Positions 1 to 64,000 of a stretch of 64,000 nt of DNA are shown piece by piece (positions within the stretch are counted from its first letter, which is position 1; the number at the start of each line of letters is the position of its first letter). The notes under the pieces are model-generated. The model saw only the letters and a list, made by a program, of their open reading frames with translations. It searched no databases and was not told the origin of the DNA. The stretch lies in NCBI GenBank assembly GCA_964554805.1, contig CAZKPX010000001.1, forward strand, positions 317,798 through 381,797. The letters run 5' to 3'. A program made the translations under genes and the position numbers. Origin of the DNA: an uncultured Candidatus Saccharibacteria bacterium. GTDB lineage: Bacteria > Patescibacteriota > CAZHWT01.

Positions 1-353
1 ATAGAGGGCGTAGGTAGTGGCATACTCATTGTGCCAACGAGCTCAATAGTATAGAGCTACCTCACGAAGCGAAGCGGAGTTACTCTCCCCGCTACTTTCT
101 GATTCCTGCCCAGCAGGAATGACAAAAGGGTGAGTAGGGTGATTGGGGATATTGGAGTGATTTGGTATAATTGCTTGGCTAATGCTGCTGACGTAAGAGC
201 TAGCGCCTAGAACTAGTTACTCAGGGGCCGCCTTGAATATTGCTGAGCAATATTTAGATCAATTAATTCGGCCTGGTTTACTAGGCCACGGTGCAGCGGT
301 AGTAGTACAAGTCTTTAAAGGTAGTAAAATTACAGAAGTGTCATGCAACCCTT

Positions 354-443
354 GGAGGGGTCGCATAGTGGCCTAGTGCGTTTGTTTCGAAAACAAATGT
401 GGGCGCAAGCTCACCGGGGGTTCAAATCCCTCCCCCTCCGCCA
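354..443 (+). tRNA. tRNA-Ser (anticodon CGA), long variable arm
   Basis: Acceptor ggagggg/cccctcc; anticodon stem tttgt/acaaa with loop ttCGAaa; long variable arm; T-loop ttcaaat; 3' gCCA encoded. Confidence 0.85.
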
Positions 444-451
444 TAAAAAAG

Positions 452-477
452 TACCTCCCTAAAGGAGGTCTTTTTTA
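452..477 (+). terminator. rho-independent terminator after tRNA-Ser
   Basis: Hairpin acctccctaaaggaggt followed by a run of 6 T. Confidence 0.6.
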
Positions 478-484
478 TGGCGGT

Positions 485-531
485 GACCGCTATATTATGA
501 TTTGTTTGCTCGTCGCAAACCACTGAAGGGG
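485..531 (+). repeat. short repeat (gaccgctat..gatttgtttgctcgYcgcaaac..tgaagg), copy 1 of 3
   Basis: Near-identical 47-nt unit also at 563-609 and 1594-1640, each downstream of a tRNA-Ser; contains a gtttgc/gcaaac hairpin. Confidence 0.6.
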
Positions 532-562
532 TACCTCCCTAAGGAAGATTTTTCATGTCGGT

Positions 563-609
563 GACCGCTATATTAATGATTTGTTTGCTCGCCGCAAACT
601 CCTGAAGGA
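563..609 (+). repeat. short repeat copy 2 of 3
   Basis: Same unit as 485-531. Confidence 0.6.
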
Positions 610-702
610 CTATTTTTATAACGGAAGTCTTTTTATAGTAGATAACGCTATTTATCTATGTACGGGTGATTTGAGGGTGTTTTGAGGTGTATACTTTAGA
701 TT

Positions 703-1236
703 ATGATTAACTATGAATCGATTTCGCTAGTAGGTGGTCGGAATGTGTCGGAAATACTTACTGAATTGGCAGAGCGGTCCCAAGAGGCTGGGCAGGTGGT
801 TGTTGACATGGATGCGGAGCGTCCTTGGGGTGGGTTTATTCGATTTGATTCAACAGGAGCTGAAAGTTTTGCTAGTCAGTTTTTTGGCGAAGAGCTGTCT
901 GGGTTGGCTGAACTAGGTTTTGAGAATATTAGTCCAAAGTTTTTGTTGGTGAAGCCAGGTCAACGTTTGAGTTGGCAACGCCACCAGAGACGCTCGGAAT
1001 TATGGAAGTATCTGTCTGACGGCGGTGGGTATAGCAAGAGTTTTGATCCAAATGACCAGCCTGTTTTTGAAGCAGAAAAAGGCCAAATGGTTGAGCTAGA
1101 AGCCAAGCAGTGTCACCGACTACTATCTCGGTCTGATAATTATGTGTTAGCGGCTGAAGTATGGCGACATGCCATGCCAGGTCAACCTTCTGATGAGGAC
1201 GACAATGAGCGATTAGAGGATGACTACAATCGTTAA
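703..1236 (+). CDS. cupin-domain protein (phosphomannose-isomerase type II C-terminal-like)
   Basis: 177-aa ORF; motif FLLVKPGQRLSWQRHQRRSELW resembles cupin motif 1 (G-x5-HxH-x3-E). Confidence 0.5.
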   Translation: MINYESISLVGGRNVSEILTELAERSQEAGQVVVDMDAERPWGGFIRFDSTGAESFASQFFGEELSGLAELGFENISPKFLLVKPGQRLSWQRHQRRSELWKYLSDGGGYSKSFDPNDQPVFEAEKGQMVELEAKQCHRLLSRSDNYVLAAEVWRHAMPGQPSDEDDNERLEDDYNR

Positions 1237-1466
1237 GGCTGGCGCATTATTGTTCATGCTGGAAGTTTGAACCGATATTTGATAAGATAGGCTCGCTCTC
1301 ATTGGAGTGACGCGTACAGGTGACGAGTGCGAGTCGGAGCATCTTTGGGGCCGCCTGGAGAGCGCAGCTCTCCCAGATAAAAAATCGGTCTAGTTTACTA
1401 GACCACGGTGCTTCGGGAATAGTGTGGTCTTGAAAGTAGTAAAATTACGTAGTGTCATGCGCCCTC

Positions 1467-1554
1467 TGGAGAGGTCGCATAGTGGTCTAGTGCGCACGCT
1501 TGGAAAGCGTGTGTGTCGCAAGGCACCGAGAGTTCGAATCTCTCCCTCTCCGCC
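1467..1554 (+). tRNA. tRNA-Ser (anticodon GGA), long variable arm
   Basis: Acceptor ggagagg/cctctcc; anticodon stem cacgc/gcgtg with loop ttGGAaa; T-loop ttcgaat; gCCA encoded. The upstream 90 nt, including a ggtctagt/actagacc hairpin and tagtaaaat, is conserved with the first tRNA-Ser. Confidence 0.85.
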
Positions 1555-1593
1555 AAAAATACCTCAGGCTTTGCCTGGGGTATTTTTGTCTGA

Positions 1594-1640
1594 GACCGCT
1601 ATCTTTTGATTTGTTTGCTCGCCGCAAACCACTAAAGGGA
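1594..1640 (+). repeat. short repeat copy 3 of 3
   Basis: Same unit, here downstream of the second tRNA-Ser. Confidence 0.6.
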
Positions 1641-1906
1641 TTTTGTAGAGGTCGAGTTTGTGAACTCATTACGAAGCAAGAGGGCGTAAGTAGTGGAAGT
1701 TATTGCTCAAAGAGCAAAATAACTGAAGCTACCGTTACAAGCGCAGCGAGTTACTCTGTAAGCGTAATTGGCGGTATTCCGAGGTTGTCTGGAGTGGCAA
1801 CTCCCGGAGTTGCCTGGCATAAAGAGGGGGGGGTGAAATGTTGAGGTATGCTTGGTTGCCCAAATATAACCCAAAGGTTTGGGCTAAAGCGTGGTAGAAT
1901 GGGGGC

Positions 1907-3793
1907 ATGGAATCGCAGGTTGAAGAGGTAAAGCGGAAAACTGATATTGTGGAAGTTATTGGCAGCTATGTTCGGCTGAATCGGGCGGGGCAGACCTATA
2001 AGGGGTTGTGTCCGTTTCATGGGGAGCGGACGCCGTCTTTTATGGTGTCGCCGGATCGTGGGACATGGCGGTGTTTTGGTTGTGGCGAGCATGGCGATGT
2101 GATTTCTTTTTTGGAAAAACATGATAATTTAACCTTTATTGAAGCCTTGGAACAGTTGGCAAAGCGGGCGGGGGTGGAATTGGAACGTGACGAGAAATTT
2201 GCAGCGAAGGGGCGCAGCAAGCAGCGCTTATATGACATTTTGAATTTGTCGGCTGAGTATTATACGTATTTGCTGGTGGAGCATGATTTGGGCAAGGAAG
2301 CCCGTGAATATTTAGCTAAGAGGCAGGTGGATAGTGAGCTGATTAAGCAGTATCGGCTTGGGTTTGCCCCTGATTCATGGCAGTCATTGCAGCAGTATTT
2401 GACTAAAAAAGGTTTTGGTTTGGAGGAAATTCGTCAATCGGGCATGAGTAGTCAGAATGATGGTGGTCGGGAGTATGATCGATTTCGGAATCGGGTGATG
2501 TTTGCGGTAACTGACGGGATGGGGCGAGTGGTGGGCTTTAGTGGGCGAAGTATGGAGGCTGAACCGAAGGGGGCCAAATACTTGAATAGTCCGGATGGGC
2601 CTTTGTTTCATAAGGGGCAGCTGCTGTATGGATTGTCGGTAGCCAAGGATTCAATTCGAAAAAAAGACCGAATTGTCTTGGTGGAAGGGAATGTTGATGT
2701 GCTATCGTCAGCCCGAGTGGGTGTGGGCGAGGTAGTTGCTCCATTGGGTACGGCCTTGACTGAAGATCAAGTCAAGGTGATGAAGCGATTTAGCGGTCGG
2801 GTCTATGTGGCTTTTGACGGGGATAAGGCGGGTCAAGCTGCGACTCGGAAAGCTATTGATTTGTTGCGGCAGGCTGAGTTGGATATAAAGATTGTTCGGT
2901 TGCCGCATGGCGGTGATCCGGATGAGTGCATTTCGATTGATGCTAACAGTTGGGTGAAAGCGGTGGATGAGGCGACGGAAGTGGTTGATTTTTACTTATC
3001 GTGGGCTGGATCTCAGCATGATTTACGAACCGAAAAGGGGAAACAGGCGGCGGCAGAGGAGATTTTGCCGTTGTTTATCTTAAATAATAACAATCAGCAA
3101 GCTCAAGCTATGCTTTTTCCGAAAATTGCCAATGCTTTGCAGTTGGATGAGGCGGTGTTGAGGAGACAGGCTAGGGAGATGCTGCGCCGGGAGGCGCAGG
3201 GACGACAAGCGACGAGCGACGAGCGACGAGGCTTGGGGGGCGGGAAAACGCAGGAACGGGCGACGGGCGACGAGCGACGAGTTGTTAAAAAACTAAGTCG
3301 GCAGGAGGTGTTGGTGGAGTATTTGGTGGGATGTTGGTTGAATTTGCCGTTGGAGGAGGTGCAGGCTGATCGGTTTGGTGAGATGTTGGCTTTGTTGCCA
3401 GTTGATGCGGCGGAACATGAGGCTGAATTGGTGGCTGCGTTTCGAGAAATGGTGGCCGAAAAGGGTAGATTGTCAGTTAAAAGATGGGCAGATAGTTTGT
3501 CTGAGGAGGGTCAGGCTGAATTGGACCGATTAAGTTCGGTAGTGATAGAGTCTAGTTTGACTGACAGTGGTACAATAGGCGTTGTTAATAACAGTTCTAT
3601 AACAGTTGATCAGCGCTTAACTGAGTTGCTTGATGTGGTACGAGAGATTAAAAGGCTTTCTTTGAAAAAGCAGTTGGATACACTAAGCCGTTCACTCAAG
3701 CAAGCAGAAGTGTTGGATAAACACAAAGTTTTGGAACTTCAACAACAATTTATTGAGATAAGTGGGCAACTTTCCGCTATGGGCAGGAAGTAG
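1907..3793 (+). CDS. dnaG: DNA primase
   Basis: CHC2 zinc finger CPFHGERTPSF..CFGCGEHGD; TOPRIM LVEGNVDVLS; 628 aa. Confidence 0.9.
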   Translation: MESQVEEVKRKTDIVEVIGSYVRLNRAGQTYKGLCPFHGERTPSFMVSPDRGTWRCFGCGEHGDVISFLEKHDNLTFIEALEQLAKRAGVELERDEKFAAKGRSKQRLYDILNLSAEYYTYLLVEHDLGKEAREYLAKRQVDSELIKQYRLGFAPDSWQSLQQYLTKKGFGLEEIRQSGMSSQNDGGREYDRFRNRVMFAVTDGMGRVVGFSGRSMEAEPKGAKYLNSPDGPLFHKGQLLYGLSVAKDSIRKKDRIVLVEGNVDVLSSARVGVGEVVAPLGTALTEDQVKVMKRFSGRVYVAFDGDKAGQAATRKAIDLLRQAELDIKIVRLPHGGDPDECISIDANSWVKAVDEATEVVDFYLSWAGSQHDLRTEKGKQAAAEEILPLFILNNNNQQAQAMLFPKIANALQLDEAVLRRQAREMLRREAQGRQATSDERRGLGGGKTQERATGDERRVVKKLSRQEVLVEYLVGCWLNLPLEEVQADRFGEMLALLPVDAAEHEAELVAAFREMVAEKGRLSVKRWADSLSEEGQAELDRLSSVVIESSLTDSGTIGVVNNSSITVDQRLTELLDVVREIKRLSLKKQLDTLSRSLKQAEVLDKHKVLELQQQFIEISGQLSAMGRK

Positions 3794-3910
3794 AATATTG
3801 GATATGGAATATTGAATATGGAGCTATATAGCTATATCCTATATTCAATATCCAGATACTAGTGTCCAATATTCTGGGATAATTGCATGAACTCGGGAGG
3901 GGTATTGTAT

Positions 3911-5101
3911 ATGGCGACTGAAAAAACAACAAAAACTACCAAATCCACAACTGTAAAAAGTGAAAAAGCAAGATCAACTAAGTCGGCTGCAACTAAGTCG
4001 GAGCAGGAAGTGGTTGATCCTAAAGCTCGGGCTTTGAAGGTTAAGAAGTTGTTGAAAATGGGCCAAGAACAGGGCTTTGTGACCTACAAGGATATCTTGG
4101 CGATCTTCCCTAATGCTGAAGAGAATGTTGAAGAGTTGGACACTGTGTATGCTCGACTTTTGGAAGAGAATATTGATGTGTTCGAAGTTGGCGATGAAGT
4201 GGTTGAAACCAAAGAAGATCCTTTGGAAAGCCTGAAGAAGCAGTTGGACGAATTGACAGCCAAAGAGGCTAAGAGTACTTCTGATCCGGTGCGCATGTAT
4301 TTGCGTGAAATCGGCAAGGTATCTCTGTTGAGTGCTGAAGATGAAATTAAATTGGCTCAGGCGGCTGAAAATGGTGATCGTGAGGCTGCTCAGAAGTTAA
4401 TTAACGCTAATTTGCGTTTAGTGGTGTCTATTGCTAAGAAGTATGTGGGTCGTGGTTTGACTTTGCTGGACTTGATTCAAGAAGGCAATATTGGCTTGAT
4501 GAAAGCAGTGGAGAAGTATGACTGGCGGCGTGGATTTAAGTTCTCGACCTATGCGACCTGGTGGATTCGCCAGGCTATTACTCGAGCGATTGCCGACCAG
4601 GCGCGAACGATTCGTATTCCAGTGCATATGGTGGAAACAATTAACAAGTTCATTCGGACTTCGCGTCGCATGGCTCAGGACTTGGGACGCGATCCTACTC
4701 CTGAAGAGGTCGCTGAGAAGATGGGTATCGAAGTGGAGAAGGCCCGGGAGATTGTTAAGATTTCTCAGGAGCCAACTAGCTTGGAGACTCCGGTGGGCGA
4801 GGAAGAAGATTCCAAGCTGGGCGACTTCATTAAAGATGATGTGATGATGGCGCCGGATGATGCGGCTTCTCATGAGCTGTTGAAGGAGCAAATGCAGGAA
4901 GTGCTGGATACTTTGGCTCCTCGCGAGCGTCGAGTTCTAATTTTGCGTTTCGGTCTGGAGGATGGTCGTCAGCGAACTCTAGAAGAGGTTGGAAAAGAAT
5001 TTGGCGTTACCCGAGAACGTATCCGTCAGATTGAGGCTAAGGCGCTAAGGAAGCTGAAGCATCCGACTCGATCGAAGAAGTTGAAAGACTACTTGGATTA
5101 A
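3911..5101 (+). CDS. rpoD: RNA polymerase sigma-70 factor RpoD
   Basis: Region 2 [16 protein letters not shown]; region 4 [26 protein letters not shown]; RBS gggagggg before ATG 3911 (the ORF is open from 3887). Confidence 0.9.
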
Positions 5102-5146
5102 TTGGCTGAAAGCCAATTAATCGGATATGGTAGATAGGATATAGAA

Positions 5147-5192
5147 TATCGAATAAAAGCCGCTGCAAGTTCAAAAACTCAACAGCGGCTTT
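5147..5192 (+). terminator. rho-independent terminator after rpoD
   Basis: aaagccgctg..cagcggcttt stem followed by a T-run. Confidence 0.65.
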
Positions 5193-5198
5193 TATTGT

Positions 5199-6218
5199 GT
5201 GTTGGGGGAGGTATTGCTATATACTTATGGTATGAGCGCTGAGTTGCCACAAATACCTGAAAATAGTGTAGACAAGCCGGGCTTGCCAAGTGATGAGCTA
5301 TTCAAGCCGACTGCCGAACAATTAGCAGCATTTGAAACGGTTTATGGGCGAGTGATTGAGGAATTGCCTGAGTTGGCTGATGATATTTCTAAATCACTTG
5401 AGACTCCTCATATTGGACCTTATCATTGTGAAGGGGATATGTTGCAACATCTCCAGCTGATGATTCAGACTTTGGATGATATGCAGACGGGGCGATTTGT
5501 GGAGTCTTTGCCTGAGGGTTATGCGGAGCGATTTAGATTATTGGCTCAGGAGCAGACCCGGTCCTGGGAGCAGTTTATATTTCTGCATGATGTGGAGAAG
5601 CCGAATTGTATGCAATTGAAGCTGGCGACTGAGCCTAAGAGTGTGCGGGTGGACATTAGTTGGGAGGAGTGGAAGGCGATCGAAGCGGCTGGTCGGCCGT
5701 ATCGGTTTGTGGATCCGGCTTCGGGCCAGGAGGCGGTGATCGAGTCGACGGCTTTCTTTCATCAAGGAAACAAGGCGATGGGTCGTCCAGCGGCTAGTCA
5801 TGGTCAGGCGGCGGCGGATAGATTGAGTGATGTGGAGGCTCATCCGGGCGTGGATGAAGCTATTATTCCGTTGATCGCTGATCATGAGTTGGCTTTTAGC
5901 TTCCAGGATAGAATTAATACCCGGACCTACACTAAGCACATTGCTGAGAATCCGGAGTTGGCGAATCGGATTGATGAGTTGATGCTGGTTAATTATCTGG
6001 ATCTAGCATCTTCGTGGAGAGCGGAGACTGGTAAGCCGAATATTGATAGTTTGTTGAATATGATGGTGTCTAGGGCGAATTATGAGTTGGTGCAGCAGGT
6101 GGTGGCTGAGTATGCGGCGAAGGGTGTTGAGGTGAAAGAGGCTGAGATTAATCGTTTGTATAAATTGCCAGTGGAGTTGAATAGGGAGATGGTGGAGCAG
6201 GAATTGCATAAGTCTTAG
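5199..6218 (+). CDS. hypothetical protein, possible HD-domain
   Basis: 339-aa ORF; weak HD-like motifs HCEGD and FLHDVEKP. Confidence 0.45.
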   Translation: MLGEVLLYTYGMSAELPQIPENSVDKPGLPSDELFKPTAEQLAAFETVYGRVIEELPELADDISKSLETPHIGPYHCEGDMLQHLQLMIQTLDDMQTGRFVESLPEGYAERFRLLAQEQTRSWEQFIFLHDVEKPNCMQLKLATEPKSVRVDISWEEWKAIEAAGRPYRFVDPASGQEAVIESTAFFHQGNKAMGRPAASHGQAAADRLSDVEAHPGVDEAIIPLIADHELAFSFQDRINTRTYTKHIAENPELANRIDELMLVNYLDLASSWRAETGKPNIDSLLNMMVSRANYELVQQVVAEYAAKGVEVKEAEINRLYKLPVELNREMVEQELHKS

Positions 6219-6270
6219 GCGATTACACTGAGAGGGTAGGGTATCTGTAGGGTGCGTTTTTGTTTATTGG

Positions 6271-8565
6271 TTGGTTGATTGTATACTGATGGTTATGGGT
6301 GAGCAATTACTTAATAGATCTGGTGAGAATCAAATAGATGATCAGGGCGCGGTGGTTGAGCCTGTTCTTGAAGAGGCTGAGACAGTCGAGCTTGCTGGTG
6401 AAGATGGTATTGAGCCTGGGATAGATGTTGGCGATATGAGTGATTTGGAAAAAGAATATCTGAAGGCGATGTACAAGAAGTATTCTTCCACTGATGAGAT
6501 GGTAGGGCAAGCGATAGAGTTGATGAGTCAGGAGGAGTTGCGAGAAAAGGGCTCTGAGCTGGCGGTTGAGTGGGCTGAGCAGGTGTTGGTTGAGTTGGCG
6601 CCTCAGTATGCAAAGTCCGATTTTGTTCATCCTTCGATGGGCTCGTCTCAGGTGCAGGAAATGATTAAGACGGTATTGGGCGAACGGGTGGGTTTGGATT
6701 ATGATGGTTGGCACAGCGGTGAAAAGGTGCAGGCTATGGTGGGATTTTTGGATGGGTATGTGGATTTTTGTTTGGATACTCTTGAAGCTGCTGATGGAAG
6801 TGAGCGGGAAGCTGTGCGCAAGTCGGTGCTGGTAATGAACAGCCTTGTCTTTGGCGGCAGTCCAAGCTTGGCTAATTGGGCTGGAGGAATTGACGGGATG
6901 GTAAGACTAGCTGCTCGTTGTAATGGACAGCCTGATATGAGAGAGTCGGCTGGTGAGCGCATTGTGGGTGAGGTTGTGTATCAGATAGCTGGAAATAGCC
7001 AGGTTGAGGTTGTAAGTGAGGGATTGGTCGGGTTGCTGGCTGAGAAAAATGGTCTTGAGCGAATTGAGACAATGGAAGTGTTGAGTCAGGTGGCAAGACG
7101 GTCTTTGGGAGAAGGTGGATGGGCTGGTTCGGTGTGGCGGGGAGTGAGAGAACGGCTGCGAGAAATGAGCAGGCAGGAAAAGCCAATGGTGGCGATGTCG
7201 GCTGATGTAGCTTGGGTAGAGGTTGCACAGACGATGATTCGCTATGGATATGTTATCGATCCGGAGGATTTGAAGTTGGTCGAGGAGCTTGAGAGTAGGG
7301 GCTCTTGGGATGAGCAACTAGAGTTTGATGATCGTTTTGGCTCTTGGGTGACTATTGCTCGGGGTTGTAAGGCTCCGGTTGATGATTGGGGTTATATTCA
7401 GGGGATTGTGTGGGAGGGCGATGGCGCACATAGGTTGCGGTTGGAAGAAGTGACTGATGATGAGAGGATTAACCCCTTGGGGGTGTCGATGCCTGGTCGA
7501 GAAGGAGTGTTGTTGCAGCAGCTCCACCGGCCGGAGATGAGGGGGCGGGTTGAGGAGGTGTTGGGTGTGGAATTGAGTGAAGTTTCTTTGGCTTCGCAGA
7601 TTCATCTGTTGCGATTTATGGTTGAGGCTGATCAGGATCAATTGGGTCGTTTAAAGCAGGTGATGGATAGACATGAAGGAGCTAGGATTGGGCTGTTGGA
7701 GTCTTTTTTGGCTTTGGAGATGGGGGATGAGTTTGGGGAGATTTTACTGGAGATTGCTGAGTCGGTGGATGGGGAGCAGTTGGGGATGATTTTGGGCTGT
7801 GTGGCGGATATTCGTGAGTCGATGCGTGTGATTGCGAATCGGTTTGACTTGGGGGGCAGGGGAGATGGGTATGCTAAGGGGATAAATTTGGCCACGGTAA
7901 AGAGGGTGACTGAGGTTTTGAGTGTAATTCCATCTTTGGCTCGTGAGGAAGGAGTGGTAGCTGTGTCGCCGTATATGAGAGGAACTGCTGAGGTGAAAAT
8001 TGGTCAAATTGAGCATCCGATAGCTGTCTTAAAACTGTTGAACAAGGCTCTGCAGTCGATGGCCAGTGATATGCAGGAGGTCCCACAACAGAATTATGTT
8101 GAAAAGTCTGATCCATCTTTGAATCATGTAGTTTTTGAGAGTGGCAACCGAATGACGATTAGGCCACATGCTTCGGAGGTGGGGGAGGCCCGGATGAGCT
8201 TTAGTGTGGCTCTGACCATGGAGGATTTGATTGAGTGTGGCTATGCGTTGGCCGATGATGATATGTTGACGACTCAGGAGAGGAAGCTGACTATTAGGTT
8301 GGATCTGGAGGAGTCGACAGGCCTGTTGTCTCTGGATATGGGGACGATTGAAGTAAAAGATGGGCAAAAGATGAGATTTGTGGACTTGCTGGTTGGTTTG
8401 GTGGTGACAGCAGGGGCGCAAGAGATGGCCCGGCGGAGGGATTTGCCGATAGATGAGGCCAATAATCATGTCCGGGAGGCTTTTGACCCTGATTTGGCTA
8501 ATCCGGCCAGGTATGGTGATTATTTGGAGAATGTAAAATATAGTTTTGCGCCGGTACCTCTTTAA
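6271..8565 (+). CDS. hypothetical acidic protein
   Basis: 764-aa uninterrupted ORF; no recognisable motifs. Confidence 0.5.
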   Translation: MVDCILMVMGEQLLNRSGENQIDDQGAVVEPVLEEAETVELAGEDGIEPGIDVGDMSDLEKEYLKAMYKKYSSTDEMVGQAIELMSQEELREKGSELAVEWAEQVLVELAPQYAKSDFVHPSMGSSQVQEMIKTVLGERVGLDYDGWHSGEKVQAMVGFLDGYVDFCLDTLEAADGSEREAVRKSVLVMNSLVFGGSPSLANWAGGIDGMVRLAARCNGQPDMRESAGERIVGEVVYQIAGNSQVEVVSEGLVGLLAEKNGLERIETMEVLSQVARRSLGEGGWAGSVWRGVRERLREMSRQEKPMVAMSADVAWVEVAQTMIRYGYVIDPEDLKLVEELESRGSWDEQLEFDDRFGSWVTIARGCKAPVDDWGYIQGIVWEGDGAHRLRLEEVTDDERINPLGVSMPGREGVLLQQLHRPEMRGRVEEVLGVELSEVSLASQIHLLRFMVEADQDQLGRLKQVMDRHEGARIGLLESFLALEMGDEFGEILLEIAESVDGEQLGMILGCVADIRESMRVIANRFDLGGRGDGYAKGINLATVKRVTEVLSVIPSLAREEGVVAVSPYMRGTAEVKIGQIEHPIAVLKLLNKALQSMASDMQEVPQQNYVEKSDPSLNHVVFESGNRMTIRPHASEVGEARMSFSVALTMEDLIECGYALADDDMLTTQERKLTIRLDLEESTGLLSLDMGTIEVKDGQKMRFVDLLVGLVVTAGAQEMARRRDLPIDEANNHVREAFDPDLANPARYGDYLENVKYSFAPVPL

Positions 8566-8660
8566 AATCTTATGTGATTACTAAGAGTAAGACAATTCCA
8601 TAGGTAGGCATAATCAAAATGCCCAAAGCGCAAATTTTCGGTTGGCTGTATACTTAGCAT

Positions 8661-9854
8661 ATGTTTGAATACCAAGAATTGTCACAGCACAAGCCTGGAT
8701 ATGACAGTGATGCTCAATTAATATCTAGCGATGTTGAGCTTGATCATACTCGTTATAACTCAGAAGTTGTTGATTCAGCCCGCCAATTAATAGCAGAACA
8801 GATTAATGATCCAGAGCTATCTGTGCAGCTTATGGATCGAGTGGGGGACATAGAGCAGTTTGGTGGCTGGCACGAATACGATGGAAGCACTCTGCTGGTT
8901 CGGACCGCAGAAATTATTCAGCAATGTGACAATATCACAAGACATGACGGTGCCCCAGAAATCGTCAGGAAGGCTGCAGCATCTTTGGTCAAAAGGAGCA
9001 TAGGTTTGGTTGACTCGGCAGCAAAGATTAATGAATTGCTTAAAGATTCAGATAGTAATTCTCCAGAAATTGACTTGCAAGAGATTGCTAGGGTACAGAG
9101 GGATTTTTATTATACAGTTCGCGCAATTAATCTAATACTTCAGTCAGATGAATCTATTGCAAGCGCATATGGCTACAATTCATCAGATTATATGGATCCA
9201 GAAGATTATACCCATTTGACTGCTGCTGTGGACTCTGCGCCTATGCCAGTGAACGAGGGACGGTTCTTTTCTTTTGAGGTTTGCAACCATTCTTATAACC
9301 CAGAAGGTGATTTTATTGATCTTCCGCAGGAAGACTTAAATGATATTGATGAGTTTCAACACAGGGGCAAAATCAAGCTGTTTATTAGAGAGCAAGGTAA
9401 AAATGCCAGAATTTGTTTTACCTATTTGCCTTATCAGGAATCAGCCAGCGCACACTATGAATCTGAGGTTACTCAATGGAGTGAAGGACGACAAGAGACT
9501 GTAAAGCATATTCAGCGCGGATTTAGAATTAGCATTGATCGAGATTCTCTAGGTATGTCTGTCGACGTCGCGCGTGGAGCGTGGGATGGTGTGCAATTTA
9601 AAAGGAAGGCTGATACAGGAGGCAAGGTGTTCGATCATGGCTCAGGAAGCCATGATTACAAAGCGTTCTCTGAAGATGACATCAAAGAATGGCATGACTT
9701 GGTGTTATGGGTTACTAACAGGGCTGCACAAACTACTGAAATAATGCAGACGATATTCCAGCCAGATGTTGAAACTAGCAATAGATCTTCCGGTTTTGAG
9801 GAATATTTATTAGCAACTCTACCTATGGAATATATAAATCGACCACCGAACTAA
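8661..9854 (+). CDS. hypothetical protein
   Basis: 397-aa ORF. Confidence 0.5.
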   Translation: MFEYQELSQHKPGYDSDAQLISSDVELDHTRYNSEVVDSARQLIAEQINDPELSVQLMDRVGDIEQFGGWHEYDGSTLLVRTAEIIQQCDNITRHDGAPEIVRKAAASLVKRSIGLVDSAAKINELLKDSDSNSPEIDLQEIARVQRDFYYTVRAINLILQSDESIASAYGYNSSDYMDPEDYTHLTAAVDSAPMPVNEGRFFSFEVCNHSYNPEGDFIDLPQEDLNDIDEFQHRGKIKLFIREQGKNARICFTYLPYQESASAHYESEVTQWSEGRQETVKHIQRGFRISIDRDSLGMSVDVARGAWDGVQFKRKADTGGKVFDHGSGSHDYKAFSEDDIKEWHDLVLWVTNRAAQTTEIMQTIFQPDVETSNRSSGFEEYLLATLPMEYINRPPN

Positions 9855-10711
9855 GAAGTGGTGTTTTCCCAGATACTATTGAATAGTTGGCGTAAAGTCT
9901 GAGCGATCTCGGGGTTGGTGATAATGGTAGTCACTACGCCCTGACGGTAGGTGCTGAGGGCAATATTGTCGCCGTAGACCATAATTTGGGCTGGAAAGAG
10001 GTGAGTGCCGAAGTGGCGGACAGCTACATTATTGCTGGCCAGCTGCTCTATTTCTTCTGGACTTAGTCTTTCTGCCTCAGAATAGATGGTTCTGACAGCG
10101 ATGCCTGCGGCGATTTGACGGGCGATTTGTTGGTCAATGGCTGTGGCTGACTGAGGATCATCTCGGTCATGGGCGCTAGGGAATATTAATAGTTCTTCTT
10201 TTTGGCGGATAATGTCATCAAATAGGGTGGTTAGGCCTTGAAGGCCCTCTAGATAGAGGACGCCTGGCTGTTCTTGGGTTAGCCTATAGGTGGATAAAAG
10301 TGACGGCAAGAGGCCTTCCAGGCGGTCAGAGCGGTCTTTGAGAGCCTTTTGTTGGCGGAGAATCATTTGCTTGAGGCTGGATGGGCTTTGGGCGGAGTAG
10401 GTGGTTTTGGCGGTGGAGGTATCTTTGGTGACGAGTTGGAGCTGTTCTAGCTGAGATAGGACCTCGTAGGCGTTGGTGCGGGTGATGTTGATGGCGGTGG
10501 CGAGCTGGGGTGGGGTGGTTTGGGGGGCGGTGAGGAGGTGGAGGTAGGTTTGGGCCTGAGAGGGATTGAGGCCGGCTTGGATTAGTTGGTCCAGGGCGGA
10601 GCTGTGCTCGGTTGTTGAGGATTGAGGGCTGGATGGTTTCGGCATGGGGTTTTGGGTTATGGGTGTCTTGGGGTGTATGGGTATTATAGGGTGTTTAATC
10701 AGTGCTGTCAA
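9851..10711 (-). CDS. TrmB-family transcriptional regulator
   Basis: N-terminal wHTH segment GLNPSQAQTYLHLLTAPQTTPPQLATAINITRTNAYEVLSQLEQLQLV matches the TrmB pattern. Confidence 0.6.
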   Translation of the reverse strand: MTALIKHPIIPIHPKTPITQNPMPKPSSPQSSTTEHSSALDQLIQAGLNPSQAQTYLHLLTAPQTTPPQLATAINITRTNAYEVLSQLEQLQLVTKDTSTAKTTYSAQSPSSLKQMILRQQKALKDRSDRLEGLLPSLLSTYRLTQEQPGVLYLEGLQGLTTLFDDIIRQKEELLIFPSAHDRDDPQSATAIDQQIARQIAAGIAVRTIYSEAERLSPEEIEQLASNNVAVRHFGTHLFPAQIMVYGDNIALSTYRQGVVTTIITNPEIAQTLRQLFNSIWENTTS

Positions 10712-11618
10712 TAGTTTTTTGACAAAATATAAATAGAGTTTATCTGAGATAATAGGCTATTAGTCTATATCTCAGTACCCTAGGCTATTGACATAATGCT
10801 AACTATGGGCTATACTGTGTTCAGTTAAATCGATTAGCTCAGTCAGCTGATTGAGTGATTTAACAAGTACCTTTAAGTTTCTTATAAGCTATTAGTAAGG
10901 ATGAAGTACGTCCGCCAGCTGGCGGATCCCTATATGTTTCATTCTGATTAATAGTAGATATGAATAATGGTGATAACCTGGATCGCTTCGGACGACAGGA
11001 AAGCCTAAATCATTCTACTGAGGCACAGGGTCGCTCTGGCCCGGGGAAACCTGGACCAGGGGATCAGTCTTATCTCCGCCATAATCGACGCGAGACGGCC
11101 TGCTGTATCCATTATTTCCATATCAACTGCTCCACGGCAATACACCCTATCTTTCATCTTCTGATGACGAAAGTATTGCTGGTGGAGAAAGGGGACAGGT
11201 GGTCCAAAAGGAATTACTCAATTCCATATAGATTGCCTGTCCTCAAGCGCAAAATTATTATGGTTGGTAGTTGGCAGTTAGTGGTTGGCGGAGAAAGTCT
11301 CTGCTAACGGATTGCTGAAAACTACTAACGCAATCTGGCAATACCAGATTGTTTCAAGCCTTTGTCTGGTCTGCTTAACCTATCTGAGCTAGACTATCTA
11401 ACCCAATGTTATCCTGAATTTGATTCCGGATATGGGTTGAGATCCTAGTCTAATACTCTGGTTGAGCCGACCAAGCAGATGCTTGTCGGCTCTGTTTGTT
11501 GCCACATGATGGGACGGATGGAGTACACAGCTACGCTGTGTGGTTAGCGGTTGGCAGTTAGCTGTTGGCCGAGAACTGCAGGAAACGAAGAGAGACGTAC
11601 CTTTACAAATCAATAATG

Positions 11619-11713
11619 GCTGCAATATTACCCACCTCTCCGTGGTGCAGCTTCCGCCAGTTGGCGGACCAGCCTTTGGCTGGAGATGAATCCGTATTTA
11701 ACGGTAAACCAAG
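11619..11713 (+). repeat. three-hairpin structured element, b/e family copy 1
   Basis: tccgccagttggcgga hairpin, then ccagcc-ttt-ggctgg, then ccgt-attta-acgg, then taaaccaag; a homolog at 15440-15511 carries compensatory changes. Confidence 0.55.
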
Positions 11714-11737
11714 TGGTAATAGTGGAGACTTTTCGGT

Positions 11738-11844
11738 CCCCTTTAGTGGTTAAAGTGTTTTTGCTGGTCTTACGATTGTTCTCTTCGTCATTGCGAGGAG
11801 CGTAGCGACGCGGCAAGCTGTTTTGTATTAACCATTAAATGGGG
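11738..11844 (+). repeat. R3 structured repeat copy 1 (core tcgtcattgcgagRagcgtagcgacgcggcaa)
   Basis: 14-bp closing helix cccctttagtggttaa / ttaaccattaaatgggg; copies at 14329-14431 and 22101-22205. Confidence 0.6.
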
Positions 11845-11928
11845 CTGAAGGGGGAGAGTCAGAGGTCTGAGACTTGTCTCAGTGCTGATTAGCTCTGCAC
11901 CTGGGTTCGATTCCCGGCAGCTCCACAA
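11841..11928 (+). ncRNA. tmRNA-like tRNA-like domain (88 nt), lacking the mRNA-like body
   Basis: 5' ggggctg pairs with 3' cagctcc, including a G3-U70 pair; T-arm ctggg-ttcgatt-cccgg directly before the acceptor 3' strand; the middle is a simple helix plus hairpin with no tag ORF. Confidence 0.35.
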
Positions 11929-13076
11929 AGTACCCCATCGTCTATGGGGGTGGGCAGGCAGGTGCGTCGCGTCTTGCGATAGCCTCGTTTTGTCCTTCAT
12001 CCTCGAAAGGGATGAAAAAATGACTCAGGCACAGGCACAGGCACAGGCTCAGATTGTAAATCGAGCGTTGTCTTTGGTCGGCCAGGTGCCGACCGACCAT
12101 CCGGCTTCGGCTCGGCGAGCAAGGGCTCGGAGAGCCCCTGCTTGGGGCCGCCAGCAACGTGCTGGCGGAAGTCCGCGCTGCCGACAAGACAGCTAAGGCC
12201 ACCCTAACGGGTGGCAAAAAGAAGCGCAAATAGCGGTTCTGCCCGGTGAGTGACCGGGCGGAAATCAAATAGTCACTTCGAGGTGGACGTCTCGTTAACC
12301 GTATTCTGGTGTGGCCGACCACTGCTGTGCGATTTGCGCAGGAGTTAATTGGCTCCAGACTCATTCTGGAGAATCATATGGGGCTGAACCCCCTGGGAGA
12401 TTGAGGGATCTCCCCAGACAAAAATATCCTTCCTCCAGCTCGGAGCTAGGTGCGCAAGGTGTGCATCTGGAAGAGTTACAATTCTGGCCTACGTCCATTC
12501 CACGGATATGGCCTAGCGAAGGAGGGTCTGTTATGACCTAACTCCGCGGTGGTTGGGGCATGCTTCCCCAACCACCAACAACTTATAGACTGCGAGATAG
12601 ATTACCTCCACGTGGTGCAGTCTGGATAGATAATTCGAATAGATTCCTGTCTACACAGGAATGACGGATTGTTGAACTAAGTATCTAAACAGGAGAGTAT
12701 TCTTCTTCTCAATAGCATAATTCATCGGTCATCAGTGCGCGTTGGTTGTGCTGTTGAGGAGTGGAAACACTTCTCCGGTTACAGCATCTTGCGAGGGTTT
12801 ATATTCCCTCGATCTAGCTCTGCTGAGACTGTTCGTCGTTCTGCTCCAAGCCTATCATGGCTGGGTCAGGGGCGATGCATGGTCGGGCCCTCCGATATGG
12901 GTAGCGGTCTGGTTGGGGACTTTTAGTCCCTGACTAGGCCTCCCGCCTATCTGGGTTGGCTAGTCTGCCCTACAGGGGTATTAGCGGTGCAATGCCGCAG
13001 GCTAAAAATACAGACCAGTGTTCTGACTGCCACTGGGGTTCATTGCAGCCTGCAATGGATTAAACTCTGTAGTCGT

Positions 13077-13269
13077 AAATCCGTACCCTCGAACCGTCAG
13101 GAAGCGGTATTCGCCAATCTGGCGAAGTCCCCGGTTCAGCTCCTCGGACTACGATCCCCCAAAATCGTGTCCGAGGAGAACCCCTCGGCAGCATCCGCCA
13201 ACTGGCGGAGATACGCCTCCTCGTGGCGCTGCTGGATAGTCTATTGAAAGATGGATGAACTGAGTATCT
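13077..13269 (+). repeat. R1 structured repeat copy 1 (about 193 nt)
   Basis: aaatccg..ccgtcagga..cgccaatctggcg..variable hairpin..tccgccaactggcgga..agatac..GAAA-loop hairpin..gtatct; about 85% identical to 14117-14310 with compensatory substitutions. Confidence 0.65.
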
Positions 13270-13335
13270 AGGAGAAGTTTTAGCGTAAAGATTACTTCTG
13301 TCCCAATTAAGATTCAAGGTTGCTTGAGTTTTGGT

Positions 13336-13470
13336 TGGGGGAGGAGTGGTATTAAGACGCTACTTCTTTCGACCCCGTACCGCGTAAGCGGATTGAGTGA
13401 TTCTCAATAGCCTTGGTCGCTTGATTAAGGCTTTCCTGGCGGTGCAGACCGCCGCCGCCCATAGGAGGGC
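13336..13470 (+). promoter_or_regulatory. R2 conserved structured leader upstream of the ORF starting at 13474
   Basis: Shared with 20419-20547: G-run closing stem, ccgc-GNRA-gcgg hairpin (gtaa vs gtga), variable hairpin, ggcggt-gcag-accgcc hairpin just before the GGAGG RBS. Confidence 0.5.
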
Positions 13471-13473
13471 GCA

Positions 13474-13968
13474 ATGGCTATCGTGAAGACAAGCGATGTT
13501 GGTATCCGAGTCAATCAACTCTCTCTAGGGATGTGGAGAGAGTTGGGAATAGAGAAGCCTTCCAGGTTTTCTTTATGGGACTACCTGGAAGGCCTCGACA
13601 GGTCCGTCGAGGCCTTGGGCCTCAGGGGAGTGGCAGTAGCCTCAATGAGGTTCCTGCCAGACGCTGCGGTTGTCATCGTATGGGAGCTACGACTCCCGTA
13701 CGATGAAGCTAGGCGGTTCGAAAGTCTATCTGATGGGCAGAAGGAGCGATTCCTTCTGCCCTTAGACAAACCGCTTGAATTCTCGGAAAAGATTGTGAGC
13801 CTCAACACGGAGAGAAACACCCCTCCATGGGAGAGACTCACAATCTCTGGGACGGATTCGTCTCAGTCGTATCTTAGCAGGCCGACAGATCTCTTGCTTC
13901 AGTCGGAGGCGGAGGCTGCAATTGCAGCTTACCGCAGTCGGCTCGAGGAGCTGGTCTCCTCGCTGTAG
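13474..13968 (+). CDS. hypothetical protein
   Basis: 164-aa ORF; GGAGG RBS 5 nt upstream; preceded by the R2 leader. Confidence 0.5.
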   Translation: MAIVKTSDVGIRVNQLSLGMWRELGIEKPSRFSLWDYLEGLDRSVEALGLRGVAVASMRFLPDAAVVIVWELRLPYDEARRFESLSDGQKERFLLPLDKPLEFSEKIVSLNTERNTPPWERLTISGTDSSQSYLSRPTDLLLQSEAEAAIAAYRSRLEELVSSL

Positions 13969-14116
13969 GTTTTTCTAGCGGTCGCGACCGCTTAGCCCGG
14001 GGTTGACCGGGTGATCTCGAAGCCGTTTGCGTAGAGCGGCATCAACTAGTCTTCTCTACGTCCAGCGCACTGCTGCTGGGGTTAATGACAGCCTGTCATT
14101 GACTAGAAGTGCAGAC

Positions 14117-14310
14117 AAATCCGCAAACCTCTGAACCGTCAGGAGCGGTATTCGCCAATCCGGCGAAGTCCCCGGTTCAACTTCCTCAGGTTGCGACTCC
14201 TTGTCGCACCTGAGGGAGATTCCCTCGGCAGCATCCGCCAACTGGCGGAGATACGCCTCCTCGTGGCGCTGCTGGATAGTCTGTCGAAAGACAGATGAAC
14301 TAAGTATCTA
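14117..14310 (+). repeat. R1 structured repeat copy 2
   Basis: Collinear with 13077-13269. Confidence 0.65.
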
Positions 14311-14328
14311 GCATCAGAGACTTTCTGT

Positions 14329-14431
14329 CTCACTTAGTGGTTAACCTGTTTTTGTTGGTCTTACGATTGTTCTTCTCGTCATTGCGAGAAGCGTAGCGAC
14401 GCGGCAATCTAGTGTTTCGACCATTAAGTGA
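14329..14431 (+). repeat. R3 structured repeat copy 2
   Basis: Closing helix ctcacttagtggtt / gaccattaagtgag; the same core as copy 1. Confidence 0.6.
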
Positions 14432-14568
14432 GGGAGAAATCTCTCTGAAGAAAAGAATCAAAACCCTGGGGAAACTCAGGTCTCTGCCCGTCAGCAGAGG
14501 GAGTGAAGTGTAGTGGCCTGGCAGCGTGCCAAAGCCCGTACCGCTTATGCTCCGCATCCTGTGAAAGG

Positions 14569-15250
14569 GATGAACATGAACTGGCAGTTGATTTTTTCAG
14601 TGGCCTTCGTGGCCACTGTGGCGATCGCTATGATTGCCTTCGCCGGCCGAGAAATCGGCGAGGTGAAGGCGGGCGCCGCCGCCGCGGCGCGAAAGGCCGC
14701 GGCTACGGCCGCGGAGGCTACCGCCCAGAAATGGGCGGTGAAGTACCGCAACCTGGAGGTCCTTCGGGACCTCCAGGCTCTCTTCGGAAGCACCCCTGTG
14801 ACGATCTTTGGATCGTCACAGAAGGGGGGCGGTTTCACCGCCCCCGAACGACCGTCCGACCTCGACCTGATGGTCGAGGTTGACGACGAGACCTGGGCGG
14901 AGTGGGCCGCCCAGGTCTACCCGGCAGATCTCGTCGGGGCGGAAGCCCCCCCAGTTTACAACGACAACTGGGGCGGTGGCGAGACCGCTCTGGTTAGGGG
15001 GAGGACAATCACCGTTCTCCCTTACGAGACGGTCTACCCGACGCGCATTGCGCGCCGGGAGGCCGCCCAGGAGATCCTAGGCATCGAGATTGAGCCCCTC
15101 GGGCTCAATCTCGACATCTTCCTCTTCCCGCACTCGTTTGTGCGGGAAGAGATGACCATCCCGGCTTGGGATGGTGCGGAGACCGGAAGGTCTTTCCGGG
15201 AGGAGGTCCTGGCAGGAGTCAAGCTCTCTGAGCTTCAGCCTGCGGACTAA
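14569..15250 (+). CDS. nucleotidyltransferase (Pol-beta/MNT superfamily) with an N-terminal TM helix
   Basis: Motif IFGSSQKGGGFTAPERPSDLDLMVEVDD (GS-x9-SDxDL); N-terminal hydrophobic helix WQLIFSVAFVATVAIAMIAF; Ala-rich linker. Confidence 0.6.
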
Positions 15251-15439
15251 TGACCCTCAGCGCACTGCTGCGCTGGCTGACGACGCATTCGTTGGCGAAA
15301 TGAAGCAGATAGACCTTACCTCGGATCCTTCGCGACTGAGATGGTCGAACCCCGGGGAGCGTAAGCTCTCTGGGGAAACCCATGGCAGCAATTGATTCGC
15401 CTCTACGATGGCTCGCCTAGCCGAAATGCTAGTGCAGGC

Positions 15440-15511
15440 TGGCGCTGCTTCCGCCGGTTGGCGGACTGGTCTTTTGACCAGAGATGAATCCGTCTTGAAC
15501 GGTAAACCAAG
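15440..15511 (+). repeat. three-hairpin structured element, b/e family copy 2
   Basis: tccgccggttggcgga, then ctggtc-tttt-gaccag, then ccgt-cttga-acgg, then taaaccaag. Confidence 0.55.
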
Positions 15512-15661
15512 AATCAAAAATAAACGACATTGATGTCTCCAGGCTACTTGCTGGGGAACAATCAGGGGGCTTTTAACGTTGACCCCTGGTTGTTCCTTGG
15601 GCAGGGAACTAAAGCCAGCCGCGGGTGCGGTAGGCTGAACAATTGCCCTAGAGGAGGCCCT

Positions 15662-16012
15662 ATGGCCACCAAATTCATCAATCTAACCCCTCATACGATC
15701 AATGTTGTTGTTGTTGGGGAGGAGGGTGACGTTGTCGCCTCCTTCCCGGCTTCGGGACAGGAGGCTCGGGTGGCAACCACCCGGGAGCTGTCTCATAACC
15801 TCGACGCCGATGGTGTCGGGATCCCGGTCTTCAGGACCGGGTACGGGGAGATCGAGGGGCTGCCGGCCCCCGAGGCCGGCACTATCTTCGTCGTCTCTGG
15901 TCTGGTGGCTGCGGCCACCGACCGTGATGACGTCGTCTCTCCGGGCGAACTCGTCCGGAACTCCGAGGGGCAGCCGATTGGCTGCCGGGGGTTCTCCCGC
16001 CCCGCTCGATAG
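15662..16012 (+). CDS. hypothetical protein
   Basis: 117 aa from ATG 15662 with a gaggagg RBS; the longer ORF is open from 15530. Confidence 0.45.
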   Translation: MATKFINLTPHTINVVVVGEEGDVVASFPASGQEARVATTRELSHNLDADGVGIPVFRTGYGEIEGLPAPEAGTIFVVSGLVAAATDRDDVVSPGELVRNSEGQPIGCRGFSRPAR

Positions 16013-16209
16013 GGAGAGTTCGGTGGGTGTCCGAACTAAAATAACCACCCCAATTCCAGCCAGTGTGTCTGTGGCTGGGGGTTGGCTGTTGCTTGCAGCT
16101 GACGAAACAAATCTTCGGACATAGGGACCTAACCTGCTGCGGAAGCCTTTGGGTGACTAAGGCAATATCGGTTCCGGCTCCTGGGATGGTGAGATTACTC
16201 ATCGTTCTA

Positions 16210-16303
16210 GGAGACCTTCGTGGCAGCATCCGCCAACTGGCGGAGATACGCCTCCTCGTGGCGCTGCTGGATAGTCTGTTGAAAGATGGATGAACTAAGT
16301 ATC
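16210..16303 (+). repeat. R1 repeat, 3' half only
   Basis: ggcagcatccgccaactggcggagatacgcctcctcgtggcgctgctggatagtctgttgaaagatggatgaactaagtatc. Confidence 0.6.
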
Positions 16304-16658
16304 AGAAGGAAGAGTTTATTTTTGTTCTTAGCCCGTTGCTCTTAGGTGCCTAGTTGACCCTATTGGAAGATAGGGCCAATGGGTTGATTATTTAGCTGAG
16401 AGCAGCGTGGTGGGAATGAAAGAGTTGACGGCTTCTCGGGTGAGGAGCTTTTGGTGTATCTGGGGAGTGAGCAGGTATGCCGGGAGCTCCTCATTGAGGA
16501 GCGCAACCTAGGTGAATTGCAGTAAAAACTCTTTTGGGCAACCCTGCCCGATGCCGTAGGTGCTCTGGATGAAATTGAGCGCTGAATGGAAGTCAGTTAA
16601 AGACTGGCCGAGCAGGGTGGGTATTGTCGCGAGACGCCCCTGGCTCGAAGGAGTTGCT

Positions 16659-19600
16659 GTGAGCAACAATATTCTTCTTCCAATCTCCGCTTATCGGGCG
16701 GAGATTGAAGCAGGGGTGGATGGCGATTCGGTGGTGGTTGTCACCGCTGAAACGGGGACTGGGAAAAGCACGCAAGTGCCGCAGTACATGTTGGAGGCTG
16801 GGTATGATCTGGTAATCACCCAGCCGCGTCGGCTGGCCGCCCGAACAGTGGCCCAGCGAGTGGCCGAGGAAATCGGTCAGGAATTGGGCGGAATTGTTGG
16901 TTATCGGACGGCGGAGGATCGGCGAGATTCGTCGGACACCCGCTGTTTATTCGTGACCGATGGTCTTCAGCTTGTTCGCGAGCTGATGGGTCATGGGAAG
17001 CGGCAAGTTTTGATTCTGGACGAGGTCCATGAATGGAACGAGAACCTGGAAGTTCTCGTTGCCTGGGCCAAGCTCCAGATCGAAACTGGAGCTGATTTCA
17101 AGCTAGTGCTGATGAGCGCTACGCTTGAAGCCGACAAGTTGGCCGCCTATTTTGGTGGTGCGCCAGTTATCTCGGTTCCAGGCCGACTGTTTCCGGTGAC
17201 GGAGCAGAAGCCAGGAGGTTCGGTGGAAGCCGACGTTGCGGAGCTGGTTCGCCAGAGGCGCAATACACTGGTATTCCAGCCGGGCAAGGCGGAGATTGAG
17301 GCCACCTGTGCTGCTTTGCGGCAGATGCAAGTGTGGGCTGAGATTTTGCCTTTGCATGGGCAGTTGACCGCCGAGGAGCAGGCTCGCTGCTTCCGGCATT
17401 ACGGTAAACCCAAGGTGGTGGTGGCATCAAATGTGGCGCAGACCAGCGTCACAATTGACGATATCGACGCCGTTGTCGACTCCGGCATGGAGCGACGGAT
17501 TGAGTTGGTGGATGGGGTTGAGGGCTTGTACCTTAAGCCTATTTCGCTGGCTGATTCTGCGCAGCGCCGGGGTCGAGCTGGTCGGACGAAGGCAGGGATC
17601 TATATCGATCGCTGCCCGAGTGTCGACCGACCGGAGTTTCCGGTGGCCGAGATCCTGCGCAAGCGGCTCGACCAGACGGTACTCCGGTTGGCCAGTGCTG
17701 GGTTTGACATGGAAGAGCTGGAATTCTTCCATCAGCCTGACAAGGCTGACATCCACGAGGCTCGTCAGTCTCTAGTGGCTCTCGGCTGCATGACAGCGGC
17801 TGGAGAAGTCACATCGATGGGGAGACGGGTTAACAAGCTGCCGGTGTCAGTGCAGTATGCGCGGATGCTGGTGGAAGCTGAGCGGTTGGGGGTGGTGGAC
17901 GATCTCCTGACTGTGGCAGCTATCTTGGAGCAGGGCGGTATTACAGTTGCCCCCCCAAGTCGGTCTAATCTGACCCGACCTGATTGGCGCCGAATGGTGC
18001 CGCAGGAGCAGGAGTCGGATATTCTTGGTCAGCTGGTTGTCTATAAAATGGCAGCTGAGATGACCAATGACCAACTCTATCAGAGTGGGGTGGCTCTGAA
18101 GGCCTATTATCGGGCTAAGGAGATCCGCTCTCATTTGGCGAGGGCTCTGGGCGCTCGGTTCCATTCTGGTTCAACGGGTCGCCGCGAGGACATCCTCAAA
18201 GCGGTCTGTGCCGGGATGGTTGACCATCTCTACCATGGCACTGGTGGGGGATGGAAGAATGGTGACGATACTGTCCGAGAACTGGGCAGTTCGTCGCTGG
18301 TTCAGAATGCCAGTTGGTTGGTGGGTCGGCCTTTTGACCTGCAGATCAAGGCACGCTATGGGCATACCACCCTGCGCCTGATCGAGCTGGCGTCAAAGGT
18401 TGAGCCGAACTGGCTGGTCGAAGTCGCTCCGCATTTGGTGGAGCAACAGACTGGCCTGCAACCTCGCTTTGATGACCGGAAGGGGGTGGTGGTTTCGACC
18501 ACCAAGACTCTCTTTAATGGTCAAGAAGTGGGGGAAGAGGAGGTTGTGGATCGGGAGCACCCCGAAGCAGCCGATCTCTTTGCTGGCTGGCTGGCTGGGC
18601 TGAGTCAATCTCGGGCGGAGAGTCTGGGGTTGGAAATTATGGTTCGCAATCTGGCTCGCAACCAACGAGCTAAGGAGCTGAACCAGCGGGCCGGCGAGAC
18701 CCTCTTTGGGGTGGTTGAGCTGCAGGCTTGGTATCTTGCCAAGCTGGAGGGCGCTGGCAACTTTAAGGAGGTGGTGGAGAAGCAGGTGGCTGCGAAGTGC
18801 CTGCTGCCCGATCTCGACCAGGATTTGATTGATCTGGTGCTCCAAGAGCAGCCAGACTCGATTGAGTTGCTGGGCGAAGGCCTGAAAGTAGAGTATGTTG
18901 ATGGCTACGGTCATCGGCGTACTCACCCTAGAGTTCGGTTGTCGGATCAGCAGATTCAGGCGAAGGCCTGGCTTGAGCTGTCTGATGACCAGCCGGTTCG
19001 CCTGTCTGGCGGGCGAATGGTTGAAGTGGCGGTTGAAGTGGCTTATACTACTTTCTCCTCTACTGAGCCATTCCTGCTGAAGGAGCGGGTGCGCGAGTAC
19101 CTGAACCAGAAGCAGTGGGACGCCTGGCATCGACCAGAGGTCTCAGTTGAGGGGCTGGAGTCGGCAGATCAGATTCCGTTTATGACCGCTGTCTATGGAC
19201 AGTGCGTGGTGACGGGGCAGGATCTGCTGGCTTACGGTACCGTTCGGGCACGCCGGTATTGGTCCAGGATTGATCGCTGGCAGCCGGTGTGGGTTCGGTC
19301 TCTTGATGAGGCTGAACGGGTTCGATCCGAGGCAGTGGCAGCACTTGAAGAGGTGCGAGCTGAAGCTGAGGTGAAGGCTATGGAGTCCAGATTGAAGATT
19401 CTGGATGCCCATAACGGCTGGTTCTACCTTGATCGCTCGTCGGAGGCTTATAAGCGCCTTCAGGGCATAATGGTAGAAGTCCCGCCCGCTAGTCGGGAAT
19501 GGTTGATAGAGGCGGGGCGACTGGTTGAAGAGCTGGCTCCTGCCCTTGAGCAGGCCGAGCAAGATGGCTTGGCTGCTGAACAGGCAGCTAAGGCTGAGCA

Positions 19601-20090
19601 ACAGCAGATCGAAGAGAAGGCGGCTGGAATATTGGCTGCGGTCAATCCCAGTGGTCATCACAACTTTGGTTTGGCTGAGGTTCGGTTGGCGAGCCAGTTG
19701 GCCGAACAAGCGGTTCGGCTGGTGGGACAAGCCCGGGCTCAGGCGATCTTCCGAGAGGAAGCGGATGCTTCTTATCGAAGATCGCTCAAATGTCAGCGAA
19801 TCAGAGAGGCTATTCCTGGTTTGTTTGACACGGAAGTTGGGTCGCGGTTCCTCCAGATTCCGGCGCGGTATGTCACCGAATGGTGGTTGCAAGCGACGGC
19901 ATTGTGGTTGGAATCGAATACCACCACGTCGACCGAGGAGTTGCCTGCTCCTGCTCCTGCTCTGATTGAGCTGGAAGAGCAGCCGACGGTGTCAGTTTTG
20001 GCTGTCAAAGAACAGTCTGCCGAGGAGGCAGAAGAGTCTTTTGACAGTCCTATGGCGCTAGCAATGCGTCGGGCCGGGATTAAGTTTTAA
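16659..20090 (+). CDS. DEAH-box (HrpA/HrpB-like) ATP-dependent helicase with a roughly 450-aa C-terminal extension
   Basis: Walker A TGTGKSTQVPQ, DEVHE box, helicase-C and HA2-like region QRRGRAGR; GTG start at 16659 with an aaggag RBS matches the HrpB N-terminus (LPI..); the ORF is open from 16560. Confidence 0.85.
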   Translation: MSNNILLPISAYRAEIEAGVDGDSVVVVTAETGTGKSTQVPQYMLEAGYDLVITQPRRLAARTVAQRVAEEIGQELGGIVGYRTAEDRRDSSDTRCLFVTDGLQLVRELMGHGKRQVLILDEVHEWNENLEVLVAWAKLQIETGADFKLVLMSATLEADKLAAYFGGAPVISVPGRLFPVTEQKPGGSVEADVAELVRQRRNTLVFQPGKAEIEATCAALRQMQVWAEILPLHGQLTAEEQARCFRHYGKPKVVVASNVAQTSVTIDDIDAVVDSGMERRIELVDGVEGLYLKPISLADSAQRRGRAGRTKAGIYIDRCPSVDRPEFPVAEILRKRLDQTVLRLASAGFDMEELEFFHQPDKADIHEARQSLVALGCMTAAGEVTSMGRRVNKLPVSVQYARMLVEAERLGVVDDLLTVAAILEQGGITVAPPSRSNLTRPDWRRMVPQEQESDILGQLVVYKMAAEMTNDQLYQSGVALKAYYRAKEIRSHLARALGARFHSGSTGRREDILKAVCAGMVDHLYHGTGGGWKNGDDTVRELGSSSLVQNASWLVGRPFDLQIKARYGHTTLRLIELASKVEPNWLVEVAPHLVEQQTGLQPRFDDRKGVVVSTTKTLFNGQEVGEEEVVDREHPEAADLFAGWLAGLSQSRAESLGLEIMVRNLARNQRAKELNQRAGETLFGVVELQAWYLAKLEGAGNFKEVVEKQVAAKCLLPDLDQDLIDLVLQEQPDSIELLGEGLKVEYVDGYGHRRTHPRVRLSDQQIQAKAWLELSDDQPVRLSGGRMVEVAVEVAYTTFSSTEPFLLKERVREYLNQKQWDAWHRPEVSVEGLESADQIPFMTAVYGQCVVTGQDLLAYGTVRARRYWSRIDRWQPVWVRSLDEAERVRSEAVAALEEVRAEAEVKAMESRLKILDAHNGWFYLDRSSEAYKRLQGIMVEVPPASREWLIEAGRLVEELAPALEQAEQDGLAAEQAAKAEQQQIEEKAAGILAAVNPSGHHNFGLAEVRLASQLAEQAVRLVGQARAQAIFREEADASYRRSLKCQRIREAIPGLFDTEVGSRFLQIPARYVTEWWLQATALWLESNTTTSTEELPAPAPALIELEEQPTVSVLAVKEQSAEEAEESFDSPMALAMRRAGIKF

Positions 20091-20418
20091 TCTTTGTCGT
20101 GAGGCGGAGGCCTCGTATCAATACTCCAGCGGCTTGTGTTGACCGCTGACTGCCTACAGCGTGTAGGTAGTAAATTCTCAACACATCGGGCCTGTCCGTT
20201 ATTGACGGAGAACGACCCATTGGGTAGGGGGCTAAAACCCCTACCTACTTTACGGCTGCATATACATGCCTCTTCGTGGCGTAGCTAGAAATTCGTTTAT
20301 GTGACGAAGCTAAATGTATGAGAAGTGGAAGAAAGCTTACTTCTGTCTCAATCAGAGCTTGAGACTTTAGGCGTAGATTCCGGATCTAGTCCGGAATGAC
20401 GGCCTTTTGAGCTTTGTT

Positions 20419-20547
20419 TGGGGGGAGAAGTGCTATTAAGACGCTACTTCTTTCGTCCCCGTACCGCGTGAGCGGATTCAGCATCTCAATCCCCGGCCAC
20501 TTGGCTGGGGTTGTTGGCGGTGCAGACCGCCCACGCCTTTGGAGGGC
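20419..20547 (+). promoter_or_regulatory. R2 conserved structured leader copy 2
   Basis: Homolog of 13336-13470, directly upstream of the ORF starting at 20551. Confidence 0.5.
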
Positions 20548-20550
20548 AAA

Positions 20551-20994
20551 ATGATCATCTGCCCCACCATTTACTATTGTCATCCCGGGCAGGAGATACT
20601 TCTGCCTGTGGGGGCGGTCCGTCTGCAAGGGCAGGCGGATGGTTGGTGGGTGGGGGAAGATATCCCTCATCTGCCGTTTGGCCAGAGAAGGGTGAAGGGA
20701 GGGGTCTTCATTGTAGAGGAGGACCTCTCCGATCCCTCGTTCTATGTGGAGGTTGTTATCCTCCACAATGTGAATGAGGGCCTGCCTGGGGCCATCCCCG
20801 CGCTGTTGATTGGGATTGGGGAAGCAGCGCCCCTTGCTGTCCCCAGTAAGAGTGCCTATCGCACTCTGACCGCCGAGGCTACATGTCCTCACTGCGGTTG
20901 TGGTCGCGATTTTAGGCAAAGCTGGGTGGCGGTCGAAGGCTGTTATTTCTGCGATACAGCCATTCGTTCCCCGTTCAGTATGAGCCCAAGCTAG
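20551..20994 (+). CDS. hypothetical protein with a C-terminal Cys4 zinc-ribbon
   Basis: CPHCGCG..x16..CYFCD; GGAGG RBS; the overlapping minus-strand ORF 20386-20919 was rejected. Confidence 0.45.
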   Translation: MIICPTIYYCHPGQEILLPVGAVRLQGQADGWWVGEDIPHLPFGQRRVKGGVFIVEEDLSDPSFYVEVVILHNVNEGLPGAIPALLIGIGEAAPLAVPSKSAYRTLTAEATCPHCGCGRDFRQSWVAVEGCYFCDTAIRSPFSMSPS

Positions 20995-21300
20995 ACTGAA
21001 CCCCGGAGAGCTGGAGGCTCTCTGGGGAACCCAATGGCAGTATCCCCAACTGGCGGAGATACGCCTCCACGTGGCGCTGCTGGAATAGTGCTTATTGTCA
21101 GGCTGAACTAAATTCTGCAGAATAAATCTGCGAATAAATCCAAACAGGATGACATTGAGTATTAACTGAGTATCTGAGGGAGAGTTTTTTCTGTCCGCTT
21201 TAGTTTTTTGATTATGAAAATTGATGCTATGGGTACGTTGTTGCTCGGTGTCGATGGTGAGTTAAAAGATTGAAGCGGGGAGATGAATGATGGAGGCTGG

Positions 21301-21478
21301 GTTATGGCAGTGTGCTGTGGCGGCTTCTGTCGGGTATATTTGACATAAGCTGGGCTTGTGACTAGGAACCCGTTTCTGAAATTTGTCTGTGGCCTTGAGG
21401 AAGATAGGGCTGAGGGGTTATAGTGCGGTTGATGTTTTTTAACGGTTAGCCGCTATTTCGGAGACGGGTTTTTGGTAA
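21301..21478 (+). repeat. R4 direct repeat, left copy (about 178 nt)
   Basis: About 93% identical to 22267-22440. Confidence 0.7.
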
Positions 21479-21597
21479 GTAGGGGGGATTGCCGGTCCGC
21501 TTGAGGCTTTTGGGTAATGAAGCTTGAAGTGGGGTGGTATGTGAGGGCAGGGAAAGATTCTCTGCTTGGGACCTCCCAATTAGAAAGGAGGGGTGCA

Positions 21598-21789
21598 ATG
21601 CACCCAGTCTTTTTCTTGCTAGCAATAGCGGCCACGCTGGCCGCTATTGGAGCAGTCGCTTGGCTGCTCTTCGGCTTCCATCAGGACACTCGGAAGGCGC
21701 TCGAGGTCTCCGTTGAGACCCGGGTTGCCATTGCGGCGATCCTGATCGGCACGGCCGCGATTGGCTGGTGCCTGGCGGTATCGGTTTAG
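21598..21789 (+). CDS. small two-TM membrane protein (63 aa)
   Basis: MHPVFFLLAIAATLAAIGAVAWLLFG..AIAAILIGTAAIGWCLAV; followed by a perfect hairpin cgaggaaggagg..ccttccttcctcg. Confidence 0.35.
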   Translation: MHPVFFLLAIAATLAAIGAVAWLLFGFHQDTRKALEVSVETRVAIAAILIGTAAIGWCLAVSV

Positions 21790-22007
21790 CGTGGTGGTCG
21801 AGAAAACCCGCGAGGAAGGAGGTTATTACCTTCCTTCCTCGGGGGAATACATTTTATATTGGAGAAGGAGTTGGTTTTGTAAGTGAGAAGAAAGAAGAGA
21901 GATCTTGTGGAGCAACAGGCGACAAGCGACCCCGATAGATCGGGGCAGGCTCGGCGACGAGACCTGGATTTGCGAAGCAAGCAACAGTGAACCTTAATAA
22001 TCAAATA

Positions 22008-22085
22008 ATGGCTGCAATATTACCCATCTCTCCGTGGTGCAGTCTGGATAGTCTGTTGAAAGACGGATGAACTGAGTATCTGACA
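22008..22085 (+). repeat. R1-variant repeat (ggctgcaatattaccca..ccgtggtgcag..ctggatagtctgttgaaagacggatgaactgagtatct)
   Basis: Shares its 5' module with 11619-11650 and its 3' module with R1. Confidence 0.55.
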
Positions 22086-22100
22086 TCAGAGACTTTCTGT

Positions 22101-22205
22101 CTCGCTTAGTGGTTGAGCTAGTTGACGCTTGTTTATGATTGTTCTTCTTGTCATTGCGAGAAGCGTAGCGACGCGGCAATCTAGTCTATTTGACCACTGA
22201 GTGAG
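22101..22205 (+). repeat. R3 structured repeat copy 3
   Basis: Closing helix ctcgcttagtggtt / gaccactgagtgag, with G-U and A-U substitutions relative to copy 2. Confidence 0.6.
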
Positions 22206-22266
22206 GGAGAAATCTCTCTGAAGATCGGATGGCCTGTCAGTCAAGGCGGGTAGGAAGAGTGGTTGG

Positions 22267-22440
22267 GGCAGCAGTGTGCTGTGGCGGCTTCTGTCGGGTA
22301 TATTTGACATAAGCTGGGCTTGTGACTAGGAACCTGTTTCTGAAATTTGTCTGTGGCCTTGAGGAAGATAGGGCCGAAGGGCTATAGTGAGATTAACTTG
22401 TTGTTAGTCACTATTTCGGAGACGGGTTTTTGGTTGGAAT
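22267..22440 (+). repeat. R4 direct repeat, right copy
   Basis: See 21301-21478. Confidence 0.7.
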
Positions 22441-22528
22441 AGCACGGCACGGCTTTTGAAGTGAATAGTGGGTGCTTGGTTGTTGCGTTATGGTATAATA
22501 TGCTGTCACAATTGCTTGTTGCCTGGGA

Positions 22529-23050
22529 GTGCTGGGCGGTGGTTGTGATAAAGGAGAGTGTTCGGTGGTTCAGCAAGAAACTAGCCCCGTAGAGTTGGGT
22601 AAGTATGAAATTTCACCCGAGGACTTTGAAGCGCTTCGGGCGCTATTACCTGCCCCGGTGGAGACGACGGTTGTTGAGTTTCTTCGTCATCACAATATTG
22701 TCAAGTCATTCGAAGCCCACGGTATTGTCTTGTTGCCATCCAGAGCTCGCAGCGGTCCAAAAGTCTCCTTGAACGAGGATGTTGGCCTTGAGGATTTACT
22801 GACAGGTCAGTGCGTCTTATTGGGAGCGTATTTGTCGGGATGGGGCGGCCCACTACTTTGTTCGTACGCATGGCATTGGGCTGTGGCAAGAAATGGCAAC
22901 GAGACGCTTCCATTTCTGAAGGAGCAGGATGGTCCAAAATATGACCAGTGGACTGGCTACGGCGCTTTTGATCAGTTGCTGGGCTTAATGCCGAGCTGGT
23001 TGAAGCTTGACTCGGACTGGCGAATTGAGGATGGTTGGATTCGCCGATAA
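22529..23050 (+). CDS. hypothetical protein
   Basis: 173-aa ORF. Confidence 0.4.
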   Translation: MLGGGCDKGECSVVQQETSPVELGKYEISPEDFEALRALLPAPVETTVVEFLRHHNIVKSFEAHGIVLLPSRARSGPKVSLNEDVGLEDLLTGQCVLLGAYLSGWGGPLLCSYAWHWAVARNGNETLPFLKEQDGPKYDQWTGYGAFDQLLGLMPSWLKLDSDWRIEDGWIRR

Positions 23051-23156
23051 CGGAGATAGACAGTGGGGTGGAGGGAAATTCTCTCCACCCTGTTGCATTT
23101 TGCTAACAATACATCTTGTTTTTGATAGTTATTATGAGTAAGCTTGGCTATAAGAG

Positions 23157-23507
23157 TTGAGCATAAAGGTTGATTTAAAAGGCAAGGAGCAGAGGATGTC
23201 ACTGGTCGCACCGGAAGTCATGACGTGTACGCCGCATCATTCGACTGAGATGGCGATCATGAAACTTTGCCCAAAGGGCGAGGAGATTGAATCGGTGTCG
23301 GCTGTTTTGAGTTGGTTCTGGTTGGGAGCTTATGTTAATGAGCGTGGGCGGGTAGTGCTGGAATGGCTGCCGTGCCTCAAGGTGGGGTGGGAGAGTTTTC
23401 TGCCGAACCAGAAGGCTGAGCTGTTTGAGCGAGTTGGATTGGCGATTCTGGAGATGGAGCTGCCACAACAATGGGTTATTGTTGACGGACGGCTTCGCAG
23501 ACGGTGA
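23157..23507 (+). CDS. hypothetical protein
   Basis: 116-aa ORF. Confidence 0.35.
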   Translation: MSIKVDLKGKEQRMSLVAPEVMTCTPHHSTEMAIMKLCPKGEEIESVSAVLSWFWLGAYVNERGRVVLEWLPCLKVGWESFLPNQKAELFERVGLAILEMELPQQWVIVDGRLRRR

Positions 23508-23778
23508 GCCAATCAGGAGTTTTAATTGGAATAGAGAGATATTAGCGCCTCCTGGGTAGGAACCAGGGGGCTTTTTATGGGCAGGTTATGGGACTGTTGT
23601 TGGGATTTATTGTTCATAATGAGGCACTCCTATTTATTTTTATATAAGGATATAGTTTATTATTTGAGTATATATATTTATATAGTGGTTGTATTTGAAA
23701 ACAGAGCATTATCTTGCTATACTCTGTGCCTAAACGTGTCTGTCGCAAAACAGGGCAACAAGTTTGAAGGAGTGAGGG

Positions 23779-24354
23779 ATGTGGTTAAAAGATTCAGACG
23801 CGCTGACCGGCAGTCTGAGAAAATGGGTGAGAGGGGTGACTCCTGAACCGGCTCATTTCAGTGTTCAAATGGCGCTCGATGCAGCCAGGGAACTTGGCTT
23901 ATGGATTGAGCGCGATGGAGACAACCGCCGCATTGTGCTTAAAAACTACAGCATCGGCATGATAACTCCGAGCATTGAACTGGTGAATCGAGATCGTGTT
24001 CAGGAGAAGCTGCAGCAGCCGGCGCAGTTTGAGGCTACTATGTATTCATGGGGTTACCTAGACCCTGGTGGCGTTCTGATTGAACCTATACCCGCCATCT
24101 ATAATCTCGGAGGCACGGTTTCCTTCGAAATTCAAGTTCATGGCATTCATTGTGATCCTCATAAAGCGGGCTCTTTGGGTGGGTCATGGACAAGAGGTAG
24201 GGAGGAAATTGGCTTGCTGATTGGCGCATGGTTGAACCCATTCATTCATCAAGTAGTGCTACCTGAGCCGGTGGTGATTGATTGGAAAGAAAAGGTGAGC
24301 GGTAGAAACCTGATGAGTGACGCAGAGCGGATCTGCTTCGCCTCGGAGCGTTAA
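23779..24354 (+). CDS. hypothetical protein
   Basis: 191-aa ORF, preceded by an AT-rich low-complexity tract at 23600-23720. Confidence 0.45.
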   Translation: MWLKDSDALTGSLRKWVRGVTPEPAHFSVQMALDAARELGLWIERDGDNRRIVLKNYSIGMITPSIELVNRDRVQEKLQQPAQFEATMYSWGYLDPGGVLIEPIPAIYNLGGTVSFEIQVHGIHCDPHKAGSLGGSWTRGREEIGLLIGAWLNPFIHQVVLPEPVVIDWKEKVSGRNLMSDAERICFASER

Positions 24355-24637
24355 ACTGATTCTCGCTAAGGATTTAGGTTCTTTGAGAGATGAGACGAGT
24401 GGTCCGGGTTATCGTGGAGGCGATACCCGGACTTTTTCTGTTGTCGGCACTTTGTTGGTATTAAATGTTGCAACAAGTTTTATTATGCCCTTAGGATGTA
24501 TGCTTGAAATTGAGGGGGAGAGCTGATAGAATAAGCCGTGTTCCGGCTATGTAGTGAACAGAGAAAAGAAGACGTGAGAAGTTTTTACAATCCTATATTC
24601 CTCGGTAGCTCTCCGCCAGCTGGCGGAGGCAGAGTAT

Positions 24638-25180
24638 TTGAAAATGGTTGTCTATGCTATTTACAATCAGAAGCATGATAAGATTTATATCGGTCAGACC
24701 GAAGATCTTGATTTGCGTCTCGACCTGCACAATAGTAAAGACTTCATTAAAAGCTACACTGCACGATTTGATGGCGTATGGAAGTTAATTTACCAAGAAG
24801 CAGTTGGTAATCGAGTAGAAGCTCTAACTCGCGAAAAGCAGCTTAAATCTTATCGCGGCAGACAATTCATAAAATCTTATATTCCTCGGTATCCGCCAGC
24901 TGGCGGGAGGAAGCTGCCACTCATAACAATGTGGTATGTCTACTGCCTATATAATTATGATAATGATAAGATTTATATTGGTTATACGGGCGATTTTGAC
25001 AGGCGCATTATTGAACACAATCTCAAGAAAGATAAAAGTTCGTATACTGCAAGGTTCGACGGTGAGTGGGTTTTGATTTATAAGGAAGAAGTCTCCAACA
25101 AATCAGAAGCTGCAAAACGTGAAAAGTCTTTAAAGTCGTTCAGGGGGCGTGAGTATTTACAATCTTATATTCCTCGGTAG
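24638..25180 (+). CDS. tandem double GIY-YIG nuclease (two YhbQ/UPF0213-like modules fused in one ORF)
   Basis: Module 1 VYAIYNQKHDKIYIGQTEDLDLRLDLHNS..SYTARFDGVWKLIY; module 2 VYCLYNYDNDKIYIGYTGDFDRRIIEHN..SYTARFDGEWVLIY; each ends ..SYIPR encoded by aatcttatattcctcggta; the stop codon overlaps the tRNA-Asn 5' end. Confidence 0.7.
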   Translation: MKMVVYAIYNQKHDKIYIGQTEDLDLRLDLHNSKDFIKSYTARFDGVWKLIYQEAVGNRVEALTREKQLKSYRGRQFIKSYIPRYPPAGGRKLPLITMWYVYCLYNYDNDKIYIGYTGDFDRRIIEHNLKKDKSSYTARFDGEWVLIYKEEVSNKSEAAKREKSLKSFRGREYLQSYIPR

Positions 25181-25245
25181 CTCAATGGCAGAGCAGGAAG
25201 CTGTTAACTTCAAGGTTGTTGGTTCGAATCCAGCCCGAGGAGCCA
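25171..25245 (+). tRNA. tRNA-Asn (anticodon GTT)
   Basis: Acceptor tcctcgg/ccgagga; D-stem gctc/gagc; anticodon loop ctGTTaa; T-arm gttgg-ttcgaat-ccagc; gCCA encoded. Confidence 0.85.
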
Positions 25246-25252
25246 TGAATAT

Positions 25253-25277
25253 GGCCACCCTAAAGGTGGCTATTTTC
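25253..25277 (+). terminator. terminator hairpin after tRNA-Asn
   Basis: ggccaccctaaaggtggc then tattttc. Confidence 0.5.
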
Positions 25278-25282
25278 ATGGC

Positions 25283-25375
25283 CTATTGGCATGATTTCGG
25301 CCAACTGCAACTGCAACTGCAGCATGGGCGTCGTGCGAGCGATTTTAATTACGACATCCAGTCCGAGGAGTCAGT
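25283..25375 (+). repeat. R5 repeat, partial copy
   Basis: ..ggcgtcgtgcgagcgattttaattacgacatccagtccgaggag; related to 26285-26425 and 28033-28165. Confidence 0.5.
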
Positions 25376-25463
25376 AAGTAAAGCACCCGACTGAGAGGCC
25401 AAGCTTTTTTCTGGCTGTTTGTGGCCTGGTAAAAATCAATCGGTCTGAAGGTGTTAGTTGGGA

Positions 25464-26120
25464 TTAGAGATTGGCGGAGTTTTTTCTAATGACTGGGGCT
25501 GCCTTCGAGGGCTCAATCTCGGAAATAATCTGATCTACTGTCTGGTTGTCTAGTCTTTTTGCCATTTTATCTCTAAAGATCTCCAGGTCACGAATGTAGC
25601 CATTGGCGTCGCATACTGTATTTGGGTCGCCCCCTATCGAAAGCTGGTATGCTGGACTTTCGTCTTTGGCCAAGTCTATAACGCTGTCGCACCAGCTGCT
25701 AATTGAGGACGAAAATGTTAGATAGAACTTATCCCCGAGACTTTCGTTGCGTATATTTGTTCCGTCAAGACTAAAATCAGTAGATGTGCCATCAATAAAA
25801 GGATTTGGCTCAAACTCTGTTACATCAACACTGCAGAAGATATTGCTGTCTGGCCTCAGACTTAATTCAATATATATTGACTGGCCCTCATTATCGAGAC
25901 AAATGAGCCCTTCCCGATCATGCGAAAAGATGCAGTTGCGGACGGCTTCTAGATATTCGAAGGGGTAGTCGGACACAGCACTCGCCGTAATGTCAAAAAT
26001 GACACCAGTGATAATGCCGTCTCTGGAGCGTATCAAGGCGTGTCCCCACTCAGGCAATGAGGCATTTGAGAGTGATAGAGGGTGTTCACCTAGGGCGGAT
26101 ATCTGCAAGGTGTAGTTCAT
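25464..26120 (-). CDS. hypothetical protein
   Basis: 218-aa ORF. Confidence 0.45.
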   Translation of the reverse strand: MNYTLQISALGEHPLSLSNASLPEWGHALIRSRDGIITGVIFDITASAVSDYPFEYLEAVRNCIFSHDREGLICLDNEGQSIYIELSLRPDSNIFCSVDVTEFEPNPFIDGTSTDFSLDGTNIRNESLGDKFYLTFSSSISSWCDSVIDLAKDESPAYQLSIGGDPNTVCDANGYIRDLEIFRDKMAKRLDNQTVDQIISEIEPSKAAPVIRKNSANL

Positions 26121-26284
26121 ATTGTGGTTATTTTACCATCTACGTGCCTCATATAGTAATCTTTTGTACTAGGATAAAGTTACAACCTTAGTAACTAATC
26201 TGAGGTTTAAGATTTAGGTTTTCTAAGACCGTGACTACTTCTGGCCTTTGGTCAAATTCAATTTCTCGGTTGCGGAAAGCGTCC

Positions 26285-26425
26285 ACTAACGAGAGCCAAA
26301 ATATGGTTATGACCGTAAGCTTGTGGCCATATTTTTTGTTTGTCGGTATGATTTCGAGCAACTGCGAAGGCAGCTTGGGGCGTTGTGCGAGCGATTTTGA
26401 TCGCGACATCCAGTCTGAAGGCCAA
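26285..26425 (+). repeat. R5 repeat copy (caaaaatatgg..ccatattttttg hairpin plus the gatttcgagcaactgcgaagg..gcgttgtgcgagcgatttt module)
   Basis: About 90% identical to 28033-28165. Confidence 0.65.
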
Positions 26426-26532
26426 AGAGGCTGCTAGGTATCTTCGATGTACTAATTAATTTTGCATCTAAACTAGTTCAGATGATGCTCCAGTTTGACT
26501 TAAGACCTATAGTGTAGTATAACAAAGAAATA

Positions 26533-27141
26533 GTGGACAGCTGCAAGGCGCAGCAAACCTGCAATGCATGGAGAGATATCATGTCTAACGCTATGTCGAG
26601 CACTCCTATGATCGATGGCTTCGAGGCTACCAGCCTCATTGCTTCGGGGGTAGTAAGGGCGTTCTTGGACAAAGGGAAATTGTTAGGCGACATCGTGTCG
26701 TACCCTCGAGAAGACCCCATGGGGTTAGGTATCAACACAGCCACTATCTCAAGTGCCGCAGCGCTTGCTTCTTTGATGGATGGAGGTATATGCTCGGCAA
26801 GGACACGAGAGCATAGGTTCTATCGACAGCAGGGTCCGTCCCAGCAGGTGTTGGAGGTATGCCTGCTTGGCATTCAACGCTTCAGCCAAGACCAAATTGA
26901 ATGGACAGCCAAGCTTCTTCGAGTTAAAACGTCGAAGCATCCTCGCCTTCAAGGTTTTGTGAGCTTGTATTTTGCGGTCGCGGCCAGAGGAGCAAGTAAC
27001 TACTGCTTCGAGCCACACTTCAAAGACAAGGAAGGTATGCTGCAAACACTTCGGGGGACCTACAAGGAAGATGGTTTGGTTAACTATCTGTTGTCAAACC
27101 TCGACCTCTTGTGGTTTCAGGCGGAGATTCGCGAAGAGTAG
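26533..27141 (+). CDS. hypothetical protein
   Basis: 202-aa ORF; the likely start is the internal ATG at 26581. Confidence 0.4.
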   Translation: MDSCKAQQTCNAWRDIMSNAMSSTPMIDGFEATSLIASGVVRAFLDKGKLLGDIVSYPREDPMGLGINTATISSAAALASLMDGGICSARTREHRFYRQQGPSQQVLEVCLLGIQRFSQDQIEWTAKLLRVKTSKHPRLQGFVSLYFAVAARGASNYCFEPHFKDKEGMLQTLRGTYKEDGLVNYLLSNLDLLWFQAEIREE

Positions 27142-27275
27142 GGAGATTGCTTCTGAACAAAATTCAGAGTATTTAGGCCATTCTATTTAAAGAATGGCCT
27201 AAATTTTGATTTACTATATAAATTGACCTCAACTGTTGCATAAGACTCTAGTTATTCATCTGCTATAATTTCCCT

Positions 27276-28007
27276 ATGATAAATGAATCTGCATTTTATG
27301 AATCAATTAACCAAAAGAGGATCTTTTGCTGCTTAACCGAACCTGTGGAAAAGGCAAATAAGATAATTATAATGAGTCATGGGTTTAGGGGTACAAGTGT
27401 AGGGCCGGCTAGGACATTCGTGGACTTTGCTCGACTCTTGGCGAGCAGTGGCTACGCCTCATTGCGTTATGATCAACCTAATAGCGGGAACTCTGAAGGT
27501 GATTTTCTCCAGTCCTCATTTAGTGAATGGGTAGACACTGCAGTATATCTTGCTAAGCAATATTTGGATCAGGGCTATGAGGTGGCGCTGCTTGGTCAAA
27601 GTATGGGTGCATCCACATCAGTTATTGCTTCATATCGAGAACCAATTAGAAATAAAATAAGCGGTCTATTGCTCTGGGTGCCCGATCCAAAATCTACATT
27701 CAACAAGCCTGCGGAGAAGGTGTTTGAAGAAGGTGGTCAGTTGTATCGAGGTCGATTTTGGAAAGAAGCAAGAGATGCGAACTTTTTTGCAGCTTTGGAG
27801 AGTTTCTCTAACCCAATACATTTAGTTTATGGTGAACATGATCGCTACGTTGAACCAGTACTAATTAAGCAGGTGTCTGAAATGGTACAACAGAAAGGGC
27901 AGGAGACTTTAGTGTTACCAGGGCAAGACCACAGTCCCTGGGATCCAGCATTGTGCCAGAAGGTTTATCAAGCAGAATTAGCCGCGCTAGATAAAGCATT
28001 TTCATAA
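27276..28007 (+). CDS. alpha/beta-hydrolase fold protein
   Basis: GQSMG nucleophile elbow (GxSxG); HGFRG oxyanion region. Confidence 0.65.
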   Translation: MINESAFYESINQKRIFCCLTEPVEKANKIIIMSHGFRGTSVGPARTFVDFARLLASSGYASLRYDQPNSGNSEGDFLQSSFSEWVDTAVYLAKQYLDQGYEVALLGQSMGASTSVIASYREPIRNKISGLLLWVPDPKSTFNKPAEKVFEEGGQLYRGRFWKEARDANFFAALESFSNPIHLVYGEHDRYVEPVLIKQVSEMVQQKGQETLVLPGQDHSPWDPALCQKVYQAELAALDKAFS

Positions 28008-28032
28008 ACCACAATTCGAAAATCATCCCAGG

Positions 28033-28165
28033 CGCGGAGCCAAAAATATGGTTATGACCGTAAGGTTGTGGGTGGCCATATTTTTTGTTTGTCGGTATGA
28101 TTTCGAGCAACTGCGAAGGCAGCTTGGGGCGTTGTGCGAGTGGTTTTAATCGTGGCATTTAGCCT
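28033..28165 (+). repeat. R5 repeat copy
   Basis: See 26285-26425. Confidence 0.65.
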
Positions 28166-28238
28166 GAAGCTAAGAGTTGGCTGATGCGCTTTACAATGCT
28201 GGGGCTCTACCTTATAATCAGTCGGCTATTCGGCATTC

Positions 28239-28580
28239 GTGAAGGAAGAGATGATGGCCGAAGCTCTCGATAAATTGGAGCGGCAAGTGGCCCCTCAGCA
28301 TCGAACAGCTTTTTCAGATGTCCGTACGCTAATCATGCATACTCAAGGTAAACTAGACTGGTTGCCTGAGTTGGCAGAAATGCATGGTCTGGCTTTAGAG
28401 ATAGTGGAGGAACTGAAAAAGCACCTGCAGTCGGAGATAGAAGCCTTGAACCAGCTTCCTCCGGATGCACCGCTGGCACATCTGATGCCGGAGCATCTTG
28501 AGCAGGCGCGTCAATTCCGGGAGCGTTTCCTGGAAAACTCACCCTATCATCAGGAAAGATTGCGTCAGGGCATCCCATAA
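28239..28580 (+). CDS. hypothetical protein
   Basis: 113-aa ORF. Confidence 0.35.
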   Translation: MKEEMMAEALDKLERQVAPQHRTAFSDVRTLIMHTQGKLDWLPELAEMHGLALEIVEELKKHLQSEIEALNQLPPDAPLAHLMPEHLEQARQFRERFLENSPYHQERLRQGIP

Positions 28581-28679
28581 CGGGATGCCCAATTTGTTAT
28601 GATTTTGTAGACTTGCACATGTAGTATGGGGTGGTTGATGACACGGGTCCGTTTTGAGGTTGGAGTATAATCTAGAGAT

Positions 28680-29252
28680 ATGAGAAATATTATTCCAAAA
28701 GATGCTCATCTCATTCCCCCGCAGGCATCTCGTGTATTCAAAGGTATTATTTACGATACGTATCAGTGGCAGCAAAAACTCTTTGACGGGAGCGAGAAGA
28801 CGTTTGAAATGCTTCGTCGACCCGATACGGTTAAAGTTATTGCTGTGAAAGATAATAGGCTGGTGGTACTTGAACAGGAACAGCCAAATCAGGCTTCTTT
28901 TTGCGACATTCCAGGCGGCATGCATGATAATGAACATGAATCTGAGATGGATGCTGCTAAGCGCGAGTTGCTGGAAGAGACCGGACTGACCTTTGGGACT
29001 TGGCGATTGCTTGAAGTGACCCAGCCGAACTATAAGATTGAACAATTTGTTTATATATTTTTGGCAACGGATTTTGAATCTGAAACGGAGCCGCATCTTG
29101 ATGCTGGGGAGAAGATAGAGGTGAAGCTCTTAGATCTAGAAGAAGTTAAAGCTATGCTTGATAGCCCGAAGAACCGCTATTTACCTAAGGAGATACTGCG
29201 TAGAGTAGATTCTATTGATGAGCTGCTTACACTAGCACCTTACACTGCTTGA
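28680..29252 (+). CDS. NUDIX hydrolase
   Basis: Nudix box GGMHDNEHESEMDAAKRELLEETGL (G-x5-E-x7-REUxEExGU). Confidence 0.75.
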   Translation: MRNIIPKDAHLIPPQASRVFKGIIYDTYQWQQKLFDGSEKTFEMLRRPDTVKVIAVKDNRLVVLEQEQPNQASFCDIPGGMHDNEHESEMDAAKRELLEETGLTFGTWRLLEVTQPNYKIEQFVYIFLATDFESETEPHLDAGEKIEVKLLDLEEVKAMLDSPKNRYLPKEILRRVDSIDELLTLAPYTA

Positions 29253-29348
29253 GTCATTGAGACGAGTTTAAGTTATCTCAGGTAGGATACGATGCCGCCT
29301 CTTAAATGTGCTGATTGACGAGAGTGGTGAGGGGAATGATAATGAGAG

Positions 29349-30048
29349 CATGAAGCAAACTAGCGGATTCTCTGTGATTGAAGTGTTGGTGGTTGTGGCG
29401 GTGGTGGCTATGGTGGGGGTGGGGTTGTGGTGGAATTCCGGTGGGTCGGAGGGCCTGCGACAGCAGTTTGGGTCGGCGACTGATCCAGTGCCGACGCCTG
29501 ATGCTCGGGAAGGGTGGTTAAGTTATAGGTCTGAGTTGGATGGAGCAGCATTTTCTTATCCGTCAGATTGGGTGTTGAGTGGAGGAGTGATGCCCAATGA
29601 GGATTGGCCGATGGAGCAGGTTGAGTTAACTAGTCCGGGTGGGTTGAAGATTCGGTTTGCGGTGCCGCTGGATGGATTGGGTGGGGCTTGCGATGAGGCT
29701 TCGATAGATTGTTTGGTGCGGGTGCAGGGAATTGATCCTTTGCCGGAACCGGTGAATGGCAGGAAGATGCAGGTGGTGCAGTATTGGCGGACGCAGGATA
29801 ATGGGCAGACTCCAGTCTATTCGATGTATGTAGTTGATGAAAGTTATCTACCTGAGTCAGAAGAATTTTATGGATTGTATTATTCTTTATTTACGGCCAA
29901 GATGAGTAATAACTATTTTGGTGACTTAAGGCAAGGAGTGGCTTCGTTTGGTTTGAGTCAAGAGATGGAGGGGGTGGAGGTGGCAGATTTTTATAATCAA
30001 GCGGAGGTTAAGGTGGCGGAGTTGATTTTGAAGAGTTTGCGGTATTGA
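29349..30048 (+). CDS. type IV pilin / pseudopilin-like protein
   Basis: Class III signal MKQTSGFSVIEVLVVVAVVAM (G-1, F+1, E+5). Confidence 0.6.
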
Positions 30049-30116
30049 TTGTGCGATGGGCTCTGGTGCTGATTATGGAAATTATTTACAGTAGATTATT
30101 TGTTACGCTTTAAGCT

Positions 30117-30755
30117 ATGAAAATCCTATTTATTCATCGGTCGGTTGGGCGTAATCTTATGGTTGAAGGCGGTCTTCGAGATTTGCTACAAGAGCGTGGC
30201 GTAGCTTTGGATGACTATAACAATAATAACGGTATCTTGACTGCTTCGGATGGATCGATTGCTGCCAATGCAATCAAAATGCCTGGCAATAATACTAATC
30301 CTGATAACCTGGCGCAGTATTTTATGAATTGGGATGGGCTACTGGGCGATTATGAGCTAATTGTTGTGAAGTCCTGTTATCCTAACAGTCGGATTAAAGA
30401 TGATACTCAATTAAAATTAGTGCAGCAGTCGTATCAGGCTATTTTTGAAGCCTTCGCGGCTCATGAAAGATGTTTGAAGTTGCTGACTTCTCCGCCGTTG
30501 CGGCCGGGTTTTACTAATCGAGCGCAGGCTGATTTTGCAGACAGATTGAACAAATGGTTGCTGGATAGTCAGAATGAGTATGTGCAAGTGTTGGATTTTC
30601 ATGCCTTGCTGGCTGAAGAAGAAGGGCGGAATCGGGGGATGCTCTGTCGAGAGTATCGTCGATGGTTGCCTTTTGATAATCATCCGAATAGGAAAGCTAA
30701 TCAGGAGCTGGCTGTAGTGGTGGCTGAATTTGTGGCTGGTAATTTGCCAGAGTAG
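30117..30755 (+). CDS. hypothetical protein
   Basis: 212-aa ORF. Confidence 0.4.
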   Translation: MKILFIHRSVGRNLMVEGGLRDLLQERGVALDDYNNNNGILTASDGSIAANAIKMPGNNTNPDNLAQYFMNWDGLLGDYELIVVKSCYPNSRIKDDTQLKLVQQSYQAIFEAFAAHERCLKLLTSPPLRPGFTNRAQADFADRLNKWLLDSQNEYVQVLDFHALLAEEEGRNRGMLCREYRRWLPFDNHPNRKANQELAVVVAEFVAGNLPE

Positions 30756-30937
30756 TGCTAGCGTGGGTTGGATGGGTCTGTCAGCAGAATTGCTGATTAA
30801 TTTTGTCTTAACCCTGATTCAATACGTTTTGTTAGCGCTACAGTAGAGCCAGGATTGTTCTTAGTGCTATTTTTTGCGTAAGTCTCATAGGGCGGCAGCG
30901 GAATGTTGATGGGGATTTGTAGTTTTGGTGTATACTG

Positions 30938-31339
30938 TTGCAATCTTCGAGATTTCTAGTAGAGGAGATTGAGGTGGTGGGATTGTGGGATGTTGTGGTG
31001 CCGGAGTCGATTGTGATTGAGGAAGGGCAGGGGAATGAACTGCGGGAGATGATGGAGGCTTTTTATGAGGCGGTGATCACAGCTCTGGACTTGTCAGAGC
31101 GAGAAAGGCTATCATTCGCTCGGATACGGCACTCGATTCATCATTTTCTAGGTGAGGACGATGGCAAGCATTGTGCTACTGACGACTGGACAGAACTGCT
31201 AGTGGTCAATGATAGGATAGTGGCTTCGGTGATGTCGATTCGAACGCCGTTCAATTACAGCCAGATATGCTTTGCGGTGTATCAAGGGCCCGCATTGGAC
31301 AAAGTGCTGTCTCGATTCGAGGGCAGTGAGGCGGAATGA
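30938..31339 (+). CDS. hypothetical protein
   Basis: 133-aa ORF. Confidence 0.35.
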   Translation: MQSSRFLVEEIEVVGLWDVVVPESIVIEEGQGNELREMMEAFYEAVITALDLSERERLSFARIRHSIHHFLGEDDGKHCATDDWTELLVVNDRIVASVMSIRTPFNYSQICFAVYQGPALDKVLSRFEGSEAE

Positions 31340-31502
31340 GCGGTTGCAGAGGTAATGAGCCCGGAAAGAATGTATCTTTCCGGGTTGTTTTTATGGATGC
31401 GAGCTCGGTTAGTTTTAGAGAAACTCGTGTTGGTGTTGACTGGGCTTGGTGTCTGAAAAGCTGATTATTGACAATAGTGTCACCTAAACACATACTTGCA
31501 GC

Positions 31503-31844
31503 ATGAAACAGTCCCGAGGATTTTCTTTAATCGAAGTGCTGGTTTTGGTGGCTGTGGTGGCGATGATTAGTGGGGGAGTGTTTATTTGGACTCAGAGGCA
31601 AGATGCGAGAGAATCGAACAATACTTCGATTAGGCCAACGCCGACTCCTAGTTTAACTGCGGATTGGAAAACGCACGAAAATGAATTGTACTCACTTAAA
31701 TACCCCAGCGACTGGCAGGTTGAGAGTCCGACGGCGCTTCAGACAAATATAGTCGGGGAGAATGCTGTTCTGGCAATTTTGGTTAGCGAGACCGGGCGCG
31801 GATTGAATAGCCCTGATGAATCTCCGAATTTGGGGTGGCTATAG
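31503..31844 (+). CDS. type IV pilin-like protein
   Basis: MKQSRGFSLIEVLVLVAVVAMI prepilin-type N-terminus. Confidence 0.55.
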   Translation: MKQSRGFSLIEVLVLVAVVAMISGGVFIWTQRQDARESNNTSIRPTPTPSLTADWKTHENELYSLKYPSDWQVESPTALQTNIVGENAVLAILVSETGRGLNSPDESPNLGWL

Positions 31845-32161
31845 ATGGTATTCCTATTAAGGTTAAAGAACATACCTATGCCTCTGGAAGCCAAGCAGGG
31901 TTTATATTCTTTGAAGTTCGGCCTAATGGAACAAGAGTATCTTTTGAATTTGGTATTGATAAGAATACGGATTATGCAGCAGCAAAAGAGACCTTGCTCC
32001 TGATGTTGTCGACGATTACCCTTTCCAATTCGTGAAGATTTAGTTGAATAAAAGGGACTAAAAGCCGCAATTGATTGTTCGTTTTTTGGTACAATTAGAT
32101 GAATGGCGGTTGCAAGATTTTTTAGTAGGCTTGCTATACGATTTTTTAACATCTGGATTGG

Positions 32162-34093
32162 ATGCCTATGAAACGAACTAAGGTCTTTATTGCCCAAGAA
32201 GACAATTCAACATCGGATGCATTAGGCGAGTCTGTGCTGGCTAAGCTTAAGGATGGTTGCCCGGAGTGGTTGCGATCTACGAGGAACTTGAGCCTGTTGA
32301 GTATTGGCGTATTGGTATTGGTGGGGGTGGGGCTGTTTGTGGCCAGGACTCACTTGACGGTGGCGGCGGAATATTCGGAAATTGATCAGAAGGTGGATCA
32401 GCCGTTTGTGGTGGTGTTGAATCAGCGCCTGGGATCGTTGTTGGTGGATGATATCAAGATTGCTCCTGAGCTGGAGGGTCGCTGGGAGTTTCAGCGAGGG
32501 GATCTGCTGAGTGGTGATCGGATAGTCTTTGAGCCGGAAGAGTTTTTTACGGTCAATACTACTTATGTGGTTAGCTTTCCGAAAGCGACTCGAGTTTTTG
32601 GTACTGAGGCAGCGATTGATGAGCTGCGTTTTAAAACTGAGATAGCGCCGGGTTTGGCTAAGGTGGGGCTGGCATCTTTTGAAGATGGGGCGACGGTGGC
32701 AGCGGACTATGCTTTTGAGGTGGTGATGGTAGCTGAGAATAGGAATTTGCGAAAACTTGAGCTGCGGACTGAGCCTGAGCTTGTATTGAGCCAGTCGAGT
32801 GAAGACGATAAGACTTTTTTGTGGAAGCAGAAAGATTTATTGCCACAGGGACAAGAATTGAAGATTGAAGTCTATGATACTAAGAATGATGTTAACCTGG
32901 TGACTAAGCGGGTAATGGTGGCTGCGGAGCCGAAGGTTAATGAATTACCCAAGCAGGATCATATTGGTCAGACGGAAGAAGTTTTGCTGACATTCTCGGA
33001 GCCGATTGAGGCAGATTCGGCATCGTATATTTCGGTAAATACTGAAGGGCAGGGAAGTTGGAAGGATGAGACTACGTATATGTTTGTCCCGGAGGCTTTA
33101 GAAGCTGGTGGTACGTACGCATTTACCGTTAAGAGTGGTTTGCGTAGTAAGGCTGGGGGGATTTTGGTTAGTGATCACACTAAGGAGTTTGCCGCTACTG
33201 GTGCGGTTGTGGTGACGAGCAGTTCGCCTCGAGGGAATCGATTGTCACAAGCTAGTCAGGATGTGAAGTTTACGTTTGATCAGCCGGTTAAGCAAGACTC
33301 GGTTAAGAGTAGGTTTTCTGTATCTTCCGGCACAGTGGCTGGCACAAGTTGGCAGGGTAATACTTTTATCGCCACCGTTAAGGATATGGGATATCAGAAA
33401 ACTGTAACAGCTACTTTGGCTGCCGGCATAGAGAATGCTGAATTTGGTTTGCCGAGTAGGCAGGCTTTTAGTGTGAGTTTTACGACTGAGATACGGACAG
33501 TAAAGCTGAATATTCCTTTTTATAAACAGCAATTTTCGGGAAGCTGTACGGCGGCTTCGCTGCGGATGATTTTGGCGTATAAGGGAATTTATACTGATGA
33601 TATGTCGATTGTGCAGAAGATGGGTTACAATCCAAGGCCGATGGATCAAAGCAGTGATCCGCCAGTCTGGGACGATCCGCAGCTGATGTTTGTAGGGGCG
33701 GTGAACGGTTCTTTGAAAGATTTGACCGGGGCTGGAGCGGATGCCCCGCCAGTGGCTAAGGCGGCGCAGGCATATGGCGTTAGCGCTACGGCAGTGACTG
33801 GTATTTCAGTTAATTGGATAGCCCAGCAGATCCATAATGGCAAAGGAGTGGTGTTCTTTGGGGCCATGCAAGGGAATTTGGGTTATTTAAAATGGAAGAC
33901 ACCGGCCGGTAAGGAGATTGTTATGAATAAGAGCAGTCATGCACGGGTTGTGACAGGAGTGCAGGGTGAGCCGAATGCGCCGATTGGTTTTTGGGTGAGT
34001 GATCCGTTGAGTGGTAGTAGTTATTGGTCGGCCGGTGCGTTGGCTAACAATATTTTGCTCGATCCTGATCGACAGGCGGTGGTGGTGCATTAA
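32162..34093 (+). CDS. large secreted/membrane-anchored protein with a C-terminal papain-like (peptidase C39-like) domain
   Basis: N-terminal TM helix LLSIGVLVLVGVGLFVA; C-terminal FYKQQFSGSCTAASLRMILAYKG resembles the C39/BtrH-like catalytic Cys motif. Confidence 0.55.
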   Translation: MPMKRTKVFIAQEDNSTSDALGESVLAKLKDGCPEWLRSTRNLSLLSIGVLVLVGVGLFVARTHLTVAAEYSEIDQKVDQPFVVVLNQRLGSLLVDDIKIAPELEGRWEFQRGDLLSGDRIVFEPEEFFTVNTTYVVSFPKATRVFGTEAAIDELRFKTEIAPGLAKVGLASFEDGATVAADYAFEVVMVAENRNLRKLELRTEPELVLSQSSEDDKTFLWKQKDLLPQGQELKIEVYDTKNDVNLVTKRVMVAAEPKVNELPKQDHIGQTEEVLLTFSEPIEADSASYISVNTEGQGSWKDETTYMFVPEALEAGGTYAFTVKSGLRSKAGGILVSDHTKEFAATGAVVVTSSSPRGNRLSQASQDVKFTFDQPVKQDSVKSRFSVSSGTVAGTSWQGNTFIATVKDMGYQKTVTATLAAGIENAEFGLPSRQAFSVSFTTEIRTVKLNIPFYKQQFSGSCTAASLRMILAYKGIYTDDMSIVQKMGYNPRPMDQSSDPPVWDDPQLMFVGAVNGSLKDLTGAGADAPPVAKAAQAYGVSATAVTGISVNWIAQQIHNGKGVVFFGAMQGNLGYLKWKTPAGKEIVMNKSSHARVVTGVQGEPNAPIGFWVSDPLSGSSYWSAGALANNILLDPDRQAVVVH

Positions 34094-34225
34094 CCTGCTT
34101 AGCTGGCGAGTCTAGTGTAGAGAGATTCGGGAGGTAGTTCAATACAAGCGACGGGCGACGGGCGACGAGCGACGAGCCAGCTCGCACAAAGACACTAGAC
34201 AGAAGACAGAAGGCAGGGGACACGA

Positions 34226-34642
34226 GTGTGGCTTGGTATCCTGTTATGGTACGATGTTGGCATGGAATTGATGGAGTTGGTTGGTTTATTGCGGCGCAAT
34301 TGGGATGCGGAGTCGGCTTTTGATGCTGATGATTGGTCTGGGGCTAATCCGGCTCGTGGTCAGTGCGCGGTGTCTAGTCTGGTAATTCAAGAGTATATGG
34401 GCGGGGAGATAGTTCGGTTTCGGGTGGAGTTTGAGGGGATTGAAGAAAAACATTTTGTTAATTTGATTGATGGAGCGTTGATTGACTCAACGCATAGCCA
34501 GTTTCCAGCCTCAGTTATGTTGGTCAGGAGCGATCCGGATTTGAAGCAGTTTTCATCTGTGCGAGAACGGTTGTTGAGTGACGCTGATACTGAGCGTCGT
34601 TATGGGTATTTATTGGCTAAGATTCAAAATGCAAGTCAGTGA
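34226..34642 (+). CDS. hypothetical protein
   Basis: 138-aa ORF. Confidence 0.4.
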   Translation: MWLGILLWYDVGMELMELVGLLRRNWDAESAFDADDWSGANPARGQCAVSSLVIQEYMGGEIVRFRVEFEGIEEKHFVNLIDGALIDSTHSQFPASVMLVRSDPDLKQFSSVRERLLSDADTERRYGYLLAKIQNASQ

Positions 34643-35237
34643 TCTGCTGGAAACAACTGCTTTGATACAATATATTTATGACTCAACCGCAAAATATTGA
34701 ATCAATTGAAAGGGCGACCGGACGAACATGGGCTGAATGGGGCCCTGGCTGGAGGATTGAGGGGTCAAGGAGCTTAACCATACTGTGAGATAGCCCGCTT
34801 AGTGCATACCGAGCTGGAAGGCAAGCTGGAGAGCTTTGGGTGGTGAGCTCAGGGGGTGACGGTGGCTTATGAACAGTATATGGGGGGCGGAGAGTGCCTG
34901 GGCAGAGGAGTGATGGGATATTTGAGATAAGCATATCGCGGATTTTGAAGGGGGATAGGGAGGATGTATTCTCTCGATTGACCGAGCAACTGGAGCATGA
35001 ATATGAATTGGGTGAGAGTAACATTACTCCGGCGCGAACCAGCATAGCTCCAGGTAGAAGTTACTGGCGGTGTGAACTGGATAATAATACAAGGGTAGTC
35101 TGGGTTTTGGAAGAAAAAATGATCACAAATGTCTACTGGTAGTGACTCATGCCCTGCTTACTTCGAGTCAGTCCGCTGAAAGTTGGCGAGCTTTTTGGAG
35201 GAGCGATATCGATTCAATACTTTGATAGGAGGGGAAA

Positions 35238-35678
35238 ATGGAAGAATATACTTTGAATTATAAGGATGGAAGCCTGTGGGTTAAAGGATGGATGGAGAAC
35301 GGGCTGCAGCAAGGATATTGGGAATGGTTTCGCAAAGATGGGGTGAGGTTGCGATCGGGTCATTTTGAAAATGGTAAGGCGGTGGGTGAGTGGACTGCCT
35401 ATGATAAGCACGGTGAGGTATATACGGTTACGACTGCGCGTGACTTTGAGCGACGGGCGACGAGCGACAGGCGACAGGGGGAGGGGGATTTGCCGAAGGG
35501 TATTGGTGGGCCAGCTACGGCAGTCTTGAAGCTTGAAGGTTTGGTTTGGTTGAAAGACATTGCTCAGAAAACAGACAAGGAGTTGCTGAGCTTGCATGGA
35601 GTTGGGCCTAGGGCAGTGCGGATATTGAGGGAAACTATCCTGGGCAGTGCCGAGAAGGATCTTGAGACGCGGATATAG
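35238..35678 (+). CDS. MORN/YwqK-like repeat protein with a C-terminal helix-hairpin-helix
   Basis: GxWxxYxxxGxL-type repeats (GYWEWFRKDG, GEWTAYDKHG); C-terminus LHGVGPRAVRIL; contains an in-frame GCGACRAG-repeat insert. Confidence 0.45.
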   Translation: MEEYTLNYKDGSLWVKGWMENGLQQGYWEWFRKDGVRLRSGHFENGKAVGEWTAYDKHGEVYTVTTARDFERRATSDRRQGEGDLPKGIGGPATAVLKLEGLVWLKDIAQKTDKELLSLHGVGPRAVRILRETILGSAEKDLETRI

Positions 35679-35824
35679 GGTAAGAAGATATTGTGTACAA
35701 GGAGTGGGTTGCTTGGAGTCACCTCAAATCCTCCTCGCAATATATTTATATTGCTGCGGGGGATTTGAGGGCTTCGGTTCCAAGCAGTTCGTTGATGGTG
35801 GGTATCATAAAAGGAGGCGGTTAA

Positions 35825-36172
35825 ATGGGAAGTAATAAAGAAACTGTGGACTATATTGTAGAACAGGTGAGCTGGGCAGGCGACGCCTATACTAAACCGA
35901 TGTTTGGGGAGTATTGTTTGTACTTTGAGGGCAAAGTAGTAGCTTTTATTTGCGATGAGCAGCTATTTTTGAAGATTACCGAGACGGGTGGAGAGGTGAT
36001 TAGAGATAGAGCTGAGGGTGAAGCATATCCTAGCTCTAAACCTTATTGGGTAGTGAGTGCCGATGATTGGGATGATCGGGATTATATGGGAAGGTTAATC
36101 AAAGAGACAGCTCGATCGGTGGCTCTGCCTAAGAAGAAAAATATCAAAAAAAGGCTAGATAGTTCTATTTAA
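35825..36172 (+). CDS. TfoX N-terminal domain-like protein
   Basis: VDYIVEQVSWAGDAYTKPMFGEYCLYFEGKVVAFICDEQLFLK resembles the TfoX_N pattern. Confidence 0.4.
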   Translation: MGSNKETVDYIVEQVSWAGDAYTKPMFGEYCLYFEGKVVAFICDEQLFLKITETGGEVIRDRAEGEAYPSSKPYWVVSADDWDDRDYMGRLIKETARSVALPKKKNIKKRLDSSI

Positions 36173-36175
36173 GTC

Positions 36176-36212
36176 TTACTTTCGGAAAGTGTCTCGAGGG
36201 TAACTTTCGGGG
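36176..36212 (+). repeat. REP element (actttcggaaagtg palindrome plus taactttcgggg)
   Basis: Flanks the RAYT gene; second copy at 36965-37008; REPIN at 50658-50720. Confidence 0.6.
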
Positions 36213-36213
36213 T

Positions 36214-36897
36214 TTATTCAATTGTCAGATGTTTTATGAGATGCAGGTCTTTTTGATAATCTGCTTGATCTAGGGTGAATTGAACATAATCCGCAGCTCT
36301 TTTCCATGAGGACAAAACTGTTGTGGTATCTATATAAATTGAGGGCACCTTGATGGTTGAGTTGGCTTCGGTGTATTTCTCCATTGAGGACCAAGCATAG
36401 GAAAGAATTTCTGTTGGGCTTTTAACCAAGGCGCTTGTATACGGATTTAGATGTATATAGCGAGCTACATGCTGCAGTTGCTCGGGGGTTTCTATGAGGA
36501 CTGCTTTGAATTGGGTGCTAAACAGAGGGCCACCGTCTCTCTGTATTCGTTGGTTATGGTATTGAGTGTAACTTGACTGAAAATCTCTTAAAAAGTCTGA
36601 GATACCATTGCTTGACTGTTGTTGTAACAGCAAATGAAAATGATTAGGCATCAGGCAGTATGCTAGAATAGTTACCCTTGGAGAGTTTGGGGTGGGCTGC
36701 TGATAGTGTTGCCTTTGTAGATTGCTGGTTTTTAAATAATGACTAAAACTCAGTGGCTGATTGAAAGTAAAATATTCTAGGCTAGCTATGGCTCTCGCAT
36801 AGTCTCGCTTGCTATGAAATGTCGGCGCTCTATCTATGCCTCGATTATAAACGTGATAGATGTGGTTATTTACAAGGGGTAATTTTCTGCGTGGCAT
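36214..36897 (-). CDS. REP-associated tyrosine transposase (RAYT, IS200/TnpA_REP Y1 HUH family)
   Basis: HVYNRG..YCLMPNHFHLL (HUH motif) and a downstream catalytic Tyr region; flanked by REPs. Confidence 0.75.
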   Translation of the reverse strand: MPRRKLPLVNNHIYHVYNRGIDRAPTFHSKRDYARAIASLEYFTFNQPLSFSHYLKTSNLQRQHYQQPTPNSPRVTILAYCLMPNHFHLLLQQQSSNGISDFLRDFQSSYTQYHNQRIQRDGGPLFSTQFKAVLIETPEQLQHVARYIHLNPYTSALVKSPTEILSYAWSSMEKYTEANSTIKVPSIYIDTTTVLSSWKRAADYVQFTLDQADYQKDLHLIKHLTIE

Positions 36898-36964
36898 GCG
36901 CTTCTTTATATCCTATGTCTGCGTTAATGGCAATAAGCAAGCGTAATATCCTAGGAGTTGGTTA

Positions 36965-37008
36965 TAAATCACTTTCGGAAAGTGATTTGAGGTCAACTGT
37001 CGGGGGTT
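36965..37008 (+). repeat. REP element
   Basis: cactttcggaaagtg then atttgaggtcaactgtcggggg. Confidence 0.6.
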
Positions 37009-37025
37009 AGTTTTTTTGAGGGTAT

Positions 37026-37781
37026 TTGTTTATACTAGTAGATATGGATATTCACGATAAAGAACAATTGGTGATGGATAGGGAGTTGGTTAAGCAGCAG
37101 TTGGAGGCGGAGACTTCTGATCGGTTGTCGCGGATAGATGAAGAATTTGCTGATGGTTTTGCGTTGATGAATAAGTATAACAATACGGTGACGATTTTTG
37201 GATCGGCACGATTTGGGCAGGAGCATCCTTATTATCAGAAGGCGAGGGATATTTCAGCGGCTTTGTCGGATGAGGGGTATGCGGTGTTTACTGGTGGTGG
37301 GGGTGGAGTGATGGAAGGAGCTAATCGGGGCGCTTTTGAGGCTGGCGGTAAGTCGGTCGGACTTAATATTGAATTGCCGTTTGAGCAGGGTTTGAATCCA
37401 TTTACGACTGATTCTCAGTCATTCCACTACTTTTTTGCACGCAAAGTTATGCTGGCTTTTGGTTCTCAAGGCTATCTATATTTTCCTGGTGGTTATGGAA
37501 CTATGGATGAGTTGTTTGAGGTGATTACGTTGATGCAGACTAAGAAGATGCCGACAGCGCCTATTATCTTAGTCGGTAATGAATTCTGGGGCGAGTTAGA
37601 TGCTTTTATTCGTAATCAAATGCTGGAAGGTATGTACACCATCAGTTCGGGTGATGAAAACCTTTATACGGTAACTGAGGATGTTGAGTTGATTAAGGCA
37701 ATTATTAACAAACACCGAGATCGGGTGTCGGCTTTTGCAAGTGGCGATGAAACTAAAACTACTTTGGCAGAAAATCTTTAA
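37026..37781 (+). CDS. LOG-family protein (cytokinin riboside 5'-monophosphate phosphoribohydrolase / lysine decarboxylase-like)
   Basis: VTIFGSARFGQEHPYY..FTGGGGGVMEGANRGA..GGYGTMDELFE. Confidence 0.8.
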   Translation: MFILVDMDIHDKEQLVMDRELVKQQLEAETSDRLSRIDEEFADGFALMNKYNNTVTIFGSARFGQEHPYYQKARDISAALSDEGYAVFTGGGGGVMEGANRGAFEAGGKSVGLNIELPFEQGLNPFTTDSQSFHYFFARKVMLAFGSQGYLYFPGGYGTMDELFEVITLMQTKKMPTAPIILVGNEFWGELDAFIRNQMLEGMYTISSGDENLYTVTEDVELIKAIINKHRDRVSAFASGDETKTTLAENL

Positions 37782-37883
37782 CTTAGGATTCTTGGTCTCA
37801 CCCCATCATCTTAATTCCCTCTATTGATAAGGTGGAATTGATTGTTGTAGTATTATTTTAATCACTACTTTGGGGAGGTTTTT

Positions 37884-38396
37884 ATGGAAGAAGAACTACT
37901 GTACCAGACAAGCGATATGCTAAGTAGCCCAGCAACGACTATATCGACAGAAGCCGCGGCTGTTACGGCGGCTTTTTTTGGGGTGTTTGGGTTTGCGATG
38001 CTGGTGCTGACTATCATTTCGCTGATTGCGCTGTGGAAGATATTCGCTAAGGCTGGGGTAGAGGGTTGGAAGAGTATTATTCCTATCTACAATCTTTATG
38101 TGCTGCTGCAGATTGTCGGCAGGCCGGGTTGGTGGTTGTTATTGCTGTATTTTGTGCCTATCGTTAATATTGTGGTGGCCATTATCTTGTGCTTGGATCT
38201 CGCTAAATCGTTTGGCAAATCGACTACATTTGCTATCTTTGGCCTGGTACTATTTAGCTTAGTTGGTCATTTGATTTTGGCCTTCGGTAGCGCAAAGTAT
38301 ATTGGCCCTGGAGCCTTGATGGGGTCGTCGGATGGAACATCCGATGGCACTCCATTACCCGCTCCCGAAGCTGAAACAACTCCAGTTACTGCCTAG
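37884..38396 (+). CDS. membrane protein
   Basis: 170 aa, several TM helices. Confidence 0.45.
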   Translation: MEEELLYQTSDMLSSPATTISTEAAAVTAAFFGVFGFAMLVLTIISLIALWKIFAKAGVEGWKSIIPIYNLYVLLQIVGRPGWWLLLLYFVPIVNIVVAIILCLDLAKSFGKSTTFAIFGLVLFSLVGHLILAFGSAKYIGPGALMGSSDGTSDGTPLPAPEAETTPVTA

Positions 38397-38450
38397 TTAG
38401 TGGCGTCAGTTTAGTTATTAAGAAAGCCCTCAATGAGGGCTTTCTTTGGT

Positions 38451-39557
38451 TTAAATGGTTGGAGTTGTGGGTGATGGAGTGCTGTCTTTGGCTGGTTTAT
38501 TTATGGGGTTGGCATCCGAATTTGGATGTTGTTGTGAAGAGCTGGGCTGAGAAGGCGAGTTAATGAATTTACTACTACCCCAGAGAATAAATCCAATCGC
38601 TGCTATCGAGAGGCTGATGACTGATCCAAGCGTGAGGAAGTTGTGGAGCAAGGGGGTAGTAAATGACTGAATCAATATGCCGAGGATAGGCAGGGCGGCG
38701 ATTAGTTGAGCTTGAAGGCTGGCTAGTCCCCATGAAATGGCGATAAAATGGGTGAGGAGTACTAAGGCAAAGCTAGCTAATCCTATGGCTGTGAAGAACT
38801 TGCCGGCTGTTCTGAGCTTATCGGCCAGGGTGGGCTGGCGTAGGCTAATGAAAGCAGCATATAAAATAATGATAATCGGTAGAACTATCAAGACGACAGT
38901 CGTGATTTGGTAGAGTAGCTTAAGGCCGCCTAAGTATGGTTCAAGATGAATGGTCAGATCTCCCTGACTAAAGGATTGCAGTGTTTGCTGCGAGCTCAAT
39001 ACCTGCTCTAGGGCTGCTTGTGCTTGAGGATCATCGGATACCTGGGGTAGGCTGGTTATATTTTGGGGCGCTTGGCCCAGTTCTTTAAGGGCTGCTTCCA
39101 GTTCAGCCCCTTGTGGATGCTGGTCTATAAGTTGCTGCTTGAGATCATTAAAGGATAGAGTGGGTGGTGTTTGGCTTGCACCGACAATCCAGGCCCCACT
39201 TTGGGTAATTGCCTGGTCAATTTTCTGTTGTAAATAGTCTTGGGTGACAGCCTGCTGGATAATGGCGTTGATGCCAGGCTCTTGGCTGAGGGCTGGGTTT
39301 GATAGGATCTGTTGGTTAAATAGGTCGTAGGTTAAGGCATAAAACTGCTTTGAATTAAGCTCCTCCTTTACTTTATCAGTAGTAAAACTATTGATTCTGG
39401 GTATAAATAATATTATTGCGAGAAAGGCTAAAATTGACAAGAAGAGAGCGGCAAGTATTTTCATGATAGTAGTATACAACTTTTTGGAGGATTGAGGACA
39501 GGAGGCGGGAGGCAGTTTTATTGATTTCTGGTGGGGACAGGGATATAATCCTATCAT
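38451..39557 (-). CDS. membrane protein, hypothetical
   Basis: 368 aa; N-terminal TM plus C-terminal TM segments. Confidence 0.5.
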   Translation of the reverse strand: MIGLYPCPHQKSIKLPPASCPQSSKKLYTTIMKILAALFLSILAFLAIILFIPRINSFTTDKVKEELNSKQFYALTYDLFNQQILSNPALSQEPGINAIIQQAVTQDYLQQKIDQAITQSGAWIVGASQTPPTLSFNDLKQQLIDQHPQGAELEAALKELGQAPQNITSLPQVSDDPQAQAALEQVLSSQQTLQSFSQGDLTIHLEPYLGGLKLLYQITTVVLIVLPIIIILYAAFISLRQPTLADKLRTAGKFFTAIGLASFALVLLTHFIAISWGLASLQAQLIAALPILGILIQSFTTPLLHNFLTLGSVISLSIAAIGFILWGSSKFINSPSQPSSSQQHPNSDANPINKPAKDSTPSPTTPTI

Positions 39558-39589
39558 TCTATCAGTTCAGGTAGAGATGTTCGTGTTTC

Positions 39590-40189
39590 GTGAAGGGAAT
39601 GACAATGCCTGAGGTGGGAGATGGTGTGCGGTGGTTCTGGGGGCTTCATCCGATTTGGGTGTTTGTTCTGGCTCTGCTGATGCACTGGTTGCTGGTGAAT
39701 TTGCTGATGTGGTGGCCAGAGGGTCGTTTTCTTCGGATGAGGTATCTGACTTTGATGGTTGGTGATTCCCCGGTGGGGTTTCCGCTGGCTTTTGTAGGAT
39801 TGGCTGCTTTGTATCAGAGATCGGACCAGGTGGTTTCTGATAAAGCTGCTTGGCGTGGGCTGGTGCTGGCTATTTTTGTGGTGGCCAGCATGTTTGTTTT
39901 CGAGCGTGTGACGGGTCAGTACACCCTTGAAGAACAGATGACCCCGTCGAAGTTAGCACACACCCTGATGCTCGGGGTGTCGATTGGATTGATGGTGGTT
40001 GTCCCAATTGCCTTGTCGGAATGGCAGCTTGATCGCTCTAATTGGCGGAAGCTGGGCGCGGTTTGGGCTGAATATGCCGTGATTATTGGCATGACAGTCT
40101 GGCTGGGGTGCATGTTGTTTGACACATTCTGTGGTCGAATAGTGCTGTATGCGCACCGAACAAAGGAGATGATGCTGCATTTGGAATAA
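39590..40189 (+). CDS. membrane protein, hypothetical
   Basis: 199 aa, about 5 TM helices. Confidence 0.45.
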   Translation: MKGMTMPEVGDGVRWFWGLHPIWVFVLALLMHWLLVNLLMWWPEGRFLRMRYLTLMVGDSPVGFPLAFVGLAALYQRSDQVVSDKAAWRGLVLAIFVVASMFVFERVTGQYTLEEQMTPSKLAHTLMLGVSIGLMVVVPIALSEWQLDRSNWRKLGAVWAEYAVIIGMTVWLGCMLFDTFCGRIVLYAHRTKEMMLHLE

Positions 40190-40312
40190 TGTGAATGCGC
40201 ATCGCTGCCCGGTTGGCTGATAGCTAGCCGGGCAGTTCTATTTTTGAACAAATATGTTCCCAGATTAATAATGCGTATGACGCTTATTAACGTGGTGTGG
40301 TAGAATAACTAT

Positions 40313-40561
40313 ATGACTTTACAAGATACTTTTTATGTTGTGGCAATAATCTCGTTTAGTATGTCCATCATACTTCTAACGTCTCTAGTGGTGTTGATAT
40401 TCTTTATTATGAAGAAGTTTGGACAGCTAGCCGATAATGTTAACCAAAGGGTAGATGCAGTCGGGAAGATAGTCGACAATCCTGGCGAGGCAGCTGTTGA
40501 CATCGGCGCCAGTATTATCGGGGCTAGTATAGTTAGAGTAAAAAGTATGTTCACTAAGTAA
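40313..40561 (+). CDS. small membrane protein
   Basis: 82 aa, one TM helix. Confidence 0.3.
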   Translation: MTLQDTFYVVAIISFSMSIILLTSLVVLIFFIMKKFGQLADNVNQRVDAVGKIVDNPGEAAVDIGASIIGASIVRVKSMFTK

Positions 40562-40586
40562 TCTATTGAATAAAATATCGTTCAAC

Positions 40587-41402
40587 TTATTTATCCACCC
40601 AGTTTATTGATTGTTTCAGATTGTTTGAAACATGATATACAGCGGGTGGATTTAATTGTATGGCTTGATCCAGTGAATATGAACCAACTGCCAGCCGTTT
40701 TATAGATAGGGTGGTGGTGGGAGTGCCGATCTCCTGTCCCAGAGAGTGAATGAGAGACCTAATGTATGTGCCCGAAGAACATTCGGCTTGAATTTGTATG
40801 ACCGGCAGGCTTATATCTTTTTGGAGTAGAGTATGCCATGCTTCTACGATTGACTGTTGCCTATAGTTGCCATGTATTTTTCCGATTACCGAATCTATAT
40901 ATTGCAATAGATATATATTACTCAATGCTCCTTCTTTTTCTTTTGTTAAGGATATAATTGTTCTATTGCTTATGGGTATATCTATGCTATCTAGCATGTT
41001 TTTTCTAGCCCAATAATAGAGAGGATGCCCATTTACTTGAACTGCTGAATATGGTGGGTAAGCCTGTTGAATATTTCCAGTATATTTTTGCAGCGCAGGT
41101 TGTATGTTAGGTGTTTGATATTTTTGTATTGTTTGCTGGTGGGGCACACCTAGTAAGTCGTAGCTATCAGTTGATACTCCGCATAGGAAAGTAGCCCGGT
41201 ACTTTTTATGGTGCTGTAGTTGGCTTGCCTGCAGTTTGTTGTCTTGATCCACTAGTAGTATCAACAAGCCTTCGGCCATAGGGTCTAATCTACCAGCTGC
41301 AGATATTTTGCTATTGGCGTGTTGAGGATGCTGCTCTTTGAATAGCTGGATGGCCTGATATGGAGTAAGGCCGACTGGTTTGTCTAGGAGTATGGGTTGC
41401 AT
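40587..41402 (-). CDS. truB: tRNA pseudouridine(55) synthase
   Basis: AAGRLDPMAEGLLILLV catalytic Asp motif; PUA-less short form. Confidence 0.8.
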   Translation of the reverse strand: MQPILLDKPVGLTPYQAIQLFKEQHPQHANSKISAAGRLDPMAEGLLILLVDQDNKLQASQLQHHKKYRATFLCGVSTDSYDLLGVPHQQTIQKYQTPNIQPALQKYTGNIQQAYPPYSAVQVNGHPLYYWARKNMLDSIDIPISNRTIISLTKEKEGALSNIYLLQYIDSVIGKIHGNYRQQSIVEAWHTLLQKDISLPVIQIQAECSSGTYIRSLIHSLGQEIGTPTTTLSIKRLAVGSYSLDQAIQLNPPAVYHVSNNLKQSINWVDK

Positions 41403-41681
41403 GGCGATGAGTATACTACATTAGGGGAGGTACGAGATGCGTAGCCGCCTTTGGCGGCGGATATCGAGACGCGAGACAGGAGTACAGGAAGAGCTTACTT
41501 CCCCTACGTTTTTTGGTGATTTACGATATCCCATATCCCATACCCGCCACCAAAGGTGGCTGTGCTGTGTGGTAAGAAATAGACGAGTACAGGGTTATTC
41601 TTCAAACGCAGAAGACAGAAGGTAGTAGGTGGGCGATAGGGGTTATTGACAGGCAGGCATGGTTGGCGTAGGCTTTAACTA

Positions 41682-41975
41682 GTGATTAGTGAAGGAGTTT
41701 TTATGCCAGCCAAGAAAGATACCGCCGTTAAGGCCAAGCCCCGAGTATTGAAAAAATCTACTAAAACTACTAAGCCAGCCGAGAAAGCCAGTGAAGTAAA
41801 GGTTGATCGAGAGCATCGCGCTGCTAAGAAGCCTGTTATAACTTTGACAGAGCGGGCTGAGCGGGAGATTGGTGATAGCGCAGGTATGATTGCAGCTGGT
41901 GGGGTAGAGGTTATTGGACTGTTAGGCCTGGTAACATTGATTTATGCTACTGTGTTATTGTATTTAATGGCTTAA
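41682..41975 (+). CDS. small basic protein with a C-terminal TM helix
   Basis: 97-aa ORF. Confidence 0.35.
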   Translation: MISEGVFMPAKKDTAVKAKPRVLKKSTKTTKPAEKASEVKVDREHRAAKKPVITLTERAEREIGDSAGMIAAGGVEVIGLLGLVTLIYATVLLYLMA

Positions 41976-42045
41976 CTAATTCTTTTTAGTATGTTTGACC
42001 TCGAATAGCATATCAATAAAAACTCCGCCGGGCGGAGTTTTTGTT

Positions 42046-42753
42046 TTACTTGGTTACGCTAAATGGATTGACGAACTGGCCGTTTCGTTGAAGCATAAAA
42101 TGAAGGTGTGGCCCGGTAGACCAACCAGATGTGCCGATTCTGCCTATTTGAGTTGAACGATCAACAGAAGCCCCACGGCTCGTTTGAATACTGCTGAGGT
42201 GAGCATAGTATGAAACATAGCCATCACGGTGAGAGATTTGAACCATGAGGCCGCCTCCAGCAATGAGATAGCCTGTAGCTAAGACAGTGCCTTGGGTAGT
42301 GCTGTAAATAGGTGTGCCATATGGAGCTGCAAGGTCGACAGCGGTGTGGTATCGGCTAAAATATTGAGTTGTGACGTAGCTATTGAGGGGTACGCGGAAT
42401 GGTGGAGGTGGGGCAGGCGTGGGAGATGGGGTGGGCTGGCTAGCGGCTTGAACTGCCACCTGGAAAATAGGTAGCCGAGTTGGTAGCGGGGTAGCTGTAG
42501 GGCTAGGTGGGGTAAAACTGCCCGATGTAGAGGTTTGAACGGAGGCAACTTGGCCCGTAGCTGGTGCGCTGTTTTGACTAGAAGTGATTACTTGCAGAGC
42601 AATCGACTCAAGTAGCAAGCTTAAGCAGAATATAGTGAAAGTAGTTTTGAAGTTTCTGCCTACGCGAGATTTTGATTTGGACCTACGATAGGGTTTTGAA
42701 ACAGCAGACTGGAGAGTAGTGCCTGCGCGCCATTTTTTGAGTAATTTAGCCAT
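42046..42753 (-). CDS. M23 family metallopeptidase
   Basis: HxxxD and GSTGxSTGPHLHF motifs (YAHLSSI..IGRIGTSGWSTGPHLHFMLQ). Confidence 0.75.
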   Translation of the reverse strand: MAKLLKKWRAGTTLQSAVSKPYRRSKSKSRVGRNFKTTFTIFCLSLLLESIALQVITSSQNSAPATGQVASVQTSTSGSFTPPSPTATPLPTRLPIFQVAVQAASQPTPSPTPAPPPPFRVPLNSYVTTQYFSRYHTAVDLAAPYGTPIYSTTQGTVLATGYLIAGGGLMVQISHRDGYVSYYAHLSSIQTSRGASVDRSTQIGRIGTSGWSTGPHLHFMLQRNGQFVNPFSVTK

Positions 42754-43067
42754 AGCCGTTTTGAGCTGTCTTGCCTCGATAGCGAAACATGGCCTCCTTT
42801 TAAGCTGGCATTGGTTGATATGACTAAAGCAACGCCAATTAATAAGAATGTTCTTTTACCATACTTTGGTCGCTAGTGCAACTCAAGAGGCAAGCGTGGG
42901 CATTGCTGGAGGCAAGCTCCCTTAGGGAGCGAGACTGGAGACAGGAGACAGGTGCTCTCAGCTAGCCAGATTTAATACGATATTCGCTTTGTAAGGCAAG
43001 TCTATAGTTGCTTTTGCCGGAGTAGTGTTATACTATTGCTGTAATACTTTATAGAAAGGATGTTATT

Positions 43068-43451
43068 ATGTCAGCTAAAGATACACAAGACGAAAAATCA
43101 AAAGGTGTTCATCCAGCCGCGGCAGCGTTGACTGGTCTAGCCATTGGTGTGGCAGCTGGAGTGGCTATGACAACGCTTAGTGACAAGGATAAGCGAGAGA
43201 AATTGGGCAAAAAAGTCGATGGTATGGGCAAACAAGCTAAAAAATCGTACGATGAGATGTCCGATCAGGTAGGGAAGCTAAAAAATAAAGTCTCTGAAAG
43301 TATTGATGAAACTGGTCAAGCAGCCAGAAGAATGGCTGGATCGGTTAAACAAAGTGGCGATAAAGTAGCTGATCAGGCGCAGGAGACGGCTAAGGTCGTT
43401 GATGCAGAGGTAGAGGATGTAGTAGAGGAAGGTAAAAAGGGTTCTAAGTAA
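43068..43451 (+). CDS. YtxH-like small stress protein
   Basis: N-terminal TM plus a charged coiled-coil; 127 aa. Confidence 0.4.
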   Translation: MSAKDTQDEKSKGVHPAAAALTGLAIGVAAGVAMTTLSDKDKREKLGKKVDGMGKQAKKSYDEMSDQVGKLKNKVSESIDETGQAARRMAGSVKQSGDKVADQAQETAKVVDAEVEDVVEEGKKGSK

Positions 43452-43602
43452 AGTTTGGCGCAATGAGCCTATTTTTAGTATATAAACCCTGTTAAACCAA
43501 AAAAAGCGCTCTAGATGATGTCTGGAGCGCTTTTTTGTGGGGATAGCCGGGAATATATTGTGGATATGTTTATTATTGATAACTATTACTATTTGATATA
43601 TA

Positions 43603-44063
43603 TTATCATTATGAAAGATATCCACAGTCAATCCACTTCTCGCATACCTGCATTGGGCATCCTGGGCAGGGTGACTAATCAAAGTCAGGCAATATTGAAG
43701 CTAATTTTGGCTGAACAGGGTCATTTGACTGCTGAGAGAGTGTATGAGGAGGTCAGACAGGATTTGCCTCGGATCAGCTTGGCAACCGTTTATAGAAATC
43801 TTCATAAGTTGGCTGAGCAAGGGCAGATTGGGCGGGTTTTGGTGGATGGGGTATGGCGTTTTGAGGCTGAGACAGCCGATCATTATCATGTTATGTGCGT
43901 AGCCTGTGAGCGGCTGGACAATGTTGAGACTAATATGGCTAGTGATGTGGAGCAGTTTTTTGGTAGATGGACTGAGTACAAGCTAACAGGGCATGAATTG
44001 TTGTTATTTGGGGTGTGCCCGGAGTGTTTGACTAGGAGATCTAGGATTGGAGGGGAGAGGTAG
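43603..44063 (+). CDS. Fur-family metalloregulator (Fur/Zur/PerR)
   Basis: wHTH LATVYRNL; HYHVMCVACERL..x..CPEC metal sites; the ORF is open from 43515. Confidence 0.75.
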
Positions 44064-44780
44064 CGACAGACTGGAGGCGAGGGACTGTTGGGGTATATTG
44101 GGGTGTTATGGGGTTTATTTTTAAGGTGTGATTTTTGTTGTGGTTGTAGCCAAACTGTTGATAGTTATTGTAGATACTCAAATAATTGTTATAGGGTTGA
44201 CAAAGGAGTATTATTGAGTTATAATCCTTATGACAATTAAATATAGATTATGCATACGAGTTATGCACAAGCATATGTCAGCTATAGGTCTTGTTGATCT
44301 TGCCCAGTGTTTGGTTGAGGACCCAATACCCCGAGACTGAACACTTGGCAAGGTAAATAAGACCTTTTTTATTAGTTTGAGTAGGTTGAATAAGGCATTG
44401 CTTGTCTGTTGATTGTTTAAATGTTCGAGAGACGAGTTCGTTCGATAAAGTAGTGTAATGCGATTTAGCATTAGTCGTTGTGAAGTGATAGCCCACTTCA
44501 GATGGACTAGTGCTAGTTCCCATTAATAACGATGTAGTCTTGGGGCGCATCTGCGTCAATAAGCTACCAGCTCCTTTCCAACTTTCTTTCTTGTGATCTC
44601 CGCCCCAAGGCGGATTGATCCTTCCCAACATTTTTTCACTTCACTCAGGTCGGGTGAAGATTGATATTGGGCCTTACCTGAGGAGGTGTGGCTATGAGCG
44701 ATTATTTCGCTCGCGCCGGACCTGTGAGGGTTGGCGCATTATCTGTCTGTGGCGCAAGTCACTAGCCCGAGGAGGGTGAA

Positions 44781-47753
44781 ATGAAATGGCATCGACTGGG
44801 CGTTGCTGCCTTGGTCGTTATGCTGGTCCTGAGTGGACTGGCTGCGATCATAACAATGACCCAGGAAACCAACAATCCGACGTCAACGGAGACTACTTCA
44901 GAAGTAGCTCTGGTGTCGTCGGAGGAAGACGCTGCAAGCGGTGAGTTAGCCGTTAGCGATGAATCTGAAGCGGATGATTCCGCTGAAGACCAATCGTCAA
45001 CGGGTGACTTTCACCCGTTCTCGCAACAGCCGGCCTTGGAAGTCGTCAGGATGGAGTCGCCCATGGTGGCTCCAGATGACCTGTACGAAGTTACCGTTGT
45101 TCTGGTGGATGGTGCAAATCAACCCATCAGAGAGCGCACTTCAATACTGGTCGCGCACATGGATCTCCGGATCATGGATCCGGTTGTCCAGGGCGACTTC
45201 GTTAATGGCCAGGTTGAGCTGAACTTGGCGGAGGGTGAGTATTTAATTTCGGCGGTCCCTCAAAGACTGTCGGAGGATGCTCCTGTCCGCAATCTGTCAG
45301 CGCAACGGCTCGTGGTTTCCAGCAATGGTGACTTCAGCCTGTTGCCACTCAATGACAATCGTTTCGCTCAAGTTTCTGATTTGGATCGAGCTGGCAGAAT
45401 GCAGCTCCTGACCAATGAAGAAATGCGCCAGAAAGGACTAGGACCGACGGTTCTGGTCGAATCCCGGGTCATCTGGCCTGGGTCTGATGTTAACCCCGAT
45501 GCTCAACACAAACTGACGGTGAAGTCTATTCACTCTTCTGCGCAAGCCGAATGGGTGGAGACGATGATCTATCAACGCCAGAATGTGTCATGCGGCGAAT
45601 CTTCGGTCTATACACTGGCCGCTGATTCGAACATGGCCTACCTGGCTGATTCTACCGTTGGTTACTGGACAGCCTTGGCGTCATTTGATGAAGCCGGGTT
45701 TCTTTGCCAGCACGAGGTCGATGGCGCTCGCTATTGGCTGGTGCTGGCTGAGTTGTGTGGTAATGAAGGGATTCCCAGTGAGCCGCCAATCGAGGTGACT
45801 CCGGAATCAACCTCAACAGTAGTTCCCACCGAAGAACCAACCGAAGCTCCCACCGAGGAGCCGACGGAAGTTCCGACCGAGGAGCCAACAGAGGCTCCAA
45901 CTGAAGAACCGACCGAAACGGTAGTTCCGACCGAGGAACCGACCGAGGAACCAACGGCGACGGTTGAACCGACGGCAACTGCAACCGTGCTGCCTACGGC
46001 AACAGCGACAGTTGAACCGACCGCTACGGCGACTCCCACAGAGAAGCCGACAGAGGTCCCGACAGCTACGCCCGAACCAACCGCGACGGCTACGCCAGAG
46101 CCGACGGCAACAGCGACGCCCGAACCAACAGCAACAGCGACCCCGGAACCAACGGCAACGGCGACACCTGAGCCTACGGCAACAGCGACGCCCGAGCCTA
46201 CAGCAACGGCAACACCCGAGCCCACGGCTACAGCGACGCCCGAACCGACCGCGACGGCTACACCTGAGCCAACAGCGACGGCTACGCCCGAACCAACCGC
46301 GACGGCTACGCCCGAACCGACGGCTACGGCAACACCCGAGCCCACGGCTACAGCGACGCCCGAACCGACCGCGACGGCAACGCCAGAACCCACGGCAACG
46401 GCGACACCTGAGCCTACGGCAACGGCTACGCCAGAACCGACGGCGACGGCTACGCCCGAACCGACGGCAACGGCTACACCTGAGCCCACAGCAACGGTGA
46501 CACCTGAGCCCACGGCAACGGCGACACCTGAGCCTACGGCGACGGCTACGCCTACGGAAGAACCAACAGTAGAGCCAACTCCGGATTGTCCGAAGGGGCA
46601 AAAGGAGTGTCCTCTGCAAACGGTGACGCCTACCTATGCTCCGGATGGTCCGCCGACGCCAACCCCAGCGCCTCCGTCAGTCACAACCACCCCAGAACCT
46701 CCACTGTGCCCACCGGGTACTGTGTGGAAAGACTGGGGGGAGCCCTCGGAAGTCGATGTTATCGGTGAGTGTGTCATACCGCCCAGCTGCCCTGTAGGTA
46801 GCGAGCACGTCGACCATAACGATAACCAATGGGTTGATGAAGGCGAATGCGTTGCCCCAACCCCGGTGCCAACAGAAGAATGTCCGAAGTGGCAGAAGGA
46901 GTGTGAACTCCAGACGGTGACGGAGACACCCGTCCCAGATGGTACGCCTACTCCTACGCCATCAGGAGAGTTGAACCTCTCCGAGATGGCTTCACGGGCA
47001 ATTGGGGCACTTGTGGAAAATAATGAGTCAACAGAAGAGGCTTCTGGCGTGGATGAACCCACCGAAGAAGCAGTCTCGGATGACTCTTCGACTGAAAACA
47101 CGGCGACCACAAGTACCGAAACAGCCGCAGAGGGAAGTGATCCGCTAGCACCTGACGAAGTGGCTTCTGAGTCAACGACTGAAACCGTGCAAACGGCACA
47201 GTCTCAGACGACCGAAGCAGCTTCTACGACAGAGGCGACTTCTGAAGCAACGACCGTGGCTGATGACACAACTTCACAACCCACGGAAGAAACTTCTGAA
47301 GGTCAGGGTGCAGAAGAGCAGACTCAAACCGTGGCGACAGAGGATACCAATCCACCTGTCGCGCCAGATGAGCCGGCTACGACGGACTTGCCCGCTGGGT
47401 CGAGTGACCCCAATAGTGGCCAAGTTACTACAACTGGTACTGGTGGTGGTGAAGGTACTGGTAATGGCGGCGGTGGTGACCCAGTTACCACCACCAATCC
47501 AGGCACCAATACCGAAACTGACACCAATCAGAGTCAGTCCGAACCTCCTGCAGCCGAGATGCCGGAGCCTGCAGCCGTACCGGTTCAGACTCCGGAACCA
47601 ACTCCCGTGGTCGTAGGGAATGTCCACACGACTTCGAATTCAGTGATGGCCAAACTGGCCTTCATTGGTGTTGGAGTCCTGAGCTTGGTGGTTGCAGTCC
47701 TGCACTTCCAGATTCAGAGAATCCGGGGATCAAGAATCGAGACAAGAGAGTAG
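44781..47753 (+). CDS. large repetitive surface protein (Pro/Thr/Glu/Ala-rich)
   Basis: N-terminal signal/TM; about 25 units of TPEPTATA; paired Cys motifs [16 protein letters not shown]; C-terminal TM anchor. Confidence 0.6.
45790..46570 (+). repeat. coding tandem repeat (24-nt unit acgcccgaaccgaccgcgacggct)
   Basis: About 25 tandem units inside ORF 44781-47753. Confidence 0.8.
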
Positions 47754-47984
47754 TAAAGACGAGAGCTCTTAAGGAGAGAGCTTCTCAAGAGAGGACATCT
47801 ACCCGGAGCCTAGTGCTCCGGGTAGAATCCCACATATATAAACACACTTTTAGCTTATGCGAAAGACAATAGTGTAGCACTTAGCAGTTATATCAATTGA
47901 TAACTTCTGGGTAGTGCACTCTTAACTAGACCGCACAGTAATATCTTGGCTAGCTTGACTAGTCTAAGGAGGTGAATACTTACA

Positions 47985-48683
47985 ATGAATACAATTGCAA
48001 AAATTCTATTATCAACCGCTTTAGTTGTTGTTTCTGCTTTGTCTGTAGCTCCTGTAGCTCAGGCTGTTGAATCTGAATCTTGTCCTTCTCATAGTGGGCG
48101 CAGCTACTGTGCTTACAAATTGGTAGACAAGGCTCAAGCTAAGGCTGGAGATGTTCTTACTTACACTTTGATCGTAAAGAATACCGGTTCTGTTAACCTG
48201 ACTAATGTACGTTTCGCTGAAAATATCCCAGCTAAGACTACTTATGTTATGGGTTCTAGCACTGCTAAGAAAGATACCGTTCCTTACTTTATCAATGATG
48301 CTTGGGTAGTGACTGGTAGCCAGGGTTATAACGCTGGCACTTTGCTGCCTAATCAGGTATTCACTATTACCTTTCAGGTAACTGTGAACGCTGATGTTAA
48401 GAACGCTGATGTTCTAGAGAACGTCGGCATGTTTACTGCTGACGGTTTCCTAGTTACTGAGGGTGAGCGTGAAGGTAAGCAGGATTGGCGTTTGTGTGCA
48501 GCTCGTACTACTGTGGTAGTCGATGTTGTACCTACTCCAACTCCTACTGTAACCGTAGCTCCAACAGTAGTTCCTACTGTTAAGCCTGAGGTTTTGCCTG
48601 CAACCGGTCCTGGCGCTGCCATGGCTGTTGTTTTGGGCGGTATGGTTGTGACTTTGGTAGGACGCAAGTTCTTCCAGAGCTAA
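47985..48683 (+). CDS. DUF11-repeat surface protein with an LPXTG sortase anchor
   Basis: LTYTLIVKNTGSVNLTNVRFAENIP (DUF11); C-terminal LPATG, then a hydrophobic stretch, then RK. Confidence 0.7.
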   Translation: MNTIAKILLSTALVVVSALSVAPVAQAVESESCPSHSGRSYCAYKLVDKAQAKAGDVLTYTLIVKNTGSVNLTNVRFAENIPAKTTYVMGSSTAKKDTVPYFINDAWVVTGSQGYNAGTLLPNQVFTITFQVTVNADVKNADVLENVGMFTADGFLVTEGEREGKQDWRLCAARTTVVVDVVPTPTPTVTVAPTVVPTVKPEVLPATGPGAAMAVVLGGMVVTLVGRKFFQS

Positions 48684-48697
48684 AAGCCAATAAAAAA

Positions 48698-48722
48698 GGC
48701 CACCTTCGGGTGGTCTTTTTTA
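48698..48722 (+). terminator. rho-independent terminator
   Basis: ggccacc-ttcg-ggtggtc followed by a run of 6 T. Confidence 0.6.
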
Positions 48723-48799
48723 TTGGAGTGAGAAGGAGAAGTGAGAAGGAAAAGTTTGTATGGTCTGTTTCTTATCGCTTCTTCTTTGCACTTGCTAAA

Positions 48800-48876
48800 T
48801 GGTGGGCGCGCATGGACTTGAACCATGGACCTGACGCTTATAAGACGTCCGCTCTAACCAGCTGAGCTACGCGCCC
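48800..48876 (-). tRNA. tRNA-Ile (anticodon TAT)
   Basis: Reverse complement gggcgcg-ta-gctc..gagc-g-gacgt-ctTATaa-gcgtc-..catgg-ttcaagt-ccatg-cgcgccc-a-cca. Confidence 0.7.
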
Positions 48877-48904
48877 ACGTAGACTTTATGTAATTGTATA
48901 ACTT

Positions 48905-49010
48905 TATCTGCTACCTAACTTATGCTCCAGTTGGTTAGAGCGGACTGGTCCGCTTATTATCTCTATTTCGGCTCCGCCTCCGCCGGTTGGCGGAGCAGCT
49001 GAGCTACGTT
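48905..49010 (-). other. tRNA-derived fragments interrupted by a ccgccggttggcgg hairpin
   Basis: The minus strand reads cgtagctcagctg and then ctccgccaaccggcggag; a 13-nt identity (cagctgagctacg) with the adjacent tRNA-Ile. Confidence 0.4.
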
Positions 49011-49155
49011 AAAAGTGCAGAATGGTTGCGAAGGGGCTTAGACAGATATACCTTATATTGGGGCTGGGCGTCAAGGAGTGGGGCTGATTAGTTCATGACT
49101 GGGTGAGCGAGGGGATGGGGTGGGGTTGTTTGCTCTGATACGGTATAATTACTTA

Positions 49156-49204
49156 CAGAGAACAGAGAACAGAGAACAGAGAACAGAGAACAGAGAACAG
49201 AGAG
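49156..49204 (+). repeat. heptanucleotide simple-sequence repeat (CAGAGAA)6 plus CAGAGAG
   Basis: Direct count; lies between a tataat -10-like box (49144-49149) and the sortase ATG at 49216. Confidence 0.85.
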
Positions 49205-49215
49205 CTTTATTAATT

Positions 49216-49923
49216 ATGGGTACATTGTATAAGAAGCCACAGGCGCCGAGACGCAAGAATCAGGCATTCCCGTGGTTAAAGATTGGCATTAATACGTTTA
49301 TTTTTGGCGGATTGCTGTATCTGCTAGTAAGCTTTTACCCAGTTTTGTCAGTTCAAGCTCAATATTATTGGGGGCAGTGGGCAAATAGGGGGGAGAGCGA
49401 ATATGTGGTAAGCGACCCTAAGCCGACTCCTGTAGTGCCGACTATCGGCGAGGGCCCTGCTTTGCCGGTTGCTCCTGTCAGCACTGACTTTAGCATTGTT
49501 ATTCCAAAGCTTAATATTAATGCGCCGATTGTGCCTGACGTCAATCCTGCTGACAAGAAGGCCTACCTGCGAGCCTTGGATGATGGGGTGGCCCATGCTT
49601 TAGGGACAGTCAAGCCGGGGCAGGTGGGGAACTCGTATATTTTTGCTCACTCGACAGCTAATTTGTTGAATATTGAGCGGTATGCTGCCGTATTTACTTT
49701 GCTGAATAAGCTTGAAGTAGGGGATCGAATCACTACTTTTTATGCCGGTCGCCGGTTCGACTACGCCGTGTCGAAGAGCTATATTGTAGACTTTACCAAT
49801 GTGACTCCTCTGACAAATACATACGACCGCCCAGTTTTGACCTTGCAGACATGCGATCCTCCTGGCACTGAGTTCCAGCGCTTGATTATCCAGGCTGAAC
49901 TGATCTCTGAATACACCAGATAA
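49216..49923 (+). CDS. sortase (class E-like transpeptidase)
   Basis: N-terminal TM; conserved His (IFAHS); TLQTCDPPGT (TLxTC active site); the ORF is open from 49120 through the SSR. Confidence 0.75.
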   Translation: MGTLYKKPQAPRRKNQAFPWLKIGINTFIFGGLLYLLVSFYPVLSVQAQYYWGQWANRGESEYVVSDPKPTPVVPTIGEGPALPVAPVSTDFSIVIPKLNINAPIVPDVNPADKKAYLRALDDGVAHALGTVKPGQVGNSYIFAHSTANLLNIERYAAVFTLLNKLEVGDRITTFYAGRRFDYAVSKSYIVDFTNVTPLTNTYDRPVLTLQTCDPPGTEFQRLIIQAELISEYTR

Positions 49924-49995
49924 ATACAGTTGTGAATTTATGGAGGTGGGAGGCTAGAGGCAGGGTTTTTATGTGGTTTTGAGTACGATCGGTAA

Positions 49996-50658
49996 GTGCG
50001 AGGGAATGCGTCTATGAAATTATTTTTGAGCTCGCAGGGAATACCTGTATCAGAGCAAGACAATTTCGTGCAGTTGTTTGATAAGGCTACGCCTGAAATT
50101 AGATTAGCTTGTATTTTGGATGCCAGTGAAGTTTACTCTGAGGAAGAGAAGAGGCCGTGGTTCTTCGAAGCCCAGGCGGAGTTGCAGAGCCTTGGTTGCC
50201 AGGTGGAAGAGATATTCTTGAAAGACTTTGTCGACAATACAGAGGGCCTAAAAGACCTGCTGACAAGCAAAGATGGTGTGTGGGTAGTGGGAGGGAATGC
50301 TCATTATTTGAGATATATGATGAGAGTTAGTGGATTTGATGACCTGATTAGAAGTTTATTGGCGAAGGGATTTGTCTATGCTGGGTATAGCGCCGGCGCA
50401 ATGATGGTAAGTGCAACTATTAAATATACCGATCTGGACGGAGAGATGCATGTTGAGCCTGAACGAGTTGATGACGGTTTGGGGTTGATTGATCAGGCTA
50501 TTATTCCTCACTGGGGCAGGACAGATAGGCTGGATTATTTAGAGGCTGTTGCTGCGGCCTATGAGTCTGAGGGAGTAGGGCTGTTAAAGTTGGCGGATGG
50601 GCAGGCTGTGGTGATTAATGAAGACTTCTTTGCAGGATTGAAGGCTAGTTTGACATAG
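49996..50658 (+). CDS. peptidase S51 (dipeptidase E / cyanophycinase-like) family protein
   Basis: VWVVGGNAHYL..GYSAGAMM (GGN..SAG motifs); paralog at 59242-59952. Confidence 0.6.
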   Translation: MRGNASMKLFLSSQGIPVSEQDNFVQLFDKATPEIRLACILDASEVYSEEEKRPWFFEAQAELQSLGCQVEEIFLKDFVDNTEGLKDLLTSKDGVWVVGGNAHYLRYMMRVSGFDDLIRSLLAKGFVYAGYSAGAMMVSATIKYTDLDGEMHVEPERVDDGLGLIDQAIIPHWGRTDRLDYLEAVAAAYESEGVGLLKLADGQAVVINEDFFAGLKASLT

Positions 50659-50720
50659 CTTTTCCGAAAGTCAGCCTTGTATGACATTCGGAAAGTGTAT
50701 TGAGGCTGACTTTCGGGAGT
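50658..50720 (+). repeat. REPIN (two inverted REPs)
   Basis: ttttccgaaagtcagcc..cattcggaaagtg..ggctgactttcggg. Confidence 0.6.
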
Positions 50721-50818
50721 GGGTGTGGGTTTATGTATTATAAAAGTCCTCTGTTTATGGAGGACTTTTATATATTTTGATATCTATTGATATTTTATGA
50801 TGTAGTTTAGACTTCTAT

Positions 50819-51685
50819 TTAGAGCTCTTCAAGCTTGAAGCCGTTGTCGTAGGATTGCTCAATATATTTGAGGTACTTCTCGGTGGTAGCAAGGCGCTTG
50901 TGGCCGGCTAGTTGAGAAATAACGACCAGGGATGTTCCGCTCTTGATATGATGAGCGATCCAGGTATGACGGAGGTCGTTAACACGAGCGTTTTTGACAC
51001 CAGCAATACGGAGATAGCGATCAATAGAAGTACGGATGTTGCGAACTAATAATGGCTTGCCGGTCTTGGTGATAAAAAGGATGTTGGTGCTGTTTGACTG
51101 AGGACGGACTGACAAATAGGCTTTGAGGGCATCAATGGCAGCTTTGGTCAGCGGAATATCGCGCACAGCGCCTTCGGTAGAAACGTGAAGTGTGCCTTCT
51201 TTTTTCTTATCATCAAAATTGATATCTTCAACGGTCAGGCTGGTCAGTTCACCAATACGAATACCGGTTTGGAGAAGCAGCTCAACGATGGCAGAGGTGC
51301 GAATATCACCGCGACAGGCATCGCGAAGCGCTCGATATTCAGTCTTGCTCAAAATACGAGGTGGAGGAGTGTCGAACTTAGGATGCGCTAATAAATTAGC
51401 AGGATCTTCGTTGATGGCATTCAGAGACTTGAGATAGCGGAAGAAGGTCTTGGTTGAGTTGGTCTTGCGAGAAATACTTTTAGCAGTATAGCCACCTTGA
51501 CTTAGTTTATTCATAAAGCCTTGTAAGTCTTCTTTGGTAGCATCAGTGGCCTCAAGCTTGCCATTTTCGGCCAAGAAATCAACCAATTGTTCAATATCCT
51601 TGCCGTACGCTAATACAGTGGAAGGAGAGCGGCGGTTGTCTTTGAGGTTGTTTACAAATTGTTGGTGCGCGTCTTTTAATAACAT
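50819..51685 (-). CDS. tyrosine site-specific recombinase (XerC/XerD-like)
   Basis: R..HxxR..Y catalytic residues (LRHTWIAH..GHKRLATTEKYL); 288 aa. Confidence 0.75.
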   Translation of the reverse strand: MLLKDAHQQFVNNLKDNRRSPSTVLAYGKDIEQLVDFLAENGKLEATDATKEDLQGFMNKLSQGGYTAKSISRKTNSTKTFFRYLKSLNAINEDPANLLAHPKFDTPPPRILSKTEYRALRDACRGDIRTSAIVELLLQTGIRIGELTSLTVEDINFDDKKKEGTLHVSTEGAVRDIPLTKAAIDALKAYLSVRPQSNSTNILFITKTGKPLLVRNIRTSIDRYLRIAGVKNARVNDLRHTWIAHHIKSGTSLVVISQLAGHKRLATTEKYLKYIEQSYDNGFKLEEL

Positions 51686-51997
51686 GGTAGTTACCCTTAT
51701 AGATATATTGCATCCGTCCGCTAACCGTTGGGTCTCACTAAGAGAGGGCTGATAGTGAAGCTTAGCGGTTGCACAGTCACATGGCCTATAATATAACAGA
51801 TGTTGTTTAGTCTGTCAAGGATTTTGGAGTAGCAATATTGCCGAGATAGTCATTTCTGATTATGCTTGCTTGTAAGCCGAGAGTAGTTGAGTTACACTTT
51901 AAGTGCGTCAAGTATCAAGCATGTTGTTGGTATGTAATGTAGTTTTGGATATTGCTAGTAGTCTTGGCTAGGATTTGATGCGTCATTTTAGTAATTA

Positions 51998-52396
51998 TTG
52001 TTCATGAACCGATCATTTTTCACCTCGCCTATATTAAGTGTGTGCTTGCTTGTAGTCTTTGGCTATATGGCAATTAATGTGGCTCAAACGGCTATTGGAG
52101 GGCGTGATACAAGCGGTGGCAAGAGTGATTTGGTTAAAGAAGTCGATACTTTGGTTCAAAAGAAGAAGCGTCTTGAGGATGAATTGGCTTGGGTAAAAAC
52201 TGAGCAGTACGTTGAGCAGGAAGCGCGAAATCAGCTTCATTTGACCAAGCCGAATGAGATTGTGGTGGTGTATCCGGCGCAGCAGGCTGTATTGGGTGAT
52301 TCTATGCAGACTCAGCGAAAAGTGGAAGAGCATAGGGATGAGTGGCCAGGATTTGTTGGGGAATGGTTGGAGATTTTTGGAATGCCCGCCCGCTAA
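51998..52396 (+). CDS. FtsB/DivIC-like septum formation initiator
   Basis: N-terminal TM helix plus coiled coil LEDELAWVKTEQYVEQEARNQLHLTKPNEIVV. Confidence 0.5.
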   Translation: MFMNRSFFTSPILSVCLLVVFGYMAINVAQTAIGGRDTSGGKSDLVKEVDTLVQKKKRLEDELAWVKTEQYVEQEARNQLHLTKPNEIVVVYPAQQAVLGDSMQTQRKVEEHRDEWPGFVGEWLEIFGMPAR

Positions 52397-52787
52397 GTTC
52401 GTTGGATGACTGATATCTGATTTGGAAAATGTAAAACAGGAGACGCGGGAGGAGTATAGCCCTGTTTGTGGCGGATATGGAGTATTGGATGTGAAGGGGG
52501 AGAGCAGGCAACCATAACACGAACCCGGAGCGGTGTGCCGGGTTCGTGTTATGGTTGGGTGTTGGAGATTTAGGGCTCTGGGGATTTGGGTAGGTTTAAG
52601 ATTACAGAAGAGGCAGGTAGTGGCAGGGGGCGCTTCTTTTATCTGGCTTGTTGGCTGGGGAGTAGGCTGGCTCGGTACTAGTTCGTATTCGCTATCAATC
52701 AGTGGTTGGTGGTTTGCAATAACAGGGAGATCATGGTATAGTAAGCGAGCTCGAAAGGTGGATTAGAGTGTTTGTATCTTACTGCGT

Positions 52788-52862
52788 CGGGGGTTGGAGG
52801 AGCGGCACCTCGCAAGGCTCATAACCTTGAGACCGTGGGTTCGAGTCCCACACCCCCAACCA
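52788..52862 (+). tRNA. initiator tRNA-fMet (anticodon CAT)
   Basis: C1-A72 mismatch (cgggggt / accccca); anticodon arm caagg-ctCATaa-ccttg; T-arm gtggg-ttcgagt-cccac; aCCA encoded. Confidence 0.8.
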
Positions 52863-52915
52863 AGTAGGATATATATCGGCTGTGAATGTGTGTAAAAGTT
52901 CAGTTTTTAAATTTA

Positions 52916-52990
52916 GTCAGCGTAGCTCAGTGGTAGAGCAGCGGACTCATAAGCCGCCGGTCACAGGTTCGAGCCCTGTCGCTGACACCA
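52916..52990 (+). tRNA. tRNA-Met or tRNA-Ile2 (anticodon CAT)
   Basis: Acceptor gtcagcg/cgctgac; anticodon loop ctCATaa; T-loop ttcgagc. Confidence 0.8.
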
Positions 52991-53240
52991 GAAGTCCGTT
53001 TAGCGGATTTTTATTTTTCCCTTATTTTGATTGATTATTATATATAATATAGAGGCTGCTCGTCTGTTGGCAGTCGTTCTTTTGTTGTGCTAAGATAGCA
53101 TAGTACTGATTGGCACATTGCTTGTGGCTATTACTGTGATAGTATATATCTGGAGTAGACTCAATCAGATGAATCAATTATATTTATAGTTGAGATTTGG
53201 AATACTGGCGTAGGCGGTTCAGATTTTAAGAAAGGCTTTT

Positions 53241-55211
53241 ATGGATTCAACACATTCTTCGGGTAATCAATTGACTAAGGGTAAGAGTAGTGGCGCAGGG
53301 GGGCAGGGTGGCTGGATGAACAATAGCCGCAACTATCTGGTTTATTTCATTGCGGTCGTTATCGGATTGCTGCTTATTTATACTTATATTTTCCCTCATG
53401 ATAGTGCGCCAGATCAGATTAACCTATCTCAGGCGATCCAGGATATTAATGAAGGCAAAGTTAAGCGAGCTTTGATTGACGGCGATACTGTTACTTTGGA
53501 ATACAAAGAAGACGGCGAGAAGAAGACAACTACTAAGGAAGCTGGGGATACGTTTATTAATCAATTAGTAGCAAATGGCGTGTCTTTGGATAAACTTGAG
53601 ATCGAGCCAAAAGATACAAGCAGTGATGCATTCTGGGGCACCTTGCTATCTTTCTTGCCTATTATATTGATTGCCGCCTTCTTTTTCTTTATTCTGCGTC
53701 AGTCTCGTAATGCTTCCGGATCTTTATTTGCCTTTGGTAAATCGCGCGCTAAGATGTTTGCGCAGGATCGTCCTAAGGTTAAATTTAAGGATGTGGCTGG
53801 CGTTGATGAGGCCAAGCAGGAATTGGAGGAAGTTATTGAGTTCTTGCGAACTCCAGAGAAGTTCCAGAAACTGGGAGCCAAGATTCCTAAGGGTGTATTG
53901 TTGGTAGGCCCTCCAGGTACGGGTAAGACCTTGCTAGCTCGAGCTATTGCCGGTGAAGCTGGAACGCCATTCTTCTCAATTGCCGGTAGTGAGTTTATGG
54001 AGATGTTGGTGGGTGTGGGCGCGAGCCGGGTTCGTGATTTGTTTGATACGGCCAAGAAAGCTTCGCCGGCCATTATATTTATCGATGAGATAGATGCGAT
54101 TGGTCGCCAGCGCGGAGCAGGTTTGGGTGGTGGCCATGATGAGAGAGAACAAACTTTGAACCAGATTTTGGTGGAGATGGATGGTTTTGATCAGACTAGC
54201 AATGTGATTGTGATTGCTTCGACCAACCGCCCTGATGTATTGGATCCAGCTTTGTTGCGACCGGGTCGATTTGATCGACGGGTTATTATTGATTTGCCTG
54301 ATCTTGAGGGGCGCAAGGCTATTATGAGTATTCATATGCGTAATAAGCCGATTGAGGCCGGAGTGGATGTGGTGAAGTTGGCTCGTCGGACCGTTGGTTT
54401 CTCGGGAGCTGATTTGGAAAGCATGCTTAATGAAGCAGCTATTACGGCAGCTCGCAAGAATGCTAAGGAGATTACTGCCTTGGACCTGGAAGATGCTGCG
54501 ACTAAGGTTAAGATGGGGCCTGAGAAGCGTCGTTTGCAGACCGAAGAGGATAAGCGATCGACTGCTTATCACGAAGCGGGTCATGCGATCGTGGCTCGGT
54601 TTATGCCTGAGACGGATCCGGTTCACCGCATTACGATTGTGTCTCGCGGTATGGCTCTGGGGTACAACCTGATTTTGCCGACTATGGATCGTTATAATGA
54701 GACTAAGACGCGGTTGTTCTCGATTATTGCTTATGCGATGGGTGGGCGAGCTGCTGAAGAGCTGATTTATGGTGAGCCGACAACTGGGGCTTCGAATGAC
54801 TTTGAGAAAGCGACTCAGATTGCTCGGGATATGGTAACTCGATATGGAATGAGCGAGCTGGGGCCGATCAATTTGGTTGCGTCTGAAGAAGAGATGGTCT
54901 TCCTAGGGCGCGGTGCTGGTCATCGGACAAATTTTTCTGAAGACACTAATCGGAAGATCGATGGTGAGGTGAAGCGTATTCTGGATGAAGCTTATGCGGC
55001 TGCTCTGAAGACATTGAAGGAGCATAAGGATAAGTTGGAAATAGTGACCGATACATTAATGGATCAGGAAACTATTGAGGCTGAAGAGTTTGAGAAGATG
55101 ATGATGGAAACTGAAAAATGGAAGGCTGGGAAGGCTAAAGCTAGCGACAAGCGACAGGCGGCGAGCGACGAGGGTGGGGAGAAGAGAGAAGAGAAAAGCG
55201 AGAAGAAGTAG
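53241..55211 (+). CDS. ftsH: ATP-dependent zinc metalloprotease FtsH
   Basis: Two N-terminal TM helices; Walker A GPPGTGKT; SRH region; zinc motif HEAGHA. Confidence 0.9.
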
Positions 55212-55285
55212 GATCTGTTACCGCTGATAATTAACATAGAAGTCAGAGCCGGGTTTATTGACCTGGCTCTGACTTGGTGTGGGGT

Positions 55286-56152
55286 TTACGATTGAGCGAA
55301 ATGGCTGTTGATATAGTCGAGAGTGCCATTGTCGAACAGGGTTGTGGGGTAGTCAATTGGGAATGGAGCACTTAGGTCTGTTAATTGACTGATCATCGAG
55401 GTTTTTCCGACGTAGATGAATTTGACTTGTAAGCCTTGTTTATGGAGGTGGGTAGCCATGTCTATATCTGATTTACTATCACCAAAGCATTGATATGAGT
55501 ATTTTGGACATGACTGAGACTGGTTTTGGAACATGATTTCTAACATTCGTTGGGCGCCTAAATCCTTGCCTGAGTGGTTGTTTTCGATGTCGGTAGCGAT
55601 AGCGGTGGGGTCAACTTTTAGCTGATCTGCTAGTTGATGGGTATTGATAAGAGCATTGAGATCGTTAACCATAGCATGTTGCTGTTGTTCAAATAGAGCG
55701 ATATCCAGACCAGTTTTCATTTCTACAGTAGCCATGGTCAACTTTGAATGATCATAGAACATGGTCTGGCTGTATTTATTAGTAACCAATTGGTTGATGT
55801 CATCTTGGAGAGATTTAGGGACAGCCGTATGAGGATCTATATTGATAATTGATGATCAGGTTTCGATAGGAGCTTGACTTAGTTGACTACCACGTATCCA
55901 AGTGCCACCCTTTTCTCCAATAGCCAGCAGATTTTGTGCTTTTTGCTGGTCAATTGATTGGATGAGAGGCTGTAATAAGGGTTGCTCTAGCCAGCTAATT
56001 GAACGGCCGGTGTTGAAGGTTATTAGATATCCGGATTGAAGAAGCTGGGAGAGAGCGGTGATTAGGGCTGGTTGTACTTGCTTGGTAGTGGGATTGGTTA
56101 AAACACCATCTACATCAAAGAGAAGGGCGATATTGGGGGCATTTGTATTCAT
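55286..56152 (-). pseudogene. HAD-superfamily hydrolase interrupted by an in-frame TGA
   Basis: Motif I LFDVDGVL in ORF 55856-56152 and motif IV CFGDSKSDIDMA in ORF 55286-55789; same frame, separated by one TGA (plus-strand tca at 55856-55858). Confidence 0.5.
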
Positions 56153-56201
56153 GCTGAAAGTATACAGTATCGTGGTACAATAGTCTCTGATAAAAGGAGG
56201 G

Positions 56202-58997
56202 GTGGTAATGAAGAAATTATTATTAGTTGATGGAAATGCTCAGCTACATCGGGCATATCATGCTATACCTCCGCTGACCACTCGGAGTGGGGAGCAGGTT
56301 AATGCTATTTTTGGATTTTGGTCGTTGTTTTTGCGATCGTTGAAGGATTTGGAGCCGGATGGGGTGGTGTTTACGTTTGATAAGTCGAGTAATACATTTC
56401 GACATGATATGTATGATAAATATAAGGCGACGCGGCAGAAGATGGAGCCTGATTTGGCGGCCCAGATTCCGAGACTGAAGGAAGTGGTGGCAGCCAGCAG
56501 GATGCCGGTGCTTGAGTTGGAGGGTTTTGAGGCTGATGATTTGATTGGGACGATGGCGCGGCAGGCTTTTGAGGGTTCTGATGCTTGCCAGGTTTATATT
56601 ATGACGGCTGATATGGACGCGGCTCAGTTGGTTAATGAGCGGGTGTCTATTTATACGGCTAAGCATAAAATTTCTGAAGTGGCTTTGTATGATGTGGCAG
56701 GGATTATAGAGAAATTTAAGGGGTTGAGGCCGGACCAGATTGTTGACTACAAGGCTTTGAGAGGCGATAGCTCGGATAATATTCCTGGTGTGGCCGGGGT
56801 GGGGGAGAAAACTGCTACTGATTTATTGTTGAGATACCAGCATCTGGACCCTATTTATGAGCATTTGACTGAGTTGCCTAATCGGGCTCAAATGTTGTTG
56901 GAACAGGGCAAGGACTTGGCTTATCTGTCGCAAAAATTGGCGACTATTAACACCGAAGCTCCGGTGTCGTTTGACTTTGAGGCTAGTGATATTGGGCAGT
57001 TTGATGGTGCGGCAGTGGGGGGATTGTTTCGGGAGCTTGAGTTTAGAAGTCTGGTTGGGAAGCTGCCGGTTAGTGAGCGACATGCGACAAGCGACAAGCG
57101 ACAAGAGTATTTAAGGGCTTCACTCCCTGTTACCGATAGCCTAGAGCTTGGAGGGGAGAATTTGGATAGAAGTGAGAAGAGAGAAGAGAGAAGCCAGCCT
57201 CTAGCCTCCTATGTCTTGGTAGAAAATGCGGTTGATTTGCAAAAAATCGTTGATGAGATAAAGAAATCTGGCGAGGTGGCTTTTGATACGGAGACGACGG
57301 GGGTGGATGTATGGCGGTCGGATGTGTTGGGAGTGTCATGTTCGGTGGAGGCGGGGACCGGTTATTATATTCCGGTGGCTGAATGGTCTATACCGTTGTT
57401 GAAGAGCTGGCTGGAGGATGAATCGATCAAAAAGATTGCTCATAACGCTAAGTTTGATGTTGAATCGTTGTTGCAAGTGGGAATTGAGGTGGCTGGAGTA
57501 AGTTTTGACACGATGTTGGCGGCCTATGTATTGAAAGAAGGCACCGGTCGGTATGGTTTGAAGGAGTTGGCTTTTGAGGAGTTGGGGATTAATGCTACGC
57601 CGATTACAGAGCTGATTGGGACCGGATCGAAGCAGTTGACGCTGGATATGGTGGATCAGCAGGAAGTGGCTCAGTATGCCGGCGCGGATGCTGATCATAC
57701 TTGGCAATTGTATAAAATATATAAACCGCAGTTTGAGGATCAGGATGGATTGCGTCGGATATTTTTTGATATTGAGATGCCAGTCAGTCAGGTTTTGACC
57801 AGTATGGAACGCAAAGGTATAGTGCTAGATAGCGAATTTTTGGCTGCTATGTCAACTAGATTAAGCGAACAGATTGGTCTGCTTGAGCAAGAAATTTATG
57901 CAGATGCCGGGCATGAGTTTAATATTAATTCGCCGAAGCAGTTGGGTGATGTTTTGTTTGATGAGTTGCATTTGCCGGTTAATAAGAAGACTAAAACTGG
58001 CCGCTCGACCGATGAGTCGGTGTTGCAGGGCTTGAAAGGGGCGCACCCGATTATTGAGCGAATATTACAATATCGTGAATTGTATAAGTTGCGCTCAACC
58101 TATGTAGATGCGTTGCCTCAGTTGGTGTCGCCTCGGGATGGGCGGATTCATACTTCGTATAATCAGGCGGTGGCGGCGACTGGACGATTGTCTTCGACCA
58201 ATCCTAACTTGCAGAATATTCCAATTAAGACTGAAGTAGGGCGGCGGATTCGCCAGGCTTTTTTGGCTAATCAGGGTCAAAAATTGGTATCGATTGACTA
58301 CTCCCAAATTGAATTACGATTGCTGGCATATGTATCGGGTGATAAGAACTTGATCGAGGCGTTTGCTAGCGGAGAGGATGTGCATAAGGCGACGGCGGCT
58401 AAGGTGTTTAATTGCTCTATAGCTGAAGTGACGAGTGATCAGCGGCGGGTGGCCAAGACAATTAACTTCGGTATTATGTACGGTCAATCGGCGCATGGGT
58501 TGTCTCAACAGTTGGGCATTGGGCGAGAGCAGGCGGCGACTTTTATTAGTGATTATTTCAAAGTTTACGACGGGGTGAGAGCTTATCTGGATTCATCGAT
58601 AGCTGAAGCTCATAAGCAGGGCTTTGTGGAGACGGTATTTGGTCGTCGTCGTCGGATTCCGGAGCTGGCTTCTAAGAATTTTATGTTGCGGCAGGGGGCT
58701 GAGCGAATGGCTATTAATATGCCGATTCAGGGAGCGGCTGCGGATATTATTAAGATTGCTATGATCGCAGTTGATGGATACTTGGAAAATAATACATTTG
58801 AGGCTCAGATGTTGCTGCAGGTGCATGATGAATTGGTGTTTAGTATGCCTGAGTCGGAAATTGCGGTGGTGGTGCCGAAGATTGTTGGGTTGATGGAGAA
58901 TGTGGGTGAGTTTGCGGAGGATAAAAAACCGACTGTACAATTGGTGGCGGAGGCGAAGGTGGGGGATAATTGGGGGGAGATGGTGGCTTTGGATTAG
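56202..58997 (+). CDS. polA: DNA polymerase I
   Basis: 5'-3' exonuclease N-terminus; 3'-5' exonuclease VAFDTETTG; polymerase motifs DYSQIELR and QVHDELVF; 931 aa. Confidence 0.9.
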   Translation: MVMKKLLLVDGNAQLHRAYHAIPPLTTRSGEQVNAIFGFWSLFLRSLKDLEPDGVVFTFDKSSNTFRHDMYDKYKATRQKMEPDLAAQIPRLKEVVAASRMPVLELEGFEADDLIGTMARQAFEGSDACQVYIMTADMDAAQLVNERVSIYTAKHKISEVALYDVAGIIEKFKGLRPDQIVDYKALRGDSSDNIPGVAGVGEKTATDLLLRYQHLDPIYEHLTELPNRAQMLLEQGKDLAYLSQKLATINTEAPVSFDFEASDIGQFDGAAVGGLFRELEFRSLVGKLPVSERHATSDKRQEYLRASLPVTDSLELGGENLDRSEKREERSQPLASYVLVENAVDLQKIVDEIKKSGEVAFDTETTGVDVWRSDVLGVSCSVEAGTGYYIPVAEWSIPLLKSWLEDESIKKIAHNAKFDVESLLQVGIEVAGVSFDTMLAAYVLKEGTGRYGLKELAFEELGINATPITELIGTGSKQLTLDMVDQQEVAQYAGADADHTWQLYKIYKPQFEDQDGLRRIFFDIEMPVSQVLTSMERKGIVLDSEFLAAMSTRLSEQIGLLEQEIYADAGHEFNINSPKQLGDVLFDELHLPVNKKTKTGRSTDESVLQGLKGAHPIIERILQYRELYKLRSTYVDALPQLVSPRDGRIHTSYNQAVAATGRLSSTNPNLQNIPIKTEVGRRIRQAFLANQGQKLVSIDYSQIELRLLAYVSGDKNLIEAFASGEDVHKATAAKVFNCSIAEVTSDQRRVAKTINFGIMYGQSAHGLSQQLGIGREQAATFISDYFKVYDGVRAYLDSSIAEAHKQGFVETVFGRRRRIPELASKNFMLRQGAERMAINMPIQGAAADIIKIAMIAVDGYLENNTFEAQMLLQVHDELVFSMPESEIAVVVPKIVGLMENVGEFAEDKKPTVQLVAEAKVGDNWGEMVALD

Positions 58998-59241
58998 ACG
59001 GGGTCTCGGGGCACCCATGCTCGCGCATTCCTCGGGAAATGTAAATTTCCCTGCGGGATGGGCTGTGCTGGGCTTCCCTGCGACAGCTTCTGTGATCACC
59101 CCTGCCTTCGCAGGGGCAGGCTCTCAAAATCTCCTCGCAATAAAATAATTTATTGCTGCGGGATTTCAAGGGCTTCGCTCCCAGCAGATTTAAGGTTGTA
59201 GGTATTGGGTTCTTTGGTGAGCGCTGTCTCCAGTCGCCCGG

Positions 59242-59952
59242 ATGAATTGCATAAATGGGAGCCAGATGATTATGAAAGCTTTGCTTACTTCGGATGGAAT
59301 AACTAATGAATCTTTGATGGTGACTTTGAAAGGTTTGGCTGTCATGGATCAACCGAAGGTGGCTTTTGTGGCTACGGCGGCTGGGTTGGAAGGGGATCAA
59401 AGTTGGGTTGAGGAGATTCGGCAGGGTATAAGAGGTGTGGGCGGGGTGATTATTGAAACGGATATTAGCAAATTAAGCCAGCTGCAGATAAGGGATAATT
59501 GTGAGAGTGCTGATGTTATTTGGCTTAATGGTGGGAATAATTTTTATTTAGCCTATTGGATGAGGAGGTCTGGCTTGGCTGGGATGCTGCCTTTGATGCT
59601 GGAAGATAAGGTTTATGTGGGTTTGAGTGCGGGATCGATGGTTGCGGGTTGTAGTATGAGCCTGACAGAGACTTTCTTTCCTGGCGAGCCTAAAGAATTT
59701 TTTGCAGCTGTACCAGAAGTGGGTGATGAGCAGGTTGAAGGCCTTGGTTGGTTGGATTTTGCTATTCTGCCGCATTATTTGTCTGAGAATCCTTATTTCT
59801 CTGAATTGAGGGATGCAGATGAGGTGAAGAAAAATGCTCTACAATATGGTTATCCTATTTGGGCGATTAGTGATGGTTGTGGTATTGTTGTGGACGGAAA
59901 TAAGGTGGAGATTGTGGGTGATGGGGCGTGGAAGAAATTTAACCAGAACTAA
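59242..59952 (+). CDS. peptidase S51 family protein
   Basis: VIWLNGGNNFYL..GLSAGSMV; the likely start is ATG 59266 or 59272. Confidence 0.6.
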   Translation: MNCINGSQMIMKALLTSDGITNESLMVTLKGLAVMDQPKVAFVATAAGLEGDQSWVEEIRQGIRGVGGVIIETDISKLSQLQIRDNCESADVIWLNGGNNFYLAYWMRRSGLAGMLPLMLEDKVYVGLSAGSMVAGCSMSLTETFFPGEPKEFFAAVPEVGDEQVEGLGWLDFAILPHYLSENPYFSELRDADEVKKNALQYGYPIWAISDGCGIVVDGNKVEIVGDGAWKKFNQN

Positions 59953-60007
59953 CTACTAAGATTCCTGTCTGCTCAGGAATGGCGGTGAGAGTGAGAGGAG
60001 TATTAAA

Positions 60008-60901
60008 ATGCCAGAGTTACCGGAAGTTGAAACTATTGTGGTGGGTTTGAGAGAGGCCTTGGTGGGGAGGGTGATTGAGAGTCTAGATGTTCGGTTGGCC
60101 AAGACGGTGTGGTTGGGGGATGTGCGGGCGACTGGGGAGGTGGAGGTTGAGCAGTTTGTAGCCTTGGTGAAGGGGAAAAGGGTGGAGTCTGTTGATCGAC
60201 GGGCTAAGATGATAATTGTGGGATTGTCGGATAATACTTGTCTGTTGATTCATTTGAAGATGACGGGGCAGCTGATTTATGTTGATGAGGCTGAGCAGCG
60301 GATTGCTGGAGGGCATCCGACTCGGGAGATGATGGGGGAATTGCCGGCTAAGTCGACGCGGGTGATTTTTAAGCTGGACAAAGGGATTTTGTACTACAAT
60401 GACCAGCGGCAGTTTGGGTATGTGAAGGTTATTCCTAGCAGCGCCTTGGCAGAGACGGAGCCGTATAAGAGTTATGGTCCGGAGCCGATGTCGGAATTGT
60501 TTACGGTAGATTATTTAGAGCGGATGATTAAGAGACGGTCGCGTATTACTATCAAGCAATTGTTACTCGATCAGTCGGTTATTGCTGGTGTGGGAAACAT
60601 ATATGCTGATGAGGCGTTGTTTGCAGCAAGAATTTACCCAGCTCGTATGACGAGTAGCCTAACTAAGAAGGAGATTTTGCTGTTGCGAGAAACAATTCGA
60701 CAGGTGTTGGCACTCGGCATACAGTATGGCGGGACGTCGAGTGAGCACTATGTGCAGGCTAATGGAGTCAAGGGAACGATGCAGGATTATTTGGAAGTGT
60801 ATCGTCGGGAGGGGCAGAGTTGTTCGAGGTGTGGGGCTGAGATTGGCAAGACGGTGGTTGGGGGTAGGGGAACGCACTTTTGTCCTAATTGCCAGCTCTG
60901 A
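60008..60901 (+). CDS. mutM: formamidopyrimidine-DNA glycosylase
   Basis: N-terminal MPELPEVE; H2TH; C-terminal zinc finger CSRCG..CPNCQ; ends with a TGA stop. Confidence 0.85.
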   Translation: MPELPEVETIVVGLREALVGRVIESLDVRLAKTVWLGDVRATGEVEVEQFVALVKGKRVESVDRRAKMIIVGLSDNTCLLIHLKMTGQLIYVDEAEQRIAGGHPTREMMGELPAKSTRVIFKLDKGILYYNDQRQFGYVKVIPSSALAETEPYKSYGPEPMSELFTVDYLERMIKRRSRITIKQLLLDQSVIAGVGNIYADEALFAARIYPARMTSSLTKKEILLLRETIRQVLALGIQYGGTSSEHYVQANGVKGTMQDYLEVYRREGQSCSRCGAEIGKTVVGGRGTHFCPNCQL

Positions 60902-61116
60902 TCATAGGTTGGAGAGCGACAAGAATGGGCGAGGAGTTAAATCAAAAGGCAAAGGTCAAAAGGCAAAAGTTAAAATAAAAGGTCAAAAGTTGTCTTTAAT
61001 CTGAGAATACAGCCAGTCAATTGCTCATACCTACTATGCAAGCAGCTAACTCTCAAATCAACGCATACCACTTTTGATTTTCCACTTTAACTTTTTCCTT
61101 ATTGTAGCTCTTTGCT

Positions 61117-62181
61117 TTGTCAGTGGTGTATAGTAAAGGCATGAATAAAGATTCTCAGCTGAAGGTTACTATGATTTCGGAGAGTGTGTTTACGGTGAAG
61201 GGGCATGGGGTGCATACGGCGTTTGTGGAGATGACGGCGGCGCTGGAGGCTCGGGATGATGTGGATGTTAAGGTGAATACGTTTCGACGGGCGGATGTGA
61301 CTCATATTCAGACGGTTGGTGGTTATTCTTTGCTGCATTTGTTGTTTGGAAGTGGCAAGAAGGTGGTGTCGGTGCATGTTATCCCAGATTCATTTGTGGG
61401 ATCGCTGGTCGGGGTTAAATATTGGTACGGACTGTCGGTTTGGTATCTGAGGTTCTTTTATGGACGAGCTGATCGACTATTGGCTGTATCTGAGGTGGTT
61501 AAATCAACTTTGGAGGGTCAGCTGAGAGTCAAGAAACCGATTGAAGTACTGTATAACACGGTTGATCGAAAAAAATATGCTAATAATGAAGCTGATCGTA
61601 AGGCTGCTCGGGAGAAGTTGGGTATTCCAGCTAATAAAAAGGTGGTTGTGAGCAATGGACAGGTTCAGCCTCGCAAGCGTTATGATGTTTTTATAGACAT
61701 GGCCAAGCAGATGCCGGAAGTGCAGTTTATTTGGGTGGGAGGCATTCCGTTTAAAAGCTTAGGCGCTGATCATGAAAAAATGGAAGAGATGATGACCAAC
61801 GCACCGAGCAATGTTAAAACGACTGGGGTCATTGATTTGTCTGAAGTGCGGGATTATTTTTGGGCAGCTGATGTGTTTTTCTTGCCATCTAACCAAGAAA
61901 ATCATCCGTTGGCGGTGATTGAGGCGGCGGCTAGTGGATTGCCAATTTTGGTACGAGATATTAAGGAGTATGACGCTTCGTTTGGTCAAGATGTGGTGCG
62001 GGGGACGGATGAGACCTTTAAAGAGTTGATTGAGAAGCTGCTAAACGATAAGGCTTTTGCTGATAAGGCTCGTAAGGGTGCGGAGAGTATTATTGGCCGG
62101 TTTGATAATGTGGCTGGTGGCCAGCGGTTGGTCAAAGCGTATGCTTTGACGGTGACGAGTACGAGCGACGAGCACGAGTAG
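61117..62181 (+). CDS. glycosyltransferase family 4 (GT-B)
   Basis: E-x7-E-like C-terminal motif EAAASGLPILVRD; 354 aa. Confidence 0.7.
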   Translation: MSVVYSKGMNKDSQLKVTMISESVFTVKGHGVHTAFVEMTAALEARDDVDVKVNTFRRADVTHIQTVGGYSLLHLLFGSGKKVVSVHVIPDSFVGSLVGVKYWYGLSVWYLRFFYGRADRLLAVSEVVKSTLEGQLRVKKPIEVLYNTVDRKKYANNEADRKAAREKLGIPANKKVVVSNGQVQPRKRYDVFIDMAKQMPEVQFIWVGGIPFKSLGADHEKMEEMMTNAPSNVKTTGVIDLSEVRDYFWAADVFFLPSNQENHPLAVIEAAASGLPILVRDIKEYDASFGQDVVRGTDETFKELIEKLLNDKAFADKARKGAESIIGRFDNVAGGQRLVKAYALTVTSTSDEHE

Positions 62182-62195
62182 ATAAACACATAGGC

Positions 62196-62310
62196 ATATT
62201 GCCATTGCGAGGGAATGTCAGGACCGCGGCAATCTAGCTTATGATGCGGCTGGATTGCCGCGCTTCGCTTCTGCCATGGGGCGGACAGGCGCAATGACGA
62301 GCAGCGACAT
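62196..62310 (+). repeat. inverted pair of hairpins related to the R3 core (cattgcgag..cgcggcaatc)
   Basis: gccattgcgagggaatgtcaggaccgcggcaatctag plus an inverted copy ggattgccgcgc..gcgcaatgacg. Confidence 0.45.
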
Positions 62311-62356
62311 TCAAAGTTATACGTTACAGGTTCGACTTTTGAGGTATACGGTTTTG

Positions 62357-63499
62357 TTACTTTAGCAGTGATTGGTAGAGAGTTTCGAGTTTGTCGGTGG
62401 TGGTGGGGAGGGAGTAGTCTTGGACTATTTGTTGGCCGCGGTTGCCCATGTCTGCTACTTGGTCGGGATGTTCTAGTGCCCAGAGGATGAGCTTGGCGTA
62501 GGCAGATGGGGTTTGGGTGGGGGCGATGAGGCCGGTCTGTTGGTGTTTAATGACGTAGGTGAAGGCTTTGTCTTTGGCTACGGTGACGGGTGTGCCGCAA
62601 GCTAGACTCTCTGGTACGGCTAGGCCTTGGGTTTCGGTGGTTGAAGGGAGGAATGACATGTAGGAGTCGCTGTAGGCTTGAGGGGTTTGGGATGGATCCA
62701 TGAAGCCGGTGAAGTGGACACGGCGACTGACGCCGAGATCCTTGGCTAGATCTTTGAGGGAAGCTTTTTCTGGACCGTCTCCAACAATGACTAAATCGGC
62801 TTGTGCTTGCTTATTGGCAGTTTGGGCAAAGCCTTTGATGAGCAGGTCGATTGATTTTTCTTTGCCTAATCTTCCCAGATAAAGCAGCAATTTGGTGTCA
62901 GCAGGCAGGCCTGTTAAGCCATGAAGGAAGGATGATGGTTGAGAATAATATTTGGTGGTATCGATGCCGGTGGGTAAAATCGTGATGGGTTTTTTGACGC
63001 CGCATTCAATAAGGCTGTCTTTGATTTTTTCGGTGGGGGCAATGACATGGTCGGTGGAATTGACGAAGATGCGGGTGACCATTTCGATAGCCTTGGGTTT
63101 GATAACCTTGCCTTTGAGAATGTAGTGAGTGTATTGGTCGAACATGGTGTGGTAGGTGAAGATATAGGGAATGCGCTTGATGCGAGCTACTTCCAGGCCG
63201 AGCATGCTGATAGGGCCGCCGGCGTGACCATGGATGATATCCAGATCGAGCTGGCTGGCCATGACCAGGGAAGTGCCAGGGACGTAGGTGGCGACGCGGA
63301 GGTTTTTTTTGGTGGGCAGGGGCATGGATCGAAGTCTGAAAATAGCTTGATCGGCCTCATCTTGGTAATGAGGGTATTTGGGGGCAACAATAAAGGTGGA
63401 GTGTCCCCGCTCTTCTAGCGTGCGAACAGAGGATTGAACGGAAGTGGCTACGCCGCTGATGCCTGGGAAATAGCCGTCGGTAAACATGCCAATTTTCAT
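62357..63499 (-). CDS. glycosyltransferase family 4 (GT-B)
   Basis: N-terminal MKIGMFTDGYFPGISGVATSV; C-terminal ESLACGTPVTVAKD; 380 aa. Confidence 0.7.
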   Translation of the reverse strand: MKIGMFTDGYFPGISGVATSVQSSVRTLEERGHSTFIVAPKYPHYQDEADQAIFRLRSMPLPTKKNLRVATYVPGTSLVMASQLDLDIIHGHAGGPISMLGLEVARIKRIPYIFTYHTMFDQYTHYILKGKVIKPKAIEMVTRIFVNSTDHVIAPTEKIKDSLIECGVKKPITILPTGIDTTKYYSQPSSFLHGLTGLPADTKLLLYLGRLGKEKSIDLLIKGFAQTANKQAQADLVIVGDGPEKASLKDLAKDLGVSRRVHFTGFMDPSQTPQAYSDSYMSFLPSTTETQGLAVPESLACGTPVTVAKDKAFTYVIKHQQTGLIAPTQTPSAYAKLILWALEHPDQVADMGNRGQQIVQDYSLPTTTDKLETLYQSLLK

Positions 63500-63633
63500 A
63501 TATACAGTATACAGTAAACTTAGAACTTATAGCTTATACGGCAAAACTGCAACTTAAAACTTTAAACGAGCCAGCTTTGGTGGAGAATAGGGGGTGGCGC
63601 AGCTGAGGGTCAGCTGCGCCGGTCTGTTTTTTG

Positions 63634-63993
63634 TCAGTCTCCGATTCCATGATAGAAGGGGCCGATGCTGCGGTGGCGAACGTAAGGCTTGTTTGGAGCC
63701 AGATTATGCCTACGCTGCCATTCTTGTCGCATCTGATCGTGCTTGATAGGGTCGTAGCTTTCGTGATGGGGCTTTTGGCTCCGTATCTTGAGTTGGTCAA
63801 GATGCGCCTGGGCATCAAGTAGGTTGAGCTTGATGGATAAGATGGCGGGGCGACTCGAAGGGGTGACTGGCTGGCCTGGTTGATGGCTGATTCCAGTATC
63901 AACGATGATGCCTGTGCCAAGATCGACAAAGAATTGATAGCCGCCGGCAGGGCTCATCGGACTGTCAATTGCCATCAGTCCTCCTGAATACAT
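63634..63993 (-). CDS. hypothetical protein (5' end beyond the window)
   Basis: The ORF is open to the window edge; no motifs. Confidence 0.25.
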   Translation of the reverse strand: MYSGGLMAIDSPMSPAGGYQFFVDLGTGIIVDTGISHQPGQPVTPSSRPAILSIKLNLLDAQAHLDQLKIRSQKPHHESYDPIKHDQMRQEWQRRHNLAPNKPYVRHRSIGPFYHGIGD

Positions 63994-64000
63994 GCGCGAT

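Follow-up and report, generated by a model that had tools for sequence, protein, structure and literature searches.

Heptanucleotide tandem repeats in genes and intergenic DNA of an uncultivated Patescibacteria-like bacterium

Described heptanucleotide repeats and the present arrays

In many bacteria heptanucleotides have been reported to be the commonest class of long simple-sequence repeats (SSRs), and polymerase slippage has been proposed as their origin (Mrazek 2007 as cited in PMC4679880; PMC4692102). According to these two papers, the long heptanucleotide SSRs of prokaryotes treated by Mrazek, Guo and Shah (2007) consist of a 7-nt unit in 2-7 head-to-tail copies, with period 7 standing above other periods, and occur sporadically and lineage-specifically, mostly in intergenic DNA. 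The arrays described here, found in a 64-kb stretch of DNA analysed at its full length (the window), are alike in these respects. The hosts named in those accounts are Burkholderia, Xanthomonas, cyanobacteria and actinobacteria, whereas the present host belongs to a Patescibacteria-like uncultivated lineage that, as far as a limited literature search goes, does not seem to have figured in accounts of heptanucleotide repeats. Compared with the repeats as summarised there, the present ones also differ in that about one third of the arrays are translated in housekeeping genes, an unusually large share, and in that the purine-rich units are strictly confined to one strand.

Cyanobacterial STRRs (CCCCAGT and others), GGGGAYT of Nostoc and GGGAATC of Xanthomonas (PMC4692102) resemble the present repeats, as a few favoured heptamers recur at many loci in arrays of about 4 units. 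STRRs occur even inside an essential RNA gene, that of RNase P RNA (Vioque 1997, as cited in PMC4748335). The units of these three groups carry G-tracts and fold into G-quadruplexes (PMC4692102), whereas no GGG tract is present in GCGACRR, GAGAAGA or ACAGAGA, which leaves them short of the at least four tracts of at least three G, spaced by the unit, that a G-quadruplex takes. Xanthomonas heptamers are about equally frequent on both strands and only 7-11% intragenic (PMC4692102), whereas purine-rich arrays here are found on the + strand only. The TAACTGA direct repeat of marine Beggiatoaceae (PMC4679880) is alike in that array formation is restricted to one specific heptamer, to the exclusion of related heptamers and single copies, and in that many arrays immediately precede start codons, with copies inside ORFs at protein ends. 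TAACTGA gives stops in all forward frames and is therefore barred from genes in that orientation (PMC4679880), whereas the unrelated unit GCGACRR carries no T and is read through. Contingency-locus SSRs, such as the tetranucleotides of Haemophilus (PMC2651432), also have a unit length not divisible by 3 in or upstream of genes, where gaining or losing a single unit would put the frame out or change a leader; in contrast, the arrays here are short, showed no length differences between the assemblies compared and sit in essential genes, the switching off of which would be lethal. We place the arrays of this Patescibacteria-like lineage with the heptanucleotide SSRs already known as cyanobacterial STRR, TAACTGA and Xanthomonas GGGAATC.

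The seven-base unit and the excess of period 7

An earlier note on this DNA had described a short repeat inserted in several essential genes and encoding ATSD(E/K)RR. The repeat is real: GCGACRAGCGAC, allowing at most one mismatch, is matched 17 times where 0.32 matches are expected (0 of 100 shuffles reached 17), all matches are on the + strand, and the peptides quoted at the time are correct. What had been overlooked is the unit, GCGACRR, and its strict period of 7, head to tail and without spacer, as seen with TRF, in an exact-run census and in a print of the sequence in rows of seven. The 'ATSDERR insert' is thus a 7-base microsatellite, one of many in this genome, which corrects an attractive but wrong reading, as it is neither a miniature mobile element nor a conserved peptide motif. 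Seven GCGACRR arrays of 19-63 nt are present in the 64 kb, two of them in dnaG, one each in polA, ftsH and a MORN-like/HhH gene, and two at non-coding sites (Table 1).

Table 1. Heptamer arrays and related repeats in the window (positions are those of the window)
Position	Strand	Array	Location	Peptide or further detail
3203..3230	+	GCGACRR array 1: CGACAAG, CGACGAG x3; TRF period 7, 4.0 copies, 95% match	dnaG linker	RQATSDERR
3256..3279	+	GCGACRR array 2; TRF period 7, 3.4 copies	dnaG linker	RATGDERR
3793..3853	both	AT-rich GRATATN family	dnaG-rpoD spacer	TRF rows 3793-3822, 3832-3853
5134..5155	+	ATAGRAT heptamers	intergenic	TRF
21881..21930	+	GAGAAGA-type purine-rich units (21881-21903), then GCAACAG GCGACAA GCGAC (21912-21930)	non-coding	
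34147..34224	+	composite, ~11 units: GCGACGG x2, GCGACGA x2 and two decayed units, followed by AGACAGA-type units	intergenic, between stop at 34093 and YunG-like ORF start at 34226	1-nt register slip; TRF rows 34147-34177, 34189-34216
35448..35478	+	GCGACRR, 4 units	146-aa ORF, MORN-like/HhH interdomain linker	ERRATSDRRQ
41526..41542	-	GGGATAT x2.4	intergenic	TRF and exact runs
42931..42952	+	GAGACWG x3	intergenic, between divergent genes	TRF
48727..48755	+	AGTGAGA/AGGAGAA, purine-rich	downstream of terminator-like hairpin	
49155..49203	+	(ACAGAGA)x7	between TATAAT box (49144-49149) and sortase start codon (49216)	TRF 7.0 copies, 100% match
55144..55206	+	9 units in a single register	ftsH C-terminal tail	63 nt = 21 codons; shorter delimitation 55143-55169
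57076..57105	+	GCGACAA, 4.3 units (TRF)	polA linker	ERHATSDKRQ
57168..57193	+	GAGAAGA-type, 3.7 units (TRF)	same polA linker	SEKREERS
60942..60989	+	AAAGGTC/AAAGGCA, 7/14 nt	fpg-GT4 spacer	TRF
62155..62178	+	degenerate mixed 6/7-nt ACGAGY repeat	GT4 C-terminus	TSTSDEHE; TRF period 6/13
63501..63516	+	TATACAG x2.3	intergenic	TRF

Period 7 is the dominant class of tandem repeat in the window, with fifteen arrays (and four more of period 14), whereas 30 dinucleotide shuffles gave 1.33 on average and never more than 3; TRF matches of the period-7 arrays are 75-100%, and exact lag-7 runs are also present. The corresponding numbers for periods 6, 8, 9 and 10 are 3, 0, 4 and 3, and periods 8, 10 and 11 do not exceed expectation. 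The resulting density of 0.23 period-7 arrays per kb compares with 0.12/kb, made up of other units, in family-level relatives and with 0.045/kb in distant PolA loci that total 1.13 Mb and show no peak at period 7. Approximately 13 of 21 arrays lie in non-coding DNA, which makes up about 18% of the window. At least three unit families are represented, namely GCGACRR, GAGAAGA/AGACAGA/ACAGAGA and GRATATN. Single GCGACRR units outside arrays number about 12 on the + strand, where 12.6 are expected (a count that sets aside a period-24 repeat gene), and 13 on the - strand, where 8.6 are expected.

The non-coding site at 21.9 kb that had been listed before does exist, with 2.7 units at 21912-21930; the interval quoted for it, 21935-21960, consists of a neighbouring hairpin and one single unit. 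No Pfam-supported ORF was found in 20.3-22.5 kb.

For the ftsH, polA and dnaG arrays an assembly artefact is ruled out by contigs from other sequencing runs, which are 100% identical to the window over 14.2 kb (49174-63376, including the ftsH and polA arrays) and over 4.2 kb (335-4567, including the dnaG arrays). At the level of assemblies, contigs from SRR16798008, SRR16798009 and SRR16797978, runs that probably belong to one study, show no difference from the window. The metagenome scan returned no variant of the same species, its best match having 45% identity.

Arrays inside genes and their orthologs

As the earlier note had stated, the coding copies lie in linkers and tails; none falls within a Pfam domain, and each is in a hypervariable linker or a C-terminal tail. 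Array 1 of dnaG covers aa 433-441, downstream of Toprim (ending at aa 341), in a linker that is hypervariable in alignment A2; DnaG is also longer by 11 aa. The GCGACAA array of polA covers aa 292-301, between 5_3_exonuc (ending at 268) and the 3'-5' exo domain (starting at 337). The ftsH array, downstream of Peptidase_M41 (ending at aa 619), reads GCGACAA GCGACAG GCGGCGA GCGACGA GGGTGGG GAGAAGA GAGAAGA GAAAAGC GAGAAGA. What had been called a MORN protein has no Pfam MORN match and is MORN-like by fold and homologs. Its insert is a single 33-nt block, corresponding to a clean 11-aa gap in three full-length homologs, and falls on the one stretch of the model where pLDDT is low (down to 58 at residues 71-80 and below 50 at 78-82, with both flanking domains above 90). 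The GT4 tail, about 7 aa longer than in a 78%-identical ortholog, had been counted as a further member; it is degenerate, holds just one GCGACGA unit and is at most a weak relative of the GCGACRR repeats.

That the copies keep the frame and encode ATSD(E/K)RR is correct, but both are the arithmetic outcome of a 7-nt unit without T. As three units make 21 nt, an array of a 7-mer yields the same cyclic heptapeptide in any frame, and since neither GCGACRR nor GAGAAGA contains T, no stop codon is possible in the three frames. The seeming conservation of the peptide thus follows from the period-7 DNA as a by-product. Sense peptides of the arrays are charged, and antisense peptides are hydrophobic or Cys-rich. 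The case serves as a worked example of a unit whose length is not divisible by 3 and that can still be read, three units giving one heptapeptide, and of selection confining arrays in genes to T-free units in disordered linkers. It also points to a risk for annotation, in that such arrays give rise to falsely 'conserved' peptides of low complexity and to small hypothetical ORFs, with cases in Treponema, Xanthomonas and Burkholderia.

Arrays are absent from the orthologs of DnaG, PolA, FtsH, the MORN-like protein and GT4 that were compared, including those of the closest relative found (PolA 76% and DnaG 57% identity). The PolA array is missing from 17 homologs and from the DNA of locus L001, the FtsH tail is missing in three relatives, and no relative compared has an array at a conserved position. 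The comparison of dnaG, ftsH and polA with orthologs that had been proposed earlier thus finds the insert to be lineage-specific and the peptide to be in no ortholog, and the arrays are present in frame inside conserved genes.

Origin and persistence of the arrays

The reading we prefer, with a probability of roughly 0.6, is that the runs are heptanucleotide SSRs which have grown locally and have been filtered by selection, and that the peptide is functionless. Strand slippage or misalignment in replication would start the arrays and extend them in place, units would diverge by point mutation, and variant units could then expand again. Selection would decide where arrays persist. Any unit and any length would be allowed in intergenic DNA, while survival in a gene would require a unit that is stop-free in all three frames, since all of them are read in turn, a net length change that is a multiple of 3, and a charged low-complexity heptapeptide landing where a linker or tail is disordered. 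Beyond lengthening the linker, presumably neutrally, this peptide would have no function of its own. Adjacent arrays share a common 7-nt register with decayed units between them (9 units in ftsH, about 11 at the 34.1-kb site and 6 in L125, a 63% relative), and neighbouring units in one array carry the identical variant; the shared register, the diverged units and the common variants fit local duplication or slippage followed by decay.

Slippage does not account for everything. Single GCGACRR units are not enriched and yet there are seven arrays, so random seeding with slippage fails to explain the unit specificity. In the dnaG linker, which is mid-gene, a step of +7 or +14 shifts the frame, so the array must appear in steps of 3n nt. 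The 33-nt block of the MORN-like gene and the 11-aa excess of DnaG look more like block insertion, and the 26-nt identity between 3256-3281 (dnaG array 2 and the next two bases) and 34151-34176 also counts against slippage. Peptide tolerance cannot account for the + strand polarity of the non-coding purine-rich arrays. Array copy number was the same in the assemblies compared, which come from at least three runs, and thus gives no sign of ongoing slippage.

The earlier note had likened the run to Rickettsia palindromic elements and considered it a tiny mobile or expanding repeat tolerated in proteins. Rickettsia palindromic elements are palindromic, hairpin-forming sequences of approximately 100-150 bp with a conserved full-length consensus. 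They are alike in being lineage-specific DNA placed in frame in housekeeping genes at tolerated positions, but the analogy fails, as the arrays here are head-to-tail 7-mers of 19-63 nt without hairpin, terminal inverted repeats or conserved flanks. Expansion and tolerance are retained, mobility is not. DNA folding gave z-scores of -0.65 to +1.6 for the array of the sortase leader and for five other array sites, coding or intergenic, with no hairpin or palindrome at any of them. Only the 21.9-kb segment departs from this (z -2.42), owing to the hairpin at 21931-21945 beside the array.

Alternatively, pre-formed GCGACRR blocks might be copied between loci by template switching, ectopic gene conversion or a unit-recognising enzyme and afterwards trimmed by selection, as a 'nomadic microsatellite'. 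GCGACRR occurs at seven loci although its single units are at expectation, the MORN-like insertion is clean and equals the excess of DnaG in length, the two loci with 26-nt identity have their variants in the same order, and GCGAC-core and GAAGA-type units are side by side in L125 as well. In the TAACTGA study, too, the repeats or a protein that binds them are considered as possibly mobile, with no known mechanism (PMC4679880). We nevertheless regard such dispersal as rather unlikely. Conserved element boundaries, terminal inverted repeats and target-site duplications were not found at the arrays, their flanks are unrelated, each array has its own length and its own pattern of unit variants, the decayed units in register point to long local histories, and no candidate enzyme was identified within the window. 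The 26-nt identity is itself weak evidence, given just four unit variants and 21 array pairs. The more specific proposal that a favoured unit, with a GCGAC core and often adjoining GAAGA-type units, is copied between loci in blocks by a templated-insertion or unit-recognising mechanism rather than born at each site, and so makes up a minimal non-palindromic, non-autonomous element landing in frame in essential genes, seems slightly less probable again; if true, it would also explain the unit specificity of cyanobacterial STRRs and of the Beggiatoa TAACTGA repeats. The recurrence of one unit at many loci is a question common to both of these, for which a tiny genome is a convenient place for tests.

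Selection for a linear motif ATSDxRR in several proteins, with the likeness in DNA secondary, would agree with the related peptides in five proteins. It is already contradicted and hardly credible, as identical units are present in non-coding DNA (34147-34177 and 21912-21930), the peptides are cyclic permutations set by the 7-nt period, the codon choice is identical across loci, no ortholog carries the motif, and the insert lies in a segment predicted with low confidence and probably disordered. The earlier view of a repeat at the level of DNA is upheld by the same non-coding units and ortholog comparison. Selection might instead act on the nucleic acid, with purine-rich heptads serving as sites for a protein with a 7-nt footprint (e.g. 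a cold-shock-type OB-fold) or in tuning of mRNA leaders, and with coding copies as spill-over. Regulatory roles have been discussed, as has binding of CspB with one protein to each heptamer (PMC4679880). All 14 purine-rich arrays, seven of them non-coding, are on the + strand, and (ACAGAGA)x7 fits exactly between the TATAAT box and the start of the sortase gene, where relatives are nearly leaderless, with TATAAT 6-10 nt from ATG and no array. This role appears improbable to us, less so than that of a protein motif: array position is conserved in no relative, units are heterogeneous, the AT-rich family occurs in both orientations, and the polarity is not assignable to function, since the + strand is also the sense strand for most genes and G-rich throughout the window. 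Of the seven GAGAAGA-type arrays, four have a GCGAC array no more than 100 nt away, which 0 of 100,000 random placements reach, but shared permissive sites, and a single array diverging in register, would be expected to produce such clusters too.

The heptanucleotide unit and its arrays

The short motif that an earlier note had proposed for this DNA exists: GCGACRAGCGAC, with at most one mismatch, has 17 matches against 0.32 expected, and none of 100 dinucleotide shuffles reached 17. In the scan of the window all 17 matches were on the + strand. More accurately, the motif is a tandem repeat with the 7-nt unit GCGACRR, which forms head-to-tail arrays. The positions of these and of the other arrays with the same period are listed in the table.

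Positions of the period-7 arrays, and places of the coding arrays within their proteins (nt, window coordinates; aa, protein coordinates)
Feature	Position	Strand	Source or location
GCGACRR array in dnaG	3203-3230	+	TRF
GCGACRR array, second in dnaG	3256-3279	+	TRF
GCGACRR array, intergenic	34147-34177	+	TRF
GCGACRR array in 146-aa ORF (MORN-like/HhH)	35448-35478	+	TRF
GCGACRR array in ftsH	55143-55169	+	TRF
GCGACRR array in polA	57076-57105	+	TRF
GCGACRR array, 2.7 units	21912-21930
GAGAAGA arrays	55179-55206, 57168-57193, 21881-21903, 48727-48755
AGACAGA/GAGACAG arrays	34189-34216, 42931-42952
Perfect (ACAGAGA)x7	49155-49203
AT-rich GRATATN family	3793-3853, 5134-5155, 41526-41542	both
AAAGGTC array	60942-60989
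TATACAG array	63501-63516
PolA arrays	aa 292-301, 323-331		between 5'-nuclease (ends 268) and 3'-5' exonuclease (starts 337)
DnaG arrays	aa 433-458		downstream of Toprim (ends 341)
FtsH 63-nt array	aa 635-655		after Peptidase_M41 (ends 619)
MORN-like/HhH insert ERRATSDRRQG	aa 71-81		between two folded domains
GT4 array-like repeat	C-terminal tail		protein end

Two of the sites named in the note had to be modified. An array is present near 21.9 kb, but slightly off the proposed 21935-21960, its true position being 21912-21930; the repeat in the tail of the glycosyltransferase GT4 (62155-62178) is a mixed 6/7-nt ACGAGY repeat with one GCGACGA unit, and is a weak member only. Directly 3' of the 21.9-kb array lies a perfect hairpin, CCCGATAGATCGGGG (21931-21945), followed by a second small hairpin.

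Other sequencing runs yielded contigs that match the window at 100% identity along 14.2 kb (49174-63376) and 4.2 kb (335-4567). Searches outward from the genes at the window's edges gave nothing beyond short identical contigs. An assembly artefact is excluded for the dnaG, ftsH and polA arrays because these identical contigs include them; none of the contigs reaches the arrays at 21.9, 34.1 and 35.4 kb.

GCGACRR is part of a wider excess of period-7 repeats. The tandem-repeat caller TRF, with overlapping rows merged, reported 15 period-7 and 4 period-14 arrays in the window, whereas 30 dinucleotide shuffles averaged 1.33 period-7 arrays and never exceeded 3. Periods 8, 10 and 11 were at or under the shuffle expectation, and exact lag-p runs numbered 7 at period 7 versus 0-3 at each other period from 2 to 15. 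The GRATATN family consists of heptamers built on GGATAT/GAATAT and located in gene spacers; the copy in the dnaG-rpoD spacer is an imperfect inverted repeat which, judged by its sequence, could be an operator-like site.

The density of period-7 arrays was 0.23/kb in the window versus 0.045/kb in 1.13 Mb of distant PolA neighbourhoods without a period-7 peak, a set of metagenome-scan relatives at 45% identity or less that is background and not sister taxa. Family-level relatives (L122-L125) had a milder excess of 0.12/kb with differing units (CTAAATA, CCAACTC, CTGAAGA). No period-7 array at all was found in the relative with 76% PolA identity (L001), and just two, each of 2 copies, in L122, a relative from the same sample with 57% DnaG identity. 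The GCGACRR array is absent from the nearest relative found.

Reading frame and place in the proteins

The arrays had also been described as in frame and as encoding ATSD(E/K)RR, which is true but reflects the arithmetic of a 7-nt unit and not selection on the motif. Three units make 21 nt or 7 codons, so that an array is read in three phases in turn, and any frame gives one heptapeptide, cyclically permuted (ATSDERR, ATSDKRQ or ATGDRRQ; EKREERR from GAGAAGA). The peptide looks conserved because each frame gives this identical cyclic heptapeptide, and a stop codon is impossible on the + strand because the units are without T. Convergence on a protein motif was rejected. Translation of GCGACRR and GAGAAGA units from the opposite strand would yield hydrophobic or Cys-rich peptides, which can explain why the coding arrays are sense-only.

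A repeat at the DNA level, as opposed to an ancestral peptide, had been proposed, and the check for ATSD-type peptides in orthologs bears this out, as the orthologs do not share them. In PolA the array peptides occur in 0 of 17 homologs; the linker of the window protein is the longest in the alignment, so that its closest relatives are gapped there by some 18 columns or more, and the 76% relative has unrelated DNA at the array position. The array segment of DnaG is unalignable among 13 homologs, and the protein is 11 aa longer than its closest homolog. For FtsH the array region corresponds to 23- to 32-residue alignment gaps in three relatives, and the GT4 tail exceeds that of the 78% ortholog by about 7 aa.

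Aligned with three full-length homologs, the product of the 146-aa ORF (35238-35678) has 11 extra residues as a clean insertion. In its AlphaFold model the insert is the sole stretch predicted with low confidence (10-residue block mean 58, residues 78-82 below 50), while both flanking domains score above 90. The name 'MORN protein' used in the note is supported in part: there is no Pfam MORN match, but the protein models confidently as a beta-rich MORN-like N-domain joined to a helix-hairpin-helix C-domain. Single-domain homologs number in the thousands, and the two-domain layout was seen in 3 among the 150 matches listed.

Classification and origin of the arrays

The arrays are heptanucleotide microsatellites, a known kind of repeat, in a Patescibacteria-like, strongly strand-skewed small genome; this placement comes from distant named matches (Patescibacteria, Microgenomates, Beckwithbacteria, Chloroflexota). 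Three of four features of SSRs were found; as to the fourth, length polymorphism, the contigs from other runs had the same array lengths as the window over the stretches they cover. The tests for Rickettsia palindromic elements (RPE) and G-quadruplexes were negative. In many bacterial genomes heptanucleotides are reported to be the commonest units of long SSRs, and a contact of 7 nt made by the polymerase has been proposed as the reason (Mrazek 2007, as summarised in PMC4679880 and PMC4692102). Unit-specific heptamers are known in cyanobacteria as STRRs, which also occur within the gene for RNase P RNA (cited in PMC4748335). Xanthomonas has GGGAATC and Nostoc GGGGAYT (PMC4692102), and Beggiatoaceae have TAACTGA; for this last unit the cause of the specificity is left unexplained, and copies within ORFs, as here, also lie at protein ends (PMC4679880).

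A synthetic ATSDERR query retrieved small hypothetical ORFs in Treponema denticola, Xanthomonas, Burkholderia and Myxococcales, and the same or similar heptamers are therefore translated in Treponema denticola, Xanthomonas and Burkholderia too; nothing came from the window's own genome, because a match of 9 aa within a long protein does not score highly enough. GCGACRR x3 gave scattered single matches in many high-GC genomes (Streptomyces, Gemmatimonadota, Acidimicrobiia and others, among the matches listed). The notable feature of the window is the number of arrays read through inside housekeeping genes, and the remaining puzzle is the unit specificity together with the strand polarity.

Printed in rows of seven, the ftsH tail is a single-register array of 9 units (63 nt, 21 codons), in the order GCGACAA, GCGACAG, GCGGCGA, GCGACGA, GGGTGGG, GAGAAGA, GAGAAGA, GAAAAGC, GAGAAGA. 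The 34.1-kb site has about 11 units, two of them decayed, and a 1-nt slip; a 63% relative (L125) likewise holds in a single register TGAAGAC x2, AGAAGAC, TGTCGAC and TAGCGAC x2. Of the seven GAGAAGA-type arrays, four have a GCGAC array no more than 100 nt away, which 0 of 100,000 random placements matched. From the shared 7-nt register it follows that the GCGAC-type and GAAGA-type 'pairs' are diverged parts of single older arrays. Adjacent units tend to share one variant. With the shared register, this points to arrays that grew and decayed locally, the usual microsatellite life cycle.

Slippage alone does not explain the recurrence of the unit, the 11-aa excesses, the 26-nt identity or the + strand polarity. 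Outside arrays, single GCGACRR units occur about as often as expected, yet there are seven arrays of this unit in 64 kb; at mid-gene positions only length steps of 3n nt are viable, and two genes (DnaG, MORN-like) are longer by exactly 11 aa; positions 3256-3281 are identical to 34151-34176. Because of these observations two further explanations stay alive. Copying of GCGACRR blocks between loci is unlikely. The comparison of array flanks found nothing in common between loci, and the arrays, 19 to 63 nt long, differ one by one in the order of unit variants. That the heptamers are a functional nucleic-acid motif is more doubtful still.

The likening to RPE, and with it a mobile element, was not upheld, as the defining features of RPE, REP and MITE elements were not found. 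When six array sites were folded as DNA (five GCGACRR sites, coding or intergenic, plus the sortase leader), z-scores ran from -0.65 to +1.6; the sole significant score (z -2.42, a seventh segment at 21900-21965) arises because hairpins adjoin the array and are not inside it. CRISPR and other spaced repeats are out since the arrays are without spacers, and G-quadruplexes since the units are without G-tracts.

A 990-aa ORF (44781-47753) supplies 10 of the 22 single GCGACRR matches on the + strand outside arrays. Its period-24/72 nt repeats (45.8-46.6 kb) encode T/P/E-rich (TPEPT-like) segments, in a locally GC-rich region of low skew.

Strand bias, the sortase leader and other features

A crude gene map (82% coding) places about 13 of the 21 arrays outside coding DNA. 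Setting aside a trivial 2-copy ATGACCA in the helicase gene (18060-18074), the truly coding arrays all consist of purine-rich units that are (almost) free of T and lie on the sense strand. All 14 purine-rich arrays are on the + strand, 7 of them non-coding. That strand is richer in G (30%) than in C (18.6%) and is sense for most genes, and replication and transcription effects are therefore inseparable within the window. GC skew is +0.2 to +0.4 in 13 of 16 4-kb windows and drops to about zero in the stretches 12-16 kb and 44-48 kb. High GC skew is common to genus-level relatives (L001 +0.36, L122 +0.19) and about 0 in the family-level L123-L125; AT skew is negative, consistent with a C-to-T bias of the + strand.

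The 49-nt (ACAGAGA)x7 array stands between a TATAAT box (49144-49149, recognised by eye only) and the sortase ATG (49216), giving about 66 nt from TATAAT to ATG. In two relatives (L123 ~4220-4235, L125 ~2785-2801) the sortase TATAAT is 6-10 nt before the ATG without an array, and from this spacing the gene looks leaderless there. The promoter scan found no sigma-70 consensus site around the sortase and YunG leaders.

A candidate HDV-like ribozyme (RF02682; 20255-20321, +) sits immediately beyond the DEAD/HA2 helicase gene; its 35.1 bits (E = 3.5e-4) fall short of the gathering score, 44. The next 2.2 kb or so (20300-22500) hold no Pfam-supported ORF. Just after tRNA-Ser(cga) is a 79-nt direct repeat (451-608) in 2 copies of 87% identity, both beginning with a terminator-like hairpin (GTACCTCCCTAAAGGAGGT...). 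At 48800-48876 on the - strand ARAGORN reports a tRNA with anticodon TAT (tRNA-Ile), where Rfam also finds a tRNA; this would be uncommon because bacterial AUA is usually decoded by a modified CAU-anticodon tRNA.

Follow-up and report, generated by a model that had tools for sequence, protein, structure and literature searches.

Nine predicted HDV-like ribozymes in a putative cassette-like polycistronic operon of a Candidatus Saccharibacteria bacterium

What kind of element is a GC-rich, repeat-laden stretch with few genes in the genome of an uncultured Candidatus Saccharibacteria bacterium? A first-pass annotation of the 64,000 nucleotides analysed here (the window) had described positions 10712 to 22450 as an ORF-poor block with a GC content of 60-65%, set in a backbone of about 45-50%, and had regarded it as horizontally acquired and rich in RNA rather than in proteins. 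The figure for the backbone agrees with our measurements (42-51%), and GC is indeed raised in the block, but to 49-60% in 1-kb windows from 11 to 22 kb (maximum 59.9% at 15-16 kb), with a mean of 54.4% for 10788-23105, while the parts of the window at a distance of over 6 kb from the helicase gene average 47.2%. GC skew is 0.04-0.2 within the stretch versus 0.2-0.5 in the backbone, tetranucleotide distance from the backbone is twofold at 12-20 kb, and third-position C amounts to 0.20-0.42 in the genes of the island and to 0.06-0.13 in those of the backbone. In related genomes, 1-kb GC profiles likewise have the near surroundings of the helicase gene GC-richer than the flanks. The description as RNA-rich holds: about 49% of 10824-23105 is non-coding (by the sum over gene coordinates), and the stretch carries nine predicted HDV-like ribozymes and three ORF-free segments bounded by them, besides a tRNA-like domain and RNA modules that recur as leaders or trailers (Table 1). 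With a probability of roughly 0.7, we consider the whole to be a ribozyme-insulated, cassette-like polycistronic operon with predicted cleavage.

Table 1. Features of the island and its edges; ribozymes (r11 to r22), promoter and terminator are predictions, and bits refer to the covariance model R1 unless stated
Feature	Position	Strand	Remarks
Inserted 20-kb block	5102-25170		Between rpoD and tRNA-Asn(GTT); absent here in closest sibling
TrmB-like winged-helix regulator	9851-10711	-	Pfam TrmB, E 7.9e-10; divergent from putative operon
Candidate unit promoter, TTGACA-17-TATACT	10788-10816	+	11/12 consensus positions; best plus-strand match in 10500-23600
Segment S0, leader RNA	10824-11617	+	5' of first ribozyme; no convincing ORF (ORF 10960-11307 without family match or related-locus homologue)
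Segment S1	11618-12587	+	Precedes r12; no convincing ORF
r11, variant	11618-11721	+	29.3 bits, E 2.4e-6; outside seed
Leader module c, long hairpin	11725-11844	+	Copies 14317-14433, 22089-22182; self-blastn and repeat families
tmRNA-like tRNA-like domain	11841-11928	+	Rfam tmRNA 42.8 bits, E 2.2e-14 (gathering score 47)
Segment S2	12588-13186	+	No convincing ORF
r12, extended P4	12588-12686	+	62.9 bits
3' trailer module	13026-13186	+	Ends exactly at predicted ribozyme cleavage site; second copy 14069-14226
r13	13187-13269	+	75.5 bits; also structural descriptor
Leader module e	13324-13476	+	Resembles 20407-20553
Cargo gene, 164 aa	13474-13968	+	Module e upstream; no family match
r14, r13-like architecture	14227-14309	+	75.7 bits; also structural descriptor
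Cargo gene, 226 aa, NTase-like	14570-15250	+	Hydrophobic N-terminus; FGSS-x12-SDLDLMV
r15, variant	15384-15517	+	20.8 bits, E 6e-4; outside seed
Crn4b ring nuclease homologue	15662-16012	+	PDB 9r7b 'Crn4b', E 2.3e-16; PADLOC Unk_01, E 1.5e-22
r16	16222-16303	+	73.4 bits; also structural descriptor
HrpA-like DEAH/RHA RNA helicase, 1173 aa	16569-20090	+	Pfam DEAD, Helicase_C, HA2_C; conserved anchor gene of the locus
r20, compact	20254-20320	+	60.9 bits; also structural descriptor; 164 nt past helicase stop codon
Cargo gene, 147 aa	20551-20994	+	C-terminal CxxC...CxxC Zn-ribbon motif; module e upstream; no family match
r21, large P4 insertion, decayed J1/2 hairpin	21036-21175	+	35.1 bits, E 5e-8; outside seed; also structural descriptor
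Leader module f	21307-21476	+	Resembles 22271-22434; partial copy 16365-16455
Small cargo gene, at most 90 aa	21517-21789	+	Module f upstream; no family match
r22, compact chimera	22010-22079	+	81.1 bits; 5' half r11-like, 3' half r13-like
Last gene of putative unit, 173 aa	22529-23050	+	ORF list; no family match
Intrinsic terminator-like hairpin	23061-23095	+	16 pairs and T-rich tail; top-ranked terminator-like site
GIY-YIG nuclease gene	24638-25180	+	Pfam GIY-YIG, E 1.1e-29; right edge of block, abuts tRNA-Asn
tRNA-Asn(GTT)	25171-25245	+	tRNA calls; right edge of block

The structured repeats noted in the first-pass annotation are real and restricted to the stretch (when 10000-23500 is compared with the whole window by self-blastn, all matches fall within 11.6-22.4 kb), but they are not generic: nine of them, unrecognised at the time, are predicted from their sequences to be self-cleaving RNAs of the HDV-like class, two of them variant (r11 and r15) and the other seven canonical. 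Applied without filters to both strands of the 64 kb, the covariance model R1, whose seed leaves out r11, r15 and r21, gives exactly nine matches (20.8-81.1 bits; next best 8.1), all on the plus strand between 11618 and 22082; three seed sequences were edited by removal of the J1/2 hairpin, and the high scores of these three are partly achieved by construction. Our own HDV structural descriptor, which demands P1, P1.1, P2 and P3 together with a C in J4/2, finds 6 sites in the window versus 2 in 1.5 Mb of shuffled sequence, and 8 copies of the L3/P3 core CYCYNCGTGGYG are present, all of them within the unit, against 0.09 expected.

The pairings of the copies are compatible with the fold and show compensatory changes. 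The P2 pseudoknot exists in four versions without resemblance to one another (TATTACC/GGTAATA, AGATAC/GTATCT, TTGATT/AATCAA and TATACAT/ATGTATG), and in each of them the two strands are complementary to one another only; P1 occurs as GGCAGC/GCTGCT, GGCTGC/GTAGCT or GACTGC/GCAGTC, P1.1 as CC/GG in most copies and as the compensated CT/AG in r20, and P3 as GCC/GGC or ACC/GGT. A G1.U pair lies at the predicted cleavage site in seven of the nine, and a C is found 3-4 nt before the P2 3' strand in all of them. Because the nine copies are paralogues of one genome and none was found elsewhere, neither as R1 members in 89 related loci nor by exact patterns in the viral and JGI metagenome contigs scanned, this covariation, in a structure fitted by eye, draws on five or six different types of sequence. 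No copy reaches the Rfam gathering score (best 35.1 versus 44). An Rfam scan of 13.5 kb detects r20 only, which matches HDV-F-prausnitzii over the full model, 1-74 (35.1 bits, E 0.0018); the same family is one of only two reported at E <=10 for a 101-nt stretch with r22 searched alone, and its match there is not significant (13.6 bits, E 1.3).

Individual copies differ in architecture. The copy r13 combines P1 GGCAGC/GCTGCT with G1.U, P2 AGATAC/GTATCT, P3 GCC/GGC, L3 TCCTCGT and P1.1 CC/GG, with the hairpin TCCGCCAACTGGCGGA in J1/2 and ACUGA as J4/2, and its P4 (TCTAT/ATGGA) is compensated in r14 (TCTGTC/GACAGA). In r12, P1 is GACTGC/GCAGTC, P2 AGATA/TATCT, P3 ACC/GGT and L3 TCCACGT, the core motif being present; r20 has P1 GGCTGC/GTAGCT, P2 TATACAT/ATGTATG and L3 TCTTCGT, and the P2 of r22 (ATATT/AGTAT) is weak. 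For r13, r14, r16 and r21, R1 favours another 5' strand for P1, GGCGGA within the hairpin, which leaves an uncertainty of 17 nt as to where exactly they would be cleaved. The variant r11 keeps P1 GGCTGC/GCAGCT with G1.U, P2 TATTACC/GGTAATA, P3 ACC/GGT and L3 TCTCCGT but has two extra hairpins between the P1 3' strand and P1.1, and r15 (P1 GGCAGC/GCTGCT, P2 TTGATT/AATCAA) has hairpins after P1 and an insertion of about 33 nt adjoining L3/P3. Insertions between P1 and P1.1 are not known to be tolerated in HDV-like ribozymes, and the activity of r11 and r15 is therefore doubtful; both may be inactive.

Each intergenic space of the unit holds exactly one ribozyme, and a near-consensus candidate promoter and a strong terminator-like hairpin bracket the set. 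This arrangement suggests a single polycistronic unit of about 12.3 kb, from the candidate promoter to the terminator-like hairpin, which is its probable end. Weak promoter-like sites also lie inside module f, and co-transcription of all genes is therefore not required. The functional unit would span about 10788 to 23105, not 10712 to 22450, and includes the gene at 22529-23050. All its genes are on the plus strand, as had been pointed out, but so are most genes of the window, and this is not distinctive. On the minus strand, 10711-10683 matches the sigma-70 consensus at 12/12 positions, and since the listed TrmB-like ORF begins with the TTG that forms part of the -35 box of this same promoter, the true start codon should be further in.

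The scarcity of ORFs holds for 10.7-13.4 kb and for 21.8-22.5 kb, a non-coding leader, but not for 20.1-21.5 kb, where the Zn-ribbon gene is present. The ORFs of at least 80 aa in 10.7-13.4 kb (10960-11307, 11882-12196, 11942-12364 on the minus strand, and 12987-13247) have no family match and no homologue in 90 related loci, and all except 10960-11307 lack the GC1>GC2<GC3 pattern of real genes. RNA structure abounds instead: S0 contains the palindrome TCCGCCAGCTGGCGGA at 10911-10926, the fold of 14060-14460, which contains a copy of module c, has z = -9.4, and that of the trailer module 13026-13186 has z = -4.0, this trailer being part of a repeat of 250 nt at 80% identity by self-blastn (13026-13271 versus 14069-14311). 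The tRNA-like domain next to module c shows an acceptor stem (GGGGCUG/CAGCUCC), G3:U70 and a T-arm, and its minimum-free-energy fold retains both stem and arm. Unlike tmRNA, it has no mRNA-like domain, only the tRNA-like part being present, and in the Rfam match about 280 positions inside the model are deleted. The domain is absent from the ARAGORN predictions, and 90 related loci hold no counterpart; it may act as a signal for processing by RNase P/Z, or be a relic.

As for the proteins, the DEAH helicase had been labelled correctly (HrpA of PDB 7akp, E 4.4e-72; TIGR01967 HrpA, E 8.6e-92 and below cut-off), and thousands of proteins, chiefly from Patescibacteria where named, share 45-73% identity with it. 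The Zn-ribbon label stands by the two C-terminal CxxC motifs only. The NTase label stands by motif alone: the product of 14570-15250 resembles a minimal nucleotidyltransferase signature through 'FGSS...SDLDLMVEV', which fits the motif G[GS]-x(9-13)-D-x-D, and it has no match in Pfam, NCBIfam or PDB. The exact sequence of the 13474-13968 gene occurs on a 1-kb Logan contig, broken at the flanking repeats, and no homologue of this gene was found in related loci; the 21517-21789 product has a predicted membrane helix when started at the internal ATG 21599. Crn4b proteins are small phosphodiesterases that degrade cyclic oligoadenylates (PMC12830947). Among the related loci, 9 have a crn4b homologue on the upstream side of the helicase gene, and 16 have a TrmB-like homologue there on the opposite strand. 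The regulator, Crn4b and the helicase are the conserved genes of the locus, and the other small genes are unique cargo.

Did this locus arrive by horizontal transfer, as had been proposed? Of 65 related genomes, 62 have a helicase gene with more GC than its flanks, independently of the GC content of the host (median difference +9.3 points); GC-richness is then a standing property of the locus family, and high GC alone is not evidence of recent transfer. The proposal survives in substance on other grounds and with other boundaries. In the closest sibling found (L091, RpoD 97% identical), two tRNA-Ser genes, dnaG and rpoD are collinear with 338-5104 of the window and the tRNA-Asn is 92.7% identical to 25154-25249, but the gap from rpoD to tRNA-Asn measures 289 nt instead of 20.07 kb; in a second sibling, L093, unrelated genes take up 4.85 kb between the two. 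Because these intervals differ, the inserted block is 5.1-25.2 kb, larger than the operon, and the most plausible reading of 5102-25170 is an integrated, variable island. Direct repeats flanking it were looked for and not found, and family searches recognised no integrase. A native high-GC locus, syntenic with its repeats in all relatives, was the alternative considered in the first-pass annotation, and it is not what is observed: siblings lack the block at this site, and relatives with the locus carry other repeats.

Type III hammerheads occur at equivalent positions in the TrmB/Crn4b/helicase locus found in many Patescibacteria. In 85 related loci, our own hammerhead descriptor detects 33 sites versus 0-1 in shuffles and, with two Rfam matches added, we count about 25 of these 35 as clean type III on the helicase strand, 20 of them at most 2.3 kb from the helicase gene. 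Examples lie 119-126 nt upstream (L080, L021) or 426-453 nt downstream of it (L021, L052), and in L086 an Rfam Hammerhead_3 match at or above the gathering score (48.9 bits) precedes by 211 nt the gene of a helicase that shares 63% identity with the one in the window; matches in L087, L066, L070 and L004 are weaker. The position after crn4b is occupied in the window by the HDV-like r16 (210 nt past the stop codon, its end 266 nt upstream of the helicase start codon), whereas hammerheads hold it in L066 and L078 (154-161 nt) and lie further off, about 690 nt past crn4b, in L070. A recognisable ribozyme is missing in about 75% of related helicase loci. There are precedents for such arrangements: in prophages, clustered hammerheads flank single genes and cut polycistronic transcripts of about 2 kb in vitro (PMC3088659), and unrelated ribozyme classes have been reviewed as sharing common gene neighbourhoods (PMC6765202).

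We infer that the stretch is transcribed as one unit, that its ribozymes do self-cleave, and that they serve in insulation and stability. Each cassette would consist of an HDV-like ribozyme, a common leader module, one ORF or none, and sometimes a common 3' trailer. Once the polymerase has passed a ribozyme, the RNA would fold as a nested double pseudoknot and cut itself directly 5' of P1, with predicted cuts before nucleotides 11618, 12588, 13187, 14227, 15384, 16222, 20254, 21036 and 22010. The long transcript would be converted into ten separate RNAs, every upstream product ending in a 2',3'-cyclic phosphate and every downstream one having its 5'-OH buried within the compact ribozyme fold. 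Seven would be monocistronic mRNAs, for two function-unassigned proteins, the NTase-like protein, Crn4b, the HrpA-like helicase, the Zn-ribbon protein and a small membrane protein, and the three 5'-proximal products (10.8-13.2 kb) would have no convincing ORF, one of them bearing the tRNA-like domain. Each cistron would be insulated from its neighbours in translation and stability, and horizontally acquired cargo genes could slot in beside the conserved core of regulator, Crn4b and helicase. The HDV-like ribozymes here and the hammerheads of the relatives offer a natural comparison for the purpose of self-cleaving ribozymes in bacteria.

The window is chromosomal, with two tRNA-Ser genes followed by dnaG (1907-3793) and rpoD (3887-5101), and its backbone combines a GC content of 42-51% with a very strongly positive GC skew. 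Against this background, the first-pass annotation had pointed out a high-GC, ORF-poor stretch, which is real, although the 60-65% GC assigned to it was overstated: GC per kilobase is 49-60% across ~11-22 kb, with a maximum of 59.9% at 15-16 kb, and the mean of 10788-23105 is 54.4%, versus 47.2% in those parts of the window that lie over 6 kb away from the helicase gene. Within the GC-rich stretch, the GC skew goes down to 0.04-0.2, the tetranucleotide distance from the backbone is twofold higher, and the genes show a C3 of 0.20-0.42, against 0.06-0.13 in backbone genes (where G3 is 0.41-0.46). All dispersed repeats detected by self-blastn are confined to 11.6-22.4 kb. The region at 10.7-13.4 kb holds only ORFs without family matches or homologues, most of which lack a coding-like codon-position pattern, and a gene does occur at 20.1-21.5 kb, which had been listed as free of convincing ORFs; from the summed gene coordinates, the non-coding share of the putative transcription unit is ~49%. 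What had been described as an RNA-rich acquired block is thus better regarded, more specifically, as a probable ribozyme-punctuated, cassette-like operon within a 20-kb insertion.

The backbone has peculiarities of its own. Third codon positions are extremely asymmetric in its genes (for example 1907-3793, 5199-8565, 32162-34093 and 56202-58997), the 1-kb GC skew reaches 0.54, and nearly all genes of the window share one strand, a strand bias unusually strong for a bacterial chromosome. The many tRNAs, the one-strand coding and the strong skew suggested a large phage genome, a candidate that was rejected because the window carries dnaG-rpoD and its RpoD is 68-73% identical to those of Daviesbacteria, WWE3 and Microgenomates, which places the host among the Patescibacteria. 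A second GC peak (64%, 45821-46553) lies inside a 990-aa ORF (44781-47753) and has no relation to the operon; here a unit of 24 nt (or 72 nt) is repeated in tandem ~20 times and appears to encode a low-complexity Thr/Pro/Glu/Ala-rich sequence. Other side observations are a tandem pair of 79-nt units, 87% identical, directly after tRNA-Ser(CGA) (451-608), a tRNA-Ile with the anticodon UAU, uncommon in bacteria (48800-48876), and two tRNA-Met(CAU) genes 54 nt apart (52788-52990).

The putative transcription unit, or operon, extends over ~12.3 kb between a candidate promoter and a terminator-like hairpin, and its genes are likely co-transcribed (see the table for coordinates). Each of its intergenic spaces contains exactly one predicted HDV-like ribozyme, making nine copies in 10.5 kb, all on the same strand (r11, r12, r13, r14, r15, r16, r20, r21 and r22). 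The predicted cuts would split the putative 12.3-kb transcript into ten RNAs, the first three being the 5′ segments S0, S1 and S2, and the other seven predicted products have one ORF apiece. One of these ORFs encodes a homologue of the ring nuclease Crn4b, which also matches the PADLOC model Unk_01 (E 1.5e-22); the window showed no type III CRISPR locus. A known defence system was considered and set aside, as PADLOC reported nothing beyond this Crn4/Unk_01 match and some weak Cas3-like ones in the helicase core. Each ribozyme is followed by one of a few shared leader modules (c, e and f), and some segments have common trailers at their ends. In short-read assemblies of the organism, breaks fall on the ribozyme repeats or close to them, and Logan contigs of 1 kb and 5 kb end nearby (L001, from SRR16798009, of 1039 nt, which covers 13213-14251 from r13 to r14, and P0001, of 5087 nt). 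Such loci may therefore be under-represented, either fragmented or lost, in MAGs.

Table. Coordinates of the putative operon, its repeats, and the elements noted in related loci. Positions refer to the window unless a locus (L-number, a related helicase locus) is named.
Feature	Position	Strand	Remarks
Promoter of TrmB-like gene	10711-10683	-	12/12 consensus match
Candidate promoter facing the unit	10788-10816	+	11/12 consensus match
Strongest terminator-like hairpin	23061-23095	+	Directly after gene 22529-23050
Starts of R1 (covariance model) matches	11618, 12588, 15384, 20254, 22010	+	
Starts of R1 matches, alignment start in brackets	13187 (13204), 14227 (14244), 16222 (16239), 21036 (21052)	+	
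Predicted product S0	~10824-11617	+	No convincing ORF
Predicted product S1	11618-12587	+	No convincing ORF
Predicted product S2	12588-13186	+	No convincing ORF
ORF product, 164 aa			No family match
ORF product, 173 aa			No family match
ORF product, 226 aa			NTase-like sequence FGSS...SDLDLMV
Crn4b ring-nuclease homologue	15662-16012		PDB 9r7b, E 2.3e-16 over residues 4-111
HrpA-like DEAH RNA helicase			1173 aa
Zn-ribbon protein			
Small membrane protein			
Leader module c	11725-11844, 14317-14433, 22089-22182		After ribozyme
Leader module e	13324-13476, 20407-20553		After ribozyme
Leader module f	21307-21476, 22271-22434, partial 16365-16455		After ribozyme
Shared trailer, first pair	13026-13186, 14069-14226		Segment ends
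Shared trailer, second pair	15347-15388, 20998-21040		Segment ends
TCCGCCNNNNGGCGGA in the unit	10911, 11653, 13194, 14234, 15450, 16229		
TCCGCCNNNNGGCGGA outside the unit	24612, 24892, 44599, 48979, 62270		
L021 hammerheads	126 nt upstream, 426 nt downstream of helicase		
L080 hammerheads	119 nt upstream, 1983 nt upstream, 1293 nt downstream of helicase		
L037 hammerheads	241 nt upstream, 1659 nt downstream of helicase		
L004 hammerheads			Three, between genes
L002 structured modules	6575-6640, 8532-8600, 9674-9746, 13431-13513, 14853-14889		One after each gene
L005 structured modules, first set	1061-1210, 2458-2605, 9581-9644		
L005 structured modules, second set	4401-4495, 9695-9775, 10777-10858		

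The most conserved core of the repeats, GGCAGC-(hairpin)-GATAC-GCC-UCCUCGU-GGC-GCUGCU-GG-(short hairpin)-GAACUAAGUAUC, has the layout of an HDV-like self-cleaving ribozyme, and cleavage is predicted from this sequence. In its P1, GGCAGC pairs with GCUGCU and puts a G1.U pair at the cleavage site, P3 (GCC/GGC) closes a 7-nt L3, P1.1 pairs the CC of L3 with the GG that follows P1, and GAUAC/GUAUC makes the P2 pseudoknot; a P4 and a cytosine in J4/2 are also present. In the HDV-like copies L3 has 7-8 nt of the form UCYNCGY, and all five pairings (P1, P1.1, P2, P3 and P4) can be drawn for the seven canonical copies r12, r13, r14, r16, r20, r21 and r22. The other two, r11 and r15, retain P1, P2 and P3 and may be inactive, since both have extra hairpins separating P1 from P1.1, and in r15 L3 adjoins one more insertion. 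The G1.U pair occurs in 7/9 copies (r11, r13, r14, r15, r16, r20 and r21), with G1-C in r12 and r22, and an alternative 5′ strand of P1 lies 17 nt downstream in r13, r14, r16 and r21, which makes the assignment of the cleavage site ambiguous there. In each of the nine copies, the J4/2 cytosine, the putative catalytic residue equivalent to C75 of HDV, precedes the 3′ strand of P2 by 3-4 nt, in the contexts A-C-U-A/G-A, G-C-U-A-A or A-C-C-A-A-G; that of r20 aligns to the GCUAA of the Rfam model.

The copies, which are paralogues of one genome, show compensatory differences in P1, P1.1, P2, P3 and P4. P2 occurs as four unrelated sequences, each complementary to its own partner only; P1 has three variants, P3 is either GCC/GGC or ACC/GGT, P1.1 is CC/GG except for CT/AG in r20, and the P4 stems are compensated. 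Several MAFFT alignments of the copies had P1 and P4 out of register and were unusable for formal pair counting, so the pairings were tabulated copy by copy. The covariance model R1 was built from another alignment, of six copies, in which three seeds had lost their J1/2 hairpin to make MAFFT alignment feasible. With filters off, R1 gave nine matches in the whole 64 kb, all on the plus strand, with scores of 20.8-81.1 bits and E-values down to 1e-21; three of the nine lie outside the seed, and the tenth-best score is 8.1 bits. A descriptor requiring P1, P1.1, P2, P3 and the J4/2 cytosine identified six sites in the window versus two matches in 1.5 Mb of shuffled sequence, and the L3/P3 core CYCYNCGTGGYG occurs eight times, each within the unit, against 0.09 expected. 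A group I intron had also been contemplated, for 'GGATAGTC' with an upstream 'CAGACAAAT' resembled the P7 and R/S elements, and it was dropped because no Rfam intron matched at E<=5 and the HDV pairings explain all conserved positions.

The scores of Rfam itself are more modest, and they enter the argument for an ordinary native locus, where the HDV resemblance would be due to chance, the intergenic structures would be common terminators, attenuators or REP-like hairpins, and the excess of GC would stem from a strongly conserved helicase, its amino-acid composition resisting AT drift. At gathering thresholds, Rfam reports only six tRNAs in the whole window, and none of the nine copies reaches the gathering score of the HDV family, the best being r20 (35.1 bits vs 44) and the next r22 (13.6 bits), with no report for the remaining copies; many related loci, moreover, have no detectable ribozyme. 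The helicase region is richer in GC than the far flanks in 62/65 loci (median excess of 9.3 points, maximum of ~30), helicase GC tracks host GC (r = 0.81), and the GC1 of the helicase in the window is 0.68. The shift in the island genes, however, goes beyond GC1 and affects GC3 and C3 too. Moreover, an E-value scan of 10-23.5 kb with Rfam singled out the HDV family of Faecalibacterium prausnitzii, at 20254-20321 over the full model (E 0.0018), R1 has no match in the other 52 kb of the window, and the descriptor matches far exceed the shuffled controls. As the block is also missing from this site in sibling genomes, we consider the native locus very unlikely.

A second kind of repeat is superimposed on the ribozymes. 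The 16-bp perfect palindrome TCCGCCNNNNGGCGGA has 11 copies in the window, against 0.1 expected; within the unit, the candidate promoter is followed after ~90 bp by one of them, and the others are in r11, r13, r14, r15 and r16, at the J1/2 position in three and at the P4 position in two. Among the external copies that were checked, one is directly upstream of a GIY-YIG ORF and one within it. The palindrome looks like a genome-wide hairpin or protein-binding element, and may bind a protein. This distribution invites the idea of a role at the DNA level, in which the repeats would be integron-like recombination sites or operators of the TrmB-like protein, and the RNA folds incidental; the cassette-like layout of variable, promoter-less ORFs in the same orientation between imperfect inverted repeats would agree with it, as would the cargo genes, for which tblastn found no homologues in related loci. 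Nevertheless, TCCGCCNNNNGGCGGA is missing from r12, r20 and r22 and shifts from J1/2 to P4, so it is accessory and not part of the repeat core. In addition, the two halves of the P2 pseudoknot covary at distances of 50-110 nt, which would be needless in a DNA site, the covariance model picks up the repeats on one strand only, and no integrase or recombinase was recognised among the scanned ORFs of the 20-kb block. A purely DNA-level function is therefore highly improbable, the least credible of the options that we weighed.

Segment S1 carries another structured RNA, a tmRNA-like tRNA-like domain (11841-11928). It shares with tmRNA the acceptor stem (GGGGCUG/CAGCUCC, with G3:U70) and the T-arm (CUGGG-UUCGAUU-CCCGG), has ACAA where ACCA would be expected and no encoded CCA, and lacks the mRNA-like domain and the pseudoknots, ~280 internal positions of the tmRNA model being deleted. 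Its match to the Rfam tmRNA family (42.8 bits, E 2e-14) is below the gathering score of 47 and ARAGORN finds no tmRNA there, so that, given the deleted mRNA-like domain, it is a tRNA-like domain only and not a tmRNA. A weak permuted-tmRNA match (11901-11952) overlaps it. A search of 90 related loci brought up no counterpart of such an element, nothing but ordinary tRNAs and, in L058, a probable full tmRNA. In mitochondria, tRNA-like folds within polycistronic RNA are cut by RNase P and RNase Z, a strategy known as tRNA punctuation, and it can be speculated that the domain in S1 could likewise be a cut site for these enzymes.

The operon belongs to a mobile, or at least variable, block. The closest sibling, found through RpoD (L091, GCA_964597145.1, 97% RpoD identity), is collinear with the window over 338-5104 (tRNA-Ser, tRNA-Ser, dnaG and rpoD), and the tRNA-Asn(GTT) of the window (25171-25245) is 92.7% identical to its copy. 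The distance from rpoD to this tRNA is 289 nt in that sibling, 4.85 kb in a second one (L093, 92% RpoD identity), with four unrelated genes in the interval and a serine recombinase just past the tRNA, and 20.07 kb in the window; the interval is different again in a third genome (L095). The rpoD to tRNA-Asn interval is thus a variable hot spot, and an insertion is the best reading of the 5.1-25.2 kb block. Its contents are three unknown genes and the TrmB-like gene, all four with the host-like G3/C3 bias, the ribozyme operon, whose genes lack that bias, two small genes and a GIY-YIG nuclease. GC-richness is a standing feature of the locus family in every host and not a mark of recent arrival. 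Crn4b and GIY-YIG are typical of mobile elements, no phage structural or conjugation genes were recognised in the block, and blastn of the left against the right junction gave only chance-level matches as flanking direct repeats. The GIY-YIG nuclease gene (24638-25180) adjoins the tRNA-Asn at the right edge of the block, and homologues occur 0.7-2 kb upstream of the helicase in L008 (~7828-8010), L056 (~6912-7181) and L057 (~9307-9573), and within a 23S rRNA gene in L005 (~16670-16936), the latter probably for the homing endonuclease of an intron. Such nucleases may play a part in moving the locus.

Helicase homologues are numerous, and most of those with a named source belong to Patescibacteria. 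The arrangement of the window is matched in four loci (L002, L004, L066 and L089), which have, in this order, a large unknown protein, an opposite-strand TrmB-like gene, a leader or gap, small genes and the helicase; the leader is ORF-poor in L002 and L066, and the unannotated gaps are shorter in L004 and L089. By tblastn, a TrmB-like gene accompanies the helicase in 16 loci and a Crn4b-like gene in nine. The locus follows a methyltransferase gene in L089, and in L004 (1-20579, MAG GCA_964492265.1) the large protein, TrmB, the helicase and three hammerheads sit between secY and adk, breaking an otherwise conserved ribosomal-protein/secY/adk/map order. Small genes with weak matches to Csx3 (the Crn3 ring nuclease) were observed upstream of the helicase in L087 (739-1044) and L005 (3457-3828), so different ring-nuclease-like families may fill the slot of the Crn4b homologue. 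Outside Patescibacteria, helicase homologues 59-61% identical occur in the actinomycetes Actinoallomurus and Spirillospora (L029 and L033), with a host-like GC (68% vs 70%) and no ribozymes found in those two loci, and others 42-45% identical in Clostridia MAGs, a hint that the helicase may have been passed from one phylum to another.

The HDV-like motif of the window was not recovered in these relatives: R1 gave nothing significant in 84 and then five further related loci (89), the HDV descriptor gave only chance-like matches outside the window, and the pattern CGTGGYN{5,7}TGGATAGN{15,45}GAACTRAGTATC had no matches in viral contigs or in JGI metagenome contigs. Intergenic repeats are private to each genome. 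A different ribozyme was found instead, the type III hammerhead, defined by a CUGANGA...GAAA core with stems I, II and III. The hammerhead descriptor reported 33 sites in the related loci versus 0-1 in shuffles, and a manual count over the descriptor table plus two Rfam matches gives ~25 clean type III hammerheads on the strand of the helicase, 20 of them within 2.3 kb of the helicase gene. The best example (L086, 1524-1578) exceeds the gathering score of Rfam RF00008, Hammerhead_3 (48.9 vs 48.5 bits), and the helicase that begins 211 nt downstream of it shares 63% identity with that of the window; matches to Hammerhead_3 below the gathering score (28-41 bits) occur in L066, L070, L087 and L004. 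Downstream of crn4b, there is a hammerhead at 154-161 nt in L066 and L078 and at ~690 nt in L070, and in the window r16 is found 210 nt after this gene. Hammerheads are enriched in the Crn4b loci (6/9 vs 14/78, Fisher p = 0.004). The association with ribozymes is frequent and not universal, because E-value scans with Rfam of seven loci (L002, L005, L006, L009, L010, L089 and L090) revealed no ribozyme. Two of these, L002 and L005, carry structured intergenic modules with no Rfam family and no blastn counterparts in the other loci; RNAalifold predicts hairpins with almost no covariation among only 3-5 paralogous copies, and we regard them as candidates for other, perhaps new, processing elements.

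This replacement of one ribozyme by another bears on whether the repeats are selfish or decaying, that is, a MITE-like or recombination-spread family in a recently acquired island, possibly derived from ribozymes and with no present role in RNA processing, the ORF-poor stretches being pseudogenised remnants. Some copies are indeed near-identical (r13, r14 and r16, 91-96% over 82-100 nt), modules have been shuffled into mosaics (r22 combines the 5′ half of r11 with the 3′ half of r13), and others look degraded, such as r21 with its decayed hairpin, r15 with its insertions or r22 with a weak P2. The insertion of the whole block relative to a sibling genome and the genome-wide dispersal of TCCGCCNNNNGGCGGA, with five of its 11 copies outside the unit, would also suit a spreading family. 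Nonetheless, the nine ribozyme copies share one orientation, one per intergenic space, with none in genes or outside the unit, and the divergent ones hold their fold through compensatory changes in P1, P1.1, P2 and P3, which is not random decay. An unrelated ribozyme class is found at the same positions in distant relatives, which therefore speaks for selection for cleavage and not for the spread of one repeat, and a selfish or decaying family seems unlikely to us, if less so than a native locus.

We consequently favour, with a probability of roughly 0.7, a ribozyme-punctuated cassette operon with co-transcriptional self-cleavage, in which one long transcript would split itself into individual RNAs. 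The cut of an HDV-type ribozyme falls at its 5′ boundary, and because of this the upstream RNA would end in a 2′,3′-cyclic phosphate without any ribozyme sequence, and the downstream RNA would keep the ribozyme as a compact, cap-like structure with a 5′-OH, followed by the shared leader. Neighbouring cistrons would in this way be uncoupled in stability and translation, and the HDV-like copies would serve for cleavage and insulation. Each ribozyme, leader, ORF and trailer would form a portable cassette, in agreement with modules that recur in mosaic fashion and with cargo genes that are unique. A link of the ribozyme products to the RNA helicase or to the Crn4b phosphodiesterase can only be a matter of speculation.

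Bacterial HDV-like ribozymes, and ribozyme clusters flanking genes, are already known. The bacterial representative of the former is the F. prausnitzii ribozyme (Rfam RF02682; Webb et al. 2009, as presented in PMC6765202), with which the copies of the window share the nested double pseudoknot, r20 aligning to the full Rfam model. The F. prausnitzii ribozyme is a single copy upstream of glmM (PMC6765202), whereas here nine occur in one operon, four of them with a 16-nt J1/2 hairpin and two with P1-P1.1 insertions, in a host that belongs to the Patescibacteria. Theta ribozymes, minimal HDV-like motifs adjoining tRNAs in gut phages (PMC10879173), are likewise found in prokaryote-associated DNA with a proposed role in processing RNA 3′ ends; in contrast, the copies of the window are placed between protein-coding genes, their P4 stems are complete, and none of them adjoins a tRNA or the tRNA-like domain.

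A close parallel in layout is provided by the prophage hammerhead clusters, which flank single genes and, in vitro, cut transcripts of ~2 kb (Perreault et al. 2011, PMC3088659). In both cases, several same-strand ribozymes flank individual genes, or small groups of them, within a polycistronic unit, the variable cargo resembles that of mobile elements or anti-defence (ArdA there, Crn4b here), and the ribozyme class appears to be interchangeable. Hammerhead and twister ribozymes share “ribozyme-associated” gene neighbourhoods, for a reason that “has not yet been determined”, and it has been argued that what counts there is self-cleavage and not the motif that performs it (PMC6765202). The prophage clusters, however, have two or three ribozymes, versus nine of the HDV-like class here, one per intergenic space, and the locus is no recognisable prophage; its conserved TrmB/Crn4b/HrpA-like helicase core is found across Patescibacteria. 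Compared with tRNA-associated islands, the block is similarly present or absent at a tRNA (tRNA-Asn), with a different interval in each sibling examined, but it lies upstream of the tRNA and not at its 3′ end, with no integrase or flanking direct repeats found. The promoter-less, same-strand variable ORFs between structured repeats also recall integron arrays, although the divergent neighbour is a TrmB-like HTH protein and not an IntI tyrosine recombinase, and the repeats appear to have features of RNA ribozymes rather than of attC sites.

In the literature, which we covered incompletely, we found no description of an HDV-like array separating the genes of a bacterial operon, of self-cleaving ribozymes in Patescibacteria, of a ribozyme association with a conserved TrmB/Crn4b/HrpA-like helicase locus, or of an HDV-like ribozyme replacing hammerheads at equivalent positions. 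A broader picture can be drawn, doubtful when all its parts are taken together, where many Patescibacteria would carry a ribozyme-insulated cassette platform: a TrmB-regulated operon anchored on the HrpA-like helicase and a Crn4b-type phosphodiesterase, with acquired cargo kept as RNA-level cassettes. The delimiting ribozyme class would be interchangeable (HDV-like here, hammerhead in other lineages), and the modules of L002 and L005 would be further classes not yet described. The helicase would act on the cleaved ribozyme folds, unwinding or recycling them, the processing of the 2′,3′-cyclic phosphate ends would fall to the phosphodiesterase, and the tmRNA-like domain would serve as an RNase P/Z punctuation mark. 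If this were true, selection on RNA structure would be the reason why the locus is rich in GC in every host.

Most bacterial self-cleaving ribozymes have no known biological role, and the locus of the window bears on this question. Following the neighbourhood logic that reportedly led to the twister-sister, pistol and hatchet classes, L002 and L005 are good places to seek new ribozymes. Ribozyme clusters become tied to a defined gene set (TrmB-like regulator, Crn4b and DEAH RNA helicase) that is widespread in Patescibacteria and whose products act on RNA or on the phosphodiesters of cyclic or linear oligonucleotides. The positions around crn4b and the helicase hold HDV-like ribozymes in one lineage and hammerheads in others, providing matched loci for comparison, and this exchange of class argues that cleavage itself is what selection maintains.

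Follow-up and report, generated by a model that had tools for sequence, protein, structure and literature searches.

A 16-bp palindrome recurring with minimal GIY-YIG nuclease genes lodged against bacterial tRNA genes

Small GC-rich palindromes that invade both structural RNA and protein genes are familiar as the palindromic elements of Rickettsia and the GC clusters of mitochondria. Nucleases of the Slx1/HIGLE/UPF0213 family cut branched DNA and four-way junctions, and an extruded palindrome is such a junction. Its known members either serve in housekeeping repair or have no assigned function, and none is known to be tied to a tRNA gene or to a cognate palindrome. A free-standing GIY-YIG homing endonuclease, SegB, sits in the tRNA gene cluster of phage T4 (PMC2330249), and the theta ribozymes are HDV-like ribozymes that adjoin phage tRNAs (PMC10879173). 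Here we describe a palindrome, a GIY-YIG gene and a tRNA that occur together in a 64,000-nt stretch of DNA from an uncultured Candidatus Saccharibacteria bacterium (the window) and in other bacteria. We found no published description of such palindrome/GIY-YIG/tRNA cassettes in the literature, and a tiny, widespread GIY-YIG gene family that duplicates part of the adjoining tRNA is apparently undescribed.

An exact scan of the window for CCGCCRRYTGGCGG (CCGCC-N4-GGCGG) yielded nine loci, with matches beginning at 10912, 11654, 13195, 14235, 15451, 16230, 24613, 24893 and 48980. With the flanking T and A included, the 16-mers start at 10911, 11653, 13194, 14234, 15450, 16229, 24612, 24892 and 48979. 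A scan permitting two mismatches added a degenerate copy at 21043-21057, in which one base of the 5' arm is lost, and a variant, TTCGCCAATCYGGCGAA, occurs twice more (13110 and 14151). In dinucleotide-preserving shuffles the mean expectation is 0.01, and the observed nine were reached in 0/100. The recurrence recorded in a first-pass annotation is hence non-random, and its positions hold, the degenerate copy included, except that one start given there as 13192 is 13194. None of the window copies lies in ordinary coding sequence, and the sole translated copy, at 24892, falls within a fused GIY-YIG reading frame. The consensus loop is AGCT (49 of 96 copies), which makes the element a perfect 16-bp palindrome, and asymmetric loops occur about equally in both orientations (AGTT 10 and AACT 9; AGCC 8 and GGCT 5). 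A self-complementary loop together with asymmetric loops in either orientation is easier to reconcile with a DNA site, be it duplex or cruciform, than with an RNA motif tied to one strand. The stem covaries at individual loci (TCCGTC/GACGGA, TCCGGC/GCCGGA, TCCGTT/AACGGA and CCCGCC/GGCGGG), and the palindrome is conserved at 16/16 positions across phyla, beyond what mere pairing would demand.

The copies at 24.6-25.2 kb belong to two tandem GIY-YIG nuclease genes of 82-83 aa that are wedged 5' of a tRNA-Asn, all on the plus strand. The intact tRNA-Asn(GTT) against which these cassettes are lodged lies at 25171..25245. Upstream of it, dead tRNA-Asn copy A retains nt 1-13 (24599-24611), followed directly by the palindrome TCCGCCAGCTGGCGGA (24612..24627), which replaces D-loop nt 14-16, and then by nt 17-23 (24628-24634). 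Likewise, dead copy B retains nt 1-9 (24883-24891), the palindrome TCCGCCAGCTGGCGGG (24892..24907), which replaces the whole D-arm (about nt 10-24), and nt 25-33 (24908-24916). The link to tRNA fragments noticed in the first-pass annotation is therefore real at both sites; since tRNA sequence resumes beyond the palindrome, the latter takes the place of a segment inside the tRNA and does not form the end of an element. Gene 1 (24644..24889, 82 codons; Pfam PF01541, E=3.7e-14) and gene 2 (24929..25180, 83 aa; PF01541, E=2.4e-16, with homologues and a structure model in agreement) each run into the next tRNA-Asn copy. Nt 1-10 of the intact tRNA supply the last codons of gene 2 and its TAG stop, which falls on nt 8-10 (U8-A9-G10); replacement of the D-arm of copy B removed the TAG of gene 1, so that gene 1 reads through the palindrome into gene 2 and the fused open reading frame spans 24638..25180. 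The two genes share only 60% identity and their patches differ (13|17 versus 9|25), which points to separate invasions and not to a recent duplication. A C-terminus comparison revealed the 3'-end remnant of a third, older GIY-YIG gene (24571..24608, ending in REKFLQSYIPR and a stop) that enters dead copy A. Further upstream, a promoter-like site matching the consensus alone (24504..24532; TTGAAA-17-TAGAAT, TG-extended) might act as a common promoter from which leader, nuclease genes and tRNA are transcribed together.

The nuclease consists of only the GIY-YIG catalytic domain of about 83 aa, with no DNA-binding domain, so that specific recognition of 16 bp would need dimerisation or recognition of structure. 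The catalytic-type residues Y5, Y16, R26, H30 and E65 are invariant. A model of the gene 2 protein (pLDDT 91) has as its nearest structures the UPF0213 proteins 1zg2 and 1ywl, the catalytic domain of At-HIGLE, and Slx1, the PDB entry of which carries branched-DNA processing in its title; the protein models as a structure-specific nuclease of the Slx1/UPF0213/HIGLE type.

Relatives of this nuclease were confirmed 521 times in one-genome-per-species contigs, and Patescibacteria metagenome contigs show the same layout with a 16/16-identical palindrome and proteins about 55% identical. In 80 loci, taken as the best-scoring relatives and not as a random sample, the strict motif lies near the gene in 68 (Patescibacteria, Bacteroidota and other MAGs); several of the 12 that lack it have covarying variants. 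Across these loci, 96 of 100 motif matches fall within -400/+700 nt of the nuclease gene, a density of 0.97/kb against 0.012/kb elsewhere. The search for a Y1/HUH or other nuclease that tracks the motif, proposed in the first-pass annotation, thereby leads to the GIY-YIG gene. These loci involve tRNAs for Asn, Lys, His, Met and Val, and the palindrome flanks match the neighbouring intact tRNA at fixed positions: 13|17 or 10|24 in Asn, 23|32 in Lys and His, and 36|47 in Met. In the 5' form, a dead tRNA 5' part with the palindrome precedes the nuclease gene and the intact tRNA; in the 3' form, seen in Bacteroidota, the intact tRNA precedes the nuclease gene and a dead tRNA 3' part with the palindrome. 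The palindrome is always in the redundant tRNA copy, where it replaces D-loop nt 14-16, the D-arm, nt 24-31, nt 37-46 or the T-arm. Several palindromes, some nested, can occupy one dead copy (L001, L005, L024, L035 and L047), and palindromes also occur in ORF-less relics and in tandem dead-tRNA arrays. Five cassette-bearing tRNA-Asn genes have a group I intron in the anticodon loop. As a negative control, two more distant UPF0213 genes (P0009 and P0013) have no palindrome, and a tRNA lies near only one of them. The gene lists of L001, the P0007 contig and L002 share a single called gene, the GIY-YIG gene, and aragorn additionally finds a tRNA-Asn in L001 and L002; the remaining cassette loci were scanned for tRNAs and the motif only.

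Other window copies are also associated with tRNA relics. A motif scan combined with tRNA comparison places the palindrome at 48979..48994 (minus strand) after a dead tRNA-Ile(TAT) 5' fragment, nt 6-18/19 at 48995-49008, in keeping with the earlier reading of this site; the intact tRNA-Ile (48800-48876, minus strand) is some 102 nt downstream of it, and the site is an ORF-less relic of the tRNA-lodged cassette layout. A decayed fragment resembling tRNA-Ile(TAT) (about 10833-10910), with collinear words TAGCTCAG (nt 8-15), TCAGCTG (nt 12-18) and TCTTATAAGC (nt 32-41), has the copy at 10911..10926 (plus strand) on its 3' side. Similarly, the variant palindrome TTCGCCAATCTGGCGAA (13110..13126, plus strand; second copy 14151-14167) lies in a tRNA-Asn-like relic with CAGGAAGC at 13098 (nt 24-31), TCCTCGG at 13141 (nt 1-7) and CCGAGGAG at 13171 (nt 65-72), a word count reached in 14 of 5000 shuffles.

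A GC-rich island of the window holds nine HDV-like ribozyme repeats, all on the plus strand, six of which carry the palindrome within unpaired segments. In the three D1 repeats (13187..13269, 14227..14309 and 16222..16304) it lies in J1/2, at 13194-13209, 14234-14249 and 16229-16244, respectively, and the degenerate copy is in J1/2 of a repeat with an enlarged P4 (21036..21175). Ribozyme b (11618..11721), a half-hit to RF02682, bears the palindrome (11653-11668) and a second hairpin between the P1 3' strand and P1.1; its paralogue e (15384..15517), with an extra 32-nt insert in L3, has it in the same place (15450-15465). Three copies have no palindrome: one at 12588..12686, a chimera with a b-type 5' half, a D1-type 3' half and a poorly paired P2 (22010..22080), and the reference copy at 20254..20319, which matches the drz-Fpra type (Rfam RF02682) at 35.1 bits (E=3e-4), the best window score falling under the gathering score (35 versus 44). 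The first-pass annotation had correctly found the palindrome in the R1 and b/e repeat families; it is embedded within these ribozymes and does not mark element ends as in IS200/IS605, and when hairpin-bearing copies are compared with a hairpin-less paralogue it stands in for ATT in J1/2. Covariation supports the ribozyme fold: 98.5% of cells are paired, there are 5 compensatory pairs, and the score was reached in 0/500 shuffles. Ribozymes b and e have kept P1, P2, P4 and hairpin 2 by compensatory changes despite the palindrome, and hairpin 2, next to it, covaries freely. Metagenomic relatives of these ribozymes have no palindrome. The presence of the same 16-mer in ribozyme repeats suggests that structured-RNA genes can receive the palindrome by itself.

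We consider it probable that the palindrome is a conserved cis-element of minimal, selfish, tRNA-lodged GIY-YIG cassettes, most likely the dyad-symmetric DNA site of the nuclease, recognised as a duplex or as an extruded cruciform. The recurrence of gene, tRNA and palindrome together agrees with the earlier suspicion of a nuclease-associated mobile system; what the enzyme does to the palindrome we infer. The layout of the cassette beside the tRNA gene keeps the tRNA functional. The nuclease would break a tRNA gene, and repair of the break would copy from a cassette-bearing allele; the incoming DNA, bounded on one side by the palindrome and on the other by an extra copy of the tRNA part that it displaces, would hence leave the old part dead and patched and regenerate a working tRNA. 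As the regenerated tRNA would be a target again, repeated invasions could stack cassettes at one tRNA; the window tRNA-Asn has three cassette generations. Within the dead copy, the palindrome would also disrupt both homology and tRNA-like folding. Several points speak against this explanation. The regenerated tRNA retains the presumed target, which leaves the classical immunity logic of a homing endonuclease incomplete; a palindrome cleaved by its own nuclease would be lost once an intact tRNA served as repair template; and a hydrolytic GIY-YIG enzyme cannot rejoin DNA, so that its chemistry alone does not explain how the 16-mer would come to be implanted. The nested and multiple palindromes and the ribozyme copies fit an independently inserting palindrome better than the scar of a single cleavage site.

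An element that acts in the transcript and not in the DNA is a weaker candidate, which we regard as rather unlikely; the hairpin might be a very stable leader or trailer clamp that prevents the real tRNA from pairing with the dead half, a shield for the nuclease mRNA end that tRNA processing creates, or a protein-binding peripheral ribozyme stem. Every copy is in DNA that is probably transcribed together with a tRNA or a ribozyme, dead copies are preceded by promoter-like boxes, the palindrome is always in unpaired segments that suit the host fold (D-loop, J1/2, P1-P1.1), and both the stem covariation at some loci and the compensatory changes in b and e would be natural for RNA. However, this does not account for a sequence fixed at 16/16 across phyla next to a freely covarying hairpin 2, for the self-complementary AGCT and equal loop orientations, or for a position relative to the ORF that flips between the 5' and 3' forms. 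The same flip bears on the notion, which we think has only a slim chance, of a duplex operator without a role in mobility, bound by the nuclease or by a regulator of the host to keep the cassette promoter repressed. This reading would explain the perfect dyad, its location 27-48 nt upstream of the ATG in the 5' form and, at many Patescibacteria loci, a TATAAT-like box between palindrome and ATG that puts the palindrome near -35; but in the 3' form the palindrome is downstream of the gene, it occurs in ORF-less relics, tandem dead-tRNA arrays and ribozymes, and its regular replacement of part of a tRNA copy is left unaccounted for.

The first-pass annotation had favoured a REP-like substrate of a single-strand HUH/Y1 transposase (IS200/IS605 TnpA or RAYT), with the palindrome marking element ends and junctions. 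A short GC-rich hairpin in intergenic DNA and a RAYT-like gene in the window (36214-36897) are in its favour, but we hold it to be very improbable. The gene is there, as annotated, with a different inverted repeat nearby, but it scores 56 bits against a family cut-off of 80 and lies 11 kb from the nearest palindrome; the sole inverted repeat near it (CCTCAAATCCTCC/GGGGGATTTGAGG) is unrelated. The palindrome flanks compared show neither paired left-end and right-end hairpins nor a fixed target tetranucleotide, the palindrome substitutes for unpaired or arm segments inside dead tRNAs and ribozymes, and its partner, the only called gene shared by the three loci above, is the minimal Slx1/UPF0213-like GIY-YIG nuclease beside the tRNA-Asn copies (24644-25180), which that annotation had passed over. 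Chance, a restriction- or methylation-site artefact or a generic terminator has a negligible probability: the motif does contain CAGCTG and is GC-rich, but it has no T-run, and the shuffle test, the lack of copies in ordinary coding sequence and a 79-fold enrichment beside GIY-YIG genes of unrelated genomes refute chance or artefact.

Among known systems, the Seg proteins of T4-like phages resemble the cassettes in that a GIY-YIG gene neighbours tRNAs, which are conserved and essential, break repair would be the means of spread, and the genes are stacked and patchily distributed; the intron in the five tRNA-Asn genes likewise recalls collaborative homing, a partnership between a free-standing endonuclease and a group I intron. 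In contrast to the Seg/I-TevI lineage, the cassette protein is a bare catalytic core of the Slx1/UPF0213 lineage, duplication of part of the tRNA restores the target gene, the dead copy contains a 16-bp palindrome of constant sequence, and the hosts are chromosomes of Patescibacteria, Bacteroidota and others instead of phages. Slx1, At-HIGLE and the YhbQ-type UPF0213 proteins are the nearest structures and share the minimal core, whereas the distant UPF0213 genes compared here lack the cassette palindrome. Broadly as in REP/RAYT systems, a short GC-rich palindrome multiplies in non-coding DNA and flanks a cognate nuclease gene, but the nuclease is GIY-YIG and not HUH, without covalent-intermediate chemistry for rejoining, and the palindromes are of 16 bp and within dead tRNA copies and ribozymes, not between genes. 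Tyrosine-integrase islands and tycheposons are also flanked by partial tRNA duplications, stack their insertions and regenerate the tRNA; in the cassettes, however, the 5' part of the tRNA can be duplicated and the dead copy is palindrome-patched, and no integrase is present among the island ORFs tested. The R1 and b/e elements share the P1/P3/L3/P1.1/P4/P2 layout of HDV-like ribozymes, with covariation, and some window ribozymes adjoin tRNA-like relics as theta ribozymes adjoin tRNAs, but they do not have their cleavage sites at the 3' end of a tRNA; what sets six copies apart from known HDV-like ribozymes is the additional peripheral stem that the palindrome forms, either in J1/2 or in the unusual position between P1 and P1.1. 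Finally, the Rickettsia palindromic elements and mitochondrial GC clusters are similarly short palindromes, sometimes nested, at positions of RNA genes that the fold tolerates, but the cassette palindrome is much shorter, constant across phyla and linked to a specific nuclease gene.

An exact scan of the window found CCGCCRRYTGGCGG at nine loci (10912, 11654, 13195, 14235, 15451, 16230, 24613, 24893 and 48980), against a mean of 0.01 in shuffled sequence, and a degenerate copy at 21043 once two mismatches were permitted. All copies read TCCGCC-N4-GGCGGA when the flanking T and A are included, and a related variant of this palindrome, TTCGCCAATCYGGCGAA, is seen at 13110 and 14151. When single-stranded, the 16-mer forms a DNA hairpin of six paired bases and a 4-nt loop (-5.9 to -6.9 kcal/mol). 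The first-pass annotation would have been contradicted by a motif spread uniformly through coding DNA as well, and no copy lies in ordinary coding sequence. Its proposed link to RAYT/Y1 enzymes had to be abandoned: the gene adjoining the palindrome, both in the window and in related loci, encodes a GIY-YIG nuclease, and the supposed RAYT gene is a RAYT-like gene scoring 56 bits against a cut-off of 80, which lies 11 kb away with an unrelated inverted repeat nearby.

Reading 24560-25245 against the ORF list uncovered two small GIY-YIG nuclease genes between palindromes, which had gone unnoticed: gene 1 at 24644-24889 (Pfam PF01541, E=3.7e-14) and gene 2 at 24929-25180 (PF01541, E=2.4e-16), the latter running into an intact tRNA-Asn at 25171-25245. 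From left to right, the region begins with a relic of the C-terminus of an older nuclease gene, followed by a dead partial copy of tRNA-Asn (nt 1-13, palindrome, nt 17-23), gene 1, a second dead copy (nt 1-9, palindrome, nt 25-33) and gene 2, with the palindrome taking the place of the D-loop in the first dead copy and of the whole D-arm in the second. Gene 2 ends in ..SYIPR*, its last codons and TAG being nt 1-10 of the tRNA-Asn. Gene 1 has lost this TAG because the D-arm of the tRNA copy that follows it was replaced, and it reads through the palindrome into gene 2. Three generations of the cassette, i.e. nuclease gene, partial tRNA copy and palindrome, are stacked here. The gene 1 and gene 2 proteins are only 60% identical, and the two genes probably represent successive invasions by different lineages rather than a recent tandem duplication. 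A promoter-like site at 24504-24532, a consensus match only, could drive the whole unit along with the tRNA.

Homologues of gene 2 (41-59% identity) are metagenomic, with two being labelled Patescibacteria by source. In two of their contigs this architecture recurs, with a palindrome identical at 16/16 positions, namely ..CCCCGATAGCTC[TCCGCCAGCTGGCGGA]GGCAGAGCA.. followed by the gene and tRNA-Asn. A wider search confirmed 521 relatives in one-genome-per-species contigs, from which the best 79 loci were kept; altogether 80 non-redundant loci were analysed, with taxon labels taken from the MAG records and with palindromes and tRNA flanks called by regular expressions and aragorn. In these 80 loci, which are top-scoring relatives and not a random sample, the strict motif has 100 matches in 424.6 kb, 96 of which fall within -400/+700 nt of the GIY-YIG gene (0.97/kb near the gene versus 0.012/kb elsewhere), and 68 of the 80 loci have at least one match near the gene. 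In the gene lists of L001, L002 and the contig of one homologue (P0007), the only called gene in common is that for the GIY-YIG protein; the tRNA-Asn of L001 and L002 was found by a separate scan. Because the more distant UPF0213-type GIY-YIG genes that we checked are without the palindrome, its association appears to be specific to this subfamily. We are highly confident that the palindrome is a cis-signature of the GIY-YIG cassettes. A phage or plasmid element was ruled out by the yield of only 3 + 3 weak protein matches in the phage and plasmid collections.

In the related loci the flanks of the palindrome match the adjoining intact tRNA at fixed positions. The segment replaced is nt 14-16 or the D-arm in tRNA-Asn, nt 24-31 in tRNA-Lys and -His, the D-loop in tRNA-Lys of some loci, nt 37-46 in the tRNA-Met of Bacteroidota, where a D-arm variant, TTCGCCAGCTGGCGAA, is also seen, and the T-arm region in the tRNA-Asn of L001, L012, L025 and L061. 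Bacteroidota loci have a mirrored layout, with an intact tRNA-Met or -Val, a terminator, the gene and then the 3' part of the tRNA bearing the palindrome. Tandem stacks and arrays of patched dead tRNAs are found in eight loci (L036, L047, L049, L055, L056, L057, L062 and L080), and nested palindromes in five (L001, L005, L025, L035 and L050). The arrays at L047 2540-2890, L055 3290-3560 and L056 3268-4550 are built of units of 84-90 nt with one or two palindromes, or of ~330 nt comprising gene and dead tRNA (five copies). Directly 3' of the real tRNA-Asn of L001 lies a full-length tRNA-Asn-like sequence (1853-1953) with a nested palindrome in the D-loop and CCGCCAGCCGGCGG in place of the variable loop and T-arm, its acceptor and anticodon arms being intact. 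TATAAT-like boxes are present 5-12 nt 5' of the nuclease start codon, between palindrome and ATG, for example in L001, L006, L011, L016, L022, L024, L043, L048 and L060; these would put the palindrome near the -35 position of a possible leaderless promoter. Further, five tRNA-Asn genes with a GIY-YIG cassette upstream carry a group I intron (Rfam RF00028, 59-106 bits) in the anticodon loop (L029 3264-3514, L038 3261-3522, L039 3307-3555, L041 3261-3497 and L045 3635-3879).

Elsewhere in the window the palindrome adjoins other tRNA relics. The copy at 48979, on the minus strand, comes after nt 6-18/19 of tRNA-Ile, ~102 nt upstream of an intact tRNA-Ile(TAT), and is probably an ORF-less relic of the layout with the dead 5' part upstream. 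Between this tRNA and the palindrome, nt 17-30 of tRNA-Ile recur in inverted orientation (48932-48945) as part of a longer inverted duplication (GCGGACCAGTCCGC), and a run of the tandem heptamer GAGAACA (49150-49200) is seen just past the relic. The copy at 10911 comes after a decayed tRNA-Ile(TAT)-like fragment with collinear words of nt 8-15, 12-18 and 32-41. At 13092-13180 and 14133-14220 a tRNA-Asn-like relic combines the variant palindrome with an acceptor-stem minihelix, TCCTCGGAC..GTCCGAGGA in the first copy, the stem of which covaries in the second. Collinear tRNA-Asn words (nt 24-31, 1-7 and 65-72) precede one copy of the repeat D1, a count reached by 14 of 5000 shuffles, and are diverged at the remaining D1 copies; the link of the island cassettes to tRNA-Asn is only suggestive. 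A tmRNA-like minihelix at 11841-11928 (Rfam tmRNA, 42.8 bits against a gathering score of 47) retains the T-arm and both acceptor strands (5' and 3') of a tmRNA and has lost the entire mRNA/pseudoknot interior; it is possibly left over from an ssrA-targeting element.

The repeats described in the first-pass annotation as R1 and b/e elements do carry the palindrome, with six copies, and we identify the elements themselves as HDV-like ribozymes, which are predicted to self-cleave 5' of position 1. Nine such repeats, all on the + strand, occupy 11618-22080 in a GC-rich island (54-59% GC versus ~47% in the surroundings). Rfam RF02682 scores 35.1 bits at 20255-20321 (E=3e-4, searching 2.2 kb), short of its gathering score of 44, and half-matches 11619-11651 at 19 bits; Rfam does not report the palindrome-bearing copies. 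A structural scan recovered eight cores, all on the + strand between 11.6 and 22.1 kb, in addition to the e copy, with the nested double pseudoknot of P1, P3/L3, P1.1, P4 and P2; P2 complements are present in most copies. Pairing holds in 98.5% of the cells of a spliced-core alignment (A5), with compensatory change at five pairs; the covariation score is 0.442, compared with 0.224 for shuffles, none of which (of 500) attains it, and slid-partner controls pair at only 22-59%. About nine further ribozymes with the P3-L3-P1' core came from a metagenome scan; their P1 5' strands are complementary despite lying outside the search pattern, and the base at position 3 of L3 (C or T) varies in step with the one immediately following P1' (G or A), as P1.1 pairing predicts. 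None of these metagenomic ribozymes contains the palindrome. Comparison with the e-type 5' region shows that in the F and D1 copies it stands in place of 'ATT' in J1/2, and in b and e the palindrome and a second hairpin lie between P1' and P1.1. Given these three observations, the palindrome is probably an add-on implanted in unpaired segments of the ribozymes, as in the tRNA D-loop. Scans of viral contigs gave no match to the palindrome-plus-ribozyme combination or to the ribozyme core.

The island has several other features. Behind most ribozyme repeats lies a small conserved hairpin (GAGACTTTCTGTCTC-like), most of the small island ORFs come after one, and the array may serve to process a polycistronic RNA. 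An 89-nt repeat family (..CATTGCGAGRAGCGTAGCGACGCGGCAA..) comes after three ribozymes (11731-11819, 14322-14410 and 22094-22182), and a 124-nt direct repeat (21307-21430 and 22271-22394; 95% identical, 964 nt apart) brackets a chimeric ribozyme at 22010. Two island ORFs lie at 15662-16012 and 16560-20090: one encodes a 116-aa protein recognized by the PADLOC model 'Unk_01, small protein sometimes fused to CARF' (E=1.5e-22), the other an 1176-aa HrpA/DEAH-like helicase with homologues of up to 73% identity, the few source-named ones (52-68% identical) being mostly from Patescibacteria. The contig of a 55%-identical helicase homologue (L083), with a TrmB-family gene upstream, contains no palindrome, ribozyme or tRNA, and the other island ORFs have no family match. 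On the metagenomic contig L094 the minus strand carries a pair of HDV-like ribozymes of this type (at 4142 and 1802), so that such arrays exist outside this genome. GC skew is uniformly positive and very strong (+0.1 to +0.5 per 2 kb) over nearly all 64 kb, the exception being 46-48 kb.

Cassette proteins have the PF01541 domain with the conserved Tyr, Tyr, Arg, His and Glu of the GIY-YIG superfamily, and Y5, Y16, G18, R26, H30 and E65 are invariant across 15 sequences. At 79-104 aa they comprise the catalytic core only, modelled by AlphaFold as a single domain (pLDDT 91), and the C-terminal DNA-binding domain of the classical I-TevI/Seg homing endonucleases is absent. Foldseek ranks 1zg2 first (E=8.8e-5), followed by 1ywl, 7wme and Slx1 entries, with I-TevI and UvrC lower; the solved structures closest to the model are two UPF0213 proteins (1zg2 and 1ywl), the catalytic domain of At-HIGLE, and Slx1. 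The sequence profile weakly matches 1zg2 and 1mk0. Thus, in predicted fold and sequence the nuclease appears closest to the Slx1/UPF0213/HIGLE lineage. The Slx1/UPF0213 lineage cuts branched DNA and four-way junctions, and by analogy an extruded palindrome would be a branched structure of this kind.

Variation in the palindrome speaks to how it might be recognized. At several loci symmetric double changes preserve the stem (TCCGTC/GACGGA, TCCGGC/GCCGGA, TCCGTT/AACGGA and CCCGCC/GGCGGG). The commonest loop, AGCT (49 of 96), makes the whole 16-mer a perfect dyad, and asymmetric loops are about equally frequent in both orientations (AGTT 10 versus AACT 9; AGCC 8 versus GGCT 5). Between the ribozyme paralogues b and e the palindrome stem is identical, while compensatory changes are seen in the adjoining hairpin 2 and in stems P1, P2 and P4. 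The dyad, the two loop orientations and this fixed stem together favour recognition of the DNA, as duplex or cruciform, in a sequence-specific and two-fold-symmetric manner over a strand-specific RNA motif, though an RNA role is a possible alternative. Rfam searches of the window and related loci at gathering and permissive thresholds gave no family for the palindrome or the hairpin-bearing tRNA relics.

We read the cassettes as selfish GIY-YIG nuclease cassettes, with a real chance that they are something more unusual. The nuclease would break the tRNA gene, and repair would copy in a unit having the palindrome at its start (5' form) or its end (3' form) and a spare copy of the displaced tRNA part at the opposite end; the tRNA would be regenerated, leaving behind a patched dead copy, and would be open to renewed invasion. 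Indirect evidence for cutting of a cassette-less allele, with the cassette brought in during repair, comes from the three generations stacked in the window with their 60% identical proteins, the tandem stacks at other loci and the introns in some of the targeted tRNAs. The palindrome would be the cognate dyad site of the nuclease, and would also split a direct repeat that could otherwise delete the gene and destroy the tRNA-like fold of the leader. We put this specific sequence of events at slightly short of an even chance; its weak points are that the protein has no DNA-binding domain and that the tRNA target is intact after invasion. Multiple and nested palindromes, and the copies in ribozymes, suggest that the palindrome may also be implanted on its own, although a hydrolytic nuclease has no obvious chemistry for this. 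A bolder proposal, which we consider rather unlikely, is that of a GIY-YIG counterpart of REP/RAYT, wherein an 83-aa Slx1-like nuclease and a 16-bp palindrome would form a new minimal mobile system: the nuclease would cut unpaired loops of DNA with RNA-like folds (tRNA arms, ribozyme junctions and the palindrome loop), the palindrome would be written into the break, and the system would colonise and disable redundant sequences of the tRNA-like and ribozyme kinds in Patescibacteria, Bacteroidota and other phyla.

Several other explanations were discarded. Palindromic 'P-nucleotide' scars of hairpin-capped breaks would derive from the flank and not be constant. Dead tRNA flanks serving as guides for an RNA-guided nuclease are at odds with the tiny protein and with flanks that can differ from the local tRNA (L007 and L003), and decoys for anticodon nucleases with the destruction of the anticodon stem. 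R2 elements use 28S rRNA for ribozyme P1; a comparable supply of P1 to the D1 ribozymes by tRNA-Asn was rejected since the same P1 is already present in the hairpin-less paralogue e and significant tRNA-Asn words precede only one D1 copy.

To our knowledge, stand-alone bacterial GIY-YIG proteins of the UPF0213/Slx1-like type are very common and have no assigned function. For one large subfamily of them there is now a defined behaviour in genomes, a candidate DNA site that is conserved, and a class of targets (tRNA genes); a 16-bp oligonucleotide and a protein of 83 residues would be enough to test its biochemistry directly. The cassettes would offer a selfish gene a route into an essential RNA gene without intron or integrase, by carrying along a spare copy of the displaced part, and would explain odd arrays of tRNA-like fragments in Patescibacteria and Bacteroidota genomes that annotation pipelines ignore. 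If the palindrome is indeed implanted alone, it would be the smallest nuclease-linked mobile sequence known. A very small sequence- or structure-specific nuclease could also serve as a tool.

A literature search, with most subscription journals outside its coverage, found no published description of the cassette or the palindrome sequence, and a phylogenomics paper on GIY-YIG domains mentions only a TrmH fusion. Among known systems, tRNA-targeting integrase islands are a poor match, with no recombinase domain in the island ORFs scanned or in the inspected gene lists of cassette loci. The IS200/IS605 elements likewise: there is no Y1 gene (TnpA) at the palindrome, a single palindrome type takes the place of distinct left and right hairpins, and no fixed target tetra- or pentanucleotide was found, the left flanks being heterogeneous (..AGCTC, ..GGTAGA, ..CTCATA, ..GCAGCA). 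Free-standing GIY-YIG homing endonucleases, such as T4 SegB, which resides in a tRNA cluster (PMC2330249), resemble the cassettes in outline, but the cassette proteins differ in having no DNA-binding domain. The REP/RAYT systems share the outline of a palindrome with a cognate nuclease and differ in that no Y1 enzyme lies beside the palindrome here. In collaborative homing an intron protects the endonuclease's own genome, and the group I introns in the anticodon loop of the five cassette-bearing tRNA-Asn genes recall this arrangement.
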